A DNA stretch of 64,000 nucleotides from Calditrichaceae bacterium (lineage in GTDB: Bacteria > Calditrichota > Calditrichia > Calditrichales > JBFXGD01), in contig JBFXLE010000003.1 in NCBI GenBank assembly GCA_050173015.1, positions 96,001 through 160,000 on the forward strand, given 5' to 3'. The position numbers and the translations under genes are program-made. Of this stretch, positions 1 to 64,000 are shown piece after piece (position 1 is the stretch's first letter; the number at the start of each line of letters is the position of its first letter). The notes under the pieces are model-generated. The model was not told the DNA's origin. It did no database searches and worked only from the letters and a program-made list of their open reading frames with translations.

Positions 1-716
1 CCTTTTTGATAAGCGGTAAGGAGCAGTGTTTCCATATCACTGGTACCGTCAAAAGAATGATAGGTATGGACATGAACATCCAACGCGAAATGATCCGCCC
101 CTTCTTTAACTTTATCAGTTCCGATAATCTTATGCATTAAATTGAGCGAACTGTTTTTTATGAGTTTATCTTCACTCTTTAGCATGAGATAGGGACTCGA
201 CAATACGTGGTTAGAATTTAAATTTCCGGTAAGAATATGATTCAACGCGACAAGCGTTCCTTTTTGCCTTCTGTAGGAACGGTCGTCTGTCATTCTCCTG
301 AATTCTTCCTCACGGATTAAAAACTGATTATTATCATAATGCTGAGTGTTTCGGGGATCGTTTATCAGGTCTTGCCTGGATTGGATCCAGTCAAAATCGT
401 TTCCGTCCTCATATAAATTAAAACGGTCAGTCGATCTCCAGTAGTCATAGGAAATACTTCTGCCATCAAAATTACTGATAAATTTTCTAAAATCGTTCAG
501 CCCGTCGGTTGCGTTATCCCTGATTCTAAATTCGGTAAACGCATCCATTAAGTCAGTATCATTGTCAAATGAATCGCTTACGTTGTGTGTTATTTCCGTA
601 ACTGTATCAGTTGGCGACATGACGGGATCTTCGAAGGCATGAACGCGTTCCGGAGCAGCTAACAGCGTGATTGTAACCGCTGATATCTTGAGAGATATTA
701 TAAATATTTGTTTCAT
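1..716 (-). CDS. Secreted PHP-domain (polymerase/histidinol phosphatase family) protein, 3' end outside window
   Basis: Not in the ORF track. Manual translation from ATG at 716 gives MKQIFIISLKISAVTITLLAAPERVHAFEDP (signal-peptide-like) and stays open to the window edge, ending ...HFALDVHVHTYHSFDGTSDMETLLLTAYQK, the PHP DxHxHTxxSxDG motif. Confidence 0.75.
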   Translation of the reverse strand, partial: MKQIFIISLKISAVTITLLAAPERVHAFEDPVMSPTDTVTEITHNVSDSFDNDTDLMDAFTEFRIRDNATDGLNDFRKFISNFDGRSISYDYWRSTDRFNLYEDGNDFDWIQSRQDLINDPRNTQHYDNNQFLIREEEFRRMTDDRSYRRQKGTLVALNHILTGNLNSNHVLSSPYLMLKSEDKLIKNSSLNLMHKIIGTDKVKEGADHFALDVHVHTYHSFDGTSDMETLLLTAYQK

Positions 717-773
717 TTTTAATTTTTAGTTTACAATAAAGTACAAAGATATTTCATCTCATAACACAAAAAT

Positions 774-1400
774 TTATTTATTATAAATCCTGTTATGTGA
801 CTGGTAAACTTCTGTAATCAGTTCTATTCTTCTTTTAATAAAATCGTTTTTTTGTTCCATGCTGACATTAAACAGATTATCAAACAGTGGCTCAAAGAGG
901 GCATATATCATAACTATCCCGACAAAACTGATAAATCCGTTGATCCTGTCATCATCACAGTCCGCGCCGGGTGATACATGCTGCTCCAGAATGGCGACAA
1001 TATTATGCAATTTTGACTGCAGGTTGGTAGTCCGCGGCGATTTCAATATTTCGATTAAAGCGTCGGCGCCGTTATTAATTTCATAAATAAGAAGTTTCAG
1101 CACTTCCGGATTTTCCTGCCAGAATCGGATAAAGATTTCAATAAGTTTACTTCTGTCAGGAGCCTTCACATGTTGCAACAGGATCTGATAATGCAGATAG
1201 TTAATCATTTTTTTAATATTCACACGGATCACAAGATCGTATAAACGGTCTTTATCATCAAAATGATAATAGATGAGTGAATTATTTATTTCGCAGTATT
1301 CAGCGATTTGACTCACCGAAGTACCGTTTTTGCCGTTCATCGAGAATAGAGTCGTTGCAGCCTGAATAATAGCTGCCTTTGTCCTCTTGGGAGATTTCAT
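774..1400 (-). CDS. TetR/AcrR family transcriptional regulator
   Basis: N-terminal HTH: IIQAATTLFSMNGKNGTSVSQIAEYCEINNSLIYYHFDDKDRLY. Confidence 0.9.
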   Translation of the reverse strand: MKSPKRTKAAIIQAATTLFSMNGKNGTSVSQIAEYCEINNSLIYYHFDDKDRLYDLVIRVNIKKMINYLHYQILLQHVKAPDRSKLIEIFIRFWQENPEVLKLLIYEINNGADALIEILKSPRTTNLQSKLHNIVAILEQHVSPGADCDDDRINGFISFVGIVMIYALFEPLFDNLFNVSMEQKNDFIKRRIELITEVYQSHNRIYNK

Positions 1401-1414
1401 TTAGCCCTCACCGA

Positions 1415-2377
1415 TCAGAAAACACTAAAAGAGACGTATTTATCGGGATTTTCTTTGAAATCAGCCGTTAACTCCTCCAGTTCACGGGTCAGATTGAGAA
1501 GTCTTTCATAGAGCTGCTTGTCAGACAGTAATCTACCGGCAGTTCCATCGCCGTGCAGTTTATTCAGCAATGAATCGCTTTTCTGAACAACAGATTGTAT
1601 TTGAGGAAAAAACATTGTGTCTGCAACCACCTGCCCGACCGTACCTTTACCTGAGCGAATATTTCCGACAATCGCTTCGATATCCCGCGAAGTCCGCGTG
1701 ACAGATTTATAGAGCGTGCTGTCATTAAGGAGTTTTCCCAGATTCCCCTTACCGGCGACGAGTTTATCACTCCCCTTACTGACATTTTTCAACAATACCG
1801 CCATATCACTTCCGGCATCTTTATCTTTTATGATTCGGCTTAACACCCCTTCGCCTTCTACAATATCACTGCTGATCGTATTTAGATTATGCAGGATAGC
1901 TTTTAGATCTGAAAGTGTGGAAGTGGCATCGGCAATAAGATTACTCGTATCAATCAGCCATTCACTCTGTATAAATGAACCTTGCTCCAGCGCCAATTCA
2001 TTGGATTTGCCAAGAGAAATATCCACATATTTATCTCCAAGGATTCCCATAGTTTTGATGATAGCCTTTGAAGAAGCGGTAATTTTATCCTGATAATCAT
2101 TATCTATTTTTAGTTCGATTCTTATTCCCCGCTGGTCATCATATTCCGTAAATTTCAGCTGACCGACCACTCCGACTTTCAAACCTGAAAGCGTGACGAA
2201 AGCGCCTGAATTTAATCCTTCTATATTAGGGAGAAACATATAAATTGAGTATTTTGAATCAAATATCTTCTGATTTGATCCGACCATAAAAAATATGAAA
2301 CCGGCCAAAAACATCGAGAGACCGATCATCAAAAACACACTTATTTTAAGGCTTTTATTTTTATTAGATAATTCCAT
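1415..2377 (-). CDS. mlaD: MCE/MlaD family protein with long helical C-terminal extension
   Basis: N-terminal TM helix, MCE motifs GLNSGAFVTLSGLKVGVV and IKTMGILGDKYVDI; lies next to the MlaF/MlaE homologues. Confidence 0.88.
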   Translation of the reverse strand: MELSNKNKSLKISVFLMIGLSMFLAGFIFFMVGSNQKIFDSKYSIYMFLPNIEGLNSGAFVTLSGLKVGVVGQLKFTEYDDQRGIRIELKIDNDYQDKITASSKAIIKTMGILGDKYVDISLGKSNELALEQGSFIQSEWLIDTSNLIADATSTLSDLKAILHNLNTISSDIVEGEGVLSRIIKDKDAGSDMAVLLKNVSKGSDKLVAGKGNLGKLLNDSTLYKSVTRTSRDIEAIVGNIRSGKGTVGQVVADTMFFPQIQSVVQKSDSLLNKLHGDGTAGRLLSDKQLYERLLNLTRELEELTADFKENPDKYVSFSVF

Positions 2378-3113
2378 ATTGTGACATTACCTCAGTTAAA
2401 GCGAATGGAAATTCAGTTTTTTTTTTATCGGATACGGATTCCAAATCCGGCTCACCGTCATATTCAATGACACCTTCCTTCAGCAGCATCATCCTGTCCA
2501 CGATATTTAGGAAGTAGTGGATTTCATGGCTTACGATGAGTGATGTGACATTAAAACGATGCCTTAAATCATCAATAAGACCGACAACCCTTGTGGCCGT
2601 TTGCGGATCAAGCCCGGCCGTCGGCTCATCATACAACATAACATCCGGACCGGAGGTGATTGCGCGAGCGATCGCGACCCGCTTCTTCATACCGCCGCTA
2701 AGCTGGGCGGGATAATAATCTTTAAACGCGTCGAGGTGCAGATATTCCAACTTTTCCATTACACTGTGATATACTTCTTCTCTGGATAGTTTTTGGCTTT
2801 CACGAAGAAAGAACCCTACATTTTCTTCTACCGTCAGAGAATCGAACAATGCGCCTCCCTGAAAAACCATCCCGCATTTTTGACGCAATTTCATCAATTC
2901 ATTGTTTGACAATTTATCAATATTTTTACCAAACACAGAAATTTCACCGGATACGGGCTTAATCAGTCCGAGTAATAACTTCAAAATAGTGCTTTTCCCA
3001 GCGCCGCTGTTACCAATAAGCAAAACACTCTGGCCTTTTTCGATCTTAAACGAAATTTTATTCAATATTTCCTTGCCGTTCAGGCTCAGCTCGACATCTT
3101 TAAATTCAATCAT
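2364..3113 (-). CDS. mlaF: ABC transporter ATP-binding protein, MlaF family
   Basis: Walker A GNSGAGKST, GMVFQGGALFDSLTVEENV, signature LSGGMKKRVAIARA, Walker B MLYDEPTAGLDP. Confidence 0.9.
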   Translation of the reverse strand: MIEFKDVELSLNGKEILNKISFKIEKGQSVLLIGNSGAGKSTILKLLLGLIKPVSGEISVFGKNIDKLSNNELMKLRQKCGMVFQGGALFDSLTVEENVGFFLRESQKLSREEVYHSVMEKLEYLHLDAFKDYYPAQLSGGMKKRVAIARAITSGPDVMLYDEPTAGLDPQTATRVVGLIDDLRHRFNVTSLIVSHEIHYFLNIVDRMMLLKEGVIEYDGEPDLESVSDKKKTEFPFALTEVMSQYGII

Positions 3114-3125
3114 TTTTCACTTCTC

Positions 3126-3917
3126 CTAGTAGAGGCTGAGGATTATTTTTGTTAAAAGGAAGTCCATAAAAAGAACAGCAAGTGATGAATACATTACTGT
3201 TTTTGTGGCGGCTCTTCCCATCCCCTCCGCGCCCCCCTGGACCGTATAACCATAATAGGAACTAATTATTCCGATCAATACCCCGTAAAACGGCGGTTTA
3301 ACCCATCCTATAACTAAGTCTTTTATAAAAAGTCCGTCACGCATCGAAATCCAAAAAAATTGAGAATCCACTCCCATCCAGACCACCGACGCAAACCAAC
3401 TGGCGATGATTCCCATGGCATCCGCAAGCAATGTCAGAGGAATCATGATCATTATCGAGGCAAAGACTCTGGGAACAACCAGCCTTTTGATCGGATCCAC
3501 TCCAAAGGCGTGAAGCGCGTCAATTTGTTCCGTCAGCGCCATGTTACCTATTTCAGAGACTACCTTCGCGCCGCTTCTTCCCGCAACCATCAGGCCTGTC
3601 AGCATCGGACCGATCTCCCGGATCACCGATACTGCTACTATACGCCCAAGCATCAATTTTGCTCCAAATGGTTCCAATTTTTTTGCCCATTCTAGCGCCA
3701 GAACCATGCTTGTAAAACTGGTGGCCAGCAAAACGATAATAATAGCCTGAACACCCATAATATAGAACTGCTTCGATGTCTCCCCGGGATATCTGAACGC
3801 ATAATGAAGGGAAGAAAGCGTTTTATATATAAAGCCCACCCAACTTTTTACTTCAACGTAAATATTCTTCAATTTACTCTTAAGGATCAGCATCTCTAAT
3901 TTTGTCGTAATATCCAT
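3126..3917 (-). CDS. mlaE: ABC transporter permease, MlaE family
   Basis: IREIGPMLTGLMVAGRSG, EIGNMALTEQIDALHAFGVDPIKRLVVPR, GGAEGMGRAATKTV. Start placed at ATG 3917, after AAGGGA. Confidence 0.9.
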   Translation of the reverse strand: MDITTKLEMLILKSKLKNIYVEVKSWVGFIYKTLSSLHYAFRYPGETSKQFYIMGVQAIIIVLLATSFTSMVLALEWAKKLEPFGAKLMLGRIVAVSVIREIGPMLTGLMVAGRSGAKVVSEIGNMALTEQIDALHAFGVDPIKRLVVPRVFASIMIMIPLTLLADAMGIIASWFASVVWMGVDSQFFWISMRDGLFIKDLVIGWVKPPFYGVLIGIISSYYGYTVQGGAEGMGRAATKTVMYSSLAVLFMDFLLTKIILSLY

Positions 3918-3936
3918 ATATCCCTTACAATACAAT

Positions 3937-3968
3937 AAAAAGTCCCCCTGCGTTAGCTCAGGGGGACT
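3937..3968 (-). terminator. Intrinsic terminator/attenuating hairpin between beta-barrel gene and mlaE
   Basis: AGTCCCCCTG-n8-CAGGGGGACT perfect 10-bp stem followed by a T-run on the minus strand. Confidence 0.7.
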
Positions 3969-3986
3969 TATACATCACCCGGAAAC

Positions 3987-4661
3987 TTACTTTCTCAAAG
4001 AAAGATAATAGGTTAAAGAAAAATCAAGACCGATAAAACCCTGATTATCGAAGTTTGCGCCAAATTTCTCTTCGTCTTCGGAAAATACAAAATAATACTT
4101 TCCCTGTCCAGATACCGCTAAATTTTTTGAGATAGAATATTCAACTCCGGCTCCTACGTTCATTCCAAAGCTCGTTTTTGAGAAATCATCTTTACTCTGA
4201 TATTTTGCAGCAACCGCTGTGCCGTTGACACCGTCATTGCTGAATTTCCAGGGATGTAAACCCAAACCTAAACTGACAAAAGGTGAAATATTTCTGTTAA
4301 TTTTTAGATCAATAAACGGACCGTATTTATAAACAATCCCCAAGATGATACTGGGCATCACATAAGCGGGATCCAGATCCGCGTCCGGTTTTTCCGAATC
4401 CACCACATACATCCAGCTATAACTGAATGAACCCTCAACCGCAAGATTTGGGGTAACTCCGTACCTGACTGACACTCCCCAGTTCTGACCGGTTTCAACA
4501 ACATCCTTTAAATCACCGTGACTATCGAAGCTGCCGTTTGATGGGATCATGGCACCGGCAGTCGGTGTGATACCTATTTTACCCGTCCAGTTGCCCGCGA
4601 ATCCGGACTTTGCGATCATTACCAAAAATAGAATTAAGAAAATACCCGTTAAACGGCTCAT
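3987..4661 (-). CDS. Outer-membrane beta-barrel protein (OmpA/OmpW-like 8-stranded family)
   Basis: Signal peptide, alternating amphipathic strands (WGVSVRYGVTPNLAVEGSFSY, ISPFVSLGLG, FGMNVGAGVEYSI, GLDFSLTYYL). Confidence 0.8.
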   Translation of the reverse strand: MSRLTGIFLILFLVMIAKSGFAGNWTGKIGITPTAGAMIPSNGSFDSHGDLKDVVETGQNWGVSVRYGVTPNLAVEGSFSYSWMYVVDSEKPDADLDPAYVMPSIILGIVYKYGPFIDLKINRNISPFVSLGLGLHPWKFSNDGVNGTAVAAKYQSKDDFSKTSFGMNVGAGVEYSISKNLAVSGQGKYYFVFSEDEEKFGANFDNQGFIGLDFSLTYYLSLRK

Positions 4662-4805
4662 GATCCACCTCCAGCATTTTGTGATGTGGAAATGTTACTA
4701 TTTTTAACGATTGAATGTTTTTTAAATGTTGTCATTTTATATCTATATAATATTGCCTTATTTTCATCAACATTATTCAAATCTTAAAATCAATATGAAA
4801 AATAA

Positions 4806-4825
4806 ATCAGTGATCACTAACTAAC
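4806..4825 (-). promoter_or_regulatory. Putative TetR operator (imperfect palindrome GTTAGTGA-n4-TCACTAAC)
   Basis: Minus strand GTTAGTTAGTGATCACTGAT upstream of the beta-barrel/mla genes; resembles the site at 11232-11251. Confidence 0.5.
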
Positions 4826-4906
4826 AATCACAGATAAATTTTTACCTTCTTCTTTCTTCTTAATTAATTCAACTCATTTATTTTTCATTTGTGCCGCAAA
4901 AAAAAT

Positions 4907-5497
4907 TTAATTTTCCTTGAATACAATTTTGTCAAGCGTTTCGAGCAAACCCTCGCCACGCTCCTTGATGGAGAATACAAAACCTGAATTACGCCACTCA
5001 AGAATCACCATTCTGAGATATCCCAAAATGACGGTGCTGAGATCATCTGTATTCACATCAACAATGGTTCCCTCGACTTTTGCTTCATCAATTAACTTAC
5101 CAATAAGTCTGAGACGGTTTCTCATAATTTCATTAATTTTGTTCTGAATAGCTTCGTCGGGATCAAAAATATCCTCTGAAAATATGACTGCCGTCATTTC
5201 CGGATGTTCCTGCAAATATTCCATATGCAAAATCGTGATGCGTTCTATTTTCTTCTTAGGCGAAGAAATATTTTTCAGATCTTTTTCCAATTCCTTGCCA
5301 AATATCTTCAGTCGGTCGAGAATACCATATATAATTTCATTTTTATTGCTAAAATGACGGTATATGGCCGGCTCTGAAATCCCTACATTTTTAGCGAGTT
5401 CTCTTATCGATAATGCCGAATATCCTTTAGCGTGGATAATCTTTATCGCTTCGTCGATAATTTGCCGTTGTCTTTCTTCCGTGTTTACTCTAGTCAT
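4907..5497 (-). CDS. TetR/AcrR family transcriptional regulator
   Basis: RQRQIIDEAIKIIHAKGYSALSIRELAKNVGISEPAIYRHFSNKNEI HTH. Confidence 0.92.
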   Translation of the reverse strand: MTRVNTEERQRQIIDEAIKIIHAKGYSALSIRELAKNVGISEPAIYRHFSNKNEIIYGILDRLKIFGKELEKDLKNISSPKKKIERITILHMEYLQEHPEMTAVIFSEDIFDPDEAIQNKINEIMRNRLRLIGKLIDEAKVEGTIVDVNTDDLSTVILGYLRMVILEWRNSGFVFSIKERGEGLLETLDKIVFKEN

Positions 5498-5634
5498 TTG
5501 GGTTACCTCAATTCATATTGCAGGCGAATTACATTTTTCTGATTTTGTTCATCTTGTCTGCAAGTTCTTCAACGATCTTGTTTCTTAATTTTGCCGCCCG
5601 GCAAATGGTCACCAGGCGGCTATCATAAATAAAT

Positions 5635-8600
5635 CTAACTGACGACATCTGTTTGTACTACCTTATTCTTTTTCCCAAACCCTTTCAGGAAATCCGCGAT
5701 ACTTTCAAATGAATCATATACCACAGGTATCACAATCATTGTAAGGAATGTTGATGCCGTCATTCCACCGATTACCGCGATCGCCAGGGGAGAAAACTTT
5801 TCCGCGCCAAGCGCCAGTTCCAGAGCCAGCGGTGTCATACCGATAATTGTTGAAAACGACGTCATCATGATCGGCCTGAATCGGGCCGCGACGGATTCAA
5901 CAATCGCTTCCCTTCTTTCGGCTCCCTCCTCACGGCGTTGCCTGATAAAGTCGAGCAGAATTATGGAATTGTTCACAACGATGCCCACAAGGAGAATCAT
6001 CGCCACCATCACAATCATCGACACTGTCTTGCCTCCAATCCAGAGAGCAATGGCCACTCCGATCAGACTCAATGGAACCGACATCATCACTGTCACCGGA
6101 TGAATGAATGAGCGAAACTGAGCGACAAGAAGCAGGTAAATGGCGATTAACGCCATCATCATTGCCCCCGTGAGCTCACTTTTCGCTTCACCTAAATCCT
6201 TGTCTTCGCCTGAAAGTCCCACCTTGTAACCCTTCGGGACATTGATTTTTGAAATTTCTTTGGCCACGTCAGCGGTCACAAAATTCAATGCGCGATTCTG
6301 GTGCAGAGCGAGAATATCGAGTGTCGGCTCCAGGTTTTCGGTGGTTACCAATCCCTGCACCATAATTTCTTTACCGTTTACGATACTGCCAATCGGTACT
6401 ACCTGTCCATCCGTGGAGGAGATCGTACGGACCTCATAGGCGTCTTTTTCTCGCTGACGAAATGGTATATCGTATCTGACGCGAATGGGTGTATCATCTC
6501 CCTGCATATCCCGGAACGTTCCTGCAGACATCCCATCGAGAGAACGAACCAATTCATTGGCCGCGCTGACCGGAGTCATCCCCATCTCACGGGCGCGTTC
6601 AGTATCGATTGAAAGTTCGATACTTTTCTGGTCGATACGCCACTCACGATATGGATTTACCACCCCAGGTATCGGTCTGATGATTCTCATGACTTCATCA
6701 CCTAAAGCATTGAGGACTAAAGGATCTTCTCCTTTTACACTGACCATAATAGATGCAGCCGTTGTGGATTTAGCCGTCGCTCCTGATTCCCTTACAACAA
6801 CATTCTGAAGCCCCGGAATCTTCCATATTTTCTCCCTGAGACGGTCCTGGATTTCCCAAATGGATTCCGAGCGTTGCGTACGTGGCGTTAAGGTTAATTG
6901 GATATATCCCTGCGTTGGGCCCTGTACACCACCGCCGCCAAAAGAATGCATACCCGGTTCGAAGCCCATTTGATTCGATATCAGAATCACTTCGGGTTCA
7001 TCGAGAATGATCGCTTCCACCTGCTCCATTATTTTTCCGGTTTCTGTAAGCGATGTACCCGAGGTCGTTTCTATGGTAATATTGGTCGTGCCGGCATCCA
7101 TTTTCGGCAGTAACTCCATACCAAGATATTTTAACATTATGAGTGAACCTACAAACAAGACAGTCATAGTTAAAAACACTAACCACCTTTTGTTCAGTGA
7201 TTTGGAGAGCAATGTGGTATAAAAATCACGTACTTTATCCATCACACGATTCCAGGGCGCCGAAATTTTTTCCGAATATTTTTCAACTTTACCACCGTCT
7301 CTGGTCACCAATGCCGTAAGAATAGGTACCAGAGACAGTGCGACGAGCAATGAAGAAATAAAAGCAATGATCATCGTAGCCGCCAATGGACCGAATGTTT
7401 TTCCTATGAAACCATACAAAAAGAGGAGCGGGAAAAGAACGATTAATGTCGTTAAATTTCCTGCGACGACAGCAAACTGAATTTCCTTTGCCCCCTCGGC
7501 AGCCGCCTGGGTCGCTGATATTTTTCTTTCCCGGTAATGTCTTGTAATATTTTCCAAAACAACTACGGAGGCATCCACCACCATACCAACCGCCAGAATG
7601 ATCGCTGAGAGTGTAACAAGATCCAATTGTACGTTGAATACTTTCATTCCCGCGAATGTAAGCAGAAAGGTCATCGGCATGGAAACGGCAACAACAAGAC
7701 CTCTGCTCAAGCTTCCAAGAAAAAGAAATATGATGATGGCGGCGAGAAAAATAGCCTGCCAGACACCACTCAGCATATTATCTACAATCAACTGAGTAAA
7801 CGAAGCATCTTCCTTTGCAACAATCATTTCAATTTCGGGATAACGCTCATTTAACTCTTCAAACTTTTTTTGAGCACGCACAACAACATCAACGGTATTG
7901 GCATCATCCTGTTTAAAAACCTGCATGGCAATCGCTTCTTTGCCATTTACTCTGAACAGTGAGAGATTTTCGCCTGATCCCTGCTCTACCTTCGCGATAT
8001 CACCGATCAATATCCGCTTACCGGTTGGCGTCGTTATGGGAATTTTTTCAATTTCAGTCATATTCTGACTTTGTTCATCCACACGGAAAGTATACTGCAA
8101 TCCTTCACTCTTGATCTGACCGGCAGGTACACTCACATTATGACTGCGAATCGCGTTAACCACCATGCCAAGATTCAGCCTGTGAGCTTCAAGACGGTCT
8201 CTGTTAATTCTGATTGATATTTCGGGCTCATAACCCCCAAACACATCCACAACGGAAACCCCGCGCACTCTTTGAAGTTCAGGAGCCAGTACGTCTTCAG
8301 CCAGTCTGCGAACATCTACCAGATTTTCACTTATCAAACCCATACTCAGAACCGGAGCATCACTGGTTGAAATTTTCAAAATCTGGGGTTCATCGATCTC
8401 TTTTGGCAGTTTTCCCCGGATTCTGGTGATGGCGTTCTGAACATCTACCGCCGCGATATCGACATCCGTGTCGTAGGTAAACTCCACTTCCACCAGGGAT
8501 AAACCATCCTGTGATGTAGAAGTCACCTTATATACCCCCTCCAGGGTCGCGGCTTCTGTTTCGATTGGATCGGATACCAAATCCGCCACATCCTCCGCCG

Positions 8601-8763
8601 CGGCACCTGCATAAGGTGTCAGAACATTGACCAGCGGCGGTGAAGTATCCGGAAACAACTGAATTGGCAGAGTGTAATACGCAACCGTACCAAATATCAG
8701 CGCAGCAATTGAAAGCGCGTAAATTGTATATTTATTTTTTAACGAAAATTCTGGAAGGCTCAT
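5635..8763 (-). CDS. RND efflux transporter inner-membrane subunit (AcrB/CusA superfamily)
   Basis: 1042 aa; LPIQLFPD, GMVVDASVVVLENI, ARFRPIMMTS, PLAIAVIGG motifs; two large periplasmic loops. Confidence 0.95.
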   Translation of the reverse strand: MSLPEFSLKNKYTIYALSIAALIFGTVAYYTLPIQLFPDTSPPLVNVLTPYAGAAAEDVADLVSDPIETEAATLEGVYKVTSTSQDGLSLVEVEFTYDTDVDIAAVDVQNAITRIRGKLPKEIDEPQILKISTSDAPVLSMGLISENLVDVRRLAEDVLAPELQRVRGVSVVDVFGGYEPEISIRINRDRLEAHRLNLGMVVNAIRSHNVSVPAGQIKSEGLQYTFRVDEQSQNMTEIEKIPITTPTGKRILIGDIAKVEQGSGENLSLFRVNGKEAIAMQVFKQDDANTVDVVVRAQKKFEELNERYPEIEMIVAKEDASFTQLIVDNMLSGVWQAIFLAAIIIFLFLGSLSRGLVVAVSMPMTFLLTFAGMKVFNVQLDLVTLSAIILAVGMVVDASVVVLENITRHYRERKISATQAAAEGAKEIQFAVVAGNLTTLIVLFPLLFLYGFIGKTFGPLAATMIIAFISSLLVALSLVPILTALVTRDGGKVEKYSEKISAPWNRVMDKVRDFYTTLLSKSLNKRWLVFLTMTVLFVGSLIMLKYLGMELLPKMDAGTTNITIETTSGTSLTETGKIMEQVEAIILDEPEVILISNQMGFEPGMHSFGGGGVQGPTQGYIQLTLTPRTQRSESIWEIQDRLREKIWKIPGLQNVVVRESGATAKSTTAASIMVSVKGEDPLVLNALGDEVMRIIRPIPGVVNPYREWRIDQKSIELSIDTERAREMGMTPVSAANELVRSLDGMSAGTFRDMQGDDTPIRVRYDIPFRQREKDAYEVRTISSTDGQVVPIGSIVNGKEIMVQGLVTTENLEPTLDILALHQNRALNFVTADVAKEISKINVPKGYKVGLSGEDKDLGEAKSELTGAMMMALIAIYLLLVAQFRSFIHPVTVMMSVPLSLIGVAIALWIGGKTVSMIVMVAMILLVGIVVNNSIILLDFIRQRREEGAERREAIVESVAARFRPIMMTSFSTIIGMTPLALELALGAEKFSPLAIAVIGGMTASTFLTMIVIPVVYDSFESIADFLKGFGKKNKVVQTDVVS

Positions 8764-9818
8764 CTTTGCACCTCCTCTAATTCTACAGCAAAGACATTGA
8801 CACTGTCTTTTAAGGAGCCAAGATTAGTAATAGCAACAGTCTCACCATTTAATTTATCCAGCGAAACAGAAATCCATCCATTCTGCTCAATCCCCAGCTT
8901 TACATCCCTGCGAAACGCTTTACCATCATTGATGAGAAACAGATGCGGATTTTTATCACGATTCGCGATCGCCTGGACAGGGACAACTACAGCATCTTTA
9001 TGGGAATCTAGAATATAATCCACCCTGAGCGACGCGCCTTTGCGTAAAATTTGACCATCATTTGTACGTATCGGTGTTTTCACAATAAATGCTCTTGACA
9101 TGCCGCTGGCCACCGGTGAAACTTCTGAAACTTTTGTTTCATATTTTTTACCGCTGTTTTCAGTGACCAGTGCTGTGATTCCTTTACGAATTCCTCTGTG
9201 AAGATCTTCTTCTACCACCTCGGCATGCAGCTCAAGCTTATTGTTCCCTAAGAGTAATATCGGCTGACCCGGCATCACATTTTGTCCCGGTTCAACAAGC
9301 CAGTCCAAGACTTCACCGTTAATGGGAGATCTTTCGATTGTTTTTTCAAGACGTGATTTTGCTTCGGTATAGGCCGCATTGGCCGCAAGATAAGCTCTCT
9401 TACTGGCTTCCCCCTCTTCCTGAGGTATGGCTTTTGCTTCCACCAGCCTCTTATCCGCCTCATATCTTCTCGACCAGTAATCAAAATCAGCTTTTGTCCG
9501 TTCAACCACGGCTTCCAGATCGGGAGCATATATTTTCGCGATCAAGTCACCTTTTCGAATTTGCGCTCCTTCGGGATACTGCAGGGAACCAATGGTCCCC
9601 TGAACCTGAGCAGTCACTTTAACTTCGCTTTCTGAATGAACCGTACCCATATAAGAAAGGACTTTATCCATGTCTTTATGCATGGGCTTAATTACTCTGA
9701 CGGCGACAGGAGGATGGGTGACTTCAGAATTTTCCTTGCTGCAGCCGCTTAATAAAACAGTTATAATTAATAATATTGTCATCGTTAATTTAATTCGCCA
9801 GTTCATCAAGATTTTCAT
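8760..9818 (-). CDS. RND efflux periplasmic adaptor (MFP), lipoprotein
   Basis: Lipobox LLSGC, lipoyl-like halves (AQVQGTIGSLQYPEGAQIRKGDLI; RSPINGEV...VEPGQNVMPGQPI); overlaps RND start. Confidence 0.92.
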   Translation of the reverse strand: MKILMNWRIKLTMTILLIITVLLSGCSKENSEVTHPPVAVRVIKPMHKDMDKVLSYMGTVHSESEVKVTAQVQGTIGSLQYPEGAQIRKGDLIAKIYAPDLEAVVERTKADFDYWSRRYEADKRLVEAKAIPQEEGEASKRAYLAANAAYTEAKSRLEKTIERSPINGEVLDWLVEPGQNVMPGQPILLLGNNKLELHAEVVEEDLHRGIRKGITALVTENSGKKYETKVSEVSPVASGMSRAFIVKTPIRTNDGQILRKGASLRVDYILDSHKDAVVVPVQAIANRDKNPHLFLINDGKAFRRDVKLGIEQNGWISVSLDKLNGETVAITNLGSLKDSVNVFAVELEEVQR

Positions 9819-11179
9819 GACTCACTCCCTAATAACATTTTTACATTTTCCACATTTAATGTCCCAGCGGTAGAATGATAATCCAGGATGGCCATCAATT
9901 CCGCGTATATCAATTCTTTTTCCTGCATTTGTAAATCCAATAATTCTGTTTCCTGTGTCAGCAGTTCGCTGAGCGAGATCCTGCCGGTTTCATAAATTTT
10001 TCTTTGAGCAGTAACGGATGTCAGCTTATGCTCAACCGCTTTTGTTAAATATTGTCTTCTTACTTTCGCGCTTTTCCAACGGTCATAGGCAATTTTTAAC
10101 AATGCGGTTTGGGTCTGTTGAGCCGCTTTCAAATTTTCTTTTGCCGAAACCGTATATGCTTTTGCCGATTTTACCTTTGCAATTCTGCTGCCGCCCTCAA
10201 AAAGAGGCACACTCAGCGTGACACCGGCTACCCATTCGTCCGAAATATCAATTTCCGAGGGCGAAAAGTAGTTATACGCCGCAAACCCGCCTATCTCCGG
10301 AAGAAAACTTCTTTTGGAGAGTGAAAGCATGGCCTCAGATTTACCCAACTGAGCATGCGCGCGACGTACTTCAGGACCGGCATAATCGGAATAAATTAAA
10401 CTGGTATCCGGTAAGAGCGATGCCAAAGCATCATTTTCCGATGAATGGCTTTTCATATCCGTGAGAAAAGGCTGAACCGGATCATGTCCGCCAACAAGCT
10501 GGCCCAGATTGACATTCAGTTCGTATCCCTTCGACTCGATTTCAAGGCTATCAGCCTGAACAGATTCCAGGGAAGCCTGTAACAGAGCGATATCAGAATA
10601 TGAAACCCTGCCCTCGTCAAGAAGCAGCTTAAATTCATTGTATCTTTGTCTCAATATCCCCAGATGAGCGCCAACCAGATCTTCTTTGTCATTTAATTCC
10701 TGGGCGCTGATATATACACTGGCAACACTGTGAATGATGTTCAGTCTAACCGACTCTTCATTGATATCCCGTTCCCGGGCTCCTGCCCTGGCGGCATTTG
10801 TTTCGGCTAATGTTCTTCCTCCGCTGAATAAGGACATGGACAATTCAACAGATGCTTTATATATTTCATCATCCAGTTCCGGAAATCGGCCGGCCTCATG
10901 AATCGGTGTAACGGTGCTCGGTTTTTCATAGTGGGTATATCCCGCGTTCGCCCTCAGTTTCGGCAAAAATCCGCTTTTCGCGTCCCAAACATCCGCGCGC
11001 GCCGCCCTGCTCATCCCTTTCGCAGAGCCATAATAAGGATTCTGTTCCAGCGCCTGATCCAGCGCTGTGGATAGATTCATTCCATTCGGGGTGTCGGATG
11101 CGCTCAGCGCACCGGTAGAAGCAAAAATAATTGCAGCTCCCGCAATCACTGTTCTAATCGTTCGATTCTTCCGTACCAT
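9815..11179 (-). CDS. TolC family outer-membrane efflux protein
   Basis: Signal peptide, LSTALDQALEQNP, duplicated OEP repeats (FLPKL..., FLPEI..., LSVPLFEGG). Confidence 0.9.
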   Translation of the reverse strand: MVRKNRTIRTVIAGAAIIFASTGALSASDTPNGMNLSTALDQALEQNPYYGSAKGMSRAARADVWDAKSGFLPKLRANAGYTHYEKPSTVTPIHEAGRFPELDDEIYKASVELSMSLFSGGRTLAETNAARAGARERDINEESVRLNIIHSVASVYISAQELNDKEDLVGAHLGILRQRYNEFKLLLDEGRVSYSDIALLQASLESVQADSLEIESKGYELNVNLGQLVGGHDPVQPFLTDMKSHSSENDALASLLPDTSLIYSDYAGPEVRRAHAQLGKSEAMLSLSKRSFLPEIGGFAAYNYFSPSEIDISDEWVAGVTLSVPLFEGGSRIAKVKSAKAYTVSAKENLKAAQQTQTALLKIAYDRWKSAKVRRQYLTKAVEHKLTSVTAQRKIYETGRISLSELLTQETELLDLQMQEKELIYAELMAILDYHSTAGTLNVENVKMLLGSES

Positions 11180-11231
11180 ATTACCCTCTAATCGTTTATA
11201 TTTTTAATCTGAAATGATTGATAAAATTTAT

Positions 11232-11281
11232 ATTAGTTATCGTTCACTAACAAATATATAATAGATGTTTTCATTTGTCAA
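11232..11281 (-). promoter_or_regulatory. sigma70-type promoter with adjacent TetR-like operator for the TolC-MFP-RND operon
   Basis: Minus strand TTGACA (11281-11276), 17-bp spacer, TATATT (11258-11253), immediately followed by the palindrome GTTAGTGAACGATAACTAAT (11251-11232). Confidence 0.65.
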
Positions 11282-11747
11282 TACCCCTTTCTAATTTTTT
11301 TAACAAATTAATTATTATAACAATTGGTTTAATAAAAAAATAAAAGAAATTCTAATTTGTAATTCTATATATTTCAATATCTTATAACATATTTATCTAA
11401 ATTTAGTCCAGGTAAAATACTCCATCGACGAGATGCGGCCGAAACTGGCTTAACGCATTTTAAAAACCGGAAAATATCAATGCGATTTTTTTTACATATA
11501 AATAGCTACAACCTTGTAGAATATAGGGTATTCAGTTGAAATATACAATCCGGTTTTTAATATATTTTCGGGTAATCTTTTTCTGTAATGATATTTTATT
11601 TTACGGAACATGATCATATGATTAATAAAATGAGAAGTACCGATTATTATTTTTAGTTTATACTACTTTTGATTAAATTATGATTTTTTATTAATCGTTC
11701 AGGCTCCGGGGCCGATTTGATCATGCCGGAGGTAAGAAGAGGGACAA

Positions 11748-12926
11748 ATGAGCGAGAACAGCCCGGAAACACATTATTCTCATCTTTTTTTTAATAAAAA
11801 TCTCCAGGTCATTTATTCAGTTACCCTGATCGCCGTGATGGGTGTCGCCAGCATCACTCCGGCCTTTCCCAGGATAATCGGGTATTTTAATATCTCTTCC
11901 CACCAGATCGGATTACTAATAACCGTTTTTACCTTCCCCGGAATTATTCTTGCCCCTGTTTTTGGTATTTTAGCGGACCGGCTGGGCAGAAAAAAAATAC
12001 TCATCCCGTCTCTTTTTTTGTTTGGGATCTCCGGATTTAGCTGCGCTTTTATCAGTGATTTTAATTTGCTCCTTCTAATGAGAACAATTCAGGGAATGGG
12101 AGCCGCGTCTCTTGGCGCACTCAATGTTACACTTATTGGTGATTTATTTACGGGAAAAGACCGGTCTGCGGCGATGGGCTATAACGCCAGTGTTCTTAGC
12201 ATCGGTACAGCGTCATATCCGGCAATCGGAGGAGCGTTGGCCCTGTTTGGATGGAATTATCCTTTCATCCTTCCGGTTCTCGCGATTCCCGTTGGACTGC
12301 TTGTGATATTTGGTCTAAATAATCCCGAACCAAAACGATCCCAATCGTTTAATGATTATTTGTCCAGTATTCTTAAGAGCGTAAGAAAGAAGCAGGTCCT
12401 GATCTTGTTTATACTTAGTATTATCACATTTATTCTGATTTATGGATCGTACCTGACCTATTATCCGCTTCTGATATCTTTTAAATTTAAAGCATCTTCT
12501 CTTGTTATCGGAATTATTATGTCCGTAATGTCTGTCAGTACAGCCCTTACATCGTCTCAACTCGGTAAACTCACAAAAAAATATTCTGAAAAACATCTTA
12601 TAAAAGTGGCTTTCATCCTGTATACTCTGGCACTTTTTTCTATCCCGTATCTATCGAATATATATCTGTTATTAATACCTACTATCATATTTGGCATCGC
12701 GCAGGGTTTAAATCTGCCCGGCATTCAGACATTACTTGCCGGTCTGGCCCCTATTGAGCACCGCGCCGCGTTTATGTCCATTAACGGCATGGTCCTTCGC
12801 CTCGGTCAGACAATCGGTCCTCTTTTGATCGGCGTTTTTTTTAGCATTTGGGGTATCGATGCAGCCTATTTTAGCGGAGCGGGACTGGCATTTATCACCT
12901 TTATTTTGACAATATTTCTGCTATAA
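11748..12926 (+). CDS. MFS transporter (DHA1-like)
   Basis: About 12 hydrophobic segments; motif A FGILADRLGRKKIL; RTIQGMG. Confidence 0.92.
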   Translation: MSENSPETHYSHLFFNKNLQVIYSVTLIAVMGVASITPAFPRIIGYFNISSHQIGLLITVFTFPGIILAPVFGILADRLGRKKILIPSLFLFGISGFSCAFISDFNLLLLMRTIQGMGAASLGALNVTLIGDLFTGKDRSAAMGYNASVLSIGTASYPAIGGALALFGWNYPFILPVLAIPVGLLVIFGLNNPEPKRSQSFNDYLSSILKSVRKKQVLILFILSIITFILIYGSYLTYYPLLISFKFKASSLVIGIIMSVMSVSTALTSSQLGKLTKKYSEKHLIKVAFILYTLALFSIPYLSNIYLLLIPTIIFGIAQGLNLPGIQTLLAGLAPIEHRAAFMSINGMVLRLGQTIGPLLIGVFFSIWGIDAAYFSGAGLAFITFILTIFLL

Positions 12927-13331
12927 TTGGTTTCTTCAACTAAATTCAAGATGATAATATCATACACATATCTACTTAACGATTCCCCAAAAAATAATTT
13001 TTCGAAAACCGGCTTTTTTTTATAAAAACCTGATGATTTGTCAAAAATATACTTAAATTGTGTATCGAATCCCGGAAATTGAAAACGAGTAAATATTCCA
13101 GGTTAAAATATAGTTTGAAGGTATGTTCAAATAGAGCATCATTCAATAAGTAAGGGAATGCCCGGGGAATTTGAAAAGAATCGGACATCCGGATACGCTC
13201 AACAACCGTTAAGCGCATTTTTCCGATCGACATAACGACATGTTCATCATAAATTTATTACCGGACAGAGCACAATTTTACCGGAATAGCAAAATCAGAT
13301 TTTTTGACAAGTATCTTCCCGGAGGTCTTTA

Positions 13332-16300
13332 ATGGCGACTGCAAGAAAATTCGGCACTTTTGGAGGTGTTTTTACACCTTCTATCCTGACTATTCTCGGT
13401 GTGATCATGTACCTTCGCCTCCCCTGGATACTTGGACAGGCAGGACTTTATACAACTCTCGGAATCATTCTGATTGCTCATCTTATCTCGGTAACAACAG
13501 GCTTAAGCATTTCTTCAATTGCCACTGATAAAAAGGTAAAGGCAGGAGGAAATTACTATCTCTTGTCGCGCAGTCTTGGGCTGCCGATCGGAGGAACGCT
13601 TGGTATCGCCCTGTTTGTCGGACTTTCATTGAGCGTTAGTTTATACATTATCGGATTCTCAGAAAGTTTTCTTGGTTTTATAGGTATCGAAGTTACAAAG
13701 AATACAATAAGAATAGCCGGCACCATCGCGCTTGTCAGCATTACAGTGATTACCTTAATAAGCACCTCCCTGGCAATCAAAACACAGTATATCATCATGA
13801 CCGCGATGGTGCTTTCGCTTATATCGATATTTTTTGGCGGCACTTCTTCGGAGCCGGCTCAACCTGTTCTTAAATCACTCGAAACCAGCGCCCCTCTAAT
13901 GGTACTTTTCGGCATCTTCTTTCCTGCCGTAACCGGATTTGAAGCGGGTGTTTCAATGTCAGGTGATCTGAAAGATCCTAAAAAATCAATACCGGGCGGA
14001 ACAATCACAGCCGTAGTAACAGGTCTTACTGTTTACATAATTTTGACCATCTTTCTTGCCTACCGCGTAGATGCTGAATCACTTGTGAATAATCCCAATA
14101 TCCTTCTTGACATATCATTCTTCTCCCCTCTCGTGCTTGCGGGTATCTGGGGAGCGACTATTTCATCGGCCCTCGGAAGCATCCTTGGCGCGCCCCGCAT
14201 TCTTCAGGCGACATCGGTTGACAGAATCACGCCAAAGTTTTTCGAGAAGGGCTATGGGAAGGAAAACGAACCGCGAAACGCGCTCTTACTCACATTTATT
14301 TTAGCTGAAGCGGGCATCCTTTTGGGTGAACTGAATCTAATAGCAAGAATTGTTTCCATGTTTTTCATCACCACCTATGGCTTTTTAAACTTGAGCTGCG
14401 CGATTGAAAACTGGGCCAGTAGTGACTTTCGGCCTTCATTTAAAGTACCTACCTGGATAAGTGTGATCGGTTCAGTTGCCGCTTTTTTTGTAATGATAGA
14501 GCTGGATGTAATGGCTCTTGTCGTCGCATCGCTTATCCTGGGTATAATATTTATAGCGCTAAAAAGGAGAGAACTTACTCTTGAATCCGGTGATACCTGG
14601 GAGGGAGTCTGGTCATCAATGGTTCGAACCGGTCTTCAAAAACTCAACCGCTCCGACCGTCACGCGAGAAACTGGCGCCCGAATATCATTTTATTCAGTG
14701 GCGGTACCGGCACTCGTCCGCATCTGGTGGAATTTGGACAATGGCTGGTTCATAAACGCGGGATTCTCTCAAATTTTGATCTTGTCGAGAACCCCGGGGC
14801 AAAAGCGTTATTCCCGGAAATGGGACATGATATAAAAGACAGCGAGGGAGAATTCTCCGGAGTTTTCAAAAGACGTATCGAATGTCAAAATATTTACGAA
14901 GGTATAGAAACCATTTCAAAAATTTACGGATTTTCCGGCATTGATCCAAATTCTATCATGATGGGCTGGGCCCGGAATTCAAAAAGCCCGGGTAAATTTG
15001 CTGAATTGATAAACGAATTCAACACGCTTGATTATAATGTACTCATTCTTGATTATGATAAGGAAATCGGCTTCGGGAAAAAACAAAACATCGATATCTG
15101 GTGGCGTGGAGGAAGCAATAACGCCGCGCTTGCTATGACGATGGCAAAATTCCTGCTTTCAGCGGAAGAATGGCATGACGCGCGTGTCAGAATTTTAATT
15201 GTAGTCAATGACAGCGCTCTGATTAACAAAGTATATAAAAACATGAATTTAATTTTAGAAGAACAGCGTTTGGACGCCAGGGTAAAAGTCATAAATAACG
15301 CTATCGAAAAACGAAAGTTTGAAGAAATTATCAAGGTGGAATCAGTCGATGCTGATTTATCGATTCTTGGAATCCCCGGTTTAGATGACAAAAATATTGA
15401 AGATTTTGTTACGGTTACCAATTCACTTTTGGATACTGTTGGAACAGTGCTCCTTATTCAGGCGGCCTCATTTTTTAAACCACTGTTCATCGGTATCGAA
15501 AAGACAGGTCCCGAGACTCAGAATCTTGAACTCTCTGTAGGAGAGAAATATAATTTACCCGATCTTAACCTCCCGGAAAGCGGAATTCTTTCGAAAACAG
15601 TGTCCGGTTTATCAGATCAGATCGAAAAAGAAATCCATGAATTTTTCAGCGCTTTTTTTAAAGATTTTTCGGATTCCGAGATCGGGTTCCTTACCAAACT
15701 TAATAATTTTATTGAACGGTATTTTGACAGTCTGGAAAATGCATTTACCGACAATAAACCCCTTCGTTTTCAAAAACTATTAATGCGGGTTCAAAGCGAT
15801 TATTTATTTCATTCCCGGCGCCTTCTGGATGAATTCAAATCAGAAATTCCGACGGAGCAAAAAGAGAATATTGAACAGGGACTTGATCTTTTTCTCAAAC
15901 AATTAGACACGTTGGCTGAAAACGTTTCATCAAGAGTTGGTGTTACTTTTGAGCCGTTTGAACTAAACGCTTCCGCGGATGATTCATTTCAAATCCGGAT
16001 GATGAAAATGAAAAAACGAATCATCTACCGTTTATCAAAAAAACCAATTGTCTTAAACATTGATTTAAAATTACTTGTAGAATATCATATTTTAACTGTT
16101 TTCCTAAAAAAATTATATTCTCAGCTTGATAAGACGGGAATTGAAAGATACCGCCGCATATCTGATTTACAAAAACTTTTCAACCGGATCAGGGATTCTA
16201 TAAACACGATGGAGGAAATGGCAAACAACAGGCAATTGGATGTGAATTTTATAAAAGACGAAAAGGCAAAAATATTAAAACAAGTAAAGAATTTAATAGC

Positions 16301-18473
16301 TCGGTCAGAGCAGCAATTCAGTGATTTCAGAATGGAGCTGCTGCTTCAAAATCGTGTTATCATGCAGAATATTATTTCCAGTTCAATTACAATAGACGCG
16401 GGCCGGCGTCTTAAAAAAAGATTTAAAATATCAAAATCCGATCTAAAAATAAAAGAACAAATTCTTGAGGTTCCGGCATCTTTATCAAAAAATACGGAAT
16501 TGGTGGTAAACTTTGCGTTGATGGATTTGATTTTGATGGCTTTACAGTACAGATTCAGGATAATCGTTACAAAACAGATTACTGAAATTCGGGCATCTGT
16601 GGAAAACAGACTTATAAGTAGTCTGTCAGAGCTCGAATCGGATATTAAAAACATCAAAAGCAATAAGGAACCAGAAACCGGATCTTTGATATCATGGTCA
16701 CTCGATCCGGAAGAAATTATTGATAACAGATCTGTTATTGATGAATTGGTTTCAGATATCAGAAGCGCGATCGATGAAATCCCTGAGACCGTAGATATCA
16801 TCGCCGAAAACTCCTTTCAGAATATCGAAATCAATCAATTCGATGAAACCGAAGTGGTTTCGATTTACCTGCAGCGTCTTATGGATTACCTGGTTGAGAA
16901 AGATTTTCTAACGCCGTTTAGAAAAGAGATATCATCACTTCCGATCGAATTCAGGCAGGCTGTTGGCACCGCCAGGGATGTCGTCCGTCTCATTTCTTTT
17001 AATATCTCATCATCCGGTACATCAGAGGAAACCGGAATTGATGATCTGCATGACCCCATTGAAACGATCATTGAAAAAAGTATTCAAAGAATAATCAGCG
17101 AGAGAGAGAAAATATCAAAAGATATTCAAAAAATGGAAGATTCATTATGGGGGCATTTAAACAAAACCTTTTCATCCATGAATCCTTATCTCGTCACACG
17201 TGAGATCGGGCATCTGGGTCAGTATATCAGACAGGAAGAAAGCCGGAAAGTCTTGTCCCAGGTTCAGGCCGTGAGGGAAACTGTAAAGAAGACTTTCAGA
17301 GACACTCTGATCCGGATGCTTTACAGTCAAAGCGAAGGGGTTCTGTTCGCGCGGAAGTTTACGGAGAAAGAATTCGCATATCCCGGGAGCATCAGCACAG
17401 TGATAAATATTGTTGAAAAAGTATCACCGCCCCCCGCAGTCATCAAATCGCTTCCTTTTTACTATAAACAATTATTTGTCGGCAAACATTTTATCGGACG
17501 TGAGTTCAGAATAAACCGCCACACGGAGATGAAAACCGCGGAGAAGGCGGTGAGCAGATATAAACAGGGGTTCAGCGGAGGCATTCTCATAACAGGAGAG
17601 CCGGACGCCGGAAAGTCGAGTCTGTCTAACGCAATCGCCACAAAATTTTTCGCTCACGAGAAAGTATTCCACATCTTTCCGCCGGAAACAGGCAGCATCG
17701 CTCCGGATGTCTTCACCACTCACCTGAACAGAATTTTACAAACTCAAGGCGAACCGGCTGAAATTTTTGATACCATGCCCGCGGGCAATGTATTTATTTT
17801 TAATGATCTCGAATTATGGTGGGAACGCAGTAGCAACGGATTTGTATTGGTTGATCAGATCATGAATCTGATTGATAAATTCGGCAGGAGACACTTATTT
17901 ATAGTGAATACAAATACTTACAGTCTTCGTTTTATTAACAAAATAAAACAGATTGATAATCATTTTATCAGCATTATCGAATGCACTCCTTTTGACACGG
18001 AGGATATTAAAGAAGCACTTCTCATGCGTCACCGGTCAACGGGATTCAAATTTCAACTAAACAACCACTTTGAAGACAATATTTCTGAATTCAAACTGGT
18101 GCGTTATTTTAACAAATTATTCGATTATTCCAATGGCAATATAGGCACCGCGCTACAGGGCTGGTTCAGTCATATCGACAGCGTTGCCGGTAATATACTT
18201 ACCCTTCGCGATCCGGAGCGTCCGGATTCAGACGCATTTAACAAACTTGATCCGGAATGGCTGGTATGGCTTATTCAATTTATTATTCATAAACGGCTGA
18301 CCATTGAGAAGCTGGTAAGAATTTTTAACACCGATCCGGAAAAAGTCCGGACTAAAATCGAACTTTTTAAACGTTCAGGTTTAGTTACGGAGATTCAGAC
18401 GAATCAGCTCGAGCTCAATCAGTATCTCCAACCGTTTATAATTCGACAATTTATAGAAATGGAGATTTTATGA
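13332..18473 (+). CDS. Cation-chloride cotransporter (SLC12/CCC, APC superfamily) fused to helical region and C-terminal P-loop NTPase/wHTH domain
   Basis: CCC motifs KFGTFGGVFTPSILTILGVIMYLR, AGGNYYLLSRSLG, FGIFFPAVTGFEAGVSMSGDLKDPKKSIP, GAPRILQA, RNWRPNI (~aa 446), IDIWWRG (~aa 587). Walker A GEPDAGKS at aa 1422-1429 (nt 17595-17618); Walker B-like VFIFNDLE. Confidence 0.88.
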   Translation: MATARKFGTFGGVFTPSILTILGVIMYLRLPWILGQAGLYTTLGIILIAHLISVTTGLSISSIATDKKVKAGGNYYLLSRSLGLPIGGTLGIALFVGLSLSVSLYIIGFSESFLGFIGIEVTKNTIRIAGTIALVSITVITLISTSLAIKTQYIIMTAMVLSLISIFFGGTSSEPAQPVLKSLETSAPLMVLFGIFFPAVTGFEAGVSMSGDLKDPKKSIPGGTITAVVTGLTVYIILTIFLAYRVDAESLVNNPNILLDISFFSPLVLAGIWGATISSALGSILGAPRILQATSVDRITPKFFEKGYGKENEPRNALLLTFILAEAGILLGELNLIARIVSMFFITTYGFLNLSCAIENWASSDFRPSFKVPTWISVIGSVAAFFVMIELDVMALVVASLILGIIFIALKRRELTLESGDTWEGVWSSMVRTGLQKLNRSDRHARNWRPNIILFSGGTGTRPHLVEFGQWLVHKRGILSNFDLVENPGAKALFPEMGHDIKDSEGEFSGVFKRRIECQNIYEGIETISKIYGFSGIDPNSIMMGWARNSKSPGKFAELINEFNTLDYNVLILDYDKEIGFGKKQNIDIWWRGGSNNAALAMTMAKFLLSAEEWHDARVRILIVVNDSALINKVYKNMNLILEEQRLDARVKVINNAIEKRKFEEIIKVESVDADLSILGIPGLDDKNIEDFVTVTNSLLDTVGTVLLIQAASFFKPLFIGIEKTGPETQNLELSVGEKYNLPDLNLPESGILSKTVSGLSDQIEKEIHEFFSAFFKDFSDSEIGFLTKLNNFIERYFDSLENAFTDNKPLRFQKLLMRVQSDYLFHSRRLLDEFKSEIPTEQKENIEQGLDLFLKQLDTLAENVSSRVGVTFEPFELNASADDSFQIRMMKMKKRIIYRLSKKPIVLNIDLKLLVEYHILTVFLKKLYSQLDKTGIERYRRISDLQKLFNRIRDSINTMEEMANNRQLDVNFIKDEKAKILKQVKNLIARSEQQFSDFRMELLLQNRVIMQNIISSSITIDAGRRLKKRFKISKSDLKIKEQILEVPASLSKNTELVVNFALMDLILMALQYRFRIIVTKQITEIRASVENRLISSLSELESDIKNIKSNKEPETGSLISWSLDPEEIIDNRSVIDELVSDIRSAIDEIPETVDIIAENSFQNIEINQFDETEVVSIYLQRLMDYLVEKDFLTPFRKEISSLPIEFRQAVGTARDVVRLISFNISSSGTSEETGIDDLHDPIETIIEKSIQRIISEREKISKDIQKMEDSLWGHLNKTFSSMNPYLVTREIGHLGQYIRQEESRKVLSQVQAVRETVKKTFRDTLIRMLYSQSEGVLFARKFTEKEFAYPGSISTVINIVEKVSPPPAVIKSLPFYYKQLFVGKHFIGREFRINRHTEMKTAEKAVSRYKQGFSGGILITGEPDAGKSSLSNAIATKFFAHEKVFHIFPPETGSIAPDVFTTHLNRILQTQGEPAEIFDTMPAGNVFIFNDLELWWERSSNGFVLVDQIMNLIDKFGRRHLFIVNTNTYSLRFINKIKQIDNHFISIIECTPFDTEDIKEALLMRHRSTGFKFQLNNHFEDNISEFKLVRYFNKLFDYSNGNIGTALQGWFSHIDSVAGNILTLRDPERPDSDAFNKLDPEWLVWLIQFIIHKRLTIEKLVRIFNTDPEKVRTKIELFKRSGLVTEIQTNQLELNQYLQPFIIRQFIEMEIL

Positions 18474-19228
18474 AACAGATATTTGAGCTACCGCTCTCTC
18501 AATTCGCCATCATAAAAGTTCTGATATTTGCTTTTGCTCTTTTTCTTATTATTAAACTGTTTGAGCGGATTGCAAAAGTTGTCTTTGTAAAGCGAATCTA
18601 CCGGTTATATTTTCAGCGGTACTACCCGATTCTGGAAACGGTTGTTTGGCTTCTTTTTGTCCTGTGGAGTATTGATCAGATTTTTAAGGACCGTTTATAT
18701 TACTCTGTTGCCCTTATTCTTATCATCCTGGTCACTCTTGTATGGATATCCTGGTTTGCGGTCCGGGATTTTATCGCGGGTATCATTTTTAAAGCGCAGG
18801 ATGTCTATGAAGCGGGACAATGGATTAAAATTTCTGAAATTGAGGGCCGTTTAAAAAGCATCGGATATCTATCACTGGAGATTGAAATCGAAAGCGGTGA
18901 AATTATAAAGTTTCCTTACAGTAAAATAACGGGTGTGATCCATTCAATAAGCGACCCTGAAGAACATTCCAATCATCACCGCTTCGAAATCGAACTAAAC
19001 CGGGCAAACAGCCTGAAAGAAAATGTTGAACTGCTTCGGCGGATCATATTAAATTCGCCCTGGACTTTATTGACAAAAGCTCCGCAAATACAGTTGCTCG
19101 AAGAAAACGAAAATCATTTTGTATTTGAAATATTTGTGTATTCTATCAGCAAGGAATTCTTCAGACACATTGAGAATGATGTAAAATCCTCGGCCGCGGA
19201 AGTCGGGTTGTCAGGGGTAAAAAATTGA
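18470..19228 (+). CDS. MscS-family mechanosensitive channel protein (small, divergent)
   Basis: Three TM segments followed by RDFIAGIIFK..YEAGQWIKISEIEGRLKSIGYLSLEIEIESGEIIKFPYSKI (MscS beta-domain); ATGA overlap with upstream gene. Confidence 0.75.
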   Translation: MKQIFELPLSQFAIIKVLIFAFALFLIIKLFERIAKVVFVKRIYRLYFQRYYPILETVVWLLFVLWSIDQIFKDRLYYSVALILIILVTLVWISWFAVRDFIAGIIFKAQDVYEAGQWIKISEIEGRLKSIGYLSLEIEIESGEIIKFPYSKITGVIHSISDPEEHSNHHRFEIELNRANSLKENVELLRRIILNSPWTLLTKAPQIQLLEENENHFVFEIFVYSISKEFFRHIENDVKSSAAEVGLSGVKN

Positions 19229-19278
19229 TTGCGGCCAGGTAAAATGTATGCCGGAAAAATTAAACACTCAGGAATAAA

Positions 19279-20217
19279 TTGAATTTTGTCAAGCACATTG
19301 AAAACAGCAATCAGATACAATACGACCTTTGCATTGCCTCTGACTGGACATATGACGAGGACTTCGTTTCCCTTTTGGAAACTTACGCCAGACAGAATAG
19401 CCTGTCTACCTATATTGTAAGACTTCATAATCTTGATGAAACAATTTCCCTGCTGAAGGGAAAGCGGTTGCATTTTCGGTATTTTTTTGACCGCGCTTCC
19501 GATACTTCTCCTGAATTTCTAAACTTACAGTACTTATTTTCAAAACAGGATTTACCCGTTTTTGAGACCAAGGCTCAGTTAGAATGGGCGTCAGATAAAT
19601 CGACAATGCATCTCGAGTTCATTTCAAATGGTCTAAATCTTCCCTACACTATTATACTGCCTTCATACAGAGAAACCGCGGACGTAAAATTGTCACTGAC
19701 TGATCTTACGAATCTCGGCAGACCGTTTATTATAAAACCGGCGAATACGACCGGCGGAGGTATCGGCGTGGTTAACGGAGCAGAGACTTTACAGGATGTC
19801 ATAGCGGCTCGACTGGAATTTGAATATGATAAATATCTTCTTCAGGAAAAAATTATCCCCGCGGATATTGACGGTAAAAGATTCTGGTTCAGAGGATTTT
19901 ATGCCTGCGGTGATATTTTCCTGTGTTGGTGGAATGATATTAGTCACCGTTATGAGATCATGAATCCGAATGATGAGGAAAAATATAATTTGCGAGCGAT
20001 GTATTCGATCATTGAAAAGATCGCGGAAATTTGTAAATTAAATCTGTTCTCAACCGAAATTGCCATGAATAATGAGGAAAAATTTATTATTGTGGATTAT
20101 GTGAATGAATCCTGCGATATGCGTCTTAAATCTAAACATTTTGACGGAGTACCTGATCTTATTGTTCATCAAATAGCAGAACGACTGACACAATTTATCG
20201 GAAATAAGCTGGCTTAG
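19279..20217 (+). CDS. Uncharacterised ATP-grasp fold protein
   Basis: ASDKSTMH, LPYTII, LGRPFIIKPANTTGGGIGV, YLLQEKI, FSTEIA..KFIIVDYVNE: ATP-grasp signature order. Confidence 0.75.
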   Translation: MNFVKHIENSNQIQYDLCIASDWTYDEDFVSLLETYARQNSLSTYIVRLHNLDETISLLKGKRLHFRYFFDRASDTSPEFLNLQYLFSKQDLPVFETKAQLEWASDKSTMHLEFISNGLNLPYTIILPSYRETADVKLSLTDLTNLGRPFIIKPANTTGGGIGVVNGAETLQDVIAARLEFEYDKYLLQEKIIPADIDGKRFWFRGFYACGDIFLCWWNDISHRYEIMNPNDEEKYNLRAMYSIIEKIAEICKLNLFSTEIAMNNEEKFIIVDYVNESCDMRLKSKHFDGVPDLIVHQIAERLTQFIGNKLA

Positions 20218-20220
20218 TAT

Positions 20221-21783
20221 ATGGAAAAAATCATTTCGGAAATTCAGGCAAACCGGAAGAATCTTGTCGATAGCGCGATTGAGACCGTTCTTACCTCCGG
20301 ATGGAGTTCGGATATAAAAATAACCGCTCCAGAACTTGAAAAAATATTTGATAATCTTTTTGCAAGTCTTGAAAAAGATCTGGCGGCAAAAACTGAAAAC
20401 GATTTCGGCAAATATCTGTATTCAAATTATCTCCGGTCGGTAAAGAGTCTTTCTGTCTTGAAGAACAATTTTCATACGCAGTTAACGATTCTTGGCATGG
20501 CAAGAACTGTAATTAATCATTTTCTTTCTAACCTCACCTCTGTCGGAATGGAAGAAATCAGACTTAAATTTAGTATGATTCAAAAAATATTTGACCATAC
20601 ACTGATCGAGCTTAGTCAGTGGTGGGGGCAAATTTATGAGGAATTCAGAATAAGTGACCAAAAACTGATACAAGAATTAAAAATTGTCAAAGACGGCCTT
20701 CAAAAACATCTGAATGTCATATATCAGATAATTAATGAATCACCCGTGGGGGTTGTCGATTGCGATTCAGAACTTATTGTTAAACACTGGAATCCGATGG
20801 CAGTCCGGCTTACGGGATTTCAGCCGAATGAAATACTTAAAAAAAGTGTTTTATATTTTATCGCGGATCAATCGCGTCAAAAATTTCTGGAAAAAATAAG
20901 AGGCGGCAGAAAATGGATTCCAAATTTGCGGCTGTTTATAAAAACGAAAAACGACTTACCTATCCCGGTAATATTCTCGATAAGTAAAATAAAAAATGTT
21001 AACGTGGCCAATATTGTATACATCATAAACTTCCAGAGTTCGGGAAATCAAGCGGGATTTAAGTCCAATGTACAGCAATTGAATCAATTAACAGCCATTG
21101 CGCGCCTGACCAGCGCGATCATGCACGACATCAGAAACCCGCTGAATTCCATCGGACTTAATCTGGATGTGCTTGAGCAGCAATTAGTTGAACAAAATGA
21201 AAACCTGCTTACAAAGGAACATAAAAATCTCATCGCAAGAATTCAGAATGAGATCGTTCAATTAAGCAGTAATCTTAATCATTATATTACCTATAGTCAT
21301 TTATCACAGCTTCAGCTCGAGCCTCTGGATATGAACCGGCAACTGAAAATTTTTACGGATGAATCGCGTTTTGAACTCAGCCATAAAAATATAAAATTTA
21401 TTTTACGAACCGGCAGAAGCGCTTGCCGTATAATGGGTGATTGGCTTCAGCTAAGAAGAGTATTCGCGAATATCGTTCAAAATTCCGCTGAGGCCATAAA
21501 TTCGGACGGGATCATAAAGATCGTCATGCAAAAAAGAGGTTCCCGTGTTATCATTTCCATAAAAGATAACGGAGAAGGTTTGGACCCACACAAAAAAACA
21601 CAAATTTTCGAACCCTTTTTTTCCACAAAAAAATCAGGTACAGGTTTAGGTCTGTTTATTTCCCGGGAGATTGTGATGGCCCATCGCGGAAAGATTTCCT
21701 GTCGTTCAGGCAAGGACACAGGCACATTATTCACAATTAGTTTTCCGCTGGTAACCGATGAAGGAGACAAAAGAATTGCCTAA
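20221..21783 (+). CDS. Cytoplasmic PAS-domain sensor histidine kinase (NtrB-like)
   Basis: PAS (IINESPVGVVDCD..WNPMAVRLTGFQPNEIL), H-box IMHDIRNPLNSI, N-box QLRRVFANIVQNSAEA, DNGEG, IFEPFFSTK, GTGLGL; no TM segment. Confidence 0.92.
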   Translation: MEKIISEIQANRKNLVDSAIETVLTSGWSSDIKITAPELEKIFDNLFASLEKDLAAKTENDFGKYLYSNYLRSVKSLSVLKNNFHTQLTILGMARTVINHFLSNLTSVGMEEIRLKFSMIQKIFDHTLIELSQWWGQIYEEFRISDQKLIQELKIVKDGLQKHLNVIYQIINESPVGVVDCDSELIVKHWNPMAVRLTGFQPNEILKKSVLYFIADQSRQKFLEKIRGGRKWIPNLRLFIKTKNDLPIPVIFSISKIKNVNVANIVYIINFQSSGNQAGFKSNVQQLNQLTAIARLTSAIMHDIRNPLNSIGLNLDVLEQQLVEQNENLLTKEHKNLIARIQNEIVQLSSNLNHYITYSHLSQLQLEPLDMNRQLKIFTDESRFELSHKNIKFILRTGRSACRIMGDWLQLRRVFANIVQNSAEAINSDGIIKIVMQKRGSRVIISIKDNGEGLDPHKKTQIFEPFFSTKKSGTGLGLFISREIVMAHRGKISCRSGKDTGTLFTISFPLVTDEGDKRIA

Positions 21784-23128
21784 TTTGAAAGTGCTGATCG
21801 TCGATGATGAAGAAAATACTCTTCAGGCCCTGAAAATGGGTCTTAATGTGAATGGATACGAAATACTGACCGAGGTATCGCGCAATGACGCGATCAATTT
21901 GCTAAAAAAGGAAGACATTGATATTGTCATCACCGATCTTAAACTGAAAGACGGATCGGGGCTTGATATCCTCAGTTATATTCAGGAGAATAACAACCGG
22001 ATTCCTGTTATTATCATTACCGCTCACGGCTCAGTCGAATCAGCGATAGAAGCTATTCGCAGCGGCGCTTATGATTATCTTGTAAAACCATTTCGTCTGG
22101 CCGATCTAAAAAAATTATTGACCAGACTCAGCGAGACAATACTTTTACGCCGCGAAAACGAGCAGCTTAAAAGCCAGCTCCGGCCTGAGACAGGGATGAT
22201 TCAATTAATCGGCGTGAATCAGCGTTTTAAGAGAATTATTGAATTTATCCGACAAATCGCCTCATCAAGAAGCACAGTCTTAATCACCGGCGAGACAGGC
22301 ACCGGGAAAGAAGTTGCTGCTAACGCTATTCATTTTTACAGTCAGCGTTCAGCAAAATCCTTTGTTAAAATCAACTGCGGGGCCATCCCGGAAACATTGT
22401 TGGAAGCCGAATTATTTGGATATGAACGCGGCGCTTTTACCGGGGCAGTTAAACAAAAAAAGGGTAAAATCGAGTTGGCGAACGACGGAACGCTTTTTTT
22501 AGACGAAATAGGTGAACTCTCCCCCTCCATGCAGGTGAAATTGCTCCGTGTTTTACAAAATGGAGAGTTTGAACGTCTGGGGGATACGGTCACACAGAAG
22601 GTGGACGTTCGTTTTATCGCGGCCACTAACGTGAGTTTGAAGGAACGCGTCTCCCTTGGAACATTCAGGGAAGATCTGTACTACCGTCTAAACGTCATGA
22701 CAATTCAAATGCCTTCACTCAGGGAAAGACTGGATGACATCCCCTATCTCGTTCAATATTTTATTGAAAAATATAATAACATTAATTCTAAAAGCGTACA
22801 GGGAGTGACCCCCGAAGTTATTAAACAAATGATGCGCTACCCCTGGCGCGGCAACATTCGTGAACTGGAGAATATGATTGAAAGAGCTGTTGTGCTTTGT
22901 CAGAATGACTTTCTAAAAGCAGAACATTTTCCAATGCTGCTGGAAGATATTGATGATGCTCAGCGCATGATAAAATTTGAAGTTGGCCATACGCTTTCTG
23001 AGATAGAAAAATCAGTTATTCAACGCACACTGCTATACTACCAGTATGATAAACAAAAAACAGCAATGACGTTGCAGATAAGTTTGGCGACCCTTTACAG
23101 AAAAATAAAAGAGTACGGATTGGAATAG
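21758..23128 (+). CDS. sigma54-dependent response regulator (REC-AAA+-Fis HTH, NtrC/AtoC family)
   Basis: VLIVDDE, ITDLKL, GETGTGKE, INCGAIP, GAFTGA, TLFLDEIGE, FREDLYYRL, WRGNIRELEN, ATLYRKIKEY. Confidence 0.96.
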   Translation: MKETKELPNLKVLIVDDEENTLQALKMGLNVNGYEILTEVSRNDAINLLKKEDIDIVITDLKLKDGSGLDILSYIQENNNRIPVIIITAHGSVESAIEAIRSGAYDYLVKPFRLADLKKLLTRLSETILLRRENEQLKSQLRPETGMIQLIGVNQRFKRIIEFIRQIASSRSTVLITGETGTGKEVAANAIHFYSQRSAKSFVKINCGAIPETLLEAELFGYERGAFTGAVKQKKGKIELANDGTLFLDEIGELSPSMQVKLLRVLQNGEFERLGDTVTQKVDVRFIAATNVSLKERVSLGTFREDLYYRLNVMTIQMPSLRERLDDIPYLVQYFIEKYNNINSKSVQGVTPEVIKQMMRYPWRGNIRELENMIERAVVLCQNDFLKAEHFPMLLEDIDDAQRMIKFEVGHTLSEIEKSVIQRTLLYYQYDKQKTAMTLQISLATLYRKIKEYGLE

Positions 23129-23141
23129 ATACATCTTTTCA

Positions 23142-23237
23142 TTATCATTTTGATATTTATTACCCCCTCATTTGAACAATATTCTCAAAATGAGAACCAA
23201 TATCACCATCATAAATCCTATTTTATCATTTTGAGAA
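23142..23237. promoter_or_regulatory. Three palindromic enhancer (UAS) sites TT(A/C)TCA-n3-TGA(G/T)A
   Basis: TATCA-TTT-TGATA (23143-23155), TTCTCA-AAA-TGAGAA (23182-23196), TTATCA-TTT-TGAGAA (23223-23237); centres 40 and 41 bp apart. Confidence 0.7.
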
Positions 23238-23281
23238 TATACGTATTCATCCCTCACCGGTCCTCACTTTTATACAGCTAA

Positions 23282-23294
23282 TAAATGCTTGATA
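23282..23294 (-). promoter_or_regulatory. Putative IHF binding site
   Basis: Minus strand TATCAAGCATTTA matches WATCAAnnnnTTR and lies between the UAS sites and the sigma54 core. Confidence 0.55.
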
Positions 23295-23323
23295 TTATTG
23301 TGTTTACTTGCTGTAAATAATCA

Positions 23324-23340
23324 TTGGCACGTTTATTGTA
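23324..23340 (+). promoter_or_regulatory. sigma54 (-24/-12) promoter
   Basis: TTGGCACGTTTATTGTA versus consensus TGGCAC-n5-TTGCW; one mismatch at the -12 C; directly downstream of a sigma54 activator gene. Confidence 0.75.
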
Positions 23341-23389
23341 ATTTACACACAAAACATGTTAACCGTTGATTATCCGAGAGGTAAGGATC

Positions 23390-24490
23390 ATGAAAATCGC
23401 GCTTACGTTCAGCAGTAAAAATGGACTGCTAAATGAATACAAAAAGAGAGCAGGCTCTATCAACCATATTAATGAGATACCGCAGGATTTTTTCGCCGAG
23501 GGTGATAGTATGGTGACTATAAACGCAGTGATTGATGCTTTAACCACTGCCGGACATGAAGTCACCGGTATCGAAGCAAATGATCAGGCTGCCGAGAGAT
23601 TGGATGAACTGAGCCCTGAACTGGTTTTTAACATGGCCGAAGGACTTTTTGGCGATTTCCGTGAATCATATATACCTTTAATATGCGAGAGGCTCGGCCT
23701 TCCATATACCGGTTCTGACCCTCTTACTCTGGCCATCGCGCTAAATAAAGCGCGTACAAAAGAAATTTTAACCTATTACGGTATTCCAAATCCGCAATTC
23801 AGAATTTTTTTCCCTTTACATGAAATTGATCTGAACGGCTTTGAATTCCCGGGGATTATTAAACCGGTTTCAGAGGGCAGCAGCAAGGGAATATTCAACG
23901 ATTCAGTAGTATATGATTCTTACACAGCCGGTCAAAAAATCAGAGAAAAATTACTGCAATATAATCAGCCGGTACTTTTAGAAAAATTTCTCACCGGACG
24001 TGAATTTACTGTAGGTATCTGGGGAAACGGCAACAATGTGGAAGTTTTACCGATTGTTTCCATCGACTATTCTGAGCTTCCGGAAGGCGCTCACCCCATA
24101 TACTCCTACGAAGCGAAATGGATTTGGGATACACCGGAAAAACCGTTAAATATTTTTGAATGCCCGGCGGATATTTCTTCATCACTTCTCAAAAAAGTTG
24201 AAGAAGTCGTAAAAGATACCTACAGGGTGATGAGAATCAGAGACTGGTGCCGTGTTGATGTGAGGCTCGACGGCGACAATATTCCAAATGTACTTGAATT
24301 GAATCCTATACCCGGAATCCTTCCGGACCCGAAAGAAAATTCATGTTTTCCAAAGGCGGCGAGAACAGCCGGATACAATTACGTAGAAATGCTCGACAGA
24401 ATTATCGCCATAGCGGCCAAAAGATATGATCTGAAAAGTACAATTCCACAGTTGATGGAAAGGGAACTTCCGATACTGAATGTTGGATAA
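23390..24490 (+). CDS. D-Ala-D-Ala ligase-like ATP-grasp protein (non-canonical), copy 1
   Basis: FNMAEGLFG..RESYIPLICERLGLPYTGSD..LNKARTK, IIKPVSEGSSKGI, EKFLTGREFTV, RVDVRLD, LELNPIPG. Lacks the Ddl N-terminal GGxSxE(H/R)xVS motif. Start ATG 23390 after AAGGA. Confidence 0.85.
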   Translation: MKIALTFSSKNGLLNEYKKRAGSINHINEIPQDFFAEGDSMVTINAVIDALTTAGHEVTGIEANDQAAERLDELSPELVFNMAEGLFGDFRESYIPLICERLGLPYTGSDPLTLAIALNKARTKEILTYYGIPNPQFRIFFPLHEIDLNGFEFPGIIKPVSEGSSKGIFNDSVVYDSYTAGQKIREKLLQYNQPVLLEKFLTGREFTVGIWGNGNNVEVLPIVSIDYSELPEGAHPIYSYEAKWIWDTPEKPLNIFECPADISSSLLKKVEEVVKDTYRVMRIRDWCRVDVRLDGDNIPNVLELNPIPGILPDPKENSCFPKAARTAGYNYVEMLDRIIAIAAKRYDLKSTIPQLMERELPILNVG

Positions 24491-24537
24491 TTCAACTTTA
24501 AAATGATGGTGGGAATACGGGTAGAGAGAAAACCAAA

Positions 24538-25572
24538 ATGGATAATTCAAAAATTAAATACAAGGTGATGATCGCTTATAACGAACCGGACCCGGAAAGC
24601 GGTGAAAAATCAATTGATTTTTTATCAGAGGAAGCGGTGAAGGATGAAGCGGAAGCCGTTTACGATACGCTACAGAAATCCGGCCATCAGGTGGAATACA
24701 TCGCTATTCATGATCTTGACAATGATCTTAAAAAAATCCGGACATATCAACCTGACGTGATATTTAATTTGTGTGAAGGATTCCGGGGCAATGCAAGACA
24801 TGAGATGCATATGGCGGGATTTTGGGAATTGCTGGGAATTCCTTACACCGGAAACAACGCGTTAACGCTTGGTATCGCGCAAAATAAGGTATTGACTAAA
24901 AAATTATTGGAATCGAAAAAGATATCAACTCCGATGTATCAGGTATTCCGGGAAGCCCCGGCTAAAACATATTTAAGTTATCCCCTAATCGCGAAACCCG
25001 CGCAGGAAGATGCCAGCCTTGGAATCACACAGAAATCGGTAATTGAAAATTTCGATCAGTTATATTCTGTGGTAGATGAATTGATAAATCGTTATCGGCA
25101 GCCCGTTCTTGTGGAAAAATTTATTCCCGGGAGAGAATTTAATGTCAGTATTCTCGGCAATAAAAATCCCAGAGTTTTACCGATCTCTGAGATCAATTTC
25201 GGGGACGTTCACAAGAAGTACCACCGGATAACGAGCTATGAAGCAAAATGGCTGACCGATCATGAACTATATAAAAAAACGCCTGCTGTCTGTCCCGCGG
25301 ATATATCAGATGAACTGAAATCAAAACTGGCGGACACAGCTTTGCAGGTTTATCAGTTATTAAACGGCCGGGATTACGGCAGAGTTGATATCCGGCTTGA
25401 TATGTCTGAAAAAATTTATGTTCTGGAATATAATCCCAATCCCGATATTTCCCCGGACGCCGGTTATTCAAGATCATTGAAGGCGGCCGGTATAAAATAC
25501 AGTGAATTTGTCGAGCTTCTTCTAAGGGAAGCATTAGAAAGGACTGAAATTGATAAATATCCGAAAAATTGA
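24538..25572 (+). CDS. D-Ala-D-Ala ligase-like ATP-grasp protein (non-canonical), copy 2
   Basis: IFNLCEGF, GIPYTGN..QNKVLTK, IAKPAQEDASLGI, EKFIPGREFNV, YGRVDIRL, LEYNPNPDI. Confidence 0.85.
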   Translation: MDNSKIKYKVMIAYNEPDPESGEKSIDFLSEEAVKDEAEAVYDTLQKSGHQVEYIAIHDLDNDLKKIRTYQPDVIFNLCEGFRGNARHEMHMAGFWELLGIPYTGNNALTLGIAQNKVLTKKLLESKKISTPMYQVFREAPAKTYLSYPLIAKPAQEDASLGITQKSVIENFDQLYSVVDELINRYRQPVLVEKFIPGREFNVSILGNKNPRVLPISEINFGDVHKKYHRITSYEAKWLTDHELYKKTPAVCPADISDELKSKLADTALQVYQLLNGRDYGRVDIRLDMSEKIYVLEYNPNPDISPDAGYSRSLKAAGIKYSEFVELLLREALERTEIDKYPKN

Positions 25573-26029
25573 GTCAAAAGACCGCGAGCCGGTTTATGAG
25601 ATTCTCCAGCAGACCGATATGTTTTCTCCGGCTGAAATCGATGTCGCCATGGAGCTCATCGATACCGTTCTGTTTAATAAAGATCAAAAGGATTATCTGA
25701 TATACGTCGGCGAAAGCAAAGCGAACGAAGTTGTCGGGTATGTATGTTACGGCCCCACGCCCGCGACAGAAGGTACTTTTGATCTGTACTGGATTGCGGT
25801 ATCACCCGCGTTTCAGGGAAAAGGCGCCGGAAAAGAATTATTACACTTTATTGAATCCGAAGTCAAAAACAAAAATGGCAGATTGATCATTATTGAGACA
25901 TCCTCTCAATCCAAATATCTGCCGACTCGTGAATTTTATCTGAGGAATAAATATAAAATAGCAGCGCAAATTAAAGATTTTTATCGCATGGGTGATGATC
26001 GTGTCATCTTTGTAAACTATTTCCATTAA
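25550..26029 (+). CDS. GNAT family N-acetyltransferase
   Basis: VGYVCYGPTP..EGTFDLYWIAVSPAFQGKGAGKELL (acetyl-CoA motif A), IETSS..Y..TREFY. Confidence 0.9.
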   Translation: MINIRKIESKDREPVYEILQQTDMFSPAEIDVAMELIDTVLFNKDQKDYLIYVGESKANEVVGYVCYGPTPATEGTFDLYWIAVSPAFQGKGAGKELLHFIESEVKNKNGRLIIIETSSQSKYLPTREFYLRNKYKIAAQIKDFYRMGDDRVIFVNYFH

Positions 26030-26050
26030 GTATCGGAGGTATAGAATAAA

Positions 26051-27169
26051 ATGGAGCGATGGAGAAAAATTCTTCAGCAGAGTGTCACAAGTATTGAAGA
26101 GATTTCCAGGAGATTTGATATTCCTCTTGATGAATTGAGAGGGCTTGATGATGAATTTAATATTAAAATTACGCCTTATTATCTTTCCCTGATTAAGGAA
26201 AAAGGCGATGCCATATATAAGCAAATCATTCCGGATAAAGCCGAACTTATTGATGATGGCCTTCTGGAAGATCCGTTGGCGGAGGATCAGTTCTCGCCGG
26301 TAGCAAACATTGTGCACCGTTACCCGGACAGGTGTCTGTTTCTGGTCGCGCATGCATGCGCCTCCTATTGCCGCTTCTGTACCCGCAAAAGAAAGGTCGG
26401 CGATCCATCAAAGATCAGCTTAAAATATCTGGACGACGGCTTTGAATATATCGCCAGTCATCCTGAGATTCGTGACGTCATCATTTCAGGAGGTGATCCA
26501 CTGATACTTGCCGATGATAAACTTGAATATATTTTACAAAAGCTGCGGCAAATTCCACATATTCAAATTATCCGCATTGGAAGCCGCATTCCATGCTTTC
26601 TGCCTCAAAGAATTACAACAAAACTCGTAAATATGTTAAAGAAGTATCATCCATTGTTCATCAACGTGCATTTCAACCACCCGGATGAACTCACTCCGGT
26701 TGCGGTCAAGGCTTTGGGAAGACTTGCAAACGCCGGAATACCTTTGGGAAATCAGACTGTCTTGCTAAAGGGGGTAAATGATGACCCTGAAGTGATGAAA
26801 AAACTGATGCAGAAATTACTTAGCGCCCGTGTGCGGCCTTACTACATTTATCAGGCCGATATGGTTTTTGGCACAGCGCACTTCCGCACTCAGGTTGAAA
26901 AAGGCCTTGAGATTATCGAAGCCTTGCGCGGATGGACATCCGGACTTGCTGTTCCGCACTTTGTAATCGACGCCCCGGGAGGCGGCGGGAAAATCCCTAT
27001 TTTACCGCAGTATATGCTAAAAATGAATGATGATGAAGTCATCCTGCGTAATTATAAGGGAAAAGTCTACCGATATAAGCAGCCATCGGGTAACGGTAAA
27101 ATGCACATTGAAGAGATGCTGGAATATGTTTCCGAAAATAACGGTACAGATAAACATGTAATTATATAA
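26051..27169 (+). CDS. kamA: KamA family radical SAM/PLP enzyme, probable lysine 2,3-aminomutase
   Basis: HRYPDR, CASYCRFCTR (CxxxCxxC), ISGGDPL, HFNHPDE, NQTVLLKGVND, RPYYIYQAD, VIDAPGGGGK (PLP lysine). Confidence 0.9.
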   Translation: MERWRKILQQSVTSIEEISRRFDIPLDELRGLDDEFNIKITPYYLSLIKEKGDAIYKQIIPDKAELIDDGLLEDPLAEDQFSPVANIVHRYPDRCLFLVAHACASYCRFCTRKRKVGDPSKISLKYLDDGFEYIASHPEIRDVIISGGDPLILADDKLEYILQKLRQIPHIQIIRIGSRIPCFLPQRITTKLVNMLKKYHPLFINVHFNHPDELTPVAVKALGRLANAGIPLGNQTVLLKGVNDDPEVMKKLMQKLLSARVRPYYIYQADMVFGTAHFRTQVEKGLEIIEALRGWTSGLAVPHFVIDAPGGGGKIPILPQYMLKMNDDEVILRNYKGKVYRYKQPSGNGKMHIEEMLEYVSENNGTDKHVII

Positions 27170-27235
27170 TGATAGTGGTATATTAATCAGCGGATTTGAA
27201 TTTTCTCTTTCTGTTGAAGACAAAACACCTGGAAA

Positions 27236-28990
27236 ATGAGGATAAGTTTAGTGTTCAGAATAAGGCGTATTTATGATGATCTGATCCCGATTGATCGAAT
27301 CGCGATTGCTCAGGTTCAGGCGATCCTGAGATCACAATTTCCCGAGATAAAAGAAGATGAAATCATCAAACTCCCGGAGAAGCTGCACAATCCGCTCAAA
27401 TACCGTTTCCGCTCCATTTTGTTCGTCGCGGATGACGTAAAGGGGCAGGTAAAAGGATTCGCGTTTGTTTTGCACGATGCGGATTATAAATTCTGCTATC
27501 TCGATTTCATTTCCGCCGCAAAACAGATGACCGGACGCGGCATTGGCGGCGCGTTATACGAGCGCGTTCTCAAAGAAGCCTTATCACTGGACACGATCGG
27601 ATTGTTTTTTGAATGCCTTCCGGACGATCCGGTATTAAGTCCTGATCCAGTGATCAGAAAACAGAATATTTCACGGCTAAAATTTTATGAAAATTTTGGC
27701 GCCAGGCCAATCATAAATACCGCTTATGAGACACCTTTAAATCCTGATGATACCGATCCGCCATATCTGGTCTTTGATAGTATCGGACAAGATAAGACCT
27801 TGTCAAAAAAACATTTGCGCAAAATTATCAGAGCGATCCTGGAACGGAAATATGGTGACCTTTGCCCGGTTGAATATGTTGATATGGTAGTTTCTTCCGT
27901 AAAGGACGATCCCGTAAAACTTCGTGATCCCTTGTATGTTAAAACGGAGATACCGGAAAAGAACCCTTTAAAAACTCCGGCTGACAAAAAAATCGCTTTG
28001 GTAGTCAATGACAAACATATGATCCATCATGTTAAAGAACGCGGTTATGTGGAATCACCGATCCGCATAAAAACTATCCTTAAAGAACTTGATAGGACTG
28101 ATCTTTTTGAAACAATCCCCGTCAAGCATTATTCAGACCGGCATATTCGCGCTGTTCATGACGGACGTTTTGTCGATTATCTCCGAAATGTTTGTAAAAA
28201 TGTAAAACCGGGGAAATCCATCTACCCGTATGTGTTTCCAATTCGGAACTCGGCGAGGCCTCCAAAAGATCTGCCGATCAGAGCAGGCTACTATTGTATT
28301 GACACATTTACTCCGTTAAATCAAAACGCCTATCTCGCAGCGGTGCGCGCTGTTGATTGCTCGCTTACCGCGGCTAATCTGATCCTTGAAGGCCGAAGAC
28401 TGGCATACTCACTTGTGCGGCCTCCGGGACATCATGCCGAACACAAATCATTCGGCGGGTTTTGTTATTTCAATTCTAACGCCGTCGCGGCAAACTATTT
28501 AAGCGCTTATGGAAAAGTGGCGATTTTGGATGTTGATTATCATCATGGTAACGGGCAGCAGGATATATTCTACAAACGTTCCGATGTTCTGACTGTCTCT
28601 ATTCATGGTCATCCGCGATTCGCTTATCCATATTTCAGTGGATTTGAAGATGAAAAAGGGATAGATGCGGGAGATGGATTTAATCATAATATTCCTCTGC
28701 CTGAAAAAATTGACGGGAAAAAATATTCCGATTCTCTGGACAGGGCGCTGAAAATTATCAAAAAATTCAAACCGCAATTTTTGATTATCGCGCTTGGTCT
28801 CGATCCGGCAAAGGGCGACCCCACAGGTTCGTGGGATCTTCAGGCTAAGGATTTTGAATCGAACGGTATTAAGATAGGAGAATTGAGACTCCCAACCCTT
28901 GTTATTCAGGAAGGCGGATATAATAACCGAAATCTCGGGATAAACGCCCGATACTTTTTTTCCGGATTATGGAAAAGTATTTTCGATTAA
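27236..28990 (+). CDS. GNAT + histone deacetylase/acetylpolyamine amidohydrolase fusion protein
   Basis: N-terminal GNAT (YLDFISAA..TGRGIGGALYERV..FFECLPDD). C-terminal Zn deacetylase: RPPGHHA, GGFCYFN, ILDVDYHHGNG, SIHG, LGLD..KGDP, QEGGY. Confidence 0.88.
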   Translation: MRISLVFRIRRIYDDLIPIDRIAIAQVQAILRSQFPEIKEDEIIKLPEKLHNPLKYRFRSILFVADDVKGQVKGFAFVLHDADYKFCYLDFISAAKQMTGRGIGGALYERVLKEALSLDTIGLFFECLPDDPVLSPDPVIRKQNISRLKFYENFGARPIINTAYETPLNPDDTDPPYLVFDSIGQDKTLSKKHLRKIIRAILERKYGDLCPVEYVDMVVSSVKDDPVKLRDPLYVKTEIPEKNPLKTPADKKIALVVNDKHMIHHVKERGYVESPIRIKTILKELDRTDLFETIPVKHYSDRHIRAVHDGRFVDYLRNVCKNVKPGKSIYPYVFPIRNSARPPKDLPIRAGYYCIDTFTPLNQNAYLAAVRAVDCSLTAANLILEGRRLAYSLVRPPGHHAEHKSFGGFCYFNSNAVAANYLSAYGKVAILDVDYHHGNGQQDIFYKRSDVLTVSIHGHPRFAYPYFSGFEDEKGIDAGDGFNHNIPLPEKIDGKKYSDSLDRALKIIKKFKPQFLIIALGLDPAKGDPTGSWDLQAKDFESNGIKIGELRLPTLVIQEGGYNNRNLGINARYFFSGLWKSIFD

Positions 28991-29180
28991 TTGACTTTTC
29001 ATCCTGAAGAACACTCAAGCGGTTAAATATCCCACTCTGTAGTGGAAAATAGCTATATTGAATCATTATTTAACCGTATAATCCGGTCTTACCTCTTTTT
29101 ATTGGATCATTTTTTGCTTAAAATGCCATTTCTCACACAATCGACATTACCTTCTATACCAAAGTTTAAGACGGAGTATC

Positions 29181-29735
29181 ATGAACGACGGCGAATTAAT
29201 TCAGCTTCTCGTCAAGAAAGACCGGTCTGCTCTCAGGCAGTTTGTTGAGCAATACCAGTCTCTTGTCATCAATACAGCCTATCATATTATTGGCAATCAA
29301 AATGATGCAGAAGATGTCGCACAGGATGTTTTCCTTCAGATTTATAATTCCGCCGGAACATTTGAACAAAAATCAAAATTATCCACCTGGATCTGCAGGA
29401 TTACCGTTAACCGGTCACTTAATTTTATCCGGGATAACAGAAAATTCAGTCTGCTGCGAAGTTTCGATGAATTTATTGATGGTGAAGTTAAAGAAATCGC
29501 GGATCCCGAACCCCCTGATCAAATTCTCGAAGCCAAAGAAACGGGAAAAATCATTGAACAGTTACTCGAGTCCCTCCCGGAAAATCAAAGAGTCGCCTGG
29601 ATTCTGCATCAATATAATGACCTGCCTTACCAGGAAATCGTGAAAATTATGGATTTATCCCTATCCTCCATCGAATCACTGATATTCCGCGCCAGAAAAA
29701 ATCTACAAAAAAAATTATTAAATCACATAAAATAA
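29181..29735 (+). CDS. ECF RNA polymerase sigma-70 factor
   Basis: DAEDVAQDVFLQIY, LSTWICRITVNRSLN, LPENQRVAWIL..LPYQEIVKIM..SIESLIFRARKNL. Confidence 0.93.
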   Translation: MNDGELIQLLVKKDRSALRQFVEQYQSLVINTAYHIIGNQNDAEDVAQDVFLQIYNSAGTFEQKSKLSTWICRITVNRSLNFIRDNRKFSLLRSFDEFIDGEVKEIADPEPPDQILEAKETGKIIEQLLESLPENQRVAWILHQYNDLPYQEIVKIMDLSLSSIESLIFRARKNLQKKLLNHIK

Positions 29736-29743
29736 TTTTATCT

Positions 29744-29776
29744 GCGCAAGTTTCCATATAAATCCGTGTCTTATAT
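29744..29776 (+). promoter_or_regulatory. Possible ECF-type promoter upstream of the anti-sigma gene
   Basis: GCGCAAG...GTGTCTTATA resembles the AAC/AAG..GTC(T) bipartite ECF promoters; pattern judgement only. Confidence 0.3.
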
Positions 29777-29797
29777 TGTAAACGGAGACCAAAGAAC

Positions 29798-30283
29798 ATG
29801 AATTGCAAAATTGTACAATCAAAAATACCCGCATACACGGATAAAAATCTTTCTGATACCGTGTTAACCGAAATTGCAAAGCATTTAAATACTTGCGAAA
29901 AATGCGGCCGTGTATTCGCGGAATTCAAAATTCTTTGGAAAAAAACAGAACAACCGGATACAGTAATACCATCAAAAGGATTTTCTGATCGTGTCATTGA
30001 TAAAATTTATTCTCCGGAACACGAATCGGGATATGATTCCTTAAAGAATACGGGAATACGCTGGTTTTACCCGATTGCCGCCGCCGCTACTATTATCGCC
30101 GGTATATTCATCGGTTACAAACTGGGTAATATCCCCTCCCCTACCGGTCAGATTGATGAACGCTACATCGCTATCCAGAGCTTTGTGGATTCTCATTATC
30201 TTACAGATCTGAGTCTGATTCCCGTGAGCACATCGGGCGAGTATTCTTTAAAATCCGCAACTGAGCAAAAGGAAAAATTTTGA
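29798..30283 (+). CDS. zf-HC2 (ZAS) membrane anti-sigma factor
   Basis: MNC...HLNTCEKC (HxxxCxxC), one TM (IAAAATIIAGIFIG). Confidence 0.85.
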   Translation: MNCKIVQSKIPAYTDKNLSDTVLTEIAKHLNTCEKCGRVFAEFKILWKKTEQPDTVIPSKGFSDRVIDKIYSPEHESGYDSLKNTGIRWFYPIAAAATIIAGIFIGYKLGNIPSPTGQIDERYIAIQSFVDSHYLTDLSLIPVSTSGEYSLKSATEQKEKF

Positions 30284-30771
30284 TGAAACGAAAATTAATT
30301 TTTTTCATTATACTTCTGCTGGTGATAGTGAACATATCCGCTTTGGCAACAATAACCTATAAACACTGGTATATCAGCAATCACCTGGAATCTCTCGGCA
30401 GGCCGGGTATACAGATGGAGATTTTAAGCAGGGAACTAAATCTCTCCGACTTACAGAAGGAACAGCTGCAGGATCAGATCAGTGTATTCGAAGCAGAAAC
30501 TCAGATTTTAATGGATTCATTACGCGCCGGCGGAATTAGTTTAATTGATGAAATTGCCTCAGCAGATCCGGACTCTGTAAAACTGGAGATGATGGCGAAT
30601 AAAATAAGTGACTATCAGATTCAAATAAAAAGAAAACTTATCGCGCATCTACTTAATGAAAAATCAATACTGACCCCGGAGCAGCAGCAGCAATTTTTTA
30701 ATATGTTTAAAGAAATTCAGCTGCGCAGGGGAATGATGAAGAGCGGCGGAAAATTGTACAGTGATCGTTGA
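30280..30771 (+). CDS. Spy/CpxP/ZraP-like periplasmic heavy-metal/stress sensor
   Basis: N-terminal TM, ELNLSDLQKEQL and ILTPEQQQQF (LTxxQ motifs). Confidence 0.8.
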   Translation: MMKRKLIFFIILLLVIVNISALATITYKHWYISNHLESLGRPGIQMEILSRELNLSDLQKEQLQDQISVFEAETQILMDSLRAGGISLIDEIASADPDSVKLEMMANKISDYQIQIKRKLIAHLLNEKSILTPEQQQQFFNMFKEIQLRRGMMKSGGKLYSDR

Positions 30772-30854
30772 TTTAATTGTTTGGAAACGGGCATAAAATC
30801 GTAAATGTCCTCATATTGACAATCAATTATTTATATTTTTAGAGGGAGAATTTT

Positions 30855-31649
30855 TTGATGAGGAAATCGTATATACTGGCTCTGATGATAACATTGTTGA
30901 TGATGAACGGATGCGGTGACAAGAAGTATGAGAGTCGATGGGCAGACATTCCCGTCTCGGTTGACGGTGATAATTCGGATTGGAGCGAATCTTCTCTCAC
31001 CTATTTTGATAAAATGCAGTTGGTAATGGGAATAAGTAATGATGGGGAAAACCTCTACGTCATTTATAAATTCAACGATATAGCGCTTGCACGGCGTATC
31101 CAGATGCGTGGTGTTACTTTGTGGTTTGACGCGGATGGTAAGAAAAACAAGAATTTTGGCATCCAGTATTACGGAGACCCTTCTGTAAACCTGATGAATC
31201 CTGAACAAGCGGGGTTTTCCAATATATCCGAAGAACAGAGAGCCGAGTTCAAAACCATGCCGACGGATCTGTTAGGGATGGTAATTGTTAATGATAACAG
31301 CGAGAACATACCGCTTCCCACCAGCAATATGAATGGTATTTCGGCCATGGTAAGGCAGACAGACGGTATTTTTACCTATGAATTTAAAGTTCCGTTGGTA
31401 ACTTCGGAAGGCCGTCCTTACGCAATCAATGCCAAACCCGGTCAAAAAATCAGTTTCGGACTTGAGCTGGGGCAACCTGATATGAAAGAAATGCAGAGAA
31501 TGCGTTCGCAGATGGGCGGAATGGATCCCGGCACCGGCGGAATGCAGGGCAGAGGCCGGGCGGGTGGCGGTATGATGCCCGGGATGATGAATATTCAGAA
31601 GAAAGAGTTGTGGCTCTCACTAAATTTGGCGCTTAACACAGAGAAATAA
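30855..31649 (+). CDS. Lipoprotein with CBM9/DOMON-like beta-sandwich and Gly/Met-rich insert
   Basis: Lipobox MNGC; PVSVDGDNSDW, ISNDGENLYV, YEFKVPL, PGQKISFG; Gly/Met-rich stretch near the C-terminus. Confidence 0.55.
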   Translation: MMRKSYILALMITLLMMNGCGDKKYESRWADIPVSVDGDNSDWSESSLTYFDKMQLVMGISNDGENLYVIYKFNDIALARRIQMRGVTLWFDADGKKNKNFGIQYYGDPSVNLMNPEQAGFSNISEEQRAEFKTMPTDLLGMVIVNDNSENIPLPTSNMNGISAMVRQTDGIFTYEFKVPLVTSEGRPYAINAKPGQKISFGLELGQPDMKEMQRMRSQMGGMDPGTGGMQGRGRAGGGMMPGMMNIQKKELWLSLNLALNTEK

Positions 31650-31716
31650 AAATTTTAAACCCTTATGTTAGTTACCACATACTTTAATTTAAACTGATAT
31701 TGAAATGGAGTATTGA

Positions 31717-33012
31717 ATGCGAAGTACAAGCGGAATCTTGACATTAGTTGTACTGCTCTTCCTGAGTTCAGTTCACGGTGCCAGGGCACAGGGCGATTCG
31801 GAAGAGGCATTGTCACTGGATGAATGTATCCGGGTGGCCGTTGAAAACAATCCGGCTCTGAAGGCCGGCGGGCAGGAAGTTAAAAAGATGAATTACCGGG
31901 TGACTGAATCACGCGCGGGATTCTACCCTGCTCTCAGTATGCAAAGCAATTACAGACAATATACCGTTGCGGGAAATGACCGGGAGTTCGAAGATTTCGG
32001 CGCAGGATTCACGATACGACAAAATATTTTTCAGGGCGGTAAATTGATAGCCCAGTCAAAAGGGGCGAAAGCGGGTCTCAATGCTGCTGAGAATCAGTAT
32101 GAAAGCCTGCAGCAGGATATAATTTACCGGGTCCAGGAGAGCTATTACCGGTATTTGCAGAAATTACGATTGGTTCAGGTGGCCGAAAAAGCGGTTGAGC
32201 GCGCTAAGATAAGGGTTGATGAAGCAAACGCCCGTCACATCGCGGGGATAGCCACACGCTCGGACATTCTAAAATCAGAAGTAGATCTTTCCGATGCTGA
32301 ACTTAAATTGATACAGGCTGACAATGCTGCTCTGACCGCCGGAGGGGTGTTAAATAACGTATTGGGTTATCCGGTACAAAACAAAATTCAGATTGTTGAT
32401 GATCTTAGCAACACAATTGAAGATGAAATCCGGACTCCGGATGAATTAATCGGGAACGCCTTCAAAAACCGTCCGGAAATTCTCGGTATGACAAATCAGC
32501 TAGAGGTCCAGAAATACAATATCCGTATATTTAAGAGTGAATACCTTCCATCGATCGCGGCCACGGCCAGTTATGACTGGTCAGGAGAAAGCGCATCGGA
32601 CATGGAAGATTACTGGTTTGCAGGCGTCTCTCTGGAATTACCTCTATTTAACGGGTTCTCCACAAAAGCACGGGTCTCTGAGGGCAAGGCCGAACAAACC
32701 GCGCTTGAATATGATTTAGAAAATCTCCGTCAGACCGTCGGACTTGAAGTGTGGAATGCCTATCTTCGTGTTCGTGAATCCAGACAAGCTATTGACAATA
32801 CGGTCAAATTTCTGGAGAGAGCGAAAGAGAATCTTAATATCTCAGAAGGAGAATACCGGGAGGGAATCGGATCGATGCTTGAGGTTATCGACGCGCAGAC
32901 CGTACTCATCTCCGCGGAAGAAAGTCACATTAATTCACTGGCAGATCATCAGATAGCACTGGCCAATCTTGATCTTGTAATCGGAATCAGCCGTTTTAAG
33001 GAGACACAATAA
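31717..33012 (+). CDS. TolC family outer-membrane protein
   Basis: Signal peptide, LSLDECIRVAVENNP, FYPALS, YLPSI, LELPLFNGF. Confidence 0.9.
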   Translation: MRSTSGILTLVVLLFLSSVHGARAQGDSEEALSLDECIRVAVENNPALKAGGQEVKKMNYRVTESRAGFYPALSMQSNYRQYTVAGNDREFEDFGAGFTIRQNIFQGGKLIAQSKGAKAGLNAAENQYESLQQDIIYRVQESYYRYLQKLRLVQVAEKAVERAKIRVDEANARHIAGIATRSDILKSEVDLSDAELKLIQADNAALTAGGVLNNVLGYPVQNKIQIVDDLSNTIEDEIRTPDELIGNAFKNRPEILGMTNQLEVQKYNIRIFKSEYLPSIAATASYDWSGESASDMEDYWFAGVSLELPLFNGFSTKARVSEGKAEQTALEYDLENLRQTVGLEVWNAYLRVRESRQAIDNTVKFLERAKENLNISEGEYREGIGSMLEVIDAQTVLISAEESHINSLADHQIALANLDLVIGISRFKETQ

Positions 33013-34088
33013 TGAAAAATAAAAAATTATATGTAACCGCCGCCGTGATCATCATTTTAATTGCGCTTTTCGGCATACTTTCCGGTCAGTTCGGTTCAGG
33101 AGATGATAATGATATTTCTGACCTGAAAACCAGTACCGTCAGCCGCCGCGATATAGGTTCTACGGTTCTGGCGACAGGAATTATCAAACCGATGGTCGGC
33201 GCTGAGGTACGTGTGGGATCGCGTGTTTCAGGTATCGTGCAAAATCTTCACGCCAATATCGGTGATGAAGTCACCAAAGGTCAGCTTATCGCCCAGCTGG
33301 ATCCTACCGAACTTCAGGCGAAATACAATCAGGCTAACGCGGCGCTGGATAACGCTAAAGCCACATTCGAATACGCCCGGGTGGATCTGAAGCGTCAAAA
33401 ATCACTTCTGGATCAGAAATTCATTTCTCAAAATCAGTACGATCTTGCAGAAAAAGCATTCGAGATAAACAAATCCCTGTTGGAACAAGCGGAAGCCAAC
33501 CTTGATTTTGCAAAGGTGCAATTGGAGTATACGCGAATCACAGCTCCTATCAGTGGTGTGATCGCGTCAGTGTCCACTCAGGAAGGCGAAACGGTCGCGG
33601 CCAGTTTTAATTCTCCCACATTTGTCACTATCATTAATCTGGACCGCCTTGAGGTTTGGACCTATGTGGATGAGACCGATATCGGTAGAATTCATGTCGG
33701 GCAGAAAGGCATGTTTTCTGTGGATACCTATTCTGACACTGATTTCGAAGGTACAGTAACGGCGATTTACCCCAAAGCTGAAATTCAGGATAATGTTGTT
33801 AATTACATTTCCACCGTTAAAATAAATGACAATAAAGAAAAAATTCTCCGGCCTGAAATGACCACCAATGTCACTATTTTTCTTGAAACCAGAGAAAACG
33901 TGCTCACCGTTCCAAACGCCGCTGTTCATCGTGAACGAGGCAAAAAATATGTGAATGTCCTGGAAAAAAATCTGCCGGTTAAACGATATGTCACTGTCGG
34001 ATGGAAATCAGGCAGCTACACGGAAATTACGGAAGGATTATCTGAAAACGAAAAAGTGATCGTCGGAAATTTCACCATTAAAAATTAA
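33012..34088 (+). CDS. macA: MacA-type periplasmic adaptor
   Basis: ATGIIKP..VRVGSRVSGIV, ITAPISGVI, EGETVAASFNSPT, VDETDIGRI, LRPEMTTNV. Confidence 0.88.
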   Translation: MKNKKLYVTAAVIIILIALFGILSGQFGSGDDNDISDLKTSTVSRRDIGSTVLATGIIKPMVGAEVRVGSRVSGIVQNLHANIGDEVTKGQLIAQLDPTELQAKYNQANAALDNAKATFEYARVDLKRQKSLLDQKFISQNQYDLAEKAFEINKSLLEQAEANLDFAKVQLEYTRITAPISGVIASVSTQEGETVAASFNSPTFVTIINLDRLEVWTYVDETDIGRIHVGQKGMFSVDTYSDTDFEGTVTAIYPKAEIQDNVVNYISTVKINDNKEKILRPEMTTNVTIFLETRENVLTVPNAAVHRERGKKYVNVLEKNLPVKRYVTVGWKSGSYTEITEGLSENEKVIVGNFTIKN

Positions 34089-34141
34089 TATAACCGGATA
34101 TAAATAATACCGGCTATCGGAAAGATAGCATAGGAGATATT

Positions 34142-34879
34142 ATGATACGTATAGAAAACGTCTCTAAAATTTATCAAAAAAATGGAAGCGCCGAAGTTCA
34201 CGCCCTGCAGGATGTTTCCCTTGAAATCCAAAAGGGTGAATTTGTGGCCATCATCGGGCCATCCGGTTCCGGAAAGTCCACATTGATGAATATACTGGGA
34301 ATGCTCGACCGCCCCACCAGGGGATCATATTACCTGAAAGACCGCAAAGTTAGTGATCTCACTATTGACGAGCTGGCTAAAATCAGGAATCGGGAAATCG
34401 GTTTTGTTTTCCAGCAGTTCCATCTGTTAGCGCGCACAAGCGCGCTTGAAAATGTAGAACTGCCGCTTTTGTATTCCGATCGCCCGGATATGGGCAAGCT
34501 TGCCCAAAAATCGTTGGAAGCGGTCGGCCTTGGTTCGCGTATTCATCATATCCCAAGCGAACTGTCGGGCGGCCAGCAGCAAAGAGTAGTCATCGCGCGC
34601 GCGCTTGTTAATGATCCCGAAATCATTTTTGCGGATGAACCTACCGGAAATCTCGATTCACGCTCCGGTATAGAAATAATGTCCATCTTTCAGGAATTAA
34701 ACAAAAAAGGCCGGACAGTAATCGTCATCACGCATGATCAGAATATCGCCGAACACTCCCGACGCGTAATCCGCATCGCGGATGGCCGTATTACAGATGA
34801 TTATATTAATGAACATCCCAGACAAGCGGAGGTTGTTCAAACTGATTCCGGTGAGGAGGCCGCTCATGAAAACAAGTAG
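34142..34879 (+). CDS. MacB/LolD-type ABC ATP-binding protein
   Basis: GPSGSGKSTLMNILG, RNREIGFVFQQFHLL, LSGGQQQRV, ADEPTGNLD. Confidence 0.93.
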   Translation: MIRIENVSKIYQKNGSAEVHALQDVSLEIQKGEFVAIIGPSGSGKSTLMNILGMLDRPTRGSYYLKDRKVSDLTIDELAKIRNREIGFVFQQFHLLARTSALENVELPLLYSDRPDMGKLAQKSLEAVGLGSRIHHIPSELSGGQQQRVVIARALVNDPEIIFADEPTGNLDSRSGIEIMSIFQELNKKGRTVIVITHDQNIAEHSRRVIRIADGRITDDYINEHPRQAEVVQTDSGEEAAHENK

Positions 34880-36077
34880 GATCATTGCAAGCGGATTTCG
34901 TATTATGCGTCGTAATAAACTTCGGACGTTTTTTATGATGATTGGTATCATCGTGGGCATCACTTCTCTCACACTCATCTTCTCATTAAGCAAAGGAGCT
35001 GAGAAGATGATAATGAATCGTGTTGAAAAATTCGGATTAAACAGCATCCTTATACAATCCGGTGGAGGGCGCGAAGTCGGACTCTCAAAAGGCGGATTAA
35101 CCACCACACTCACACTGGACGATTTGAAAGCCATTCAAAATGAAATCCAAAATGTGGCAGAAATATCTCCTTTGCAGTTAATCACAGGACGTGATACAAA
35201 ATATATGGGTAAAACCGCTTCCGCCGTAGTAATAGGGGCAACGCCCGAATGGGAGGAAGTCTGGGACTGGAGTGTTACCGACGGTGAATTTATAGACCAG
35301 CACGACATGGCAACAACCGCCCGTGTCGCTTTGATCGGCCTGACCGCGGCGAGTGAACTGTTTGGCAGCAATGATCCAATCGGCGAACAGATTCATATCG
35401 GAAATGTTGCCTTTGAGATAAAGGGTGTATTGGAGTCAAAAGGGACCAGCCCGGGTGGTGGTGATATGGATAACCGGATCATGATCCCGCTCTCTACCAT
35501 GATGCGGAGAATGATGAATGTGGATTATATCGCCTCCGCCAAATTGTTGATTTACGACACCGATCAAATCGATGTTTCGATTGAAGATATAGGCATGATA
35601 TTGCGTGAAAGACATCATCTCGCGGACCAGGAACCGGATGATTTTAGACTGGTTGGCCCGACCCAGGTGATGGAGCTGGCAACCAAAATCGCGGGTACCT
35701 TCAATCTATTTCTTATTTTGGTTTCGGGATTATCTTTGATTGTAGGAGGTATTGTCGTGGCCAATCTGATGCTTATTTCCGTTAATGAGCGCAAAGGAGA
35801 AATCGGTCTTAGAAAAGCAATCGGAGCCCGTTCCCAGGACATTTTAACTCAATTTCTCGCCGAGACAACTGTAATTACGGTTATTGGCGGAATTATTGGC
35901 ATTATGCTCGGTTTGGCGGGAGCTGAAGTTCTTGATAAGCTAATCGCTCTTCCTGCTTCAATATCCTGGGAAGCGCTTGTTCTGGGTCTCCTGTTTTCAA
36001 GCATTGTAGGTATTGCTGCCGGTATGATGCCGGCCAGAAGAGCGGCAACACTCGATCCAATCGAATCGCTGCGCTAA
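34866..36077 (+). CDS. MacB/FtsX-type ABC permease 1
   Basis: NKLRTFFMMIGIIVG, VGGIVVANLMLISVNERKGEIGLRKAIGA, QFLAE, PARRAATLDPIESLR. Start ATG 34866 after GAGGAGG. Confidence 0.92.
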   Translation: MKTSRIIASGFRIMRRNKLRTFFMMIGIIVGITSLTLIFSLSKGAEKMIMNRVEKFGLNSILIQSGGGREVGLSKGGLTTTLTLDDLKAIQNEIQNVAEISPLQLITGRDTKYMGKTASAVVIGATPEWEEVWDWSVTDGEFIDQHDMATTARVALIGLTAASELFGSNDPIGEQIHIGNVAFEIKGVLESKGTSPGGGDMDNRIMIPLSTMMRRMMNVDYIASAKLLIYDTDQIDVSIEDIGMILRERHHLADQEPDDFRLVGPTQVMELATKIAGTFNLFLILVSGLSLIVGGIVVANLMLISVNERKGEIGLRKAIGARSQDILTQFLAETTVITVIGGIIGIMLGLAGAEVLDKLIALPASISWEALVLGLLFSSIVGIAAGMMPARRAATLDPIESLR

Positions 36078-36179
36078 TACGATTAAAGTAAACAAATATA
36101 TTCAATGGCATTATCGGGTCAGATAATTTTAAAACAGGCTTTTTGATTAAAATAAACTGCGAACTTAACCAGGTGTAGC

Positions 36180-37403
36180 ATGAAACTCTATCGGAATATT
36201 AAAATTTCGCGTAAAACACTGCTGGAACACAAATTCCGCACTATTCTTGCCCTTATTGGCATTACGATAGGTGTGGCCGCTGTGATCATCATGGTGGCCA
36301 TCGGAAACGGCGCTCAGAAAGAAGTACTCGATCGGATCCAGGAAATGGGCTCAAACCTGGTCACGGTAAACTCGGGACAAGTCAAATCATTTGCCGGAAG
36401 AAAGCGTCAAATTGGCAATGTAACAACACTTATCCCAAAAGATGCTGCTGCCGTCGCCCAGGAATGCCCTTCGGTTGCGTTAGTTGCCCCCTCTCAATCC
36501 AAAAAAATGAAGATAAAATATTCAAATTTCACCACTACGACGAATGTTCTCGGCACGACATCCGATTTTCTTACCATAAGAAACTTTACGGTATCAAACG
36601 GAGCCTTTTTTTCAGACGCGGACGATAAGGCCTCTCTCCGTGTCGCCGTGATAGGAAAGAGTATTCAGGATTATTTATTTGAAGGTGATGATCCGTTGGG
36701 AGAGATCATTCGCATCGGCAAGGTTCCATTCGAAGTCATTGGCGTACTGACAGAAAAAGGCGTCAATTCTGATGGCGTGGATGAAGACGATCAGATAATA
36801 ATTCCTTTAAATACGGCTCTCCGGCGAGTATTTAATCTCACATATATAAATACCATCTATGTACAGGTGAAAAACAAAGAATCGATGGATCCTGCGGTGC
36901 AGGAAATTGGCGAGCTTCTAAGAGAACGCCATCGTCTGATAAAGAAGGGAAAGTCTGATGATTTTACCATACAAAACCAGATCGATGTTATCGAAGCGGA
37001 AAAAGAAACGACTGACGCTTTTACGCTGCTTATAGCGGGCGTGGCCGGCATTTCACTTCTTGTTGGAGGAATTGGCATTCTTGCAATCATGCTGATCACC
37101 ATCAAAGAAAGAAAAGGTGAAATCGGTCTGAGAATGGCCATCGGGGCGCGTCCAAAAGAAATTTTGATTCAGTTTTTGGCCGAATCAGCTATGCTGGGAG
37201 TTACCGGTGGGCTTCTTGGAATATTAATTGGTGTAACAGGATCTTATAGTTTAGGAATTTTAACGGATTGGGCGACTGAAATTTCAGTCCTTTCTATTAT
37301 TATTTCCATTGGATTTTCACTTTCTGTTGGATTGTTTTTTGGTGTCTATCCCGCAAGAAAGGCCTCTCTGATGGATCCCATTGACGCTTTGAGGAGTGAA
37401 TAA
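36180..37403 (+). CDS. MacB/FtsX-type ABC permease 2
   Basis: HKFRTILALIGITIG, VGGIGILAIMLITIKERKGEIGLRMAIGA, YPARKASLMDPIDALRSE. Confidence 0.92.
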   Translation: MKLYRNIKISRKTLLEHKFRTILALIGITIGVAAVIIMVAIGNGAQKEVLDRIQEMGSNLVTVNSGQVKSFAGRKRQIGNVTTLIPKDAAAVAQECPSVALVAPSQSKKMKIKYSNFTTTTNVLGTTSDFLTIRNFTVSNGAFFSDADDKASLRVAVIGKSIQDYLFEGDDPLGEIIRIGKVPFEVIGVLTEKGVNSDGVDEDDQIIIPLNTALRRVFNLTYINTIYVQVKNKESMDPAVQEIGELLRERHRLIKKGKSDDFTIQNQIDVIEAEKETTDAFTLLIAGVAGISLLVGGIGILAIMLITIKERKGEIGLRMAIGARPKEILIQFLAESAMLGVTGGLLGILIGVTGSYSLGILTDWATEISVLSIIISIGFSLSVGLFFGVYPARKASLMDPIDALRSE

Positions 37404-37413
37404 TAATTATCTG

Positions 37414-37442
37414 CGGGAAGATATCTTATCTTCCCGTTTTTT
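37414..37442 (+). terminator. Rho-independent terminator of the ECF/MacAB-TolC operon
   Basis: CGGGAAGATA-TCT-TATCTTCCCG followed by TTTTTT. Confidence 0.8.
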
Positions 37443-37548
37443 AAAAAAAACAACTAACTATTACTTGATATCCTCTAAAATAATTTTGAACAGTATTTGA
37501 TTTCTATTAAATTAATTTTTTGACATCCAAAGAATATAAGGAGTCTCC

Positions 37549-38034
37549 TTGAAAGAGTTAATAATTAACATGGATGAATTAGCTTTTGTTTTACATCGCG
37601 GTCACGACATTGAAATGGAATGTTATCTTAACACCAAGTCCGGTGACATCATCAGCATCCCGACGAATGACAGCATCATAAGCAACATATTGGATCTTGA
37701 AGATGATGTATCCGTCCTGAATAAAAGCGGCCTCGTGGAAATGATGCTTCCCGATCGTGGAGATTTGTTGTATATTCCAAACAATTTCTCGCAGATAATA
37801 TTTGAATTGATGTCAGATTTTACAAAACTGATCGAAAACGATCATGCGGAAATCCATGACATGTTGTGGGCTGCCATACAAAAAGGGGGCGGTTATGAAG
37901 AATATCACCGCATCATCAAATCCAGACCCGGGATATTGAACCAGTTCATTCTTTTCAGAGATAAAAAATTTGAGGAAAACGCGGTTATCTGGCTCAATGA
38001 ACAAAAAATCAAACCGCTTAGCCAAATTTTATGA
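37549..38034 (+). CDS. UPF0158-like hypothetical protein
   Basis: INMDELAFVL..EMECYLNTKSGDII..YIP..FELMSDF..LWAAIQKGGGY..AVIWLNEQKI resembles the UPF0158 pattern; RBS AAGGAG. Confidence 0.55.
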   Translation: MKELIINMDELAFVLHRGHDIEMECYLNTKSGDIISIPTNDSIISNILDLEDDVSVLNKSGLVEMMLPDRGDLLYIPNNFSQIIFELMSDFTKLIENDHAEIHDMLWAAIQKGGGYEEYHRIIKSRPGILNQFILFRDKKFEENAVIWLNEQKIKPLSQIL

Positions 38035-38135
38035 GCTCATTTGTGGGCAATCTCTCATCGACGGTCAAAGAAGATGTTTGACGGATCATAGCATTGTTAT
38101 AAAACGGATTATTAATCATTCAAGCGGGGATATTT

Positions 38136-39155
38136 TTGGTTTTATTTAATCTAATGGTTTTCACAGCCGGTTTATTTTTATTATATCTTGGGGCTGAAAT
38201 GCTTGTCCGGAGCGCGTCCAGGCTTGCCTTGCTATTCAATATCAAGCCGATCATCGTCGGTTTGACAGTGGTTGCGTTTGGCACATCGTCTCCTGAATTT
38301 ATAGTCAGTTTTATCGCGGCTTATTCCGGGAAAATAGATGTTTCCATTGGAAACATTGTTGGCAGCAATATAGCAAATATTGCCCTTGTTTTGGGGTGTT
38401 CGGTTTTATTAAAACCAATACTAAAATTAGAGAGCGATCTTAAGAAGGAATTATACTGGGTAACCATTGTATCCTTTCTATTCTGGATTTTCAGCCTAAA
38501 TTTTGAAATAAGCCGAATTGAGGGATTTGTTTTGTTCACTCTGCTTATTGTATTCACAGTTACGTTGATCAGAGAGAGTATGAAGATCCGTTCTGAAAAC
38601 GGTTCATCGATTCCCACTGCTGTTCTTCATGAGACAGAAAAAGAGCTTGTGGTATCCACCGGAAGAAAAATAGTGGATGACCTCAGTCCGCGTGTTAAAA
38701 AACTTATTTTTCTGACCATTTCCATCCTCGGTATCGTTGTTTTATCATTTGGCTCTAATTTGACTATCGAATCGGCGGTAATCATTGCTGAATATTTCGG
38801 AATAAGTCAAATTGTGATCGGACTAACCCTTGTCGCGTTTGGCACTTCCCTTCCCGAACTGGCAACGGCAATTGTCAGCGTGATTAAGAAGGAAAATGAC
38901 ATTCTATTAGGTAACATCCTGGGGAGTAATCTGTTTAATATGCTTGGGGTCGCCGGGGTGGTCGCGATGATATATCCACTGCCTATGAATAATCAAATCG
39001 TTTATTTTAACTTTCCTGTCATGCTCCTGTTAACTCTGATCCTGTTATTCTATTTGCTGATCAAAGAGCGGTTGAATCGTATTACGGGAGTCTTGTTTTT
39101 GGTATTGTATATTGTATTTTTATATTTTGTGATCAATAATCCCATGGCCATTTAA
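38136..39155 (+). CDS. Ca2+/Na+ (cation:Ca2+) antiporter, YrbG family
   Basis: Duplicated alpha repeats GLTVVAFGTSSPE..GNIVGSNIAN and GLTLVAFGTSLPE..GNILGSNLFN. Confidence 0.93.
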   Translation: MVLFNLMVFTAGLFLLYLGAEMLVRSASRLALLFNIKPIIVGLTVVAFGTSSPEFIVSFIAAYSGKIDVSIGNIVGSNIANIALVLGCSVLLKPILKLESDLKKELYWVTIVSFLFWIFSLNFEISRIEGFVLFTLLIVFTVTLIRESMKIRSENGSSIPTAVLHETEKELVVSTGRKIVDDLSPRVKKLIFLTISILGIVVLSFGSNLTIESAVIIAEYFGISQIVIGLTLVAFGTSLPELATAIVSVIKKENDILLGNILGSNLFNMLGVAGVVAMIYPLPMNNQIVYFNFPVMLLLTLILLFYLLIKERLNRITGVLFLVLYIVFLYFVINNPMAI

Positions 39156-39261
39156 AAAGTTGTTAGTTACAAAATGATTTTATTATATTAAAGTTTACCA
39201 ATTTGGAAACAAATCTGTCACAATAAATTTTAACATAATTTGTCTAAACTAGGAAATCATC

Positions 39262-41052
39262 ATGATCAAATTAACTATTCCGGAAGCTTTGTTGAATACT
39301 GTGGAAAAATTTAGTGATCGTCCCGGTCTTTTTTATAAACTTAACGGGCAATACCGGGAAATTAAATGGGGTGAAGTTCATCGGAAAGTTAATCAACTCG
39401 CATCATTCTTGTTAAAACAAGGGTTTCAGCGCGGTCAGCATGTGGCAATCCTTTCAGATACCCGTTATGAGTGGGCGATAGCCGATCTCGCGAGTCAGGC
39501 AATCGGCCTGGTTACCATACCTGTCTACCCGACTCTCAGGGAAGAACAAATCCAAAATATTATAATTCATTCGGAAGCCGGAGGTATTTTTGTATCCGAT
39601 GAATGGCAATTAGAAAAGATCAGGAAAATACGAAGTAATCTTCCGGACTTATTCCCGATTATCATATTTGATAAACCGGCAGAAGACTCAAACGATGTAA
39701 CTTCTCTTTCTGACGCGCTTGAAATTGGCGGCAATCACTCCGGGGATAAAGATATTTTGCGGGAAAATGTAAAATCCACAAAGCCCGATGATCTTGCCAG
39801 CATCATTTATACATCAGGCACTACAGGTGATCCCAAGGGGGTAATGCTCACCCACGATAACTTCATGTTTAATGTGCAAAGCTGCACGAATGTTGTGCCG
39901 GTTAATGAGCAGGACCTGTTTCTTTCATTTCTTCCTCTTAGCCATGTACTCGAGAGAATGGCTGGTTATTATCTTCCTCTCTATATTGGAGCTTCAATCG
40001 CATACGCTGAAAGCATAGATACTGTTGCTCAAAATATGGCAGAAATGAAACCGACAGTGATGATATCTGTGCCGCGGCTGTATGAAAAAATGAATGCAAA
40101 AATTATCGAGACCGTTGAGTCGGGCAGCTCAATCAAAAGAAAATTGTTCTATTGGGCGTTAAAAAAAGGGGAGGTATATTTTACGCGCCATTTAAATCAT
40201 GTATCGATACCTCTCGCCTGTAAAATTAAATTCAGTTTAGCCGATAAACTCGTTTTGTCAAAAATTCGCGAAAAAACAGGAGGCCGGCTCGGCTGTTTTA
40301 TTTCCGGCGGCGCGCCTCTGCAAAAAGAGACAGGTGAATTTTTTAAGAATATCGGAATTATTATACTCGAAGGTTTCGGATTAACAGAGACCAGTCCGGT
40401 TACAAACCTGAATCCTCCTGAAAAAATTAAATTCGGAACCGTTGGACCGGTTATACCGGGAGTCGATGTAAAAATAGCAGACGATGGAGAAATTTTGACA
40501 AAAAGCCGCAGTCTGATGAAGGGGTATTATAAGAACGAATCCGCTACAAGAGAAGCGATCGACTCTAAGGGATGGTTCCACACGGGAGATATTGGATTTC
40601 TTGATGAAGACGGTTATCTGAAAATTACGGACAGAAAGAAAAATATTTTAGTCACATCCGGTGGAAAAAACATCTATCCTCAACCGATTGAACAAAAGCT
40701 GAAGGATTCTGTCTATATCGCCGAGGCCGTCCTAATTGGTGATAAAAGAAATTATGTAACAGCGCTGCTCCTACCCGAGAAGGAGCAGTTGACCAAATTT
40801 GCTGTGAATGAAAATATTCAGTTGTCTGACATAAGTGAATTGATCCATCATCCGAAAATCATTGAATTATTTGATAAAATCGTCAGCGAAAGCATGGCTA
40901 ATTACGCCAGATACGAACAGGTCAAAAAATATACTGTGCTACCTGTTGAATTTTCAATTGATACCGGTGAATACACACCGACGTTGAAGATTAAGCGTAA
41001 AGTGATTGAAGAAAAGTTTATTGATGAAATTAATTCTATGTATGAAGGTTAG
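39262..41052 (+). CDS. fadD: Long-chain fatty acid--CoA ligase (AMP-binding)
   Basis: IIYTSGTTGDPKGVMLTH, FLPLSHVLER, EGFGLTET, GWFHTGDIG, ITDRKKN, TPTLKIKR. Confidence 0.9.
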   Translation: MIKLTIPEALLNTVEKFSDRPGLFYKLNGQYREIKWGEVHRKVNQLASFLLKQGFQRGQHVAILSDTRYEWAIADLASQAIGLVTIPVYPTLREEQIQNIIIHSEAGGIFVSDEWQLEKIRKIRSNLPDLFPIIIFDKPAEDSNDVTSLSDALEIGGNHSGDKDILRENVKSTKPDDLASIIYTSGTTGDPKGVMLTHDNFMFNVQSCTNVVPVNEQDLFLSFLPLSHVLERMAGYYLPLYIGASIAYAESIDTVAQNMAEMKPTVMISVPRLYEKMNAKIIETVESGSSIKRKLFYWALKKGEVYFTRHLNHVSIPLACKIKFSLADKLVLSKIREKTGGRLGCFISGGAPLQKETGEFFKNIGIIILEGFGLTETSPVTNLNPPEKIKFGTVGPVIPGVDVKIADDGEILTKSRSLMKGYYKNESATREAIDSKGWFHTGDIGFLDEDGYLKITDRKKNILVTSGGKNIYPQPIEQKLKDSVYIAEAVLIGDKRNYVTALLLPEKEQLTKFAVNENIQLSDISELIHHPKIIELFDKIVSESMANYARYEQVKKYTVLPVEFSIDTGEYTPTLKIKRKVIEEKFIDEINSMYEG

Positions 41053-41675
41053 AATATCTGTTTGTAAATCCATTTAACCGGGACAATGCGGGAAACATGA
41101 TTTTTATAGTCAGCGTAACGACTGCCAAACTCGGTGAGAAGCCTGCGCTCCTCAAAAATGGAACCGATATAAAAATACAGGATTAACCACAATAGAATCA
41201 GAAATTTGAAGATTGTCATGGCTGGTTCCAACAAAAATATCATTATCGAAAACAAATACAGCGGATGCCTGGATACCGCGTACATACCAGAGGTATTCAG
41301 GCGGTATCGCTCATCCGTAACAGCGGATTTTTCTCCTGTAAGATAGCGTTTCATTTGCGCGATACCCAGAAATTCCTGAGTATTAAAATCTCTTAATGTT
41401 AAAAGAATTCCACCCACCGCCAGAAGCTGAACAAGACGGAAGAGATACTCGCCCACACCTTCCATTTGCCATAACATCTCCGATGGTTTGGGTACAAAAT
41501 ACCATAATATAATAAAAAGCGTTGTCTGCAAAATATTGAAGGTAATACGGTATAAGCCGTAATACTCCGGAAATTTCTTTCGGAACCATCTTTTTACCCG
41601 TGTCCCGGCGAAAAGGCTGTGAATCATTGAATAAAATAAAAATATTAGTATCGTTGTAATAATCCGGTTCATTGC
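41049..41675 (-). CDS. Membrane methyltransferase, ICMT/NnrU/nurim (MddA-like) family
   Basis: IHSLFA, EFLGIAQ, GMYAVSRHPLY, EERRLLTEFGSRYADYK; start uncertain. Confidence 0.7.
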   Translation of the reverse strand, partial: AMNRIITTILIFLFYSMIHSLFAGTRVKRWFRKKFPEYYGLYRITFNILQTTLFIILWYFVPKPSEMLWQMEGVGEYLFRLVQLLAVGGILLTLRDFNTQEFLGIAQMKRYLTGEKSAVTDERYRLNTSGMYAVSRHPLYLFSIMIFLLEPAMTIFKFLILLWLILYFYIGSIFEERRLLTEFGSRYADYKNHVSRIVPVKWIYKQIF

Positions 41676-41823
41676 ACCCAAATTTTATTAGTGAATTATC
41701 ATTATATTTTCGATGCGCCATGGCTGTCATAGATACAATATCGGCATATCAAATTATTTCTTTCCGATAATAGGCTGTATCTCGTATATTTGTATAAATA
41801 AATTTTCCGAAAAACAATTCAAT

Positions 41824-42810
41824 ATGAAGAAGATAATAGGTATTACTCTCGGAGATCCGGCGGGCATTGGTCCGGAGATTGTTATAAAGGCGATTAGCCG
41901 CCATACCGAAATTTATGACAGGTGTTGTCCGGTTATCTACGGTGACCCGAACATTTTGAAATTTTACGGCAATTTACTCAGAATCAAGACAAGGATTGTT
42001 GAAATTGATGATCCCAATCAGCTCTCCGACGCCAAATCTGATGAAATATACTGCCTACCTGTATCCCGATCCAAAAACAAGATAATACACGGAAAAGTCG
42101 ATGGAAAATATGGCTTAATGGCTTACAATTATGTCTGTAAGGCGATCGATGACGCCCTTGAAGAAAAGCTTAGCGCGATCGTGACGGCACCGATTAATAA
42201 AGAAGCGTTTAAACTGGGTCGCGTCCCTTTTCTTGATCATACCGCGATATTGTCAAACAAAACAAACAGTCGGAATACCATGACACTGTTTGTAACGGGA
42301 AATTTACGAATATTCTTCTATTCCCGACATATCGCTTTCAGAGAAATCGCGGATTCGCTCAACAAATCAGACATAATTGAAGCGCTCCGGCAATGCCATA
42401 AGTATCTTGAAAAAATTGGAATCAAAAATCCTGAAATTGCGGTGGCCGCCTTAAATCCACATTCCGGTGAAAACGGTATGTTTGGAAGTGAAGAAATAGA
42501 TATATTAATTCCTGCCATCAAAACTCTTCGGAAATCCGGATTAAAAGTTGATGGTCCTGTCTCAGCCGATTCCGTTTTTCATCAGGCGGCGGAGGGTAGT
42601 TATGACGCCGTTCTTGCCTTGTACCACGATCAGGGTCATATTGCCGCAAAAACCTATGATTTTCACCGAACCGTCAGCCTCACACTCGGTCTTCCGTTTT
42701 TACGTACCTCTGTCGATCATGGCACGGCTATGGACATTGCGGGTAAAAATATGGCCAATGAAACCAGTATGGTTGAGGCCATCGATGCCGCGATCCGGTA
42801 TTCATGGTAA
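41824..42810 (+). CDS. pdxA: PdxA family 4-hydroxythreonine-4-phosphate/threonate-4-phosphate dehydrogenase
   Basis: ITLGDPAGIGPE, VTAPINKEA, LNPHSGE, LYHDQGHI, GLPFLRTSVDHGTAMDIAG. Start at MKKII. Confidence 0.9.
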   Translation: MKKIIGITLGDPAGIGPEIVIKAISRHTEIYDRCCPVIYGDPNILKFYGNLLRIKTRIVEIDDPNQLSDAKSDEIYCLPVSRSKNKIIHGKVDGKYGLMAYNYVCKAIDDALEEKLSAIVTAPINKEAFKLGRVPFLDHTAILSNKTNSRNTMTLFVTGNLRIFFYSRHIAFREIADSLNKSDIIEALRQCHKYLEKIGIKNPEIAVAALNPHSGENGMFGSEEIDILIPAIKTLRKSGLKVDGPVSADSVFHQAAEGSYDAVLALYHDQGHIAAKTYDFHRTVSLTLGLPFLRTSVDHGTAMDIAGKNMANETSMVEAIDAAIRYSW

Positions 42811-43045
42811 ACTAAGAGTTTCACACAGAATCAGTCTGTTAATCAAATGTCGATATTGTAATGAAGTCAGGTTGAGTTTTTATTAAAAATTGAGTATTCT
42901 TTCATCAATGTTTATTCAAAAATAATTTAATAATGATTAAAATATGATGTGCTATTTAAAGAGAAGCAGTTTTCAACCGGAAATGACGGTAATCTAATAA
43001 GAACAAATTATCATAAACCCTAAATCTGAAAAACAAGGTTTTTAA

Positions 43046-46000
43046 ATGCGGAATAAATTTTATCCTGACCACGCCATACATAAACATTTAGAAAAACGAA
43101 TTCTCATTTTGGATGGCGCGATGGGTACCATGATTCAGCAATACAGACTTAAAGAGGCTGATTTTCGCGGTACCAGATTCAAGGATCATCCGATTGAGTT
43201 AAAAGGGAATAATGACTTACTTTCCCTTACTCAGCCCCGGATTATTGAAGAAATACATCACGCTTATCTTCAGGCCGGCGCGGACATCATCGAAACAAAT
43301 ACTTTCAATGCCAATGGAATTTCCATGCAGGATTACCGGCTGACCGATTTGATTTATGAGTTAAACCTGGAATCAGCCGTGATAGCCAGACAAGCCGCAA
43401 ACGCGTTCACAAATTCTGAACCATTGAAACCGCGATTCGTGGCCGGTGCCATCGGACCCACCAACCGAACTCTTTCCATGTCTCCCAAGGTGAATGACCC
43501 TGCCTTCAGAGCCGTTACCTTCGATGAGATGGTTCAGGCATATTATGATCAGGTCCGGGGATTGGTGGACGGCGGGGTTGATTTGCTTCTTATTGAAACG
43601 ATATTCGATACTTTGAACGCAAAAGCCGCCATTTATGCCGTCGAAAAATATGCTGAAAAAATTGACAAAAAAATCCCGCTAATGCTGTCAGTTACCATTG
43701 TCGATATGAGCAACCGGACACTTTCAGGGCAGACCCTTGAAGCATTCTGGATTTCGGTCAAACACGCCGATCTGTTGAGTGTCGGAATTAATTGCGCCCT
43801 CGGGCCTAAACAGATGCGTCCTCATATAGAAGAGATTTCAAGGATGGCCCCCATTTATACAAGTGTATACCCAAACGCGGGGCTCCCGAATGAATTCGGC
43901 GGATACGATGAAAGCCCGTCACAAATGGCTGAAGTTCTTTCCGAATTCGCGAAGAGCGGATTTATCAACATCGCCGGAGGCTGCTGCGGAACAACTCCCG
44001 ATCATATCCACGCCTTCGCCGAGGCACTGAATAGAATACCACCGAGAAAAATTCCGGTTGTGGAGACGCGCAGCAAATTTAGCGGCCTCGAACCTTTCAC
44101 CATTCTTCCCACATCCAATTTTGTAAATATCGGTGAACGCTGCAATGTGACCGGGTCGCGTCGTTTTGCAAGACTTATTAAGGACGGTGAATATGAAACA
44201 GCCCTGGATATCGCGCGGAGTCAGGTCGAAAACGGGGCCCAAATCCTTGATATTAATATGGATGATGCTCTTCTTGATTCCGAATCGGGTATGACGCATT
44301 TTCTGAATCTGATTTCCTCCGAACCGGATATCGCGAAAGTCCCTTTAATGCTGGATTCTTCCAAATGGTCTGTAATCACGGCTGGGTTGAAATGTGTCCA
44401 GGGTAAATGCATTGTAAACTCTATCAGTCTTAAAGAGGGAGAAAAGACATTTCTCGAGCACGCCCAAACAGCAAGGAAGTTTGGCGCGGCGGTCGTCGTC
44501 ATGGCGTTTGATGAGAGCGGACAGGCGGAAACAGTTCAACGAAAAGTTGATATCTGTAAGCGCGCGTATAAAATTCTGACAGAACAGGTAAATTTTGATC
44601 CGCGTGATATCATTTTCGATCCGAATATTTTCGCGGTTGCGACCGGAATAGAATCCCATAACGACTATGCCCTTAATTATCTCGAAGCGGTACGTCAGAT
44701 CAAAGCCGAAATTCCGCATATTCTTGTCAGCGGCGGGTTAAGCAATCTTTCCTTTTCTTTTCGCGGAAATGACGCTGTCAGGGAAATTATGCATTCATCA
44801 TTTCTTTATCACGCCATACAGGCCGGAATGGATATGGGAATTGTGAATGCCGGACAGATTACCGTATATGAAGAAATACCAAAGAAAGATCTTGACCTGA
44901 TTGAAGATGTTTTGTTTAACAGACGTCCTGACGCCACGGACAGACTGATTCATTTTGCTGAAAATGTCATTAAAAAGGATAAGACCGCCCAAATCGAATC
45001 TTTATGGCGTAAGGAATCCGTTGAAGAGCGTCTTAAGCACGCTCTGATCAGAGGTATCGTGGAATTTATTGATCATGACACAGATGAAGCCATGAAAAAA
45101 TATGGTGATCCATTGCTTGTCATTGAAGGTCCGCTAATGGATGGTATGAATACGGTGGGAGATCTTTTCGGATCAGGAAAAATGTTTCTGCCTCAGGTGG
45201 TTAAGAGTGCCAGGGTGATGAAAAAATCGGTCGCGTATCTTACACCGTTTCTCGATGCGAATAAATCCAAAGCAAAAATTAAAAACGCCGGAAAGATCCT
45301 GCTGGCCACCGTTAAGGGAGACGTTCATGATATCGGAAAAAATATAGTTGGCGTCGTTCTCGGCTGCAACAATTATGAAATTATAGATCTTGGTGTGATG
45401 GCGCCGGTTGAAAAAATTCTTGAGAGCGCGGTTGAACACGAGGTTGATATCATCGGTTTAAGCGGATTGATAACCCCATCACTTGACGAGATGGTTCATG
45501 TCGCCGGGGAAATGCAGCGCCTGGGATTCAAAATCCCCCTTCTTATCGGCGGCGCGACAACATCCAAAAAGCATACCGCGGTTAAGATTGACGAGGCCTA
45601 CACTTCCGCTGTCATGTATGTCCCGGACGCGTCAAAAGCGGTTGGTGTTGTCAGTAATCTGCTCAATGATCATCAAAAAAACACATTTGTTCAGACAACA
45701 AAAACTGAATATGGTTCCATACGCGATAACTACCGGAAACAAAGTCTAAAGTCAGTTTTATTGCCCATCAGTGACGCCAGGGCAAACAAACTGCACACCG
45801 AATGGAATAAAATCAATATTGCCCGGCCGGACTTTTTGGGAAATCGTGTCTTTGATAACTATTCGCTTGAAGATATCAGAAAACGAATTGACTGGACACC
45901 ATTTTTTACAGTATGGGAAATGAAAGGCCGATACCCGGATATCCTTTCTGATGAAAAAACCGGCTCAGAAGCAAAAAAACTTTTTGATGACGCCAATAAC

Positions 46001-46732
46001 CTGTTGAACAGAATCATTGAAGATAAATTGCTTACCGCCAGAGCCGTTATCGGATTATACCCTGCTCAAAGCGTCGGAGATGATATAGAAATCTATTCCG
46101 ACGAAAAACGAAATAAAAGTATCGCCGTTGTCCATACCCTGAGACAACAAATGCAAAAAAATAATTTAAGACCCAACTTATCACTGTCAGATTTTATCGC
46201 GCCCGCTGATAGCGCGGTTAGCGATTATATCGGTTTTTTTGCTGTAACCGCCGGAATTGGCATTGAAAAATTGATCCGTCAATTTGAAGCTGAGCATGAT
46301 GATTATAGCATGATTCTTACCAAAGCTCTCGCTGACCGTCTCGCTGAAGCCTTCGCGGAACTAATGCATGAGCGTACACGGAAAGAGTTCTGGGGATACG
46401 ACCCAAACGAGAATCTTTCCAATGATAAAATAATTCAGGAAGCTTACACCGGGATACGACCCGCGCCGGGATATCCCGCATGCCCGGACCATACTGAGAA
46501 GAGAATTTTATTTGATCTCCTGAATGTCACGGAAAATATTGGCGTCGCTTTAACAGATCATTTTGCCATGAGTCCGGCCGCCTCCGTCAGCGGGTATTAT
46601 TTCTCACATCCTGAGTCAGAATATTTTGGAATCGGTAAGCTTGCAAAGGATCAGGTAACGGAATACGCCCGGCGCAAAGGCATGAGTATACAAACTGTTG
46701 AAAAATGGTTGTCACCCAATTTATCCTATTAG
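43046..46732 (+). CDS. metH: Cobalamin-dependent methionine synthase
   Basis: [62 protein letters not shown]; 1228 aa. Confidence 0.98.
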
Positions 46733-46776
46733 ATAAAACAAAATAAATAAAAATGTCTTATTCGGGGTAGTTCAAA

Positions 46777-47481
46777 ATGGCTGGAAAAAATCAACTGACA
46801 ATCGAATACATCTTTAGTTTTGAAGACGGACGTAAAGCGACTTTTTTGATAAAGTTAGATTCGGGCACACTTCGATATGTTTCAGAAAAGAATGATCATC
46901 CCCCTGACTGGGCGCGGCTGGAATTTGAACAATGCCCGAATTGCACTCTCAGAAATGAAGAGACGCCTTATTGCCCCGTCGCAAAAAACCTGAATCATAT
47001 CATTCCGTCATTTTCTGAAGTTAAATCGTTTGATACCGTCCTTGTTCTGGTTAAAACGGATGAACGCAATTTTGCCAAAAAGACAAGTATTCAACGTGGT
47101 CTCAGTTCGATGTTGGGGATTTATATGGTGACTACAGGCTGCCCGATTCTGTCGAAACTGAAACCGATGGTCAGACACCATTTACCGTTTGCCACAGTTG
47201 AAGAAACCATTTTCCGGTCAGCCAGCACATATCTTCTTGGACAATATTTTAAATATAAAAAGGGACAAATCGCCGACCTTGATCTTGCCGGTCTTGCCAA
47301 AATATATGAAGAAATTCAAACGGTTAACATCGCGCTCGCTGACAGGTTGAGAGCAATCCCGGCAAAAGACGCGAACGTCAACGCTTTGGTGGTTCTGGAT
47401 GTGTTCGCCAAAGAAATGCCCTATTCGGTGGAATCCAGTCTCAAAGACCTTGAATACCTGTTTTCTGATGAAATAGAATAG
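46777..47481 (+). CDS. Conserved hypothetical protein with Cys motifs (DUF6901-like)
   Basis: PPDWARLEFEQCPNC..YCPVA, MVTTGCPILSKLKPMVRHHLPFA. Confidence 0.55.
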   Translation: MAGKNQLTIEYIFSFEDGRKATFLIKLDSGTLRYVSEKNDHPPDWARLEFEQCPNCTLRNEETPYCPVAKNLNHIIPSFSEVKSFDTVLVLVKTDERNFAKKTSIQRGLSSMLGIYMVTTGCPILSKLKPMVRHHLPFATVEETIFRSASTYLLGQYFKYKKGQIADLDLAGLAKIYEEIQTVNIALADRLRAIPAKDANVNALVVLDVFAKEMPYSVESSLKDLEYLFSDEIE

Positions 47482-47542
47482 TGTTCCGTGATGTTAACAG
47501 ATCTTGATTTCAATACAATTTAAATATTGGAGGTATGAATCA

Positions 47543-49237
47543 ATGACCAGTAATAAATTTATTTTTACCATTTTGCTTGGAGTTATGATGATCTCAGTTT
47601 CCTGCTCTGAAAAACATGAATATCCTTTATCGGAAGAAGGCTTTAATAATTACACCATCAACTTTGAGAAAAAGCTGGCTCCCCTTGAGAACAGGAATAA
47701 TCTTGCCGAATGGAATGCGTATATCACCGGGCAGGATAAATATTTTAAAGAAGCGGATGAGGCATCGCTACAAATTGACGCTCTGTATCAAAACCGGAAA
47801 CACTTTGCGTATATCAAAGAACTGAAAGAAAAAAATCTTGTAAAAGATGAATTATTAAAACGCCAACTGGATGTTCTCTACTATTCCTTTCTCAAGAAGC
47901 AGGGAAATCCCGAACTGAATAAGGAGATAACCGAACTTACCAGTGAAATTTCTCAGAAATTTATCAACTTCCGGGCTGAATATGACGGAAAAACAGTGAC
48001 GGATAATCAAATAACTGAACTGCTTAAATCCGAGAAAAATTTACAAAAGCGTGAAGGCGCGTGGCGCGCTCAGAAAGAAGCAGGGAAATTAATCGCCGCT
48101 GATCTTCAGAAGCTGGTCAAATTGAGAAACAAAATGGCGGCGGAGCTCGGATTCAGCAATTATTATGAATTGGCGCTGATGAGTAAAGAGCAAGACCCCG
48201 CGGATGTAAAACATACTTTCGAAGAACTTGCCGCTTTAACGGACGAACCATTCAGAGCCGTTCACGACGAGGTCGAGACGGTTCTCAGCAAAAGGTTCGG
48301 CATCGCTAAAGATGAATTGCGTCCGTGGCATTATGAAGATTTATTTTCACAGGAAGCTCCTGCCATCTATCAGGTAAATCTTGATACTTATTTTAAAAAT
48401 GTAGATATGCCGTCGCTCGCGGAAAATTATTACCGGAGTTTTGGCATGGATATTAAACCCATTCTGGCGGCCAGTGATCTATATGAAAAAGAAGGAAAAA
48501 ATCAGCATGCGTTCTCTTTTTGCATGGATCGGGGTCAGGACATCCGCGTACTTCTCAATATTGTCCCCAACCAGCGCTGGATGGACACCATGATGCATGA
48601 ATCCGGACACGCGGTATTTGATAAATATATAAATACGGAACTGCCATATTTGCTCCGTACTCCCGCCCACTCATTTACCACTGAAGGAATCGCCATGTTT
48701 TTCGGCGGTATGGCATCCAATCCGTTATGGATGAAGCAGGCGCTAAACATGAATGAAAATGAAATCGGTAAAATCAGAGAGACTATAAAACAGAGTGACC
48801 GCCTGGCGAAAATGATGTTCGCCCGCTGGTCTCTGGTCATGAAATTTTTTGAAGAGAAGATGTACGCTGACCCCGACCAGGACTTAAATAAATTATGGTG
48901 GGATCTTGTCGAACGTTATCAGTACATCACGCGGCCGGAGAACCTAAACGGAGGCGAATGGGCCTCAAAAGTTCACCTGATCGGTTATCCCGCGTATTAC
49001 CATAACTATCTATTGGGTGAGCTATTCGCCGCGCAGATAAAGCATACGGTGGCCGAAGAAGCATACGACCATGTTGATCCATCAGAAGTGACTTTCTGGG
49101 ATAATCCAAAGGCCGGGCAATTACTCAAGGATAAAGTTTTCATGCCGGGAAACCGCTGGTATTGGAATGAAATGATACAAAACGCGACCGGGGAAAAACT
49201 GACGGCAAAATATTTTGTCGCTACCTATATCGAATAA
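47543..49237 (+). CDS. M3/M2-like zinc metallopeptidase, lipoprotein
   Basis: Lipobox VSC; HESGH zinc motif, TEGIAM, HLIGYPAYYHNYLLG; RBS GGAGG before ATG 47543. Confidence 0.85.
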   Translation: MTSNKFIFTILLGVMMISVSCSEKHEYPLSEEGFNNYTINFEKKLAPLENRNNLAEWNAYITGQDKYFKEADEASLQIDALYQNRKHFAYIKELKEKNLVKDELLKRQLDVLYYSFLKKQGNPELNKEITELTSEISQKFINFRAEYDGKTVTDNQITELLKSEKNLQKREGAWRAQKEAGKLIAADLQKLVKLRNKMAAELGFSNYYELALMSKEQDPADVKHTFEELAALTDEPFRAVHDEVETVLSKRFGIAKDELRPWHYEDLFSQEAPAIYQVNLDTYFKNVDMPSLAENYYRSFGMDIKPILAASDLYEKEGKNQHAFSFCMDRGQDIRVLLNIVPNQRWMDTMMHESGHAVFDKYINTELPYLLRTPAHSFTTEGIAMFFGGMASNPLWMKQALNMNENEIGKIRETIKQSDRLAKMMFARWSLVMKFFEEKMYADPDQDLNKLWWDLVERYQYITRPENLNGGEWASKVHLIGYPAYYHNYLLGELFAAQIKHTVAEEAYDHVDPSEVTFWDNPKAGQLLKDKVFMPGNRWYWNEMIQNATGEKLTAKYFVATYIE

Positions 49238-49266
49238 CCGGCGATCATTTTAGAAATTACAGAATG

Positions 49267-49950
49267 TTAATAATCAGGTCGTTGATGGTATGGTATCGGG
49301 TCATCAGATCCGGCAATGCGGAATCCGCGAAGTCTTAACGCGCAACTGTCACAGACACCGCAGGCCTTATCTTCACTCTTATAGCAAGACCAGGTTTTAT
49401 CGAGAGGGGCTTTCAATTCAAGCCCCTTTTTCACAATTTCCCATTTTTTCAGGTCGATAATCGGGGTCATTATCTCAATATTCGTTTCCGGTTTTGTTCC
49501 CATCCGGATAACCTGATTAAATGCCTGAAAAAAATTGAGACGGCAATCGGGATAACCCGATGAATCTTCTTCCACCGCGCCTATAAAAATTTTCGTGGCT
49601 CCTGATACTTCAGCATAACTCGTTGCTATGGACAGTATATTCGCGTTACGAAATGGAACATAGGTAGAGGGAATTTGATCTGATTCAATATTGGCTTCGC
49701 TGACTTCCATATTCATATCGGTTAGACTTGATCCGCCGATTTGATTAAAAAATGCCGCGTCAACGAGAAGACGGTCCTTCACTCCAAAAAAATCCGCTAT
49801 TTCCTTAAAAGCCCTCAGTTCACGTTTTTCGGTTCTCTGACCGTAATTCAGATGCAGGAATGCGAGTTCATAGTTCAAATTGGCAATCGCGGCGGTCACA
49901 CAACTATCAAGCCCTCCCGAGACAAGAACAACTGCTTTCCCGCTTTTCAT
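49267..49950 (-). CDS. queC: 7-cyano-7-deazaguanine synthase
   Basis: [36 protein letters not shown]. Confidence 0.96.
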
Positions 49951-50306
49951 CGATTTTCGTCCTGTTGCTCATTATCATGCACAGCCACAACAGTCGAATA
50001 TATGCCTCCGCGTATTGTAAATTCACCCGTTACCTTCATAAACCGGGGTTCGCAGGCCTTGACCATATCATCCAGAATTTCATTGATCACAGACTCGTAA
50101 AATATTCCTTTGTTTCTAAAATCGAGAAAATAATATTTTAATGATTTTAATTCGATACATATTTTATCCGGAATATATTCGATTGTGATGGTCCCAAAAT
50201 CCGGTAAGCCTGTTTTTGGACAAACAGATGTAAATTCTTCGTTAACATGGGTGATATAATAATCTCTGTTTGGAAATTGATTTTCAAATACTTCTATCTC
50301 TGCCAA
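49947..50306 (-). CDS. queF: preQ1 synthase (type I QueF)
   Basis: [30 protein letters not shown]. Confidence 0.95.
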
Positions 50307-50351
50307 TTTTATCTCCTTCTCGTTTCAAGTCACTTGATGATGAGTAAGTTC

Positions 50352-51032
50352 TCAGACTCCCCTTTTATCAGGACTCCAGATATATTTGTGAATTTGCAGT
50401 TGAAACCGGATATCAAGCCGGTCCGCGAGTATCCATTCAGCCATTTCATTTAAACTGATTTCACCAAAAACGGGCGACATTAAAACAGTGCATTTATCTG
50501 ATAACTCAAATTTGGAAATGATTTCCTTTGCCCAGTCATAATCATTCCTGTCTCCGATGACAAATTTCACCTGATCATTGATCGTCAGACTGCTGATATT
50601 TTCCCATCGGTTTTTCTCCGATTCCCCGCTGGATGGACATTTGATATCCATAATTCGTTTCACCCTTGAATCAATAGGGCTTATATCCAGATGTCCCGCT
50701 GTTTCTATCAGAACTTCAAACCCATCATCACAAAGCATCTTCATTAAAGGCAGAACATTTTCCTGGATTAACGGCTCACCTCCGGTAATTTCCACAAGAT
50801 TACAGTCAAATTTACGGATTTCATTCAGTATTTCGGGAAAAGAATAATTACTGCCTTCATAAAACGCATACTCGGTATCACAATAACTACAGCGTAGATT
50901 ACAATAAGTTAAACGAACAAATACGCATGGCAAACCAGAAAATGTTGATTCACCCTGAATGCTGTAAAATATTTCATTTATTTTCAGAGTTAACGCGTCA
51001 TCGGTACTGTTTTTATTTTTCACTGTATTCAA
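50352..51032 (-). CDS. queE: 7-carboxy-7-deazaguanine synthase (radical SAM)
   Basis: INEIFYSIQGE, FVRLTYCNLRCSYCDT, ITGGEPL, QIHKYIW. Start assigned to TTG 51032. Confidence 0.95.
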   Translation of the reverse strand: MNTVKNKNSTDDALTLKINEIFYSIQGESTFSGLPCVFVRLTYCNLRCSYCDTEYAFYEGSNYSFPEILNEIRKFDCNLVEITGGEPLIQENVLPLMKMLCDDGFEVLIETAGHLDISPIDSRVKRIMDIKCPSSGESEKNRWENISSLTINDQVKFVIGDRNDYDWAKEIISKFELSDKCTVLMSPVFGEISLNEMAEWILADRLDIRFQLQIHKYIWSPDKRGV

Positions 51033-51381
51033 CGAGGTATTTCTCCGTCTCCCACAGACTGATCTTTGCCATATGTATGCCTTCAGGCAGCAATCGATCA
51101 ATTTCTTCAAAAAAGTATTTTGCCACGTTTTCAGCGGTAGGATTTATCTTGTCAAAAGGAGCGATCTCATTAAAATTTTGATGATCGTAACGACCTGCTA
51201 CTTTCCACGTGATATCTTTCAGATCTTTAAAGTCGATAGCCATACCGATTTCGTTAAGAACACTCGCAGTTACATCGACTTTTAATTTCCAATTGTGCCC
51301 ATGCAGCCGGGCGCAGGGCCCTTCGTAACCGCGAATAAGATGTGCCGCGGATATATTTGTTTGAATTGATAAACGATACAT
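51013..51381 (-). CDS. queD: 6-carboxytetrahydropterin synthase
   Basis: AAHLI..YEGPCARLHGHNW, IDFKDLK, NPTAENVA, LWETE. Confidence 0.95.
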   Translation of the reverse strand: MYRLSIQTNISAAHLIRGYEGPCARLHGHNWKLKVDVTASVLNEIGMAIDFKDLKDITWKVAGRYDHQNFNEIAPFDKINPTAENVAKYFFEEIDRLLPEGIHMAKISLWETEKYLVEYSEK

Positions 51382-51470
51382 TTCTAAATTTTACTTCCTT
51401 TTTGTCATTATTCCTGTTTATTCAAATTGTCAAATTTGAAGGTGGAATATAATAAAATTTCTCCGGTAGA

Positions 51471-52142
51471 TCAAAAACTTCGGACTTGCCCATGATTAAG
51501 ATAGGAATGGATCAAATCCCCCACTTCTAAAAAATTTTCAGCGATATGATGCGCTTCTTTAAGATGAACTTCATTTAAAGTCGTTTTTACTGCGATGACC
51601 GTCATCTCAGCTCTTATGGCTCCACGGATGCCTAATGGCGCGTTTTCTACCACAATGCATTCTTCCGGGCTTAAATTCAGTAATTCCGCGCCCTTCAAAA
51701 AAGGATCAGGAAAGGGTTTTCCATGGTCAACATCATCAACGGATACAAGAATATCAAAATACCCGTTTAAATTTTCCTTCACAATTTTTTCAACCCGACT
51801 CCTTGACCCTCCTGTAACAATGCCCGTCGGAACCTTCAAAGATTTCAGTTTTTTGATCATTTCAATAAAATTATCGTAAAATTCAATGGTCATGATTTTA
51901 TTATAATAATTTACTTTCCATTCCATAATTTCGGAAAGCGCTTTATCATCCATACCATGTTTTTTCCCAAGAATACCGGCTATGGTTTCAATTCCCTGGC
52001 CTTCCAGAACAAAAAATTCATCCGGAGACAGATGAATTCCTTTTTCGGAAAAAGCTTTCTGCCATGCGTCAAAATGCTGTTCCATGCTTTTTACCACAAC
52101 ACCGTCAAAATCGAAAAGTACACCCTTCTTTATCAAAACCAC
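51471..52142 (-). CDS. HAD family phosphatase (beta-PGM-like)
   Basis: LFDFDGVVVKS, IVTGG, GKPFPDPF, VVENAPLGI. Confidence 0.9.
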   Translation of the reverse strand: MVLIKKGVLFDFDGVVVKSMEQHFDAWQKAFSEKGIHLSPDEFFVLEGQGIETIAGILGKKHGMDDKALSEIMEWKVNYYNKIMTIEFYDNFIEMIKKLKSLKVPTGIVTGGSRSRVEKIVKENLNGYFDILVSVDDVDHGKPFPDPFLKGAELLNLSPEECIVVENAPLGIRGAIRAEMTVIAVKTTLNEVHLKEAHHIAENFLEVGDLIHSYLNHGQVRSF

Positions 52143-52319
52143 TCCTTCATTTTATAATGCTAAGCCATTGCATTATTTCTAAATATTTTATCCCAATTTA
52201 CAGCGCGTAAATATCACACGCTATTCCCTAATATAACTCACGAATAGCCAAAAATAAATTTTAGTATCTTTTAATCTGATAATATCTGAAGCCTTTGGGA
52301 GGGGATTCTGATTATTGAA

Positions 52320-53237
52320 TCAATTTTTTCGTTTCTGCCGGTAACGCGCGAACAACTGGCGGTCCAGTTTTTCCATATAGTGTTCCTGTTCAAGAACCAG
52401 ATCCGTTTCTTTTCGTCTGAACAATCGGCCATATTCCGCGACAAAGAGACAACGCATAAAATGACGATAGCGTTCATGTGGATAATATTTAACCTGTAAA
52501 ATACGTTCATTTCGTTCTTTATGTCGCATCACGATAAAAAAGTTCGGTTCATCTCTGAATATAAGTAGATCCTTAAACCATGATTCAAATACGGTCAACC
52601 AGGCGCTGATCTTTTTGTTTTTACGAATAGTAAATAAATCCTGGTAGATTGATTTTATTTGCGGTTCAAAAAAATCATCCTCAGTAAAATTTTCCGCGTT
52701 TAAAAAAAGATTTTGAGTAAGATAAATCATTGCTGAACGCGGATCATTTTTTGAATAATATGCCAGGCCCAGATAGCTTTTTGCCAGCATATCTTCAACA
52801 TTATCGGTGACGGCGCGATTAAGGCGCGGAATCGCTGAATCAGAATCATTGGAGAGATATTCAAATATACCGGATGGGAGTGTGTATTCTTTTTTTGCCT
52901 GTTCCTGAAAACGTTCCTGATAAATTTTCGTGAGCAGTTTTTCCAACAGCGCCAAAGCGGCTTTACCAATACGTTCAGACTGGTATCTTCCCCTTAGTCT
53001 TAACCAGACTTCAAACAAACCGGATAAATCATATATATCTGCGAAGGATTCTTCTTCCAAACTGAATATTATTTCATTGACAAACTTCCGCAGCTCCTCA
53101 TTTTCACCTTTATTTAAATAGAGCCTCCAATTTGTGATGGCTTCATCGATCTCAAAGTTGAGAAACAGCGCTTCCGCTTCCTTTAGAAGATATTCCGGTC
53201 CATCAATAGAAAAAAATTCTGACATAGCTGTTCTCAA
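52320..53237 (-). CDS. Hypothetical alpha-helical/TPR-like protein
   Basis: AIPRLNRAVTDNVEDMLAKSYLGLAYYSKNDPRSA is TPR-like; long ORF overlapping the GGDEF gene stop. Confidence 0.55.
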   Translation of the reverse strand: MRTAMSEFFSIDGPEYLLKEAEALFLNFEIDEAITNWRLYLNKGENEELRKFVNEIIFSLEEESFADIYDLSGLFEVWLRLRGRYQSERIGKAALALLEKLLTKIYQERFQEQAKKEYTLPSGIFEYLSNDSDSAIPRLNRAVTDNVEDMLAKSYLGLAYYSKNDPRSAMIYLTQNLFLNAENFTEDDFFEPQIKSIYQDLFTIRKNKKISAWLTVFESWFKDLLIFRDEPNFFIVMRHKERNERILQVKYYPHERYRHFMRCLFVAEYGRLFRRKETDLVLEQEHYMEKLDRQLFARYRQKRKN

Positions 53238-54202
53238 CGATTAATTACAACAACCCGGTTGCGTCCGGAATTTTTTGCTTTATAAAGCGCTTCATCCACC
53301 TCATCAACCATTTCATCCAGACCTTCATAATCACCGGTTTCCACAACTCCCGCGCTGAAAGTCACCATTATTTCAAATCCATTCGAAGAAATAACCGTCG
53401 ATCGCACTTCATCCAGTATCCGGTCCACAAATTTGCTCATTTCTTTTAGACCGGTATTTGAAGAAATAAGCATAAATTCTTCACCGCCATACCTAAAAGC
53501 ATAATCAGTCTCATGCCTTAGATTTTTATTCAGAATCTCCGCAAATTTTATTAAAACCTCATCACCCGATTGATGGCCATAGGTATCGTTCACCTTCTTA
53601 AAATGATCGATATCCAAAAGAGCCATGGAAAATTCAATTCCACGCTCCGTATATCTCTGCCAGAGTTTTTTTAATATCATGTCACAAGAACGGCGGTTCA
53701 TCAAGTCCGTCAGTGAATCAGTACCCGCTTCCGTGCGGTACTTATTATTATCATCGATCAGATCTTCAGTGAATTTTGTCAATGCCTGTATTTTGTCGTT
53801 GGTGCTGCTTAGCTCCTGAAATCTTCTGTATGCTTTTCTCAAATAAGTTGCTATTTCATATTCATGATAAGGCAGCGTTAAAAAATAATCGATATGAGCT
53901 TTATTGATTGCCTGATGATAGATTTCCGTGTCCACCGAACAACTCATCATAAATCTCTGCACAAGATGATTGGCGCGCATAATGGATTTTAAAAAGTCGA
54001 TACCCTTTTTATCGTCATCACCAATGATGGCTATAGCGATACTGGCATCATTCACCCGAGGATTGTTTCGGATTCTGGCAAAGATATCTGCTTCCAGAAC
54101 TTCTATGCCCCATTCCAAAAGTTTATTTTTTAATTCCTCATAATATTGATTTTCGGTCTTGAAAAGAATAATACATTGAGGCAGTGTTTTTACAAGCGTC
54201 AT
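53234..54202 (-). CDS. Diguanylate cyclase with degenerate receiver domain
   Basis: TDSLTDLMNRR, LLDIDHFKKVNDTYGHQSGD, FRYGGEEF, TFSAGV, DEALYKAKNSGRNRV. Confidence 0.9.
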   Translation of the reverse strand: MTLVKTLPQCIILFKTENQYYEELKNKLLEWGIEVLEADIFARIRNNPRVNDASIAIAIIGDDDKKGIDFLKSIMRANHLVQRFMMSCSVDTEIYHQAINKAHIDYFLTLPYHEYEIATYLRKAYRRFQELSSTNDKIQALTKFTEDLIDDNNKYRTEAGTDSLTDLMNRRSCDMILKKLWQRYTERGIEFSMALLDIDHFKKVNDTYGHQSGDEVLIKFAEILNKNLRHETDYAFRYGGEEFMLISSNTGLKEMSKFVDRILDEVRSTVISSNGFEIMVTFSAGVVETGDYEGLDEMVDEVDEALYKAKNSGRNRVVVINR

Positions 54203-54262
54203 TCTATTCTCTCAGGAATAAGATTTTATAAAAATTCTAAATCAGCCAAACGACAAGGAATG

Positions 54263-55891
<1,629 letters not shown>

Positions 55892-56638
55892 TTATTGTTT
55901 TTTCATTATCAATTTATTAACCCGCAGAAGATCTTCCGGAGTATCTACACTATGGGATTCATATTCTGTTTCTACCGTAAAAATTCTGTAACCGTTCTCA
56001 AGAACGCGAAGTTGTTCCAGACGTTCCGCTTTTTCCAAAGGACTTTCCCGCAACCCTGTAATTATTTTCAGAAATTCTTTCCGGTACGCATAGATACCGA
56101 TATGTTTATAATATTCATGACCGGCAAGCCAGTTTTCCTGCTTTTTTTCATCTCTGAGAAAAGGTATTACCGAACGAGTAAAATAAAGGGCGAAATGATG
56201 CTTATCCCTTACCACTCTCACTAAATTTGGATTAATCAGTTCATCGTTAGAAAGTATTTTCTTTATTGGTGTAGCCATCCTAATCTGATTATCATTGAAA
56301 ACATCCACCATTTTATCCAGCAGAACCGGTGAAATAAACGGCTCATCCCCCTGAAGGTTAATAATTACATCCACATTTTCCGTCTCGGTAGCAGCGGCAA
56401 CACGATCCGTACCCGATGGCAGGCCGGGATCTGTTAACACAGCTACTCCGCCGAATTTTTCGACAACAGATATAATATCAGGATGATCAGTGGCTACGAT
56501 CACACGGTCAATTTTTTTCGCCGCTGAAGCCCTTTCATAAACCCATTGGATCATTGGTTTTCCACCGATCAAAGCAAGAGGCTTCCCCGGGAGTCTGTTT
56601 GACGCGAATCGCGCGGGTATGACACAAATAGTTTTCAC
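55892..56638 (-). CDS. kdsB: 3-deoxy-manno-octulosonate cytidylyltransferase
   Basis: IPARFASNRLPGKPL, SGTDR, NLQGDEP, KHIGIYAYR, LEQLRVLENG, VDTPEDL. Confidence 0.96.
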   Translation of the reverse strand: MKTICVIPARFASNRLPGKPLALIGGKPMIQWVYERASAAKKIDRVIVATDHPDIISVVEKFGGVAVLTDPGLPSGTDRVAAATETENVDVIINLQGDEPFISPVLLDKMVDVFNDNQIRMATPIKKILSNDELINPNLVRVVRDKHHFALYFTRSVIPFLRDEKKQENWLAGHEYYKHIGIYAYRKEFLKIITGLRESPLEKAERLEQLRVLENGYRIFTVETEYESHSVDTPEDLLRVNKLIMKKQ

Positions 56639-56925
56639 TTACTCACTACTTTCGGTACTCTGAAAAATTTATCTGTTTTGGCTGGTGCATTTTCCAGGGC
56701 TTTATCCTGCGACAGGGATTTTCCCAAAACATCTTCACGAAATACATTTGTAATATCCTGGCTGTGTGAAAGCGGTTCCACATTTTCAGTGTCCAGTTCA
56801 TCCAATTTTTCCACATAATCCAAAATCTGATTTATTTGTCCCGTGAACTTTTGTTTTTCATCTTCCGTTAAAGTCAGTCTTGCAAGATGAGCAATCTTTT
56901 CAACTTCCTGTGACGATACCGACAC
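56635..56925 (-). CDS. gatC: Asp/Glu-tRNA amidotransferase subunit C
   Basis: VEKIAHLARL, ILDYVEKLDELDTENVEPL, NVFREDV, FFRVPKV. Confidence 0.95.
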   Translation of the reverse strand: MSVSSQEVEKIAHLARLTLTEDEKQKFTGQINQILDYVEKLDELDTENVEPLSHSQDITNVFREDVLGKSLSQDKALENAPAKTDKFFRVPKVVSK

Positions 56926-56933
56926 ATTGCCTC

Positions 56934-57368
56934 CTAATACTCTATTTTATATAATAAATTTAAACTGTTTTTTGTCCCTTTAAAGATTTTGGCGCTCTCG
57001 CCTTTTAAAAACAACCCCCTTGTGAGACGGTACTCCATACTGAGACTGTAATCATCTCTATTCATGGACAAAGATCGTTGAAAATTGAGATAAAGCCTGT
57101 CATCAAGATCTTTCCTTTTTAGAGAGACGTTTTTCTCCTTTACAGAAAAAACACCAAGCTTTTTCACAAATATCCTGACCCCGTCAAGATGATACTTTTG
57201 AAGCAATGAATCTATCTGAACGTCCTTTAAGATCCCTCGCGACTTTCTTGCCGATGTATCCTGAGCATTCCCCTCAACAGCGATACTAAGAAAAATCACC
57301 AACACGCATATTATTTTAAAAAGCCTGACCAAAGCCAAAGTGTAATCTCCCGGGGCTGTTTTGATCAA
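56934..57368 (-). CDS. Small secreted protein resembling only the C-terminal beta-strands of TamB (DUF490)
   Basis: Signal-like IICVLVIFLSIAVEGNA; C-terminus DDRLYLNFQRSL..YSLSMEYRLTRGLFLKGE..NSLNLLYKIEY. True start probably TTG ~57338. Confidence 0.5.
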   Translation of the reverse strand: MIKTAPGDYTLALVRLFKIICVLVIFLSIAVEGNAQDTSARKSRGILKDVQIDSLLQKYHLDGVRIFVKKLGVFSVKEKNVSLKRKDLDDRLYLNFQRSLSMNRDDYSLSMEYRLTRGLFLKGESAKIFKGTKNSLNLLYKIEY

Positions 57369-58899
57369 AATCGGTTATTCTGACTCCGTAATCCAAACGA
57401 AATAATCCAAATCGTGAATGAACTCTCAACCCTAACCCCGTTGTATATTTTAAAGTATTTAATTTAATCATTTCTTCAGCAAGCCACAAATTTCCTGTAT
57501 CCATAAATAGCACAATATTTGTATTATAACTCAGATAATACCGCATTTCAATATTATCCACAAATGAGTAATATCCACCCTGCGCCGAACCGTCATCGTT
57601 CTTGGGTCCTACCGAGCTTTCCGAGTACCCTCTGAGACTTGTGGAACCTCCAAGGTACAATCGCATGTAGGATGGAAGCTCCTCCTGATTCCCGTAAAAG
57701 AACTGTCCGCTCACGGAGATTCTATTCGCCAGAACAAATTGACTGCCAATTAATAAATAACAACTTTGTTTTAAATCCACCTGACCATAGGTATTATCTC
57801 CCCCGAATACGGTGAAGGCATTTTTAAAACGGATTTCAAGATTCTGACCTTCGTATGGATCTAAATAATTATCACGGCTGTCATATGTATAAATTATATC
57901 GAGGCCCCGGTTTTCTTCCCTTCCGATATAATCTCTGAAAGTTTTATCATTTTCATCAAATTCAACCTCAAACAGGTTGTTTTTTTCAAATACTATATTA
58001 TATGAGATTTGACTTAGATCATTTATGAGATGGTGGAATCCAATGATCGATCTATATCTCTCGAATCCAAAATTAACTCCCTTTGGCCTGTCAGTGAGGT
58101 AAGAAATTGACCAGTCAAATCTGAGTTTGTAGGAATATAAAGCCGGATCGACGTATTTTCCGGTTATTTCCCCCTTTTTAAAATAAAGCCCGCCGGCATA
58201 ATCAAGGGCATGCAGCGCGGAAAAATTAAGCTGCTTTCCATAACCGTCAAAATTGCGATTCCCCCAACCGATAAAATTACGCCACCCGTCTTCCGTATCT
58301 ATTCCCGTACCCAGGTCAGTGTAAAATTTCTTTCTTTCTTTTACCGATACCTTCACGGATATGACCTGCTGTTCATGGTCATATCGATCAACTAAAACTT
58401 CAACATCATCAAAAAGGCCGTTTTTCATGAGCGCTACCTGGCTCGATAGAATTGATTTTTTTGTAAATGGACTGCCACTTTTAAATTTTAACCGGCCAAA
58501 AATGAATTCTTTGTTTACATGCTTATTGCCTTCAACGGTGATATTGCCAAATCTGAACAATTCACCTTTATCGATACTAAATACTACTCTCAAAGGGCTC
58601 TTATCTCCGGTTTTTATCAATTCGTATTCACAAATTGTTTCCAGAAAGCCTTCATCTTCATAGTATTCTTCTATTCTTCGGCAGTCTTCAATTAGAACTT
58701 CTTCTTTTAAATTGTCGCTAAACCTGCTTTTCAGAAGCGGGATAAGTTCTATCCGGTTAACATTTTCATCCCCGGCGAATAAGATCATTTTTTGACCATT
58801 CGATTCCTGAGCAATAAGTAATTTGAAGGAAAATACAATGACCAGGATGCAAAGCAGTGATTGCCTATTTACCATTGGTTTTTGGGATAATAGTGACAT
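57316..58899 (-). CDS. Omp85 family (TamA/BamA-like) outer-membrane protein
   Basis: POTRA-like segments (YYEDEGFL..; FGNITVEGN..LKFKSGSPF), RNFDGYG, YDSRDNYLDP, LGGSTSLRGY, FMDTGNLW, RLDYG, C-terminal FGFGQAF. Confidence 0.9.
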   Translation of the reverse strand: MSLLSQKPMVNRQSLLCILVIVFSFKLLIAQESNGQKMILFAGDENVNRIELIPLLKSRFSDNLKEEVLIEDCRRIEEYYEDEGFLETICEYELIKTGDKSPLRVVFSIDKGELFRFGNITVEGNKHVNKEFIFGRLKFKSGSPFTKKSILSSQVALMKNGLFDDVEVLVDRYDHEQQVISVKVSVKERKKFYTDLGTGIDTEDGWRNFIGWGNRNFDGYGKQLNFSALHALDYAGGLYFKKGEITGKYVDPALYSYKLRFDWSISYLTDRPKGVNFGFERYRSIIGFHHLINDLSQISYNIVFEKNNLFEVEFDENDKTFRDYIGREENRGLDIIYTYDSRDNYLDPYEGQNLEIRFKNAFTVFGGDNTYGQVDLKQSCYLLIGSQFVLANRISVSGQFFYGNQEELPSYMRLYLGGSTSLRGYSESSVGPKNDDGSAQGGYYSFVDNIEMRYYLSYNTNIVLFMDTGNLWLAEEMIKLNTLKYTTGLGLRVHSRFGLFRLDYGVRITDFDQNSPGRLHFGFGQAF

Positions 58900-58910
58900 C
58901 GATTTATCAT

Positions 58911-59912
58911 CTAAAATATTGATTGATTAAAAACTGATGAATATTCTTTAACCTGCTTGATGACATCATCCGCGTCCTGTCCTTCCAGAAAGTATGGCTG
59001 CCAGAGCCGAATTCCTATCGGCATAATCTGGGCGTGGTACTTTCCTTTTTTTGCAGGACTTATTAAAACTTTTAATACGGCTGATGTTTCGAAGGTTCGC
59101 GAATTGCCGCCAAAAATAAAATTCCCGAGAGAGTAAGCGATTACTTTTCCCTTGTACAATTCCACGCCCTGAAGCACGTGCGGATGATGACCGACAATCA
59201 GATCCGCGCCATAGTCAATGGATTTTCTCGCATAATATTTCTCACTTTCTTCGGGGTAATTCGCTTTTTCCAACCCCCAGTGAAAGTTGATGATAATATA
59301 ATCCACCTGATCCCTGATCTTTGCTATATCCTCTTTAATGTAAGCCAGATTACGCATAGCGGTCCCTGCATTTGTTTCTGTAGCGGGATGCGAATCACTA
59401 TGTGGTCCGGTACCGTAATAGGCGAGATAAGCCAGTTTTAATCCCCGAATATCAAATATAACCGGCTGTCTCGCTTCGGCGAGATTTCTACCCGCGCCAA
59501 CATGTTTTATCCCGACCGAATCCAATAATCCGATTGTATCAAAAATACCCGTATCCCCGTAATCGTACATATGATTATTGGCCAATGTAACAATATCAAC
59601 ACCTGATTCTTTTAACATTCCGGCATATTTAGGTAAAGCGCGGAATGTAAACTGCTTTTCAACCGGGTTGCCTCTAACCGTAAACGGACTCTCAAGATTG
59701 ATCATAAAAATATCAGCTTCACTCAAAGCCGTCAATTTGTTAAAAGGATAATCAAGCCTGTCGCCAACATGCTGCTCAAAATGATTTACAAGAGATACAT
59801 CACCTGTAAAATATAACACAATTTCACTGCTGTCAGTCTCATTTACCTGTGAAAAGACCGGGTTAAATAGAATACAAAGAACAGACATTGCCCAAAAAAG
59901 AAAATTCAACAT
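58911..59912 (-). CDS. CapA/PgsA family metallophosphoesterase
   Basis: FTGDV, INLESP, TLANNHMYDYG, FHWGLE, IVGHHPHVLQGVE, YSLGNFIF. Confidence 0.9.
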   Translation of the reverse strand: MLNFLFWAMSVLCILFNPVFSQVNETDSSEIVLYFTGDVSLVNHFEQHVGDRLDYPFNKLTALSEADIFMINLESPFTVRGNPVEKQFTFRALPKYAGMLKESGVDIVTLANNHMYDYGDTGIFDTIGLLDSVGIKHVGAGRNLAEARQPVIFDIRGLKLAYLAYYGTGPHSDSHPATETNAGTAMRNLAYIKEDIAKIRDQVDYIIINFHWGLEKANYPEESEKYYARKSIDYGADLIVGHHPHVLQGVELYKGKVIAYSLGNFIFGGNSRTFETSAVLKVLISPAKKGKYHAQIMPIGIRLWQPYFLEGQDADDVIKQVKEYSSVFNQSIF

Positions 59913-60265
59913 ATATATCTCCGGTACATTTTAAAGACACTCCCTTTTTCAAAATTCCAGATACGATACCACTATCGGCCTGCTGAATCAATAAATCGAT
60001 TTCTTCATTTAAATTATTTCAGCTGTAGTTTCTTATTGTATTTCATTTAATATGAGAAAAAACAATCAATACATCTGATTATTTCTCTCGATTCACCCGT
60101 AAAACTTTTTTTTAATTCACATTGGTAAATATAATTGAAAAATTAACTTTATTTGCATAAAGAAATAAATTTATCAGCATTTATAACCGGGTTATATGAC
60201 CTTTTGGAGGAAAAGTTCTAACAAGTTGAAAAATAATATCTAATTAAACAAAGGCAGATCGTCGC

Positions 60266-60478
60266 TTAGACATCTTCAAGAAGGTATCCGGCTGATGCAA
60301 CAGCCTCTTTGGCGGCTTCAACATTAAATACAAGCTCATCAGCCTCAAGATAGGCCATTCCGTCATCCAGATCGACATCCGCTCTAATTATGCCTTTTAC
60401 TCCTCTAAGCGCATCCGATACGGTTTTAACACAGTGATGACAAGTCATGCCTTTTACTTTAAAATTTATCTCTTTCAT
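60266..60478 (-). CDS. copZ: Heavy-metal-associated (CopZ-like) chaperone
   Basis: VKGMTCHHCV, AVASAGY; 70 aa. Confidence 0.85.
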   Translation of the reverse strand: MKEINFKVKGMTCHHCVKTVSDALRGVKGIIRADVDLDDGMAYLEADELVFNVEAAKEAVASAGYLLEDV

Positions 60479-60496
60479 ACGCTTTATCCTTATAAC

Positions 60497-60526
60497 AAAA
60501 AAACCGCCTGAAGGGCGGTTTTTTTT
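60497..60526. terminator. Rho-independent terminator after M23 peptidase gene (bidirectional form)
   Basis: A-run, AACCGCC-loop-GGCGGTT stem, T-run. Confidence 0.75.
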
Positions 60527-60530
60527 AAGA

Positions 60531-61481
60531 TTAATTTATCTCTTTTTTGACAACTCTTTCATTCAAAATCATATCATCAAAGTAATACGTCATCGGGTTA
60601 AGATGTTTTCCGTTATGCCTTACTTCATAATGGAGATGCGGCGCGGTTGAAATTCCGGTATTGCCCACTTCACCAATTTTATCTCCCCGTTTTACCTTCT
60701 GTCCTGATCGCACTACTATTTTATTTAAATGCCCATAGCCCGTTTCGAATCCGTAATGATGATCAATCATCACCATATTCCCATAACCGCCATTCATTCC
60801 CGCGAACCGTATGACACCGTCCGCTGAAGCATAAACCGGTGTACCCTTTGGAGCGGAGAAATCAAGTCCGTCGTGATGACGGTAAACCCGGTTAATCGGG
60901 TGAAGACGCATACCGAATTTACTTGAGATAACCGAATGCAAAACCGGTTTGAGTGAAGGCATAAATTGAAGTGAGTCCTGCTTTTTCTGGAACGTACTCA
61001 TTAATTCTCTATAACTATCCAATTCAAGCTGAACACCTCTCTCCAGTTTTGCCAGCTCTGCAAATTGGGTGCTTAGTTCAACATTTTCATCGAAACCGGA
61101 TATTTCATCACCAAAATCATAATCAAAATTGGAACCACCTATACCAACGTTTCTGATATCGGCATTAATTTCATCAAGTCCTATAACGATTCTAAGTTCA
61201 TCATCATTTTTGACGATTTGATCCATTGTATTATTTATTTTACCAATTTTATCTTTCATTTCCCCTAATCGCGCTTGCAACACGGCATTAGTGCGTTCTA
61301 ACCGGTTGATTCTGGAGTTATGACTAAAATCTATTAAGAAGTCTAATCCAAACTTTCCGGCAACAACGAAGGTAACTAAAAAGATAGAAATGTAAACTGT
61401 AAGCTTCAGACGAGATATTTTGATTTCTTTTACTTTTGCTTGATCTCGCGATACAAAAATCAGACGCGATTCATCTCTCAT
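60531..61481 (-). CDS. M23 family peptidoglycan endopeptidase with N-terminal TM and coiled coil
   Basis: ISSKFGMRLHP, HHDGLDF, YGHL, GNTGISTAPHLHYEV. Confidence 0.93.
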   Translation of the reverse strand: MRDESRLIFVSRDQAKVKEIKISRLKLTVYISIFLVTFVVAGKFGLDFLIDFSHNSRINRLERTNAVLQARLGEMKDKIGKINNTMDQIVKNDDELRIVIGLDEINADIRNVGIGGSNFDYDFGDEISGFDENVELSTQFAELAKLERGVQLELDSYRELMSTFQKKQDSLQFMPSLKPVLHSVISSKFGMRLHPINRVYRHHDGLDFSAPKGTPVYASADGVIRFAGMNGGYGNMVMIDHHYGFETGYGHLNKIVVRSGQKVKRGDKIGEVGNTGISTAPHLHYEVRHNGKHLNPMTYYFDDMILNERVVKKEIN

Positions 61482-61572
61482 ACACCTATTGCCCCTAGGA
61501 GAATATTATATCAATAGTTTAACTACATTTATCACTATCGACCAAGTAACCGTGTTTTAAAGTTAAAAATAT

Positions 61573-61603
61573 AAAAAAAAAACTCCGCAATCAAGCGGAG
61601 TTT
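61573..61603 (-). terminator. Rho-independent terminator after sigma factor gene
   Basis: AAACTCCGC-n6-GCGGAGTTT stem followed by a long T-run on the minus strand. Confidence 0.78.
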
Positions 61604-61630
61604 AATAAATCTTGTTATTTTTATCGCAAA

Positions 61631-62476
61631 TTAACCCAGATAATACCTTAATACCTTACTGCGGGAGCTATGTCTAAGCCTTCTAAGAGCTTTTTCCTTA
61701 ATCTGGCGGACTCTTTCACGGGTTAACTTAAATTTTACACCTATTTCTTCCAGTGTGTGTGGTTTTTCACCATCCAAACCAAAATATAGTTTTAAAATTT
61801 TAGCTTCCCTCGCGCTAAGTGTCGAAAGAATATAATTGACTTCTTCTTTCAGTGATTCGCCCATAACCTCCGAATCGGGTTCCGGATCCTGCTGATTTTG
61901 AATAATATCTATCAGCCGGCTGTCGCTGTTTTTCTGTAATGGTGAATCCATTGATACCGATCGTGTAGCCATCTTTATCGTATCTGTGATATCCCCGCTG
62001 TCAACTTCCAGAACATTGGCAATCTCTTCCGGGGTGGGTTCTCTTTCATATTCCTGCTCCAACATGCTGTAAACTTTACCGATTTTCGTGAGCGTTCCCA
62101 CCCTGTTTAATGGGAGACGCACCAGACGCGATTGTTCAGCAATCGCCTGGAGTATCGATTGTTTAATCCACCATACCGCATAAGAAATAAATTTGAACCC
62201 TCTCGTCTCATCAAAACGGTAAGCGGCCTTCATCAACCCCAGATTACCTTCATTGATTAGATCTTCCAGAGATAAACCGTAATTTTGGTAGGACTTGGCG
62301 ACGCTTACTACAAATCTCAGATTCGCGCTTACTAATCTCTTCAAAGCGCGTTGATCGTTTTGTTTAATTCTCTGCGCGAGATCAATTTCCTCTTCGGGGG
62401 TCAGCAATTGAACTCCACCGATCTCTCTTAAATAGTTTTCCAGAGATTGATTCTTACTTATGAAAAAGTCGCTCAC
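61631..62476 (-). CDS. RNA polymerase sigma-70 factor, RpoD/SigA type lacking region 1.1 (FCB type)
   Basis: [64 protein letters not shown]. Confidence 0.95.
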
Positions 62477-62611
62477 CTAAATTACTCCAATATTTTAAAT
62501 TCGTTTTTATATAATTCTGATATATTTTGTTAATTTAAAAAAACTTATACGTTCGCCTAATACTAATTAAATTACGCAGATATTGCAAACGTAATTTATT
62601 CAGTCATTATT

Positions 62612-62932
62612 TCAATCACTCTTCTTGTTAACATTCGTTTTTTTAATGTTTTTTAGTTGATCCTGATACTTCTTTAAATCTAATTCCAGCACCCTAATCT
62701 CCTCTATGAGTCTGCTCATTTCTTCATCAGGAGCGGCGGTGGGGTTGTTTTCCTCAACCACTTTATGGTAAAGTCTTCCCCCCAATTCAATCAATTTCTC
62801 TTCGATCTCTTTCCGGATTCCAAGTATATCAATCTTTACTCTTCCGATTCGAGTATACTCGGCAGTCAGATCACTGGCTGATTGAAATCCTTCAATCAGT
62901 CCTTTTTTCAAATTTTCCCATAAACTTATCAT
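62612..62932 (-). CDS. Hypothetical helical protein
   Basis: 106-aa coiled-coil-like ORF, ATGA overlap with the upstream EutN gene. Confidence 0.6.
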   Translation of the reverse strand: MISLWENLKKGLIEGFQSASDLTAEYTRIGRVKIDILGIRKEIEEKLIELGGRLYHKVVEENNPTAAPDEEMSRLIEEIRVLELDLKKYQDQLKNIKKTNVNKKSD

Positions 62933-63195
62933 TCTAGTTCTATCTTATCAACAATTCCGACTATAGAGGCATCCGACAATGCCGGTTTTTTTCTTAACGG
63001 AATTACCGCTTCGTAGGCGGTGATGAAATAAACAGTTTCCCCTACTCCGGCGCCAACTGTATCAACCGCGATGATCGGGCTTCCTGTATCCTGCCTATAA
63101 ATATCTATCGGCTGAATTATTTGCAACTTCAGCCCTTCAAGATTTTTATCTTTCTGAGTGGCCCAGATTGTACCAATTATACGCGCTAATTCCAT
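62929..63195 (-). CDS. Bacterial microcompartment vertex protein (BMC-P, EutN/CcmL family)
   Basis: MELARIIGTIWATQKD..L.GLKL, IAVDTVGAGVGE, DASIVGIVD. Confidence 0.93.
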   Translation of the reverse strand: MELARIIGTIWATQKDKNLEGLKLQIIQPIDIYRQDTGSPIIAVDTVGAGVGETVYFITAYEAVIPLRKKPALSDASIVGIVDKIELE

Positions 63196-63197
63196 AA

Positions 63198-63470
63198 TTA
63201 ATGTTCTGTTAAATCCAGTTTATCAATGATGCCGGAAATCACCGCGTCAACAGGTTTCCCTTCAGTTAAGGCAGACTGACGGGCGGAACTTCCGGTAGTG
63301 ATGAGAACTATCTCGCCGGCTCCCGCTCCAACGCTGTCCGCCGCGACCACATAAGTGTTCTTTAAAGAAAAATCCAATTCCACGTGGCGGACAATTAACA
63401 ATTTTAATCCGACCAGTTTCTCGTCTTTCCGGGTAGCCCAGATTGTTCCTACAACTTTTCCGAGTATCAC
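63198..63470 (-). CDS. Bacterial microcompartment vertex protein (BMC-P, EutN/CcmL family)
   Basis: MILGKVVGTIWATRKDEKLVGLKLL, VAADSVGAGAGE, TGSSAR, PVDAVISGIID. Confidence 0.95.
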   Translation of the reverse strand: MILGKVVGTIWATRKDEKLVGLKLLIVRHVELDFSLKNTYVVAADSVGAGAGEIVLITTGSSARQSALTEGKPVDAVISGIIDKLDLTEH

Positions 63471-63484
63471 GCTATCCCCTGTCT

Positions 63485-64000
63485 CTAAATAATTTTATCA
63501 AGAAAACTTTTTCCAAATCCGGTTGACTCAACATTAAAATATTCCGCAAGAGTGGCTTGAAGATCAGCAAAGGATTCTCTAACTCCTATGTTCTGATCTT
63601 TTTTTAACGCCGGTCCAAATGCCACGACAGGAACATATTCCCGTGAATGATCCGTGCTTGTTGACGTCGGGTCATTCCCATGATCCGCTGTAAAAACTAC
63701 CAGATCATTTTCCTTTAATCCGGATTGAAAATCAGGCAACCAGGAATCAAACTCCTGCAATGCGCCATAAAATCCGCGCGGATTATTTCTATGTCCCCAA
63801 AGCATATCAAAATCGACCAGATTTGCCATTATTAAACCGGATCCTGTTTCTTTCATTTCATCCAGAATCGCCGCCATCCCCTCCGAATTTATCTTTGTGT
63901 TGATGCTTTTGGCGATGCCTGCTCTTGCATAAAGATCATTTATCTTACCAATCCCGACAGTAGGGATGCCTGCCTCTGTAAATATTTGATGCAATGTTTT
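63485..64000 (-). CDS. deoB: Phosphopentomutase, C-terminal part (5' end outside window)
   Basis: GIGKINDLY, ANLVDFDMLWGHRNN, FTADHGNDPT..STDHSREYVP, RESFADL. Confidence 0.93.
   Translation of the reverse strand, partial: KTLHQIFTEAGIPTVGIGKINDLYARAGIAKSINTKINSEGMAAILDEMKETGSGLIMANLVDFDMLWGHRNNPRGFYGALQEFDSWLPDFQSGLKENDLVVFTADHGNDPTSTSTDHSREYVPVVAFGPALKKDQNIGVRESFADLQATLAEYFNVESTGFGKSFLDKII

Follow-up and report, generated by a model that had tools for sequence, protein, structure and literature searches.

The ten plus-strand genes between positions 13332 and 28990 of the window, a 64,000-nucleotide stretch from a Calditrichaceae bacterium, likely represent a genus-specific juxtaposition of three separately conserved units, each with the chemistry or regulation proposed below, namely a transporter/MscS pair (unit A, 13332-19228), a third ATP-grasp gene with a kinase and an activator (unit C, 19279-23128), and a five-gene beta-lysine cassette (unit B, 23390-28990). 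Because the modules are conserved separately and are neighbors only in the source genus, the transporter/MscS pair and the cassette are probably two modules and not one system. The original prediction had described ten co-oriented genes with tight junctions, and all of these ORFs and junctions were reproduced; the gene identities also held by Pfam domain calls and, for the AAA+ module and the third ATP-grasp enzyme, by predicted models and Foldseek. The features are as follows:

13332..18473, plus strand: fusion of a CCC transporter and an AAA+ module, 1713 aa (Pfam AA_permease 7.5e-47, SLC12 1.1e-7)
18470..19228, plus strand: small, divergent MscS-like membrane protein, 252 aa (Pfam MS_channel_2nd, 35.4 bits, cut-off 20.2)
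19279..20217, plus strand: third ATP-grasp enzyme, 312 aa (no Pfam match; Ddl-like fold in the model)
20221..21783, plus strand: soluble PAS histidine kinase, 520 aa (PAS_9, HisKA, HATPase_c)
21758..23128, plus strand: NtrC/AtoC-type sigma-54 activator with REC, AAA+ and Fis-type HTH (Sigma54_activat 2.2e-71, Response_reg 5.2e-27, HTH_8)
23182..23237, no strand: palindromes TTCTCAAAATGAGAA (23182-23196) and TTATCATTTTGAGAA (23223-23237), the two best matches in the window
23325-23339, plus strand: sigma-54-type promoter TGGCACgtttaTTGT (TGGCAC-N5-TTGT), 51 bases 5' of ATG 23390, the sole match in the window
23390..24490, plus strand: Ddl-like ATP-grasp ligase 1, 366 aa (Dala_Dala_lig_C 2.3e-29; the ORF opens at TTG 23366)
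24538..25572, plus strand: Ddl-like ATP-grasp ligase 2, 344 aa (Dala_Dala_lig_C 3.4e-33)
25550..26029, plus strand: small GNAT acetyltransferase, 159 aa (Acetyltransf_1 1.1e-11)
26051..27169, plus strand: KamA-family radical-SAM aminomutase of the short cassette type, 372 aa (Radical_SAM and LAM_C)
27236..28990, plus strand: fusion of a GNAT (residues ~1-250) and an acetylpolyamine-amidohydrolase-type deacetylase (~270-580) (Hist_deacetyl 1.4e-74, weak GNAT match)

In the ORF list, the first two genes overlap by four bases (ATGA), the third ATP-grasp gene and the kinase gene are three bases apart, and the kinase and activator genes overlap by 26 bases. A gap of 261 bases then precedes the first ligase gene (23366/23390-24490), which is followed by the remaining four cassette genes. 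The plus-strand run extends beyond the cluster, at least to 34088, and shared orientation by itself is weak evidence for one system.

Unit A would be a two-gene ion module, in which a transporter-ATPase is translationally coupled to its own MscS-like protein. The fusion comprises an SLC12-type cotransporter (residues ~1-700), a mostly helical linker of ~600 aa, and a C-terminal AAA+ part (~1400-1713) with a lid and a winged helix. KCC1 was the best solved relative of the transporter (8.7e-77), the AAA+ motifs (Walker A GEPDAGKS, a DLE Walker B, and RHRSTG) were conserved, and the predicted model of the AAA+ module (pLDDT 84) matched ORC/Cdc6, the archaeal AAA+ protein 2fna, and RuvB in Foldseek. 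The predicted fusion of a CCC transporter with an NTPase thus holds, with the latter specified as an ORC/Cdc6-like AAA+ module. The protein matches eukaryotic SLC12 members (KCC1-4, NKCC1, and NCC) in its transmembrane domain and over a portion of the C-terminal SLC12 domain, whereas the helical arm, the ATPase and the pairing with an MscS-like gene set it apart from them; a literature search found no paper on an SLC12 cotransporter fused to an AAA+ ATPase, and none on the transporter/MscS module or the beta-lysine cassette. Full-length genes for this fusion were detected in 18 of 86 genomes of the phylum. The MscS-like protein had three hydrophobic segments, with a best match in the PDB of just 0.0017, and among 16 loci fetched from across the phylum, 15 had its gene directly 3' of the CCC-AAA+ gene. 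The MscS-like protein therefore appears to belong with the transporter and not to be a release valve dedicated to the cassette product, as had been proposed. Unit A probably moves salt, with the ATPase as the controlling switch.

The original prediction joined transporter and biosynthesis in a single salt-responsive system, in which ions are sensed or moved by the transporter-ATPase, the relay responds to this, the cassette produces a beta-lysine solute, and the MscS protein releases it. Consistent with such a system are the tight packing in the source genus, the identical arrangement in the same-genus genome G038, and near-identical DNA in runs labelled marine, landfill, and sludge metagenomes. 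However, the gene-neighbourhood check found the two halves essentially never linked outside the source genus, an outcome that the prediction itself had named as counting against it. The CCC gene was beside the third ATP-grasp gene in none of 79 other genome loci centred on the latter, among which an MscS fragment occurred only in the same-genus contig L004, and neither a CCC nor an MscS gene was present in any of 80 metagenome loci collected around the GNAT-deacetylase gene. Likewise, 15 CCC-AAA+ loci from other genera, two of them short contigs ending within or just after the MscS-like gene, carried no cassette genes where the sequence continued past that gene. Six genomes of the phylum harbored both modules, adjacent only in G000 and G038; in the other four they were on different contigs, and two of these four had 8-9 kb past the MscS-like gene without cluster genes. 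In addition, no sigma-54 motif precedes the CCC gene (the single match in the window is that at 23325-23339), and palindromes resembling the activator sites were absent upstream of both the CCC gene and the third ATP-grasp gene; unit A appears to lie outside the kinase-activator regulon. Given also the company that the MscS-like gene keeps, one ten-gene system is considered unlikely. As the third ATP-grasp gene begins only 50 bases after the MscS-like gene in the source genus, with no terminator-like site between them, read-through may nevertheless couple unit A to the regulators. Furthermore, several relatives had other ion or Na+-coupled transporters no more than two genes away from the cluster, namely SNF (L006 and L015), CorA (L014), a Na/H exchanger-TrkA_N with TerC (L009), and a Na/Ca exchanger (L012 and L043). 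This proximity also favors a single system to some degree, and a loose ion-homeostasis association of the cluster may therefore be real rather than chance.

For the cassette, the most likely start of ligase 1 is ATG 23390, which shares its reading frame with TTG 23366 and is preceded by GAGAGGTAAGGA. Like Ddl/Van ligases, both cassette ligases, which are 37% identical, have the ATP-grasp fold, the Dala_Dala_lig_C domain, and the catalytic R-x-D and E-x-N residues (R-V-D and E-L-N in ligase 1); the third ATP-grasp protein shares only the Ddl-like fold, as predicted by its model. In contrast, ligases 1 and 2 scored below the Ddl subfamily cut-off (174.7 and 156, respectively, vs 243) and lack the N-terminal GGxSxE motif, which is carried by the two bona fide Ddl proteins encoded elsewhere in the source genome. 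In the cassette ligases, W also replaces the Y of the Ddl K-Y pair.

AblA and AblB make the osmolyte N-epsilon-acetyl-beta-lysine in methanogens and some bacteria. The cassette resembles this route in combining a KamA-family aminomutase with an acetyltransferase, and the aminomutase, matching 2A5H at 1e-117, keeps CxxxCxxC and the lysine-binding positions D293, D330, and K337, consistent with a probable lysine 2,3-aminomutase. It differs in that the aminomutase scored 477.7 bits with the AblA model, below the cut-off of 525.4, and fell in its own clade, separate from the AblA clade of the phylum, in a quick tree; the small GNAT had no match to the AblB model TIGR03827; and the cassette adds two Ddl-like ligases and the GNAT-deacetylase fusion, plus the third ATP-grasp gene here. 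Moreover, a canonical ablA (785.5 bits), a symporter, and ablB (334.4 bits) were found elsewhere in the source genome, which distinguishes the cassette from the established route to acetyl-beta-lysine, and supports the earlier claim of a pathway beyond AblAB.

Judging from the enzyme families, the KamA-type enzyme most likely produces beta-lysine from L-lysine, the two Ddl-derived ligases would form one or two amide bonds, the small GNAT would add an acetyl group, and the GNAT-deacetylase fusion would add or remove acetyl groups, giving an acetylated beta-lysine amide or short peptide. The Ngg/AsnO pathway produces another osmolyte, N-acetylglutaminylglutamine amide, with a GNAT and an ATP-grasp enzyme. 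We take the likeness to lie in acetyltransfer plus ATP-grasp ligation to an N-acetylated dipeptide-like solute, while the enzyme families and the substrate (beta-lysine in the cassette) differ, and the cassette has a deacetylase and no amidotransferase. The cassette may have a salt-related or osmotic function.

The same enzymes might instead modify a protein, paralleling RimK (ATP-grasp), RimI (GNAT), and EpmB (KamA family); the deacetylase domain would then remove acetyl groups from protein lysines. The best NCBIfam match of the small GNAT was indeed rimI (1.3e-10, below cut-off), one source gives the name 'RimK family' to a protein closely related to the third ATP-grasp enzyme, and the EpmB model matched the aminomutase at 235.6 bits. 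That score, however, is below the EpmB cut-off of 369.3 and far under the AblA score, the cassette ligases are Ddl-like and not RimK-like, the closest solved relatives of the deacetylase are small-molecule acetylpolyamine amidohydrolases (6phr at 2.1e-66), and the cassette has neither an EpmA-like partner nor a conserved target protein gene, so that protein modification seems extremely improbable.

The cassette was widespread. The GNAT-deacetylase family contained 4338 proteins; some relatives have the small GNAT fused onto the deacetylase protein (products of 750-785 aa), and the ligase 2 orthologue, used as the cassette marker, was detected in 17 of 86 genomes of the phylum. Among the 39 of the 80 metagenome loci with enough flank (>4.5 kb upstream), 28 had the two ligases and KamA near the GNAT-deacetylase gene. 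An exported, antibiotic-like beta-lysine peptide, with acetylation and deacetylation serving self-protection and activation, would fit the company of the cassette in other lineages, where 13 loci have divergent MarR-like regulators, 7 have MFS transporters, 8 have a MarC protein encoded within the operon, and an M20 peptidase also occurs. Such a peptide would also parallel streptothricin, for which acetylation of the beta-lysine amine confers self-resistance. Yet such a secondary metabolite is very unlikely, as specialised antibiotics seldom show gene content conserved so widely and uniformly (in the 80 metagenome loci, the GNAT-deacetylase identities were 57-71%), NRPS, PKS, and tailoring diversity are lacking, and the cassette is apparently co-regulated with cell-wall enzymes here.

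Unit C, by comparison of loci, appears to be an add-on of Calditrichota and related lineages. Of the 80 metagenome loci, 3 had the third ATP-grasp gene and 4 had the activator. The model of the third ATP-grasp protein (pLDDT 90) matched Ddl, LysX/ArgX, and RimK in Foldseek (TM about 0.65); the protein, of a family that Pfam does not model, had 3006 relatives, and 18 of 80 loci had its gene beside the cassette or the regulators of the cassette, with two distinct gene orders, in keeping with a putative lineage-specific companion of the cassette. The kinase had the H-box HDIRNPL and no hydrophobic segment, and the activator contained the GAFTGA motif. As in NtrC/AtoC systems, a REC-AAA+-HTH activator with GAFTGA and a cognate HisKA kinase are combined with upstream sites and a -24/-12 promoter, whereas the kinase here is soluble, with an N-terminal region of ~165 residues without an assigned domain, the -12 element in this lineage is TTGT, TTGA, or TTGC, and the predicted targets are the beta-lysine cassette and an L,D-transpeptidase operon.

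Concerning the promoter, a full sigma-54 promoter had been claimed before the second unit; the promoter is present, but its -12 element is GT and not GC, and the exact consensus TGGCAC-N5-TTGC had no match in the window. The stretch that separates the activator gene from the cassette held a TGGCAY-N5-TTGN motif in all but one of 16 related loci, the exception being a truncated locus, and the source genome harbored rpoN, which together with GAFTGA supports the predicted sigma-54 control. The palindromes TTCTCAAAATGAGAA and TTATCATTTTGAGAA sit 143 and 102 bases 5' of the -24 element, respectively. A palindrome 141-143 bases upstream was present in all ten related kinase-activator loci, with further palindromes ~41 bases away in eight of them, and genome-wide, paired palindromes preceded only 2 of the 166 sigma-54-like motifs and none of 2000 random positions. 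Conservation thus points to a genuine promoter and site architecture, with the palindromes as presumed activator binding sites, from which the activator, bound ~100 and ~140 bases upstream, would fire the TGGCAC-N5-TTGT promoter of unit B.

The source genome showed the same layout at just one further place, upstream of an operon for a lipoprotein, two L,D-transpeptidases, and an unknown protein. Its orthologues lay between the third ATP-grasp and kinase genes in L010, L020, and G083, and on the cassette contig, about 5.4 kb away, in G080. The promoter/palindrome link was clear only in the source genus and L010: the operon had no sigma-54 motif in G083, a motif with different upstream repeats in G057-G059, and a motif without clear palindromes in G082. 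The cassette was present in 10 of 13 genomes with the transpeptidase gene and in 7 of 73 without it, counts that are not independent because only four genera carry both.

This association raises the alternative that the cassette product is a cell-envelope building block, a beta-lysine peptide, with an amine freed by deacetylation, that is exported and attached to, or exchanged into, peptidoglycan by the L,D-transpeptidases. The shared architecture and the embedded operons agree with it, as do the derivation of the ligases from the cell-wall enzyme Ddl and the MarC-type and MFS membrane proteins of other lineages, which could export the product; sigma-54 regulons are proposed to be centred on the cell exterior (PMC3162934). 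On the other hand, most cassette loci lack transpeptidase genes (none was found in the 80 metagenome loci with the query used), the operon occurs in just 10 of 17 cassette genomes of the phylum, the cassette in the window has no export gene, and two parallel stress responses fit the co-regulation equally, so that a building-block role appears rather unlikely. Under the preferred reading of separately conserved units, the shared promoter and site layout makes joint control of both operons by the kinase-activator pair probable. The pair would probably induce the beta-lysine pathway at the same time as a remodelling of cell-wall cross-links, as an envelope or turgor stress response.

The ORF listing of the window bore out the original prediction of ten consecutive genes on the + strand between 13332 and 28990, together with their junctions, namely a 4-base ATGA overlap at 18470, a 3-base gap at 20217/20221, and a 26-base overlap at 21758-21783. 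A 261-base gap precedes the second gene unit, in which the first ligase gene probably starts at ATG 23390. The + strand gene run extends to at least 34088, so that co-orientation alone is weak as evidence. The features are as follows.

13332-18473, + strand: SLC12-type fusion protein (CCC-AAA+), 1713 aa, Pfam AA_permease and SLC12
18470-19228, + strand: MscS-like protein, 252 aa, from Pfam/NCBIfam profile search
19279-20217, + strand: third ATP-grasp protein, 312 aa, without a Pfam family
20221-21783, + strand: kinase, PAS-HisKA-HATPase
21758-23128, + strand: activator, REC/sigma-54/HTH_8
Upstream of the -24 element: palindromes TTCTCAAAATGAGAA (143 bases ahead of it) and TTATCATTTTGAGAA (102 bases ahead of it), putative activator sites
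23325-23339: sigma-54-type promoter, TGGCACgtttaTTGT, TGGCAC-N5-TTGT, the sole such motif in the window
23390-28990, + strand (cassette): two ligases, Dala_Dala_lig_C in each
23390-28990, + strand (cassette): small GNAT, 159 aa
23390-28990, + strand (cassette): aminomutase, KamA-family radical-SAM enzyme
23390-28990, + strand (cassette): deacetylase fusion, GNAT plus Hist_deacetyl

The transporter half and the biosynthetic half had been proposed to form one system, a claim that gene-neighbourhood search did not sustain, as the two are linked in one genus only. Linkage was examined from three anchors (the third ATP-grasp gene, the CCC-AAA+ transporter, and the GNAT-deacetylase), and the neighbourhood and genome counts reveal that the region joins three separate units: an ion module, conserved as a pair of genes; a cassette of five genes with a wide distribution; and an add-on of regulators and an ATP-grasp gene that is specific to certain lineages. 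The third ATP-grasp family comprises 3006 proteins and occurs in at least 587 species genomes. Among the best 80 genome loci around this gene, 16 carried the cassette, and in these the activator gene was present wherever the contig extends to its place; in two further loci of the 80 (L010 and L035), kinase and activator were present up to the contig ends. Outside the near-identical same-genus contig L004, which alone ends with a fragment of an MscS gene, no CCC gene was detected near the third ATP-grasp gene (0 of 79 genome loci). The GNAT-deacetylase family has 4338 proteins and at least 552 metagenome loci. Of 80 metagenome loci centred on this gene, 39 offer upstream sequence beyond 4.5 kb, and two Ddl-like genes and KamA were present in 28 of these 39, while the third ATP-grasp gene was found in 3, the activator in 4, and a CCC or MscS gene in none of the 80. 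At the level of the phylum, which is Calditrichota going by how the closest relatives are named, the cassette marker was present in 17 of 86 genomes, and the CCC-AAA+ module and the cassette co-occurred in six, compared with about 3.6 expected by chance, the module adjoining the cassette cluster only in the window's own genome (G000) and in the same-genus G038.

The reading as one big osmotic system thus rests on genus-specific adjacency, which should keep annotators from merging two modules. The gap between the MscS-like gene and the third ATP-grasp gene (19228-19279) spans 50 bases and has no terminator-like site, so that in this genus-specific layout transcription may read through from the CCC-AAA+/MscS-like pair into the regulators. 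In addition, several relatives carry ion transporters near the cluster (SNF, a Na/H exchanger-TrkA_N with TerC, a Na/Ca exchanger, and CorA), hinting at a loose ion-stress theme, which is a lead rather than a result.

For the ion module, the fusion protein matched AA_permease at 160.5 bits and SLC12 at 31.7 bits, both above the Pfam cut-offs, and its residues 1-700 matched KCC1 at 8.7e-77, although its score on the eukaryote-based full-length model TIGR00930 (393.6 bits) fell below the cut-off of 953.4. With an APC-fold transmembrane domain and an SLC12 C-terminal domain, it is a predicted SLC12-type cotransporter. Alignment of the C-terminal ~410 residues with eleven relatives (12 sequences) revealed conservation of a Walker A GExxxGKS/T (GEPDAGKS in the window's fusion), a DLE Walker B, and an RHRSTG motif. 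Moreover, Foldseek searches with the predicted model of this part (pLDDT 84) returned the archaeal AAA+ protein 2fna, RuvB, ORC2, Cdc6/Orc1, and PAB2304 as top matches. On account of these conserved motifs and structural matches, the C-terminus is assigned as an ORC/Cdc6-like AAA+ ATPase that includes a lid and a winged helix, in agreement with its earlier labelling as an NTPase. The MscS-like protein scored 35.4 bits on MS_channel_2nd (cut-off 20.2) and has three hydrophobic segments; its closest solved relative matched at only 0.0017, and none of the NCBIfam models matched. The full-length fusion was present in 18 of 86 phylum genomes, and in 15 of 16 fetched loci the MscS-like gene lay directly 3' of it; only the same-genus G038 among these 16 runs on into the third ATP-grasp gene. 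The pair is therefore regarded, from its sequence and neighbourhoods, as a self-contained ion module with predicted transport. Stand-alone proteins of about 1000-1040 aa that match only the helical arm and AAA+ part of the fusion were also seen in many phylum genomes (e.g., G058:C16:18576-20156 and protein P0134), and some relatives have precomputed Pfam labels of AAA_16, AAA_22, or BrxC/BrxD type.

The cassette was expected to go beyond the AblAB route to acetyl-beta-lysine, and the profile searches agree. Its aminomutase scored ~477.7-478.8 bits, below the cut-off of 525.4 of the AblA equivalog TIGR03820, and the AblB model TIGR03827 had no match in the 159-aa GNAT or in the GNAT-deacetylase. 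A separate canonical operon was identified in the same genome on contig C1 (~193.9-197.6 kb; locus L084 5944-9558, minus strand), where ablA (785.5 bits), a sodium/solute symporter, and ablB (334.4 bits, cut-off 205.1) are consecutive and all score above NCBIfam cut-offs. Judged by these scores, the C1 operon encodes the known acetyl-beta-lysine route and the cassette does not. AblA-type genes occurred in 11 of 86 phylum genomes, five of which also had the cassette. In a quick tree, the short cassette aminomutases (354-394 aa) formed their own clade, apart from the phylum AblA and two "long" cassette clades. The same quick tree does not support the cassette aminomutase as a recent copy of the phylum's AblA: the short cassette type and the AblA type fall into separate clades (SH-aLRT 99 each) with a near-zero joining branch, from which no order of events is drawn.

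Aligned to 2a5h_A (1e-117), the aminomutase conserves CxxxCxxC and the positions D293, D330, and K337, the first two of which we take to be the Asp pair holding the lysine epsilon-amine and the last the PLP lysine of 2A5H. Since the cluster motif is retained along with the PLP lysine and the Asp pair, beta-lysine is the likely intermediate of the cassette. The two ligases scored 174.7 and 156.0 bits, both below the Ddl subfamily cut-off of 243, and they lack the N-terminal GGxSxE substrate-binding motif, in contrast to the two true Ddl proteins encoded elsewhere in the genome (355.8 and 506.9 bits), which carry it. The deacetylase domain scored 251.6 bits on Hist_deacetyl, and its closest structures were the acetylpolyamine amidohydrolases 6phr (2.1e-66) and 3q9b (1.2e-56). 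Enzymes of the HDAC class are marked by an HH pair, D-x-H zinc ligands, and a catalytic Tyr; PPGHHA, DVDYHHGNG, and EGGY are present in the domain, so the catalytic motifs are retained and it is assigned to the acetylpolyamine amidohydrolase type (HDAC class). Furthermore, some relatives have a fusion of the small GNAT with the deacetylase protein (products of 750-785 aa), which ties these activities together. The cassette probably makes a small beta-lysine amide or peptide in acetylated form, which may serve as a solute in the cytoplasm, become a substituent of the wall, or be exported. Cassette companions elsewhere include an M20 peptidase, an additional GNAT, MarR-like regulators, and membrane proteins of the MFS and MarC types. 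The MFS gene that lies upstream in the window (11748-12926) was compared with this accompanying MFS and showed no similarity to it.

Regarding the add-on, the 312-aa protein had no Pfam matches, and its predicted model (pLDDT 90) matched Ddl, ArgX/LysX, and RimK in Foldseek at E-values of 1e-14 to 1e-11 and TM scores of 0.6-0.7, pointing to an ATP-grasp fold as its earlier label implied. Directly 5' of its gene and co-directional with it, DUF1611 and enolase-superfamily (MR_MLE) racemase/epimerase genes were observed in two relatives (L007 2273-4425 and L008 7835-9969), one named KSB1 and the other an uncultured Cytophagia. The kinase has zero hydrophobic segments on sequence inspection.

A "full sigma54 promoter" had been reported before the second unit. 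The motif is indeed present and conserved, but it departs once from the consensus with GT at -12, and the exact consensus TGGCAC-N5-TTGC has no match in the window. Of 16 related loci, 15 have TGGCAY-N5-TTGN in the interval that separates the activator gene from the start of the cassette; the remaining one (L019) is truncated upstream. Sigma-54 dependence was judged by a -24 GG/-12 GC promoter, a GAFTGA activator, and rpoN in the genome; the activator contains GAFTGA and rpoN was detected (421.7 bits versus 277.35), so the cassette is a predicted sigma-54-dependent operon with a predicted promoter. The putative activator site at 141-143 bases upstream recurs in all ten related kinase-and-activator-type loci. 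Additional sites are spaced ~41 bases from it: six loci have one at 100-102, and four have one at 182-184. Kinase-less lineages have an activator with a weak receiver domain, and their repeats differ, reading CGGAAC-N5-GTTCCG on inspection by eye. The stretches leading into the CCC gene and into the third ATP-grasp gene have neither the palindrome sites nor the sigma-54 motif. The coding region of the CCC-AAA+ gene contains a single one-mismatch palindrome copy (TTCTCAGCTTGATAA, 16118-16132), which lacks a nearby sigma-54 motif and is probably due to chance. In three relatives (L022 1819-2450, L043 3747-4250, and L019 ~300-480), the interval from the sigma-54 promoter to the first ligase gene contains small ORFs, encoding a 93-122-aa protein without a family or a very charged, hydrophilin-like peptide of ~60 residues rich in Lys/Arg/Asp/Glu.

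Genome-wide, palindrome pairs 38-44 bases apart accompanied 2 of 166 sigma-54-like motifs, compared with 0 of 2000 random positions. One of the two is the cassette promoter; the other lies on contig C18 (~49.7-53.5 kb; locus L215 3790-7460), where a TGGCACaccctTTGT motif and three palindromes of the same type precede a four-gene operon encoding a 204-aa lipoprotein, two YkuD-type L,D-transpeptidases, and a 275-aa protein of no known type. In L010, L020, and the phylum genome G083, the third ATP-grasp gene is separated from the kinase gene by orthologues of all four genes, and in G080 the operon lies ~5.4 kb from the cassette on one contig. The larger transpeptidase was present in 13 of 86 phylum genomes, 10 of which had the cassette, versus 7 of the 73 without it, although these are not independent events because the two occur together in just four genera. 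A sigma-54 motif and a palindrome precede the operon in L010 as well. Beyond this genus and L010, the link at the promoter is weaker and was only partly reproduced: the motif is accompanied by different repeats in G057-G059 and lacks clear palindromes in G082, and no sigma-54 motif was found at the operon in G083.

Taken from these promoter and gene-order patterns, the most likely reading is that the kinase and activator switch on the cassette jointly with enzymes that act on cell-wall cross-links, in response to envelope or turgor stress. A far-reaching extension, which we consider improbable, would place both targets in an envelope regulon under the soluble PAS kinase and its sigma-54 activator, with the cassette supplying a new amine-bearing beta-lysine peptide that the co-regulated L,D-transpeptidases would attach to peptidoglycan; the CCC-AAA+/MscS pair, hitched transcriptionally to the regulators in this genus, would then coordinate ion uptake with wall remodelling. 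If true, this grafting would constitute a stress-induced, non-canonical cell-wall modification in Calditrichota. The predicted sigma-54 two-component system with recognisable sites and a second target offers the first regulatory handle on when the pathway is used, the cassette being spread over thousands of mostly anaerobic bacteria, and the second target operon provides a testable link between the cassette and cell-wall or turgor stress. The literature searched yielded no description or assigned function of either widespread module and no paper joining L,D-transpeptidase with sigma-54; the osmolyte passages of 10.1101/536078 have no bearing on the cassette.

Directly 3' of the cluster (29181-34088), genes for an ECF sigma factor, a zf-HC2 anti-sigma factor, an LTXXQ/CpxP-like periplasmic protein, a 264-aa protein without a known family, a TolC-like OEP, and an HlyD-type adaptor were observed, a block that looks like envelope-stress and efflux genes; the same-genus contig L004 shares the ECF sigma factor and zf-HC2 anti-sigma factor genes. 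A terminator-like hairpin with a T run (28935-28961) is located ~30 bases before the GNAT-deacetylase stop codon, not behind it.

Follow-up and report, generated by a model that had tools for sequence, protein, structure and literature searches.

What would a P-loop NTPase be doing at the end of a cotransporter of the CCC (SLC12) family, and is a protein that contains both real? CCCs are among the best-studied transporters of animals, in which they are diuretic targets, contribute to neuronal chloride and cell-volume control and are themselves controlled by phosphorylation of their termini. To our knowledge, bacterial CCCs have barely been characterised and none is known with an NTPase; the titles and abstract openings that we searched yielded no report of a P-loop domain in a CCC, no paper on a CCC-NTPase fusion and none on a pair formed by an AAA+ protein and an MscS-type channel. 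In the window that we analysed, a stretch of 64,000 nucleotides from a Calditrichaceae bacterium, the initial annotation had described a single frame that holds a complete CCC up to residue ~720 and then runs through a helical region and a P-loop to a winged helix-turn-helix (wHTH) segment. The ORF call, the Pfam matches and a structure model confirmed this layout (Table 1), with the Walker A motif at the residues claimed and the Walker B-like segment present. The ATG start is preceded by GGAGG located 9 nt upstream. A promoter and terminator scan returned 25 promoter-like sites (18.7 ± 4.3 expected) and 13 terminator-like sites (6.8 ± 2.8 expected), none of which is usable as evidence.

Table 1. 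Parts of the fusion ORF and the adjoining channel gene, in window coordinates.
Feature	Position (nt)	Strand	Description and basis
Whole fusion ORF	13332..18473	+	1713 aa, no internal stop; stop codon 18471-18473
Membrane domain of the CCC (12-TM APC fold), aa 1-~440	13332..14651	+	Pfam AA_permease; KCC1/NKCC1 alignments
CCC cytosolic C-terminal domain, aa ~441-720	14652..15491	+	Pfam SLC12, TIGR00930, KCC1 alignment
Long four-helix bundle 1, aa 748-1023, capped by a small beta-hairpin	15573..16400	+	structure model
Long four-helix bundle 2 with connecting helix, aa 1035-1349	16434..17378	+	structure model; hhalign with bundle 1
Family-specific motif SPx7LPFYYxxLF preceding the ATPase core, aa 1365-1382	17424..17477	+	family alignment
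AAA+ alpha/beta core, aa ~1386-1551	17487..17984	+	model, Foldseek, VIA, motifs
Walker A GEPDAGKS, aa 1422-1429	17595..17618	+	within AAA+ core
Walker B-like segment VFIFNDLELWWER with WWER motif, aa 1487-1499	17790..17828	+	within AAA+ core
AAA+ lid (helical) domain, aa ~1552-1629	17985..18218	+	model and motif alignment
C-terminal winged-helix domain, aa ~1630-1713	18219..18470	+	model, VIA, profile matches
MscS-type channel gene, 252 aa	18470..19228	+	PF00924 match; overlaps fusion ORF

We searched for homologues with residues 760-1713 as query and obtained 83 matches, 75 of which were 1600-1760 aa long, and all 75 of these clusters listed AA_permease. At the genome level, a fused ORF of at least 1600 aa was found in 61 of 70 loci that were complete at the 5' end, spread over several phyla, although related genomes do not provide independent counts and the same genome may have contributed loci to separate sets. 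The remaining nine loci had shorter ORFs, and in six of these the CCC lay in an ORF of its own further upstream, which is what an assembly or frameshift error joining two genes might look like; in addition, one low-depth contig (run X5, depth 5.7) carries a 1-nt insertion after position 17133. Against such an artefact stand the intact fusions elsewhere and a 261,666-nt contig from a run of another study, which spans positions 13300-19300 and differs by 9 substitutions, without a single gap. The insertion was absent in runs X2, X6 and X7 (depths 25.6, 2.92 and 4.1, the last two low). The initial annotation had named homologues that are always split, together with reads showing an artefact of this kind, as the case that would count against it; the homologues, the genome loci and the gap-free contig refute an artefact for the window, leaving it a negligible chance. 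Because it is conserved among homologues and intact in an independent contig, the 1713-aa fusion is confirmed as a real protein, neither chance nor artefact.

The first part of the protein is an SLC12 cotransporter. Pfam AA_permease (PF00324) matched residues 13-410 (E 7.5e-47, 160.5 bits against a cut-off of 24.6) and Pfam SLC12 (PF03522) matched residues 583-663 (31.7 bits against a cut-off of 27). The NCBIfam K-Cl cotransporter model TIGR00930 aligned to residues 261-668 with an E value of 2.1e-117 and a score of 393.6 bits, below its trusted cut-off of 953.4, which makes this part a distant member of the wider SLC12 family outside that subfamily. Its best solved relatives are KCC1 (E 9.6e-78, the alignment reaching residue 655) and NKCC1 (E ~1e-73). 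Tyr75 aligns with the Tyr of the KCC1 GGSYF motif in TM3, part of the K+ site, and Ser278/Ser279 in TM8 align without gaps with S613/S614 of hNKCC1, the Na+ site by the cation-site definitions of PMC7889885. The ion-site residues Tyr75 and Ser278/Ser279 that mark an NKCC-type transporter are thus present in the sequence, and the part would be expected to carry Na+, K+ and Cl-. The APC-fold membrane domain and the SLC12 cytosolic domain are shared with the eukaryotic CCCs (NKCC1, NCC and KCC1-4; TC 2.A.30) and with archaeal and bacterial CCCs of ~700-750 aa, whereas the fusion has ~1000 additional residues after the cytosolic domain, made up of the two four-helix bundles and the AAA+ core, lid and winged helix. 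The same genome also contains an ordinary unfused CCC frame of 736 aa.

The helical region was modelled as two long four-helix bundles (pLDDT 87.2), which are homologous to each other (hhalign 93.8%, E 1.7e-7). A Foldseek search of this region against the PDB gave 0 matches at E <= 0.001. A wide VIA search gave 40 chains at Z >= 8, the best being a designed helical bundle at Z 11.9; since chance level for helical models is ~13, we claim no specific fold relative. Weak rows for ClyA-type toxins (SmhA, MakB) reached a probability of at most 0.18.

The tail (residues ~1365-1713) gave a confident AF2 model (pLDDT 93.1, pTM 0.88) with an AAA+ core, a lid and a winged helix. Foldseek found at least 500 PDB matches at E <= 0.001 and, among the matches listed, these were AAA+/STAND NTPases: ORC2 (1w5t, 1.9e-9), RuvB, Cdc6/ORC, the archaeal proteins SSO1545 (2fna) and PAB2304 (2qen), and the NACHT domain of NLRP3 (7alv, 2.6e-7). 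VIA ranked NSF-D2 highest (Z 15.1 over 212 aa, rmsd 3.6) and also matched ORC2 1w5t, which covers core, lid and winged helix (Z 14.5 over 281 aa, model residues 44-383, rmsd 8.2), 2qby (Z 14.3 over 275 aa) and 2qen (Z 14.0 over 277 aa); 2v1u aligned over 274 aa. The PDB matches that span all three domains were ORC/Cdc6 proteins. The case that the tail might lack a P-loop NTPase fold, which the initial annotation had also raised, therefore did not hold, given the model, Foldseek and VIA. Relatedness at the sequence level is much fainter. All AAA-type Pfam matches were below cut-off (AAA 16.1 against 21.2; AAA_16 14.6 against 32.6; nSTAND3 13.0 against 27.2, E 0.084), a search of the tail sequence against PDB sequences gave three matches at E >= 0.68 and nothing useful, and a tail profile against the PDB gave weak P-loop and wHTH matches with a best E of 7.6e-4. 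The wHTH matches, also weak, were to regulators: 2d1h (E 0.0011), PH1932 (0.0047) and a MarR-type protein (0.044). The winged helix itself was borne out by the structure model together with these matches, which include archaeal regulators. In a protein atlas, the closest clusters were ~930-1000 aa long and had no name beyond 'hypothetical' or 'ATP-binding'.

We aligned 40 family sequences and counted the residues at the motif positions. In Walker A, G1422 and G1427 were present in 40/40 sequences, the lysine in 36/40 (arginine in the other 4/40) and S/T in 40/40. In the Walker B-like segment VFIF-N-D-L-E, D1492 and E1494 were each present in 38/40 sequences, whereas the position directly after the strand varied (D 15, N 14, H 7, E 3 and C 1 of 40), so that this Walker B is non-canonical by sequence. 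The sensor-1 strand reads LFIVNTN, and the alignment contained no conserved arginine between this strand and the lid that could be an arginine finger. Within the lid, R1566-H1567 is invariant, and a GNxG motif places Gly (36/40; Ala in 3, Thr in 1) at the position that we take to be the sensor-2 Arg of the ORC/Cdc6 GDxR motif. P1375, Y1378 and F1382 of the SPx7LPFYYxxLF motif are invariant (40/40), as is H1653 in the winged helix (40/40), which is, we presume, reminiscent of the MHD histidine of STAND proteins. The GR motif ahead of the core and the PF motif where the lid begins likewise resemble motifs of ORC/AAA_16 proteins. Within the tail, variability is highest in the presumed recognition helix (entropy 2.72; 2.08 for the tail overall), and the net charge of the winged helix has a median of 0 (range -7 to +5). 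Thus, of the AAA+/STAND-like P-loop module with a wHTH proposed in the initial annotation, the fold stood, while the winged helix looks non-DNA-binding. Since the sensor-2 Arg is absent, the Walker B is non-canonical and the winged helix is apparently not a DNA binder, the tail is most likely a nucleotide switch and not a motor; judged by its motifs, it may be able to bind but not hydrolyse nucleotide, or may not bind it at all.

The tail has the same three-domain chain (AAA+ core, lid, C-terminal winged helix) as ORC/Cdc6 and the archaeal ATPases SSO1545 and PAB2304, but differs from ORC/Cdc6 in the Gly at the sensor-2 position, the non-basic winged helix with its variable recognition helix and the tether to a membrane transporter, and it has no sequence-level membership in either group by the Pfam and profile scores given above. 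With the STAND NTPases (NB-ARC, NACHT and MalT-type) it shares a switch-like set of motifs and a layout in which the nucleotide-binding domain is followed by a helical domain and then a winged helix; in contrast to them, it ends at the winged helix (residue 1713) with no sensor or repeat domain after it, and its helical region lies N-terminal to the nucleotide-binding domain.

The stop codon of the fusion and the start codon of the gene that follows overlap in TTATGA (nt 18470-18473, an ATGA overlap). The encoded 252-aa protein has three TM helices, an RDxxAGxxFK hinge, a beta-domain and, at its C-terminal end, an alpha/beta domain that contains an LNxPW motif, and matches PF00924, the MscS beta-domain (E 1.2e-8, 35.4 bits against a cut-off of 20.2). 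PF21088 and PF21082 (MscS TM2/3 and C-terminal domains) gave no match at E <= 0.01, whereas the genome's canonical MscS genes do match these models; identity to one canonical MscS of that genome is 25% over 53 aa. The partner thus shares the three TM helices, hinge and beta-domain of the MscS family (MscS, MscK, YbdG), channels that are heptamers, but is very divergent from it, carries the LNxPW motif as a feature of its own and is always paired with an AAA+ protein. Among the partners that we collected, 49 of 56 match PF00924 at E <= 0.001.

We considered 76 loci for which 800 nt or more of downstream sequence was available. In 64 of them an MscS-like gene directly adjoins the tail gene (58 partners found by phmmer and 6 more by HMM), with the ATGA overlap in 19 of the 64. 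Eight of the 76 have no MscS-like gene downstream, and two, both Fulvivirga (L068, a MAG, and L084, a cultured strain), have only a partner remnant of ~100 aa. The helical and AAA+ parts also exist as an unfused protein (~1000 aa) and on Na+/H+ exchangers. In the genome studied here, an unfused paralogue of 1021 aa is followed by three MscS genes. Across the phylum, an MscS-like gene lies directly downstream in 12 of 12 unfused loci and 17 of 18 fused loci; the same holds for two unfused copies in Bacteroidota and for two paralogues in Myxococcota, one of which is a 2032-aa Na_H_Exchanger fusion. Because the module also occurs without the CCC, and every unfused or exchanger-fused locus that we inspected has this gene directly downstream, its conserved partner is the MscS-like channel and not the CCC, and the AAA+/MscS pair is the core unit. 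The tail family comprises 4229 clusters at 50% identity (E <= 0.001), and its distribution is patchy, with 37 of 86 genomes of the phylum containing it.

We modelled the AAA+-winged-helix module together with the cytoplasmic domain of the channel, taken as a monomer fragment. The complex gave ipSAE values of 0.72, 0.73 and 0.76 and passed our mark (0.73 against 0.00 for the best of three controls). Of 80 solved complexes 58 reach this mark, and of 110 mismatched pairs 2 do; these counts hold only roughly here, as own alignments were used. The runs agreed in at least 86% of contacts, with a partner pLDDT of at least 70. Contacts were predicted for the loop after Walker B/WWER, the helix after the sensor-1 strand, the first helix of the winged helix and the C-terminal end. 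The interface was on average no more conserved than the remainder of the two proteins (entropy 2.19 against 2.08 and 2.61 against 2.55), and 70% and 62% of random residue sets were as low or lower. This model supports binding of the module to the cytoplasmic domain of the channel. The link with the translationally coupled MscS-like protein that had been suggested at the outset is thus upheld by adjacency, by the pairing kept in paralogous cassettes and by the complex model. The other proposal of the initial annotation, that the module gates the transporter or makes it an ion sensor, is a hypothesis at this stage. Tail-channel binding in the cell, its ATP dependence, the signal sensed, the direction of regulation and the ions carried are what we infer in the reading that follows.

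In that reading, which in our judgement has about an even chance of being right, an AAA+-winged-helix nucleotide switch docks on the MscS-like channel and is tied by an arm to the CCC, forming one turgor and ion unit. Salt uptake would fall to the NKCC-like SLC12 part, a cotransporter of Na+, K+ and Cl- that has a cytosolic domain of its own; CCCs are dimers. The two homologous four-helix bundles would act as a rigid arm, and the ORC/STAND-like module would dock on the cytoplasmic C-terminal domain of the channel as a nucleotide-dependent switch. As this module is tied through the arm to the cotransporter, salt uptake by the CCC and solute release by the MscS-like channel could be set reciprocally, as a single homeostasis unit. 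The layout has a functional analogy, and only that, in the RCK/KTN domains of Trk, Ktr and Kef, in which a transporter or channel for monovalent cations has a cytosolic nucleotide-binding module joined to it or encoded alongside it; the fold there is Rossmann-type instead of AAA+, and those systems have neither a helical arm nor an MscS partner.

Conserved adjacency and a predicted contact would suit a purely structural partner equally well, one in which the helical and AAA+ parts only assemble, anchor or cluster the MscS-like heptamer, for example beside the transporter, with no regulation and no nucleotide signal. The degenerate motifs (no sensor-2 Arg, a first Walker B position that varies, and Arg replacing the Walker A Lys in a tenth of the sequences) fit such a non-catalytic domain, and so do the top VIA matches to NSF-D2, a non-hydrolysing oligomerisation domain. 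However, the Walker A glycines are invariant and its lysine, D1492 and E1494 are nearly so, which argues that nucleotide matters, and repeated fusion to two different cation transporters suggests functional coupling; we therefore consider a mere scaffold unlikely. The fusion might instead involve no coupling at all, with an ordinary CCC and a separate unit of tail and MscS-like protein that happens to share its polypeptide. The occurrence of the pair without any transporter would fit this, as would the ordinary unfused CCC in the genome studied here, but the length of 1600-1760 aa is kept across several phyla and two transporter families have been fused, which is improbable without selection for tethering, and we regard this alternative as rather improbable.

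With its ORC/Cdc6-like layout, terminal winged helix and weak profile matches to wHTH regulators, the protein could be a membrane-tethered transcription regulator, which would bind DNA through the wHTH and adjust gene expression to ion flux or membrane tension. We think this very unlikely given the variable recognition helix and the non-basic winged helix, whose first helix, together with the C-terminal end, contacts the MscS-like protein in the complex model. An NTPase sensor joined to a membrane effector is also a common layout in defence, and together with the patchy distribution and a weak PADLOC match between the P-loop region and mad8 (E 9.3e-5) it raises the idea of an anti-phage or abortive-infection system in which a STAND/AAA+-type sensor triggers an ion leak through the channel or transporter. 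PADLOC gave no further match for the fusion, the partner or the paralogue pair; moreover, the fused transporters are complete, strongly conserved, housekeeping-type proteins with intact ion-site residues, and the C-terminal sensor-repeat region is absent, so that we give a defence role hardly any weight.

Returning to the switch docked on the channel and tied to the CCC, fusion and channel together are probably an undescribed bacterial way of controlling salt content and turgor. A broader proposal, which we put forward as a tentative and somewhat doubtful one, is that the helical and AAA+-winged-helix protein and the MscS-like channel may form an unrecognised, widespread nucleotide-gated mechanosensitive-channel system that has been repeatedly welded to a CCC or Na+/H+ exchanger as a single-complex volume regulator, a counterpart of the animal WNK-SPAK/NKCC-KCC system with an AAA+ switch in place of kinases. 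The family is large and spans several phyla, and its specific part of ~1000 residues has no name or Pfam model, so annotation pipelines label the proteins just 'amino acid permease'. MscS channels are textbook tension-gated valves thought to require the membrane alone, and a conserved AAA+ partner with predicted binding would mean that a nucleotide or another protein controls at least some MscS-type channels. Joining an uptake transporter to a release valve in one unit would offer a compact, genetically tractable model of how turgor is set without futile salt cycling.

The fusion protein opens with a complete cation-chloride cotransporter (CCC) of about 720 residues, as the initial annotation had proposed. 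Both Pfam AA_permease (aa 13-410, E 7.5e-47) and SLC12 (aa 583-663, 31.7 bits against a cut-off of 27) fall within this part, and a GGAGG lies 9 nt 5' of the ATG. NCBIfam TIGR00930 matched at E 2.1e-117, with 393.6 bits, far below its subfamily cut-off of 953.4. The closest solved structures were human KCC1 (E 9.6e-78) and NKCC1 (about 1e-73), in an alignment that reaches aa 655. Tyr75 of the fusion pairs with the Tyr of the KCC1 GGSYF motif, and Ser278/Ser279 align without gaps with human NKCC1 S613/S614; KCC1 carries Gly-Ala at the matching TM8 positions. According to PMC7889885, in its account of the cation-binding sites, the Na+ site of NKCC1 consists of S613 and S614, and their mutation reduces transport to below 10%. 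We infer that the CCC part is an NKCC-like Na+/K+/Cl- uptake system. The same genome has a second, ordinary CCC (G000:C4:89743-91119, locus L002), a tail-less open frame of 736 aa with 40% identity to fusion aa 5-454.

Over aa ~720-1713, no Pfam or NCBIfam model scored above threshold, the tail scores for Pfam AAA, AAA_16 and nSTAND3 each being below cut-off. We found that the tail (aa 1330-1713) is modelled with pLDDT 93.1 and pTM 0.88 from 79 aligned sequences, as a P-loop alpha/beta core, a helical lid and a winged helix (WH). Its top Foldseek match in the PDB was ORC2 of A. pernix (1w5t, E 1.9e-9), followed by RuvB, ORC/Cdc6 subunits, the archaeal ATPases SSO1545 (2fna) and PAB2304 (2qen), clamp-loader subunits and the NLRP3 NACHT. 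In VIA comparisons, 1w5t (Z 14.5, 281 aa, rmsd 8.2), Cdc6/Orc1 2qby (Z 14.3, 275 aa) and 2qen (Z 14.0, 277 aa) covered all three domains, and NSF-D2 (Z 15.1, 212 aa, rmsd 3.6) the core and lid only. The P-loop NTPase and winged helix first read from the DNA are thus borne out by the model, with Walker A GEPDAGKS located at aa 1422-1429 and the Walker B-like segment VFIFNDLELWWER at aa 1487-1499. Kinship to AAA+ proteins is weak at the level of sequence: the tail family profile matched PDB sequences of P-loop proteins and wHTH regulators at just E 0.0008-0.05.

The helical region (aa 720-1350; pLDDT 87.2, pTM 0.80) is predicted to form two long four-helix bundles, with helices of 50-76 residues and two small beta elements each. 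On profile comparison the bundles are homologous repeats (hhalign probability 93.8%, E 1.7e-7, 103 columns round the beta cap). No specific relative of this region emerged from Foldseek (0 matches at E <= 0.001) or from a wide VIA search, in which the best score, Z 11.9, belonged to a designed bundle. Mean column identity runs from ~0.8 in the transporter through ~0.3 in the bundles to ~0.5 in the tail.

Motif counts were taken from a 40-sequence tail alignment (see table), in which no conserved Arg occupies the expected Arg-finger position. At the place of GNxG, ORC/Cdc6 proteins carry the sensor-2 motif GDxR. The tail most likely retains nucleotide binding, and its motif set leads us to read it as a probable nucleotide-binding switch rather than a ring motor.

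Features of the fusion, its predicted channel contact and related cassettes
Feature	Location	Strand	Remarks
Fusion ORF	window 13332-18473	+	single stop-free frame, 1713 aa
MscS-like partner gene	window 18470-19228	+	
Pre-core motif LPFYYxxLF	P1375, Y1378, F1382		invariant
Walker A Gly	G1422, G1427		invariant
Walker A Lys			K 36/40, R 4/40
Position directly after Walker B strand			D 15, N 14, H 7, E 3, C 1 (n=40)
Next position	D1492		D 38/40
Two residues on	E1494		E 38/40
Motif after E1494			WWE(R/K), nearly invariant
Gly	G1503		invariant
Sensor-1 strand end			N-x-N, 33/40 and 34/40
First lid helix	R1566-H1567		invariant
Gly	G1602		invariant
Sensor-2 position, in GNxG			Gly 36/40
First WH helix	H1653		invariant
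Predicted contact, fusion	1499-1501		just past WWE
Predicted contact, fusion	1530-1538		helix following sensor-1 strand
Predicted contact, fusion	1641-1652		first WH helix, QFxxH
Predicted contact, fusion	1664-1666		
Predicted contact, fusion	1711-1713		final three residues
Predicted contact, channel	191-204		LNSPW motif
Predicted contact, channel	226-245		
Paralogous cassette, same genome	G000:C28, locus L005 3046-9850	minus	unfused 1021-aa helical+AAA+-WH protein first
Na_H_Exchanger fusion, 2032 aa (Myxococcota MAG G090)	L126:1021-7119		then MscS-like gene, 261 aa
1764-aa form (Myxococcota MAG G090)	L125:6729-12023		then MscS-like gene, 305 aa

The full-length fusion is conserved. With fusion aa 760-1713 alone as the query, 83 proteins matched at E <= 0.001, and 75 of them were 1600-1760 aa long, every one of the 75 being annotated with the permease family in the precomputed Pfam assignments; the other eight were four unfused proteins (949-1009 aa), two fusions to a Na+/H+ exchanger (PF00999; 1508 aa) and two shorter or partial sequences. 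Contigs of one genome per species encode at least 265 relatives among the 600 pattern matches listed. In the best 80 of these, the ORF is 5'-complete at 70 loci, with CCC fusions of at least 1600 aa at 61 and shorter ORFs at nine; six of the nine have a separate same-strand CCC ORF immediately upstream, which could reflect a split gene or a frameshift. By record title, the MAGs among the 80 loci come from Calditrichota, Bacteroidota, Ignavibacteria/Chlorobiota, Latescibacterota, Marinimicrobia and Myxococcota/Deltaproteobacteria, and the cultured carriers are Mangrovivirga halotolerans and Fulvivirga sp. M361. In a run of another study, a 261,666-nt contig spans window 13300-19300 with nine substitutions and no gaps, and two further studies have contigs that run across the CCC/helical junction near nt 15490. 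A frame-shifting 1-nt insertion (T) follows window 17133 in a single low-depth contig (run X5, depth 5.7); runs X2, X6 and X7 lack it, and it may stem from misassembly or from a disrupted allele of that population. Homologues are therefore not always split, and that the single frame is an assembly artefact has next to no likelihood.

The stop codon of the fusion shares bases with the ATG start codon of the gene that follows (TTATGA), whose 252-aa product has an MscS beta-domain (PF00924, E 1.2e-8). Among the best 80 of at least 265 relatives, 76 loci have at least 800 nt 3' of the fusion gene. An MscS-like gene directly adjoins it at 58 of these by phmmer (ATGA overlap in 19 of the 58), and a partner HMM adds six whose ORF starts had been called too far upstream, giving 64 of 76. 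Two loci have such a gene non-adjacent but within 3.5 kb, eight have none downstream by phmmer and partner HMM, and two, both Fulvivirga (L068, a MAG, and L084, the cultured M361; tail end near 9150), have only a remnant of ~100-111 aa that weakly resembles the partner (E 3.9e-7 and 3.2e-10) and may be a truncated form of it. PF00924 was found at E <= 0.001 in 49 of 56 partners, and no other family matched. The partner is very divergent from canonical MscS, sharing 25% identity across 53 aa with a canonical MscS of the same genome; it keeps the RDxxAGxxFK hinge and has an LNxPW motif of its own.

Upstream in the window, an MFS transporter (PF07690, E 4.9e-63) lies at 11748-12926 (+), and three ORFs of 1042, 352 and 454 aa at 5635-11179 (minus) look by eye like an RND efflux pump with membrane-fusion and outer-membrane proteins. 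The stretch 3' of the cassette, 19279-24490 (+), begins with a 312-aa ORF that has no Pfam match and that, among the loci screened, accompanies the window's own copy (L086) and no other. Also encoded on this stretch are a 520-aa PAS histidine kinase, a 456-aa sigma-54-dependent response regulator and a 374-aa D-Ala-D-Ala-ligase-like ATP-grasp protein.

The complex with the MscS-like protein envisaged at the outset was modelled from fusion aa 1040-1713 (bundle 2 with the tail; alignment of 74 rows) and channel aa 98-252 (the cytoplasmic part; alignment of 56 rows). Three runs gave ipSAE values of 0.72, 0.73 and 0.76, against 0.00 for the best of three controls; of 80 solved complexes, 58 attain the ipSAE mark, as do 2 of 110 mismatched pairs, a calibration that is approximate here because our own alignments were used. 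Contacts agreed by at least 86% between runs, with partner pLDDT of at least 70. Counting against the contact, mean conservation at the interface was not above that of the rest of the proteins, and the channel entered the model as a monomer fragment. The model supports binding of the tail to the cytoplasmic part of the channel.

This pairing extends beyond the CCC fusion. In the paralogous cassette, the 1021-aa protein is followed directly by the gene for an MscS-like protein of 319 aa, then by those for a canonical MscS of 297 aa, a DUF432 protein of 266 aa and a further MscS of 295 aa. The tail is present in 37 of 86 genomes of the phylum, in a fused class of ~1700 aa and an unfused class of ~1000-1050 aa, and many genomes have both. 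Among the loci retrieved, a partner of 240-253 aa lies directly downstream at 17 of 18 fused loci (the window's own counted) and one of 315-380 aa at 12 of 12 unfused loci, counts that are not independent, as the genomes are related and partly overlap the one-genome-per-species set; partner type therefore tracks AAA+ type. Outside the phylum, two Bacteroidota genomes have unfused copies of 999 and 1044 aa, then MscS-like proteins of 318 and 347 aa. The 2032-aa Myxococcota protein consists of ~640 unassigned N-terminal residues, Na_H_Exchanger and the helical+AAA+ module, and the N-terminal ~700 residues of the 1764-aa form have no Pfam match. Of 1.84 billion cluster representatives, 4229 matched the tail profile at E <= 0.001; the number falls to 3376 at <= 1e-10 and to 1570 at <= 1e-30. 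Because the unfused and Na_H_Exchanger forms are also paired with an MscS-like gene, the invariant core is the two four-helix bundles and AAA+-lid-WH module together with the MscS-like channel, and the cation transporters are add-ons.

We regard it as an even call that the tail would be a nucleotide switch docking on the MscS-like channel, that a rigid helical arm would tie this switch to the cotransporter, and that salt uptake and release would be set reciprocally. The protein might instead serve only as a scaffold or in assembly, which we think unlikely, or join its parts without coupling them, which seems somewhat less likely again. A membrane-tethered transcription factor is improbable; the WH does not have the look of a DNA-binding domain, as the helix presumed to serve for recognition varies more than any other segment of the tail (entropy 2.72 versus 2.08 overall) and the WH net charge has a median of 0 (range -7 to +5). 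A role in phage defence, for which PADLOC returned a weak P-loop match only, ranks a shade lower still.

Compared with these alternatives, we favour the docked switch tied to the cotransporter. Homologues carry the public names 'amino acid permease' or 'hypothetical protein', their protein atlas neighbours are unnamed, and a title- and abstract-level literature search found neither a CCC-NTPase fusion nor an AAA+/MscS pair described. We rate the domains as known and their architecture as undescribed, widespread and accompanied by a conserved channel partner.
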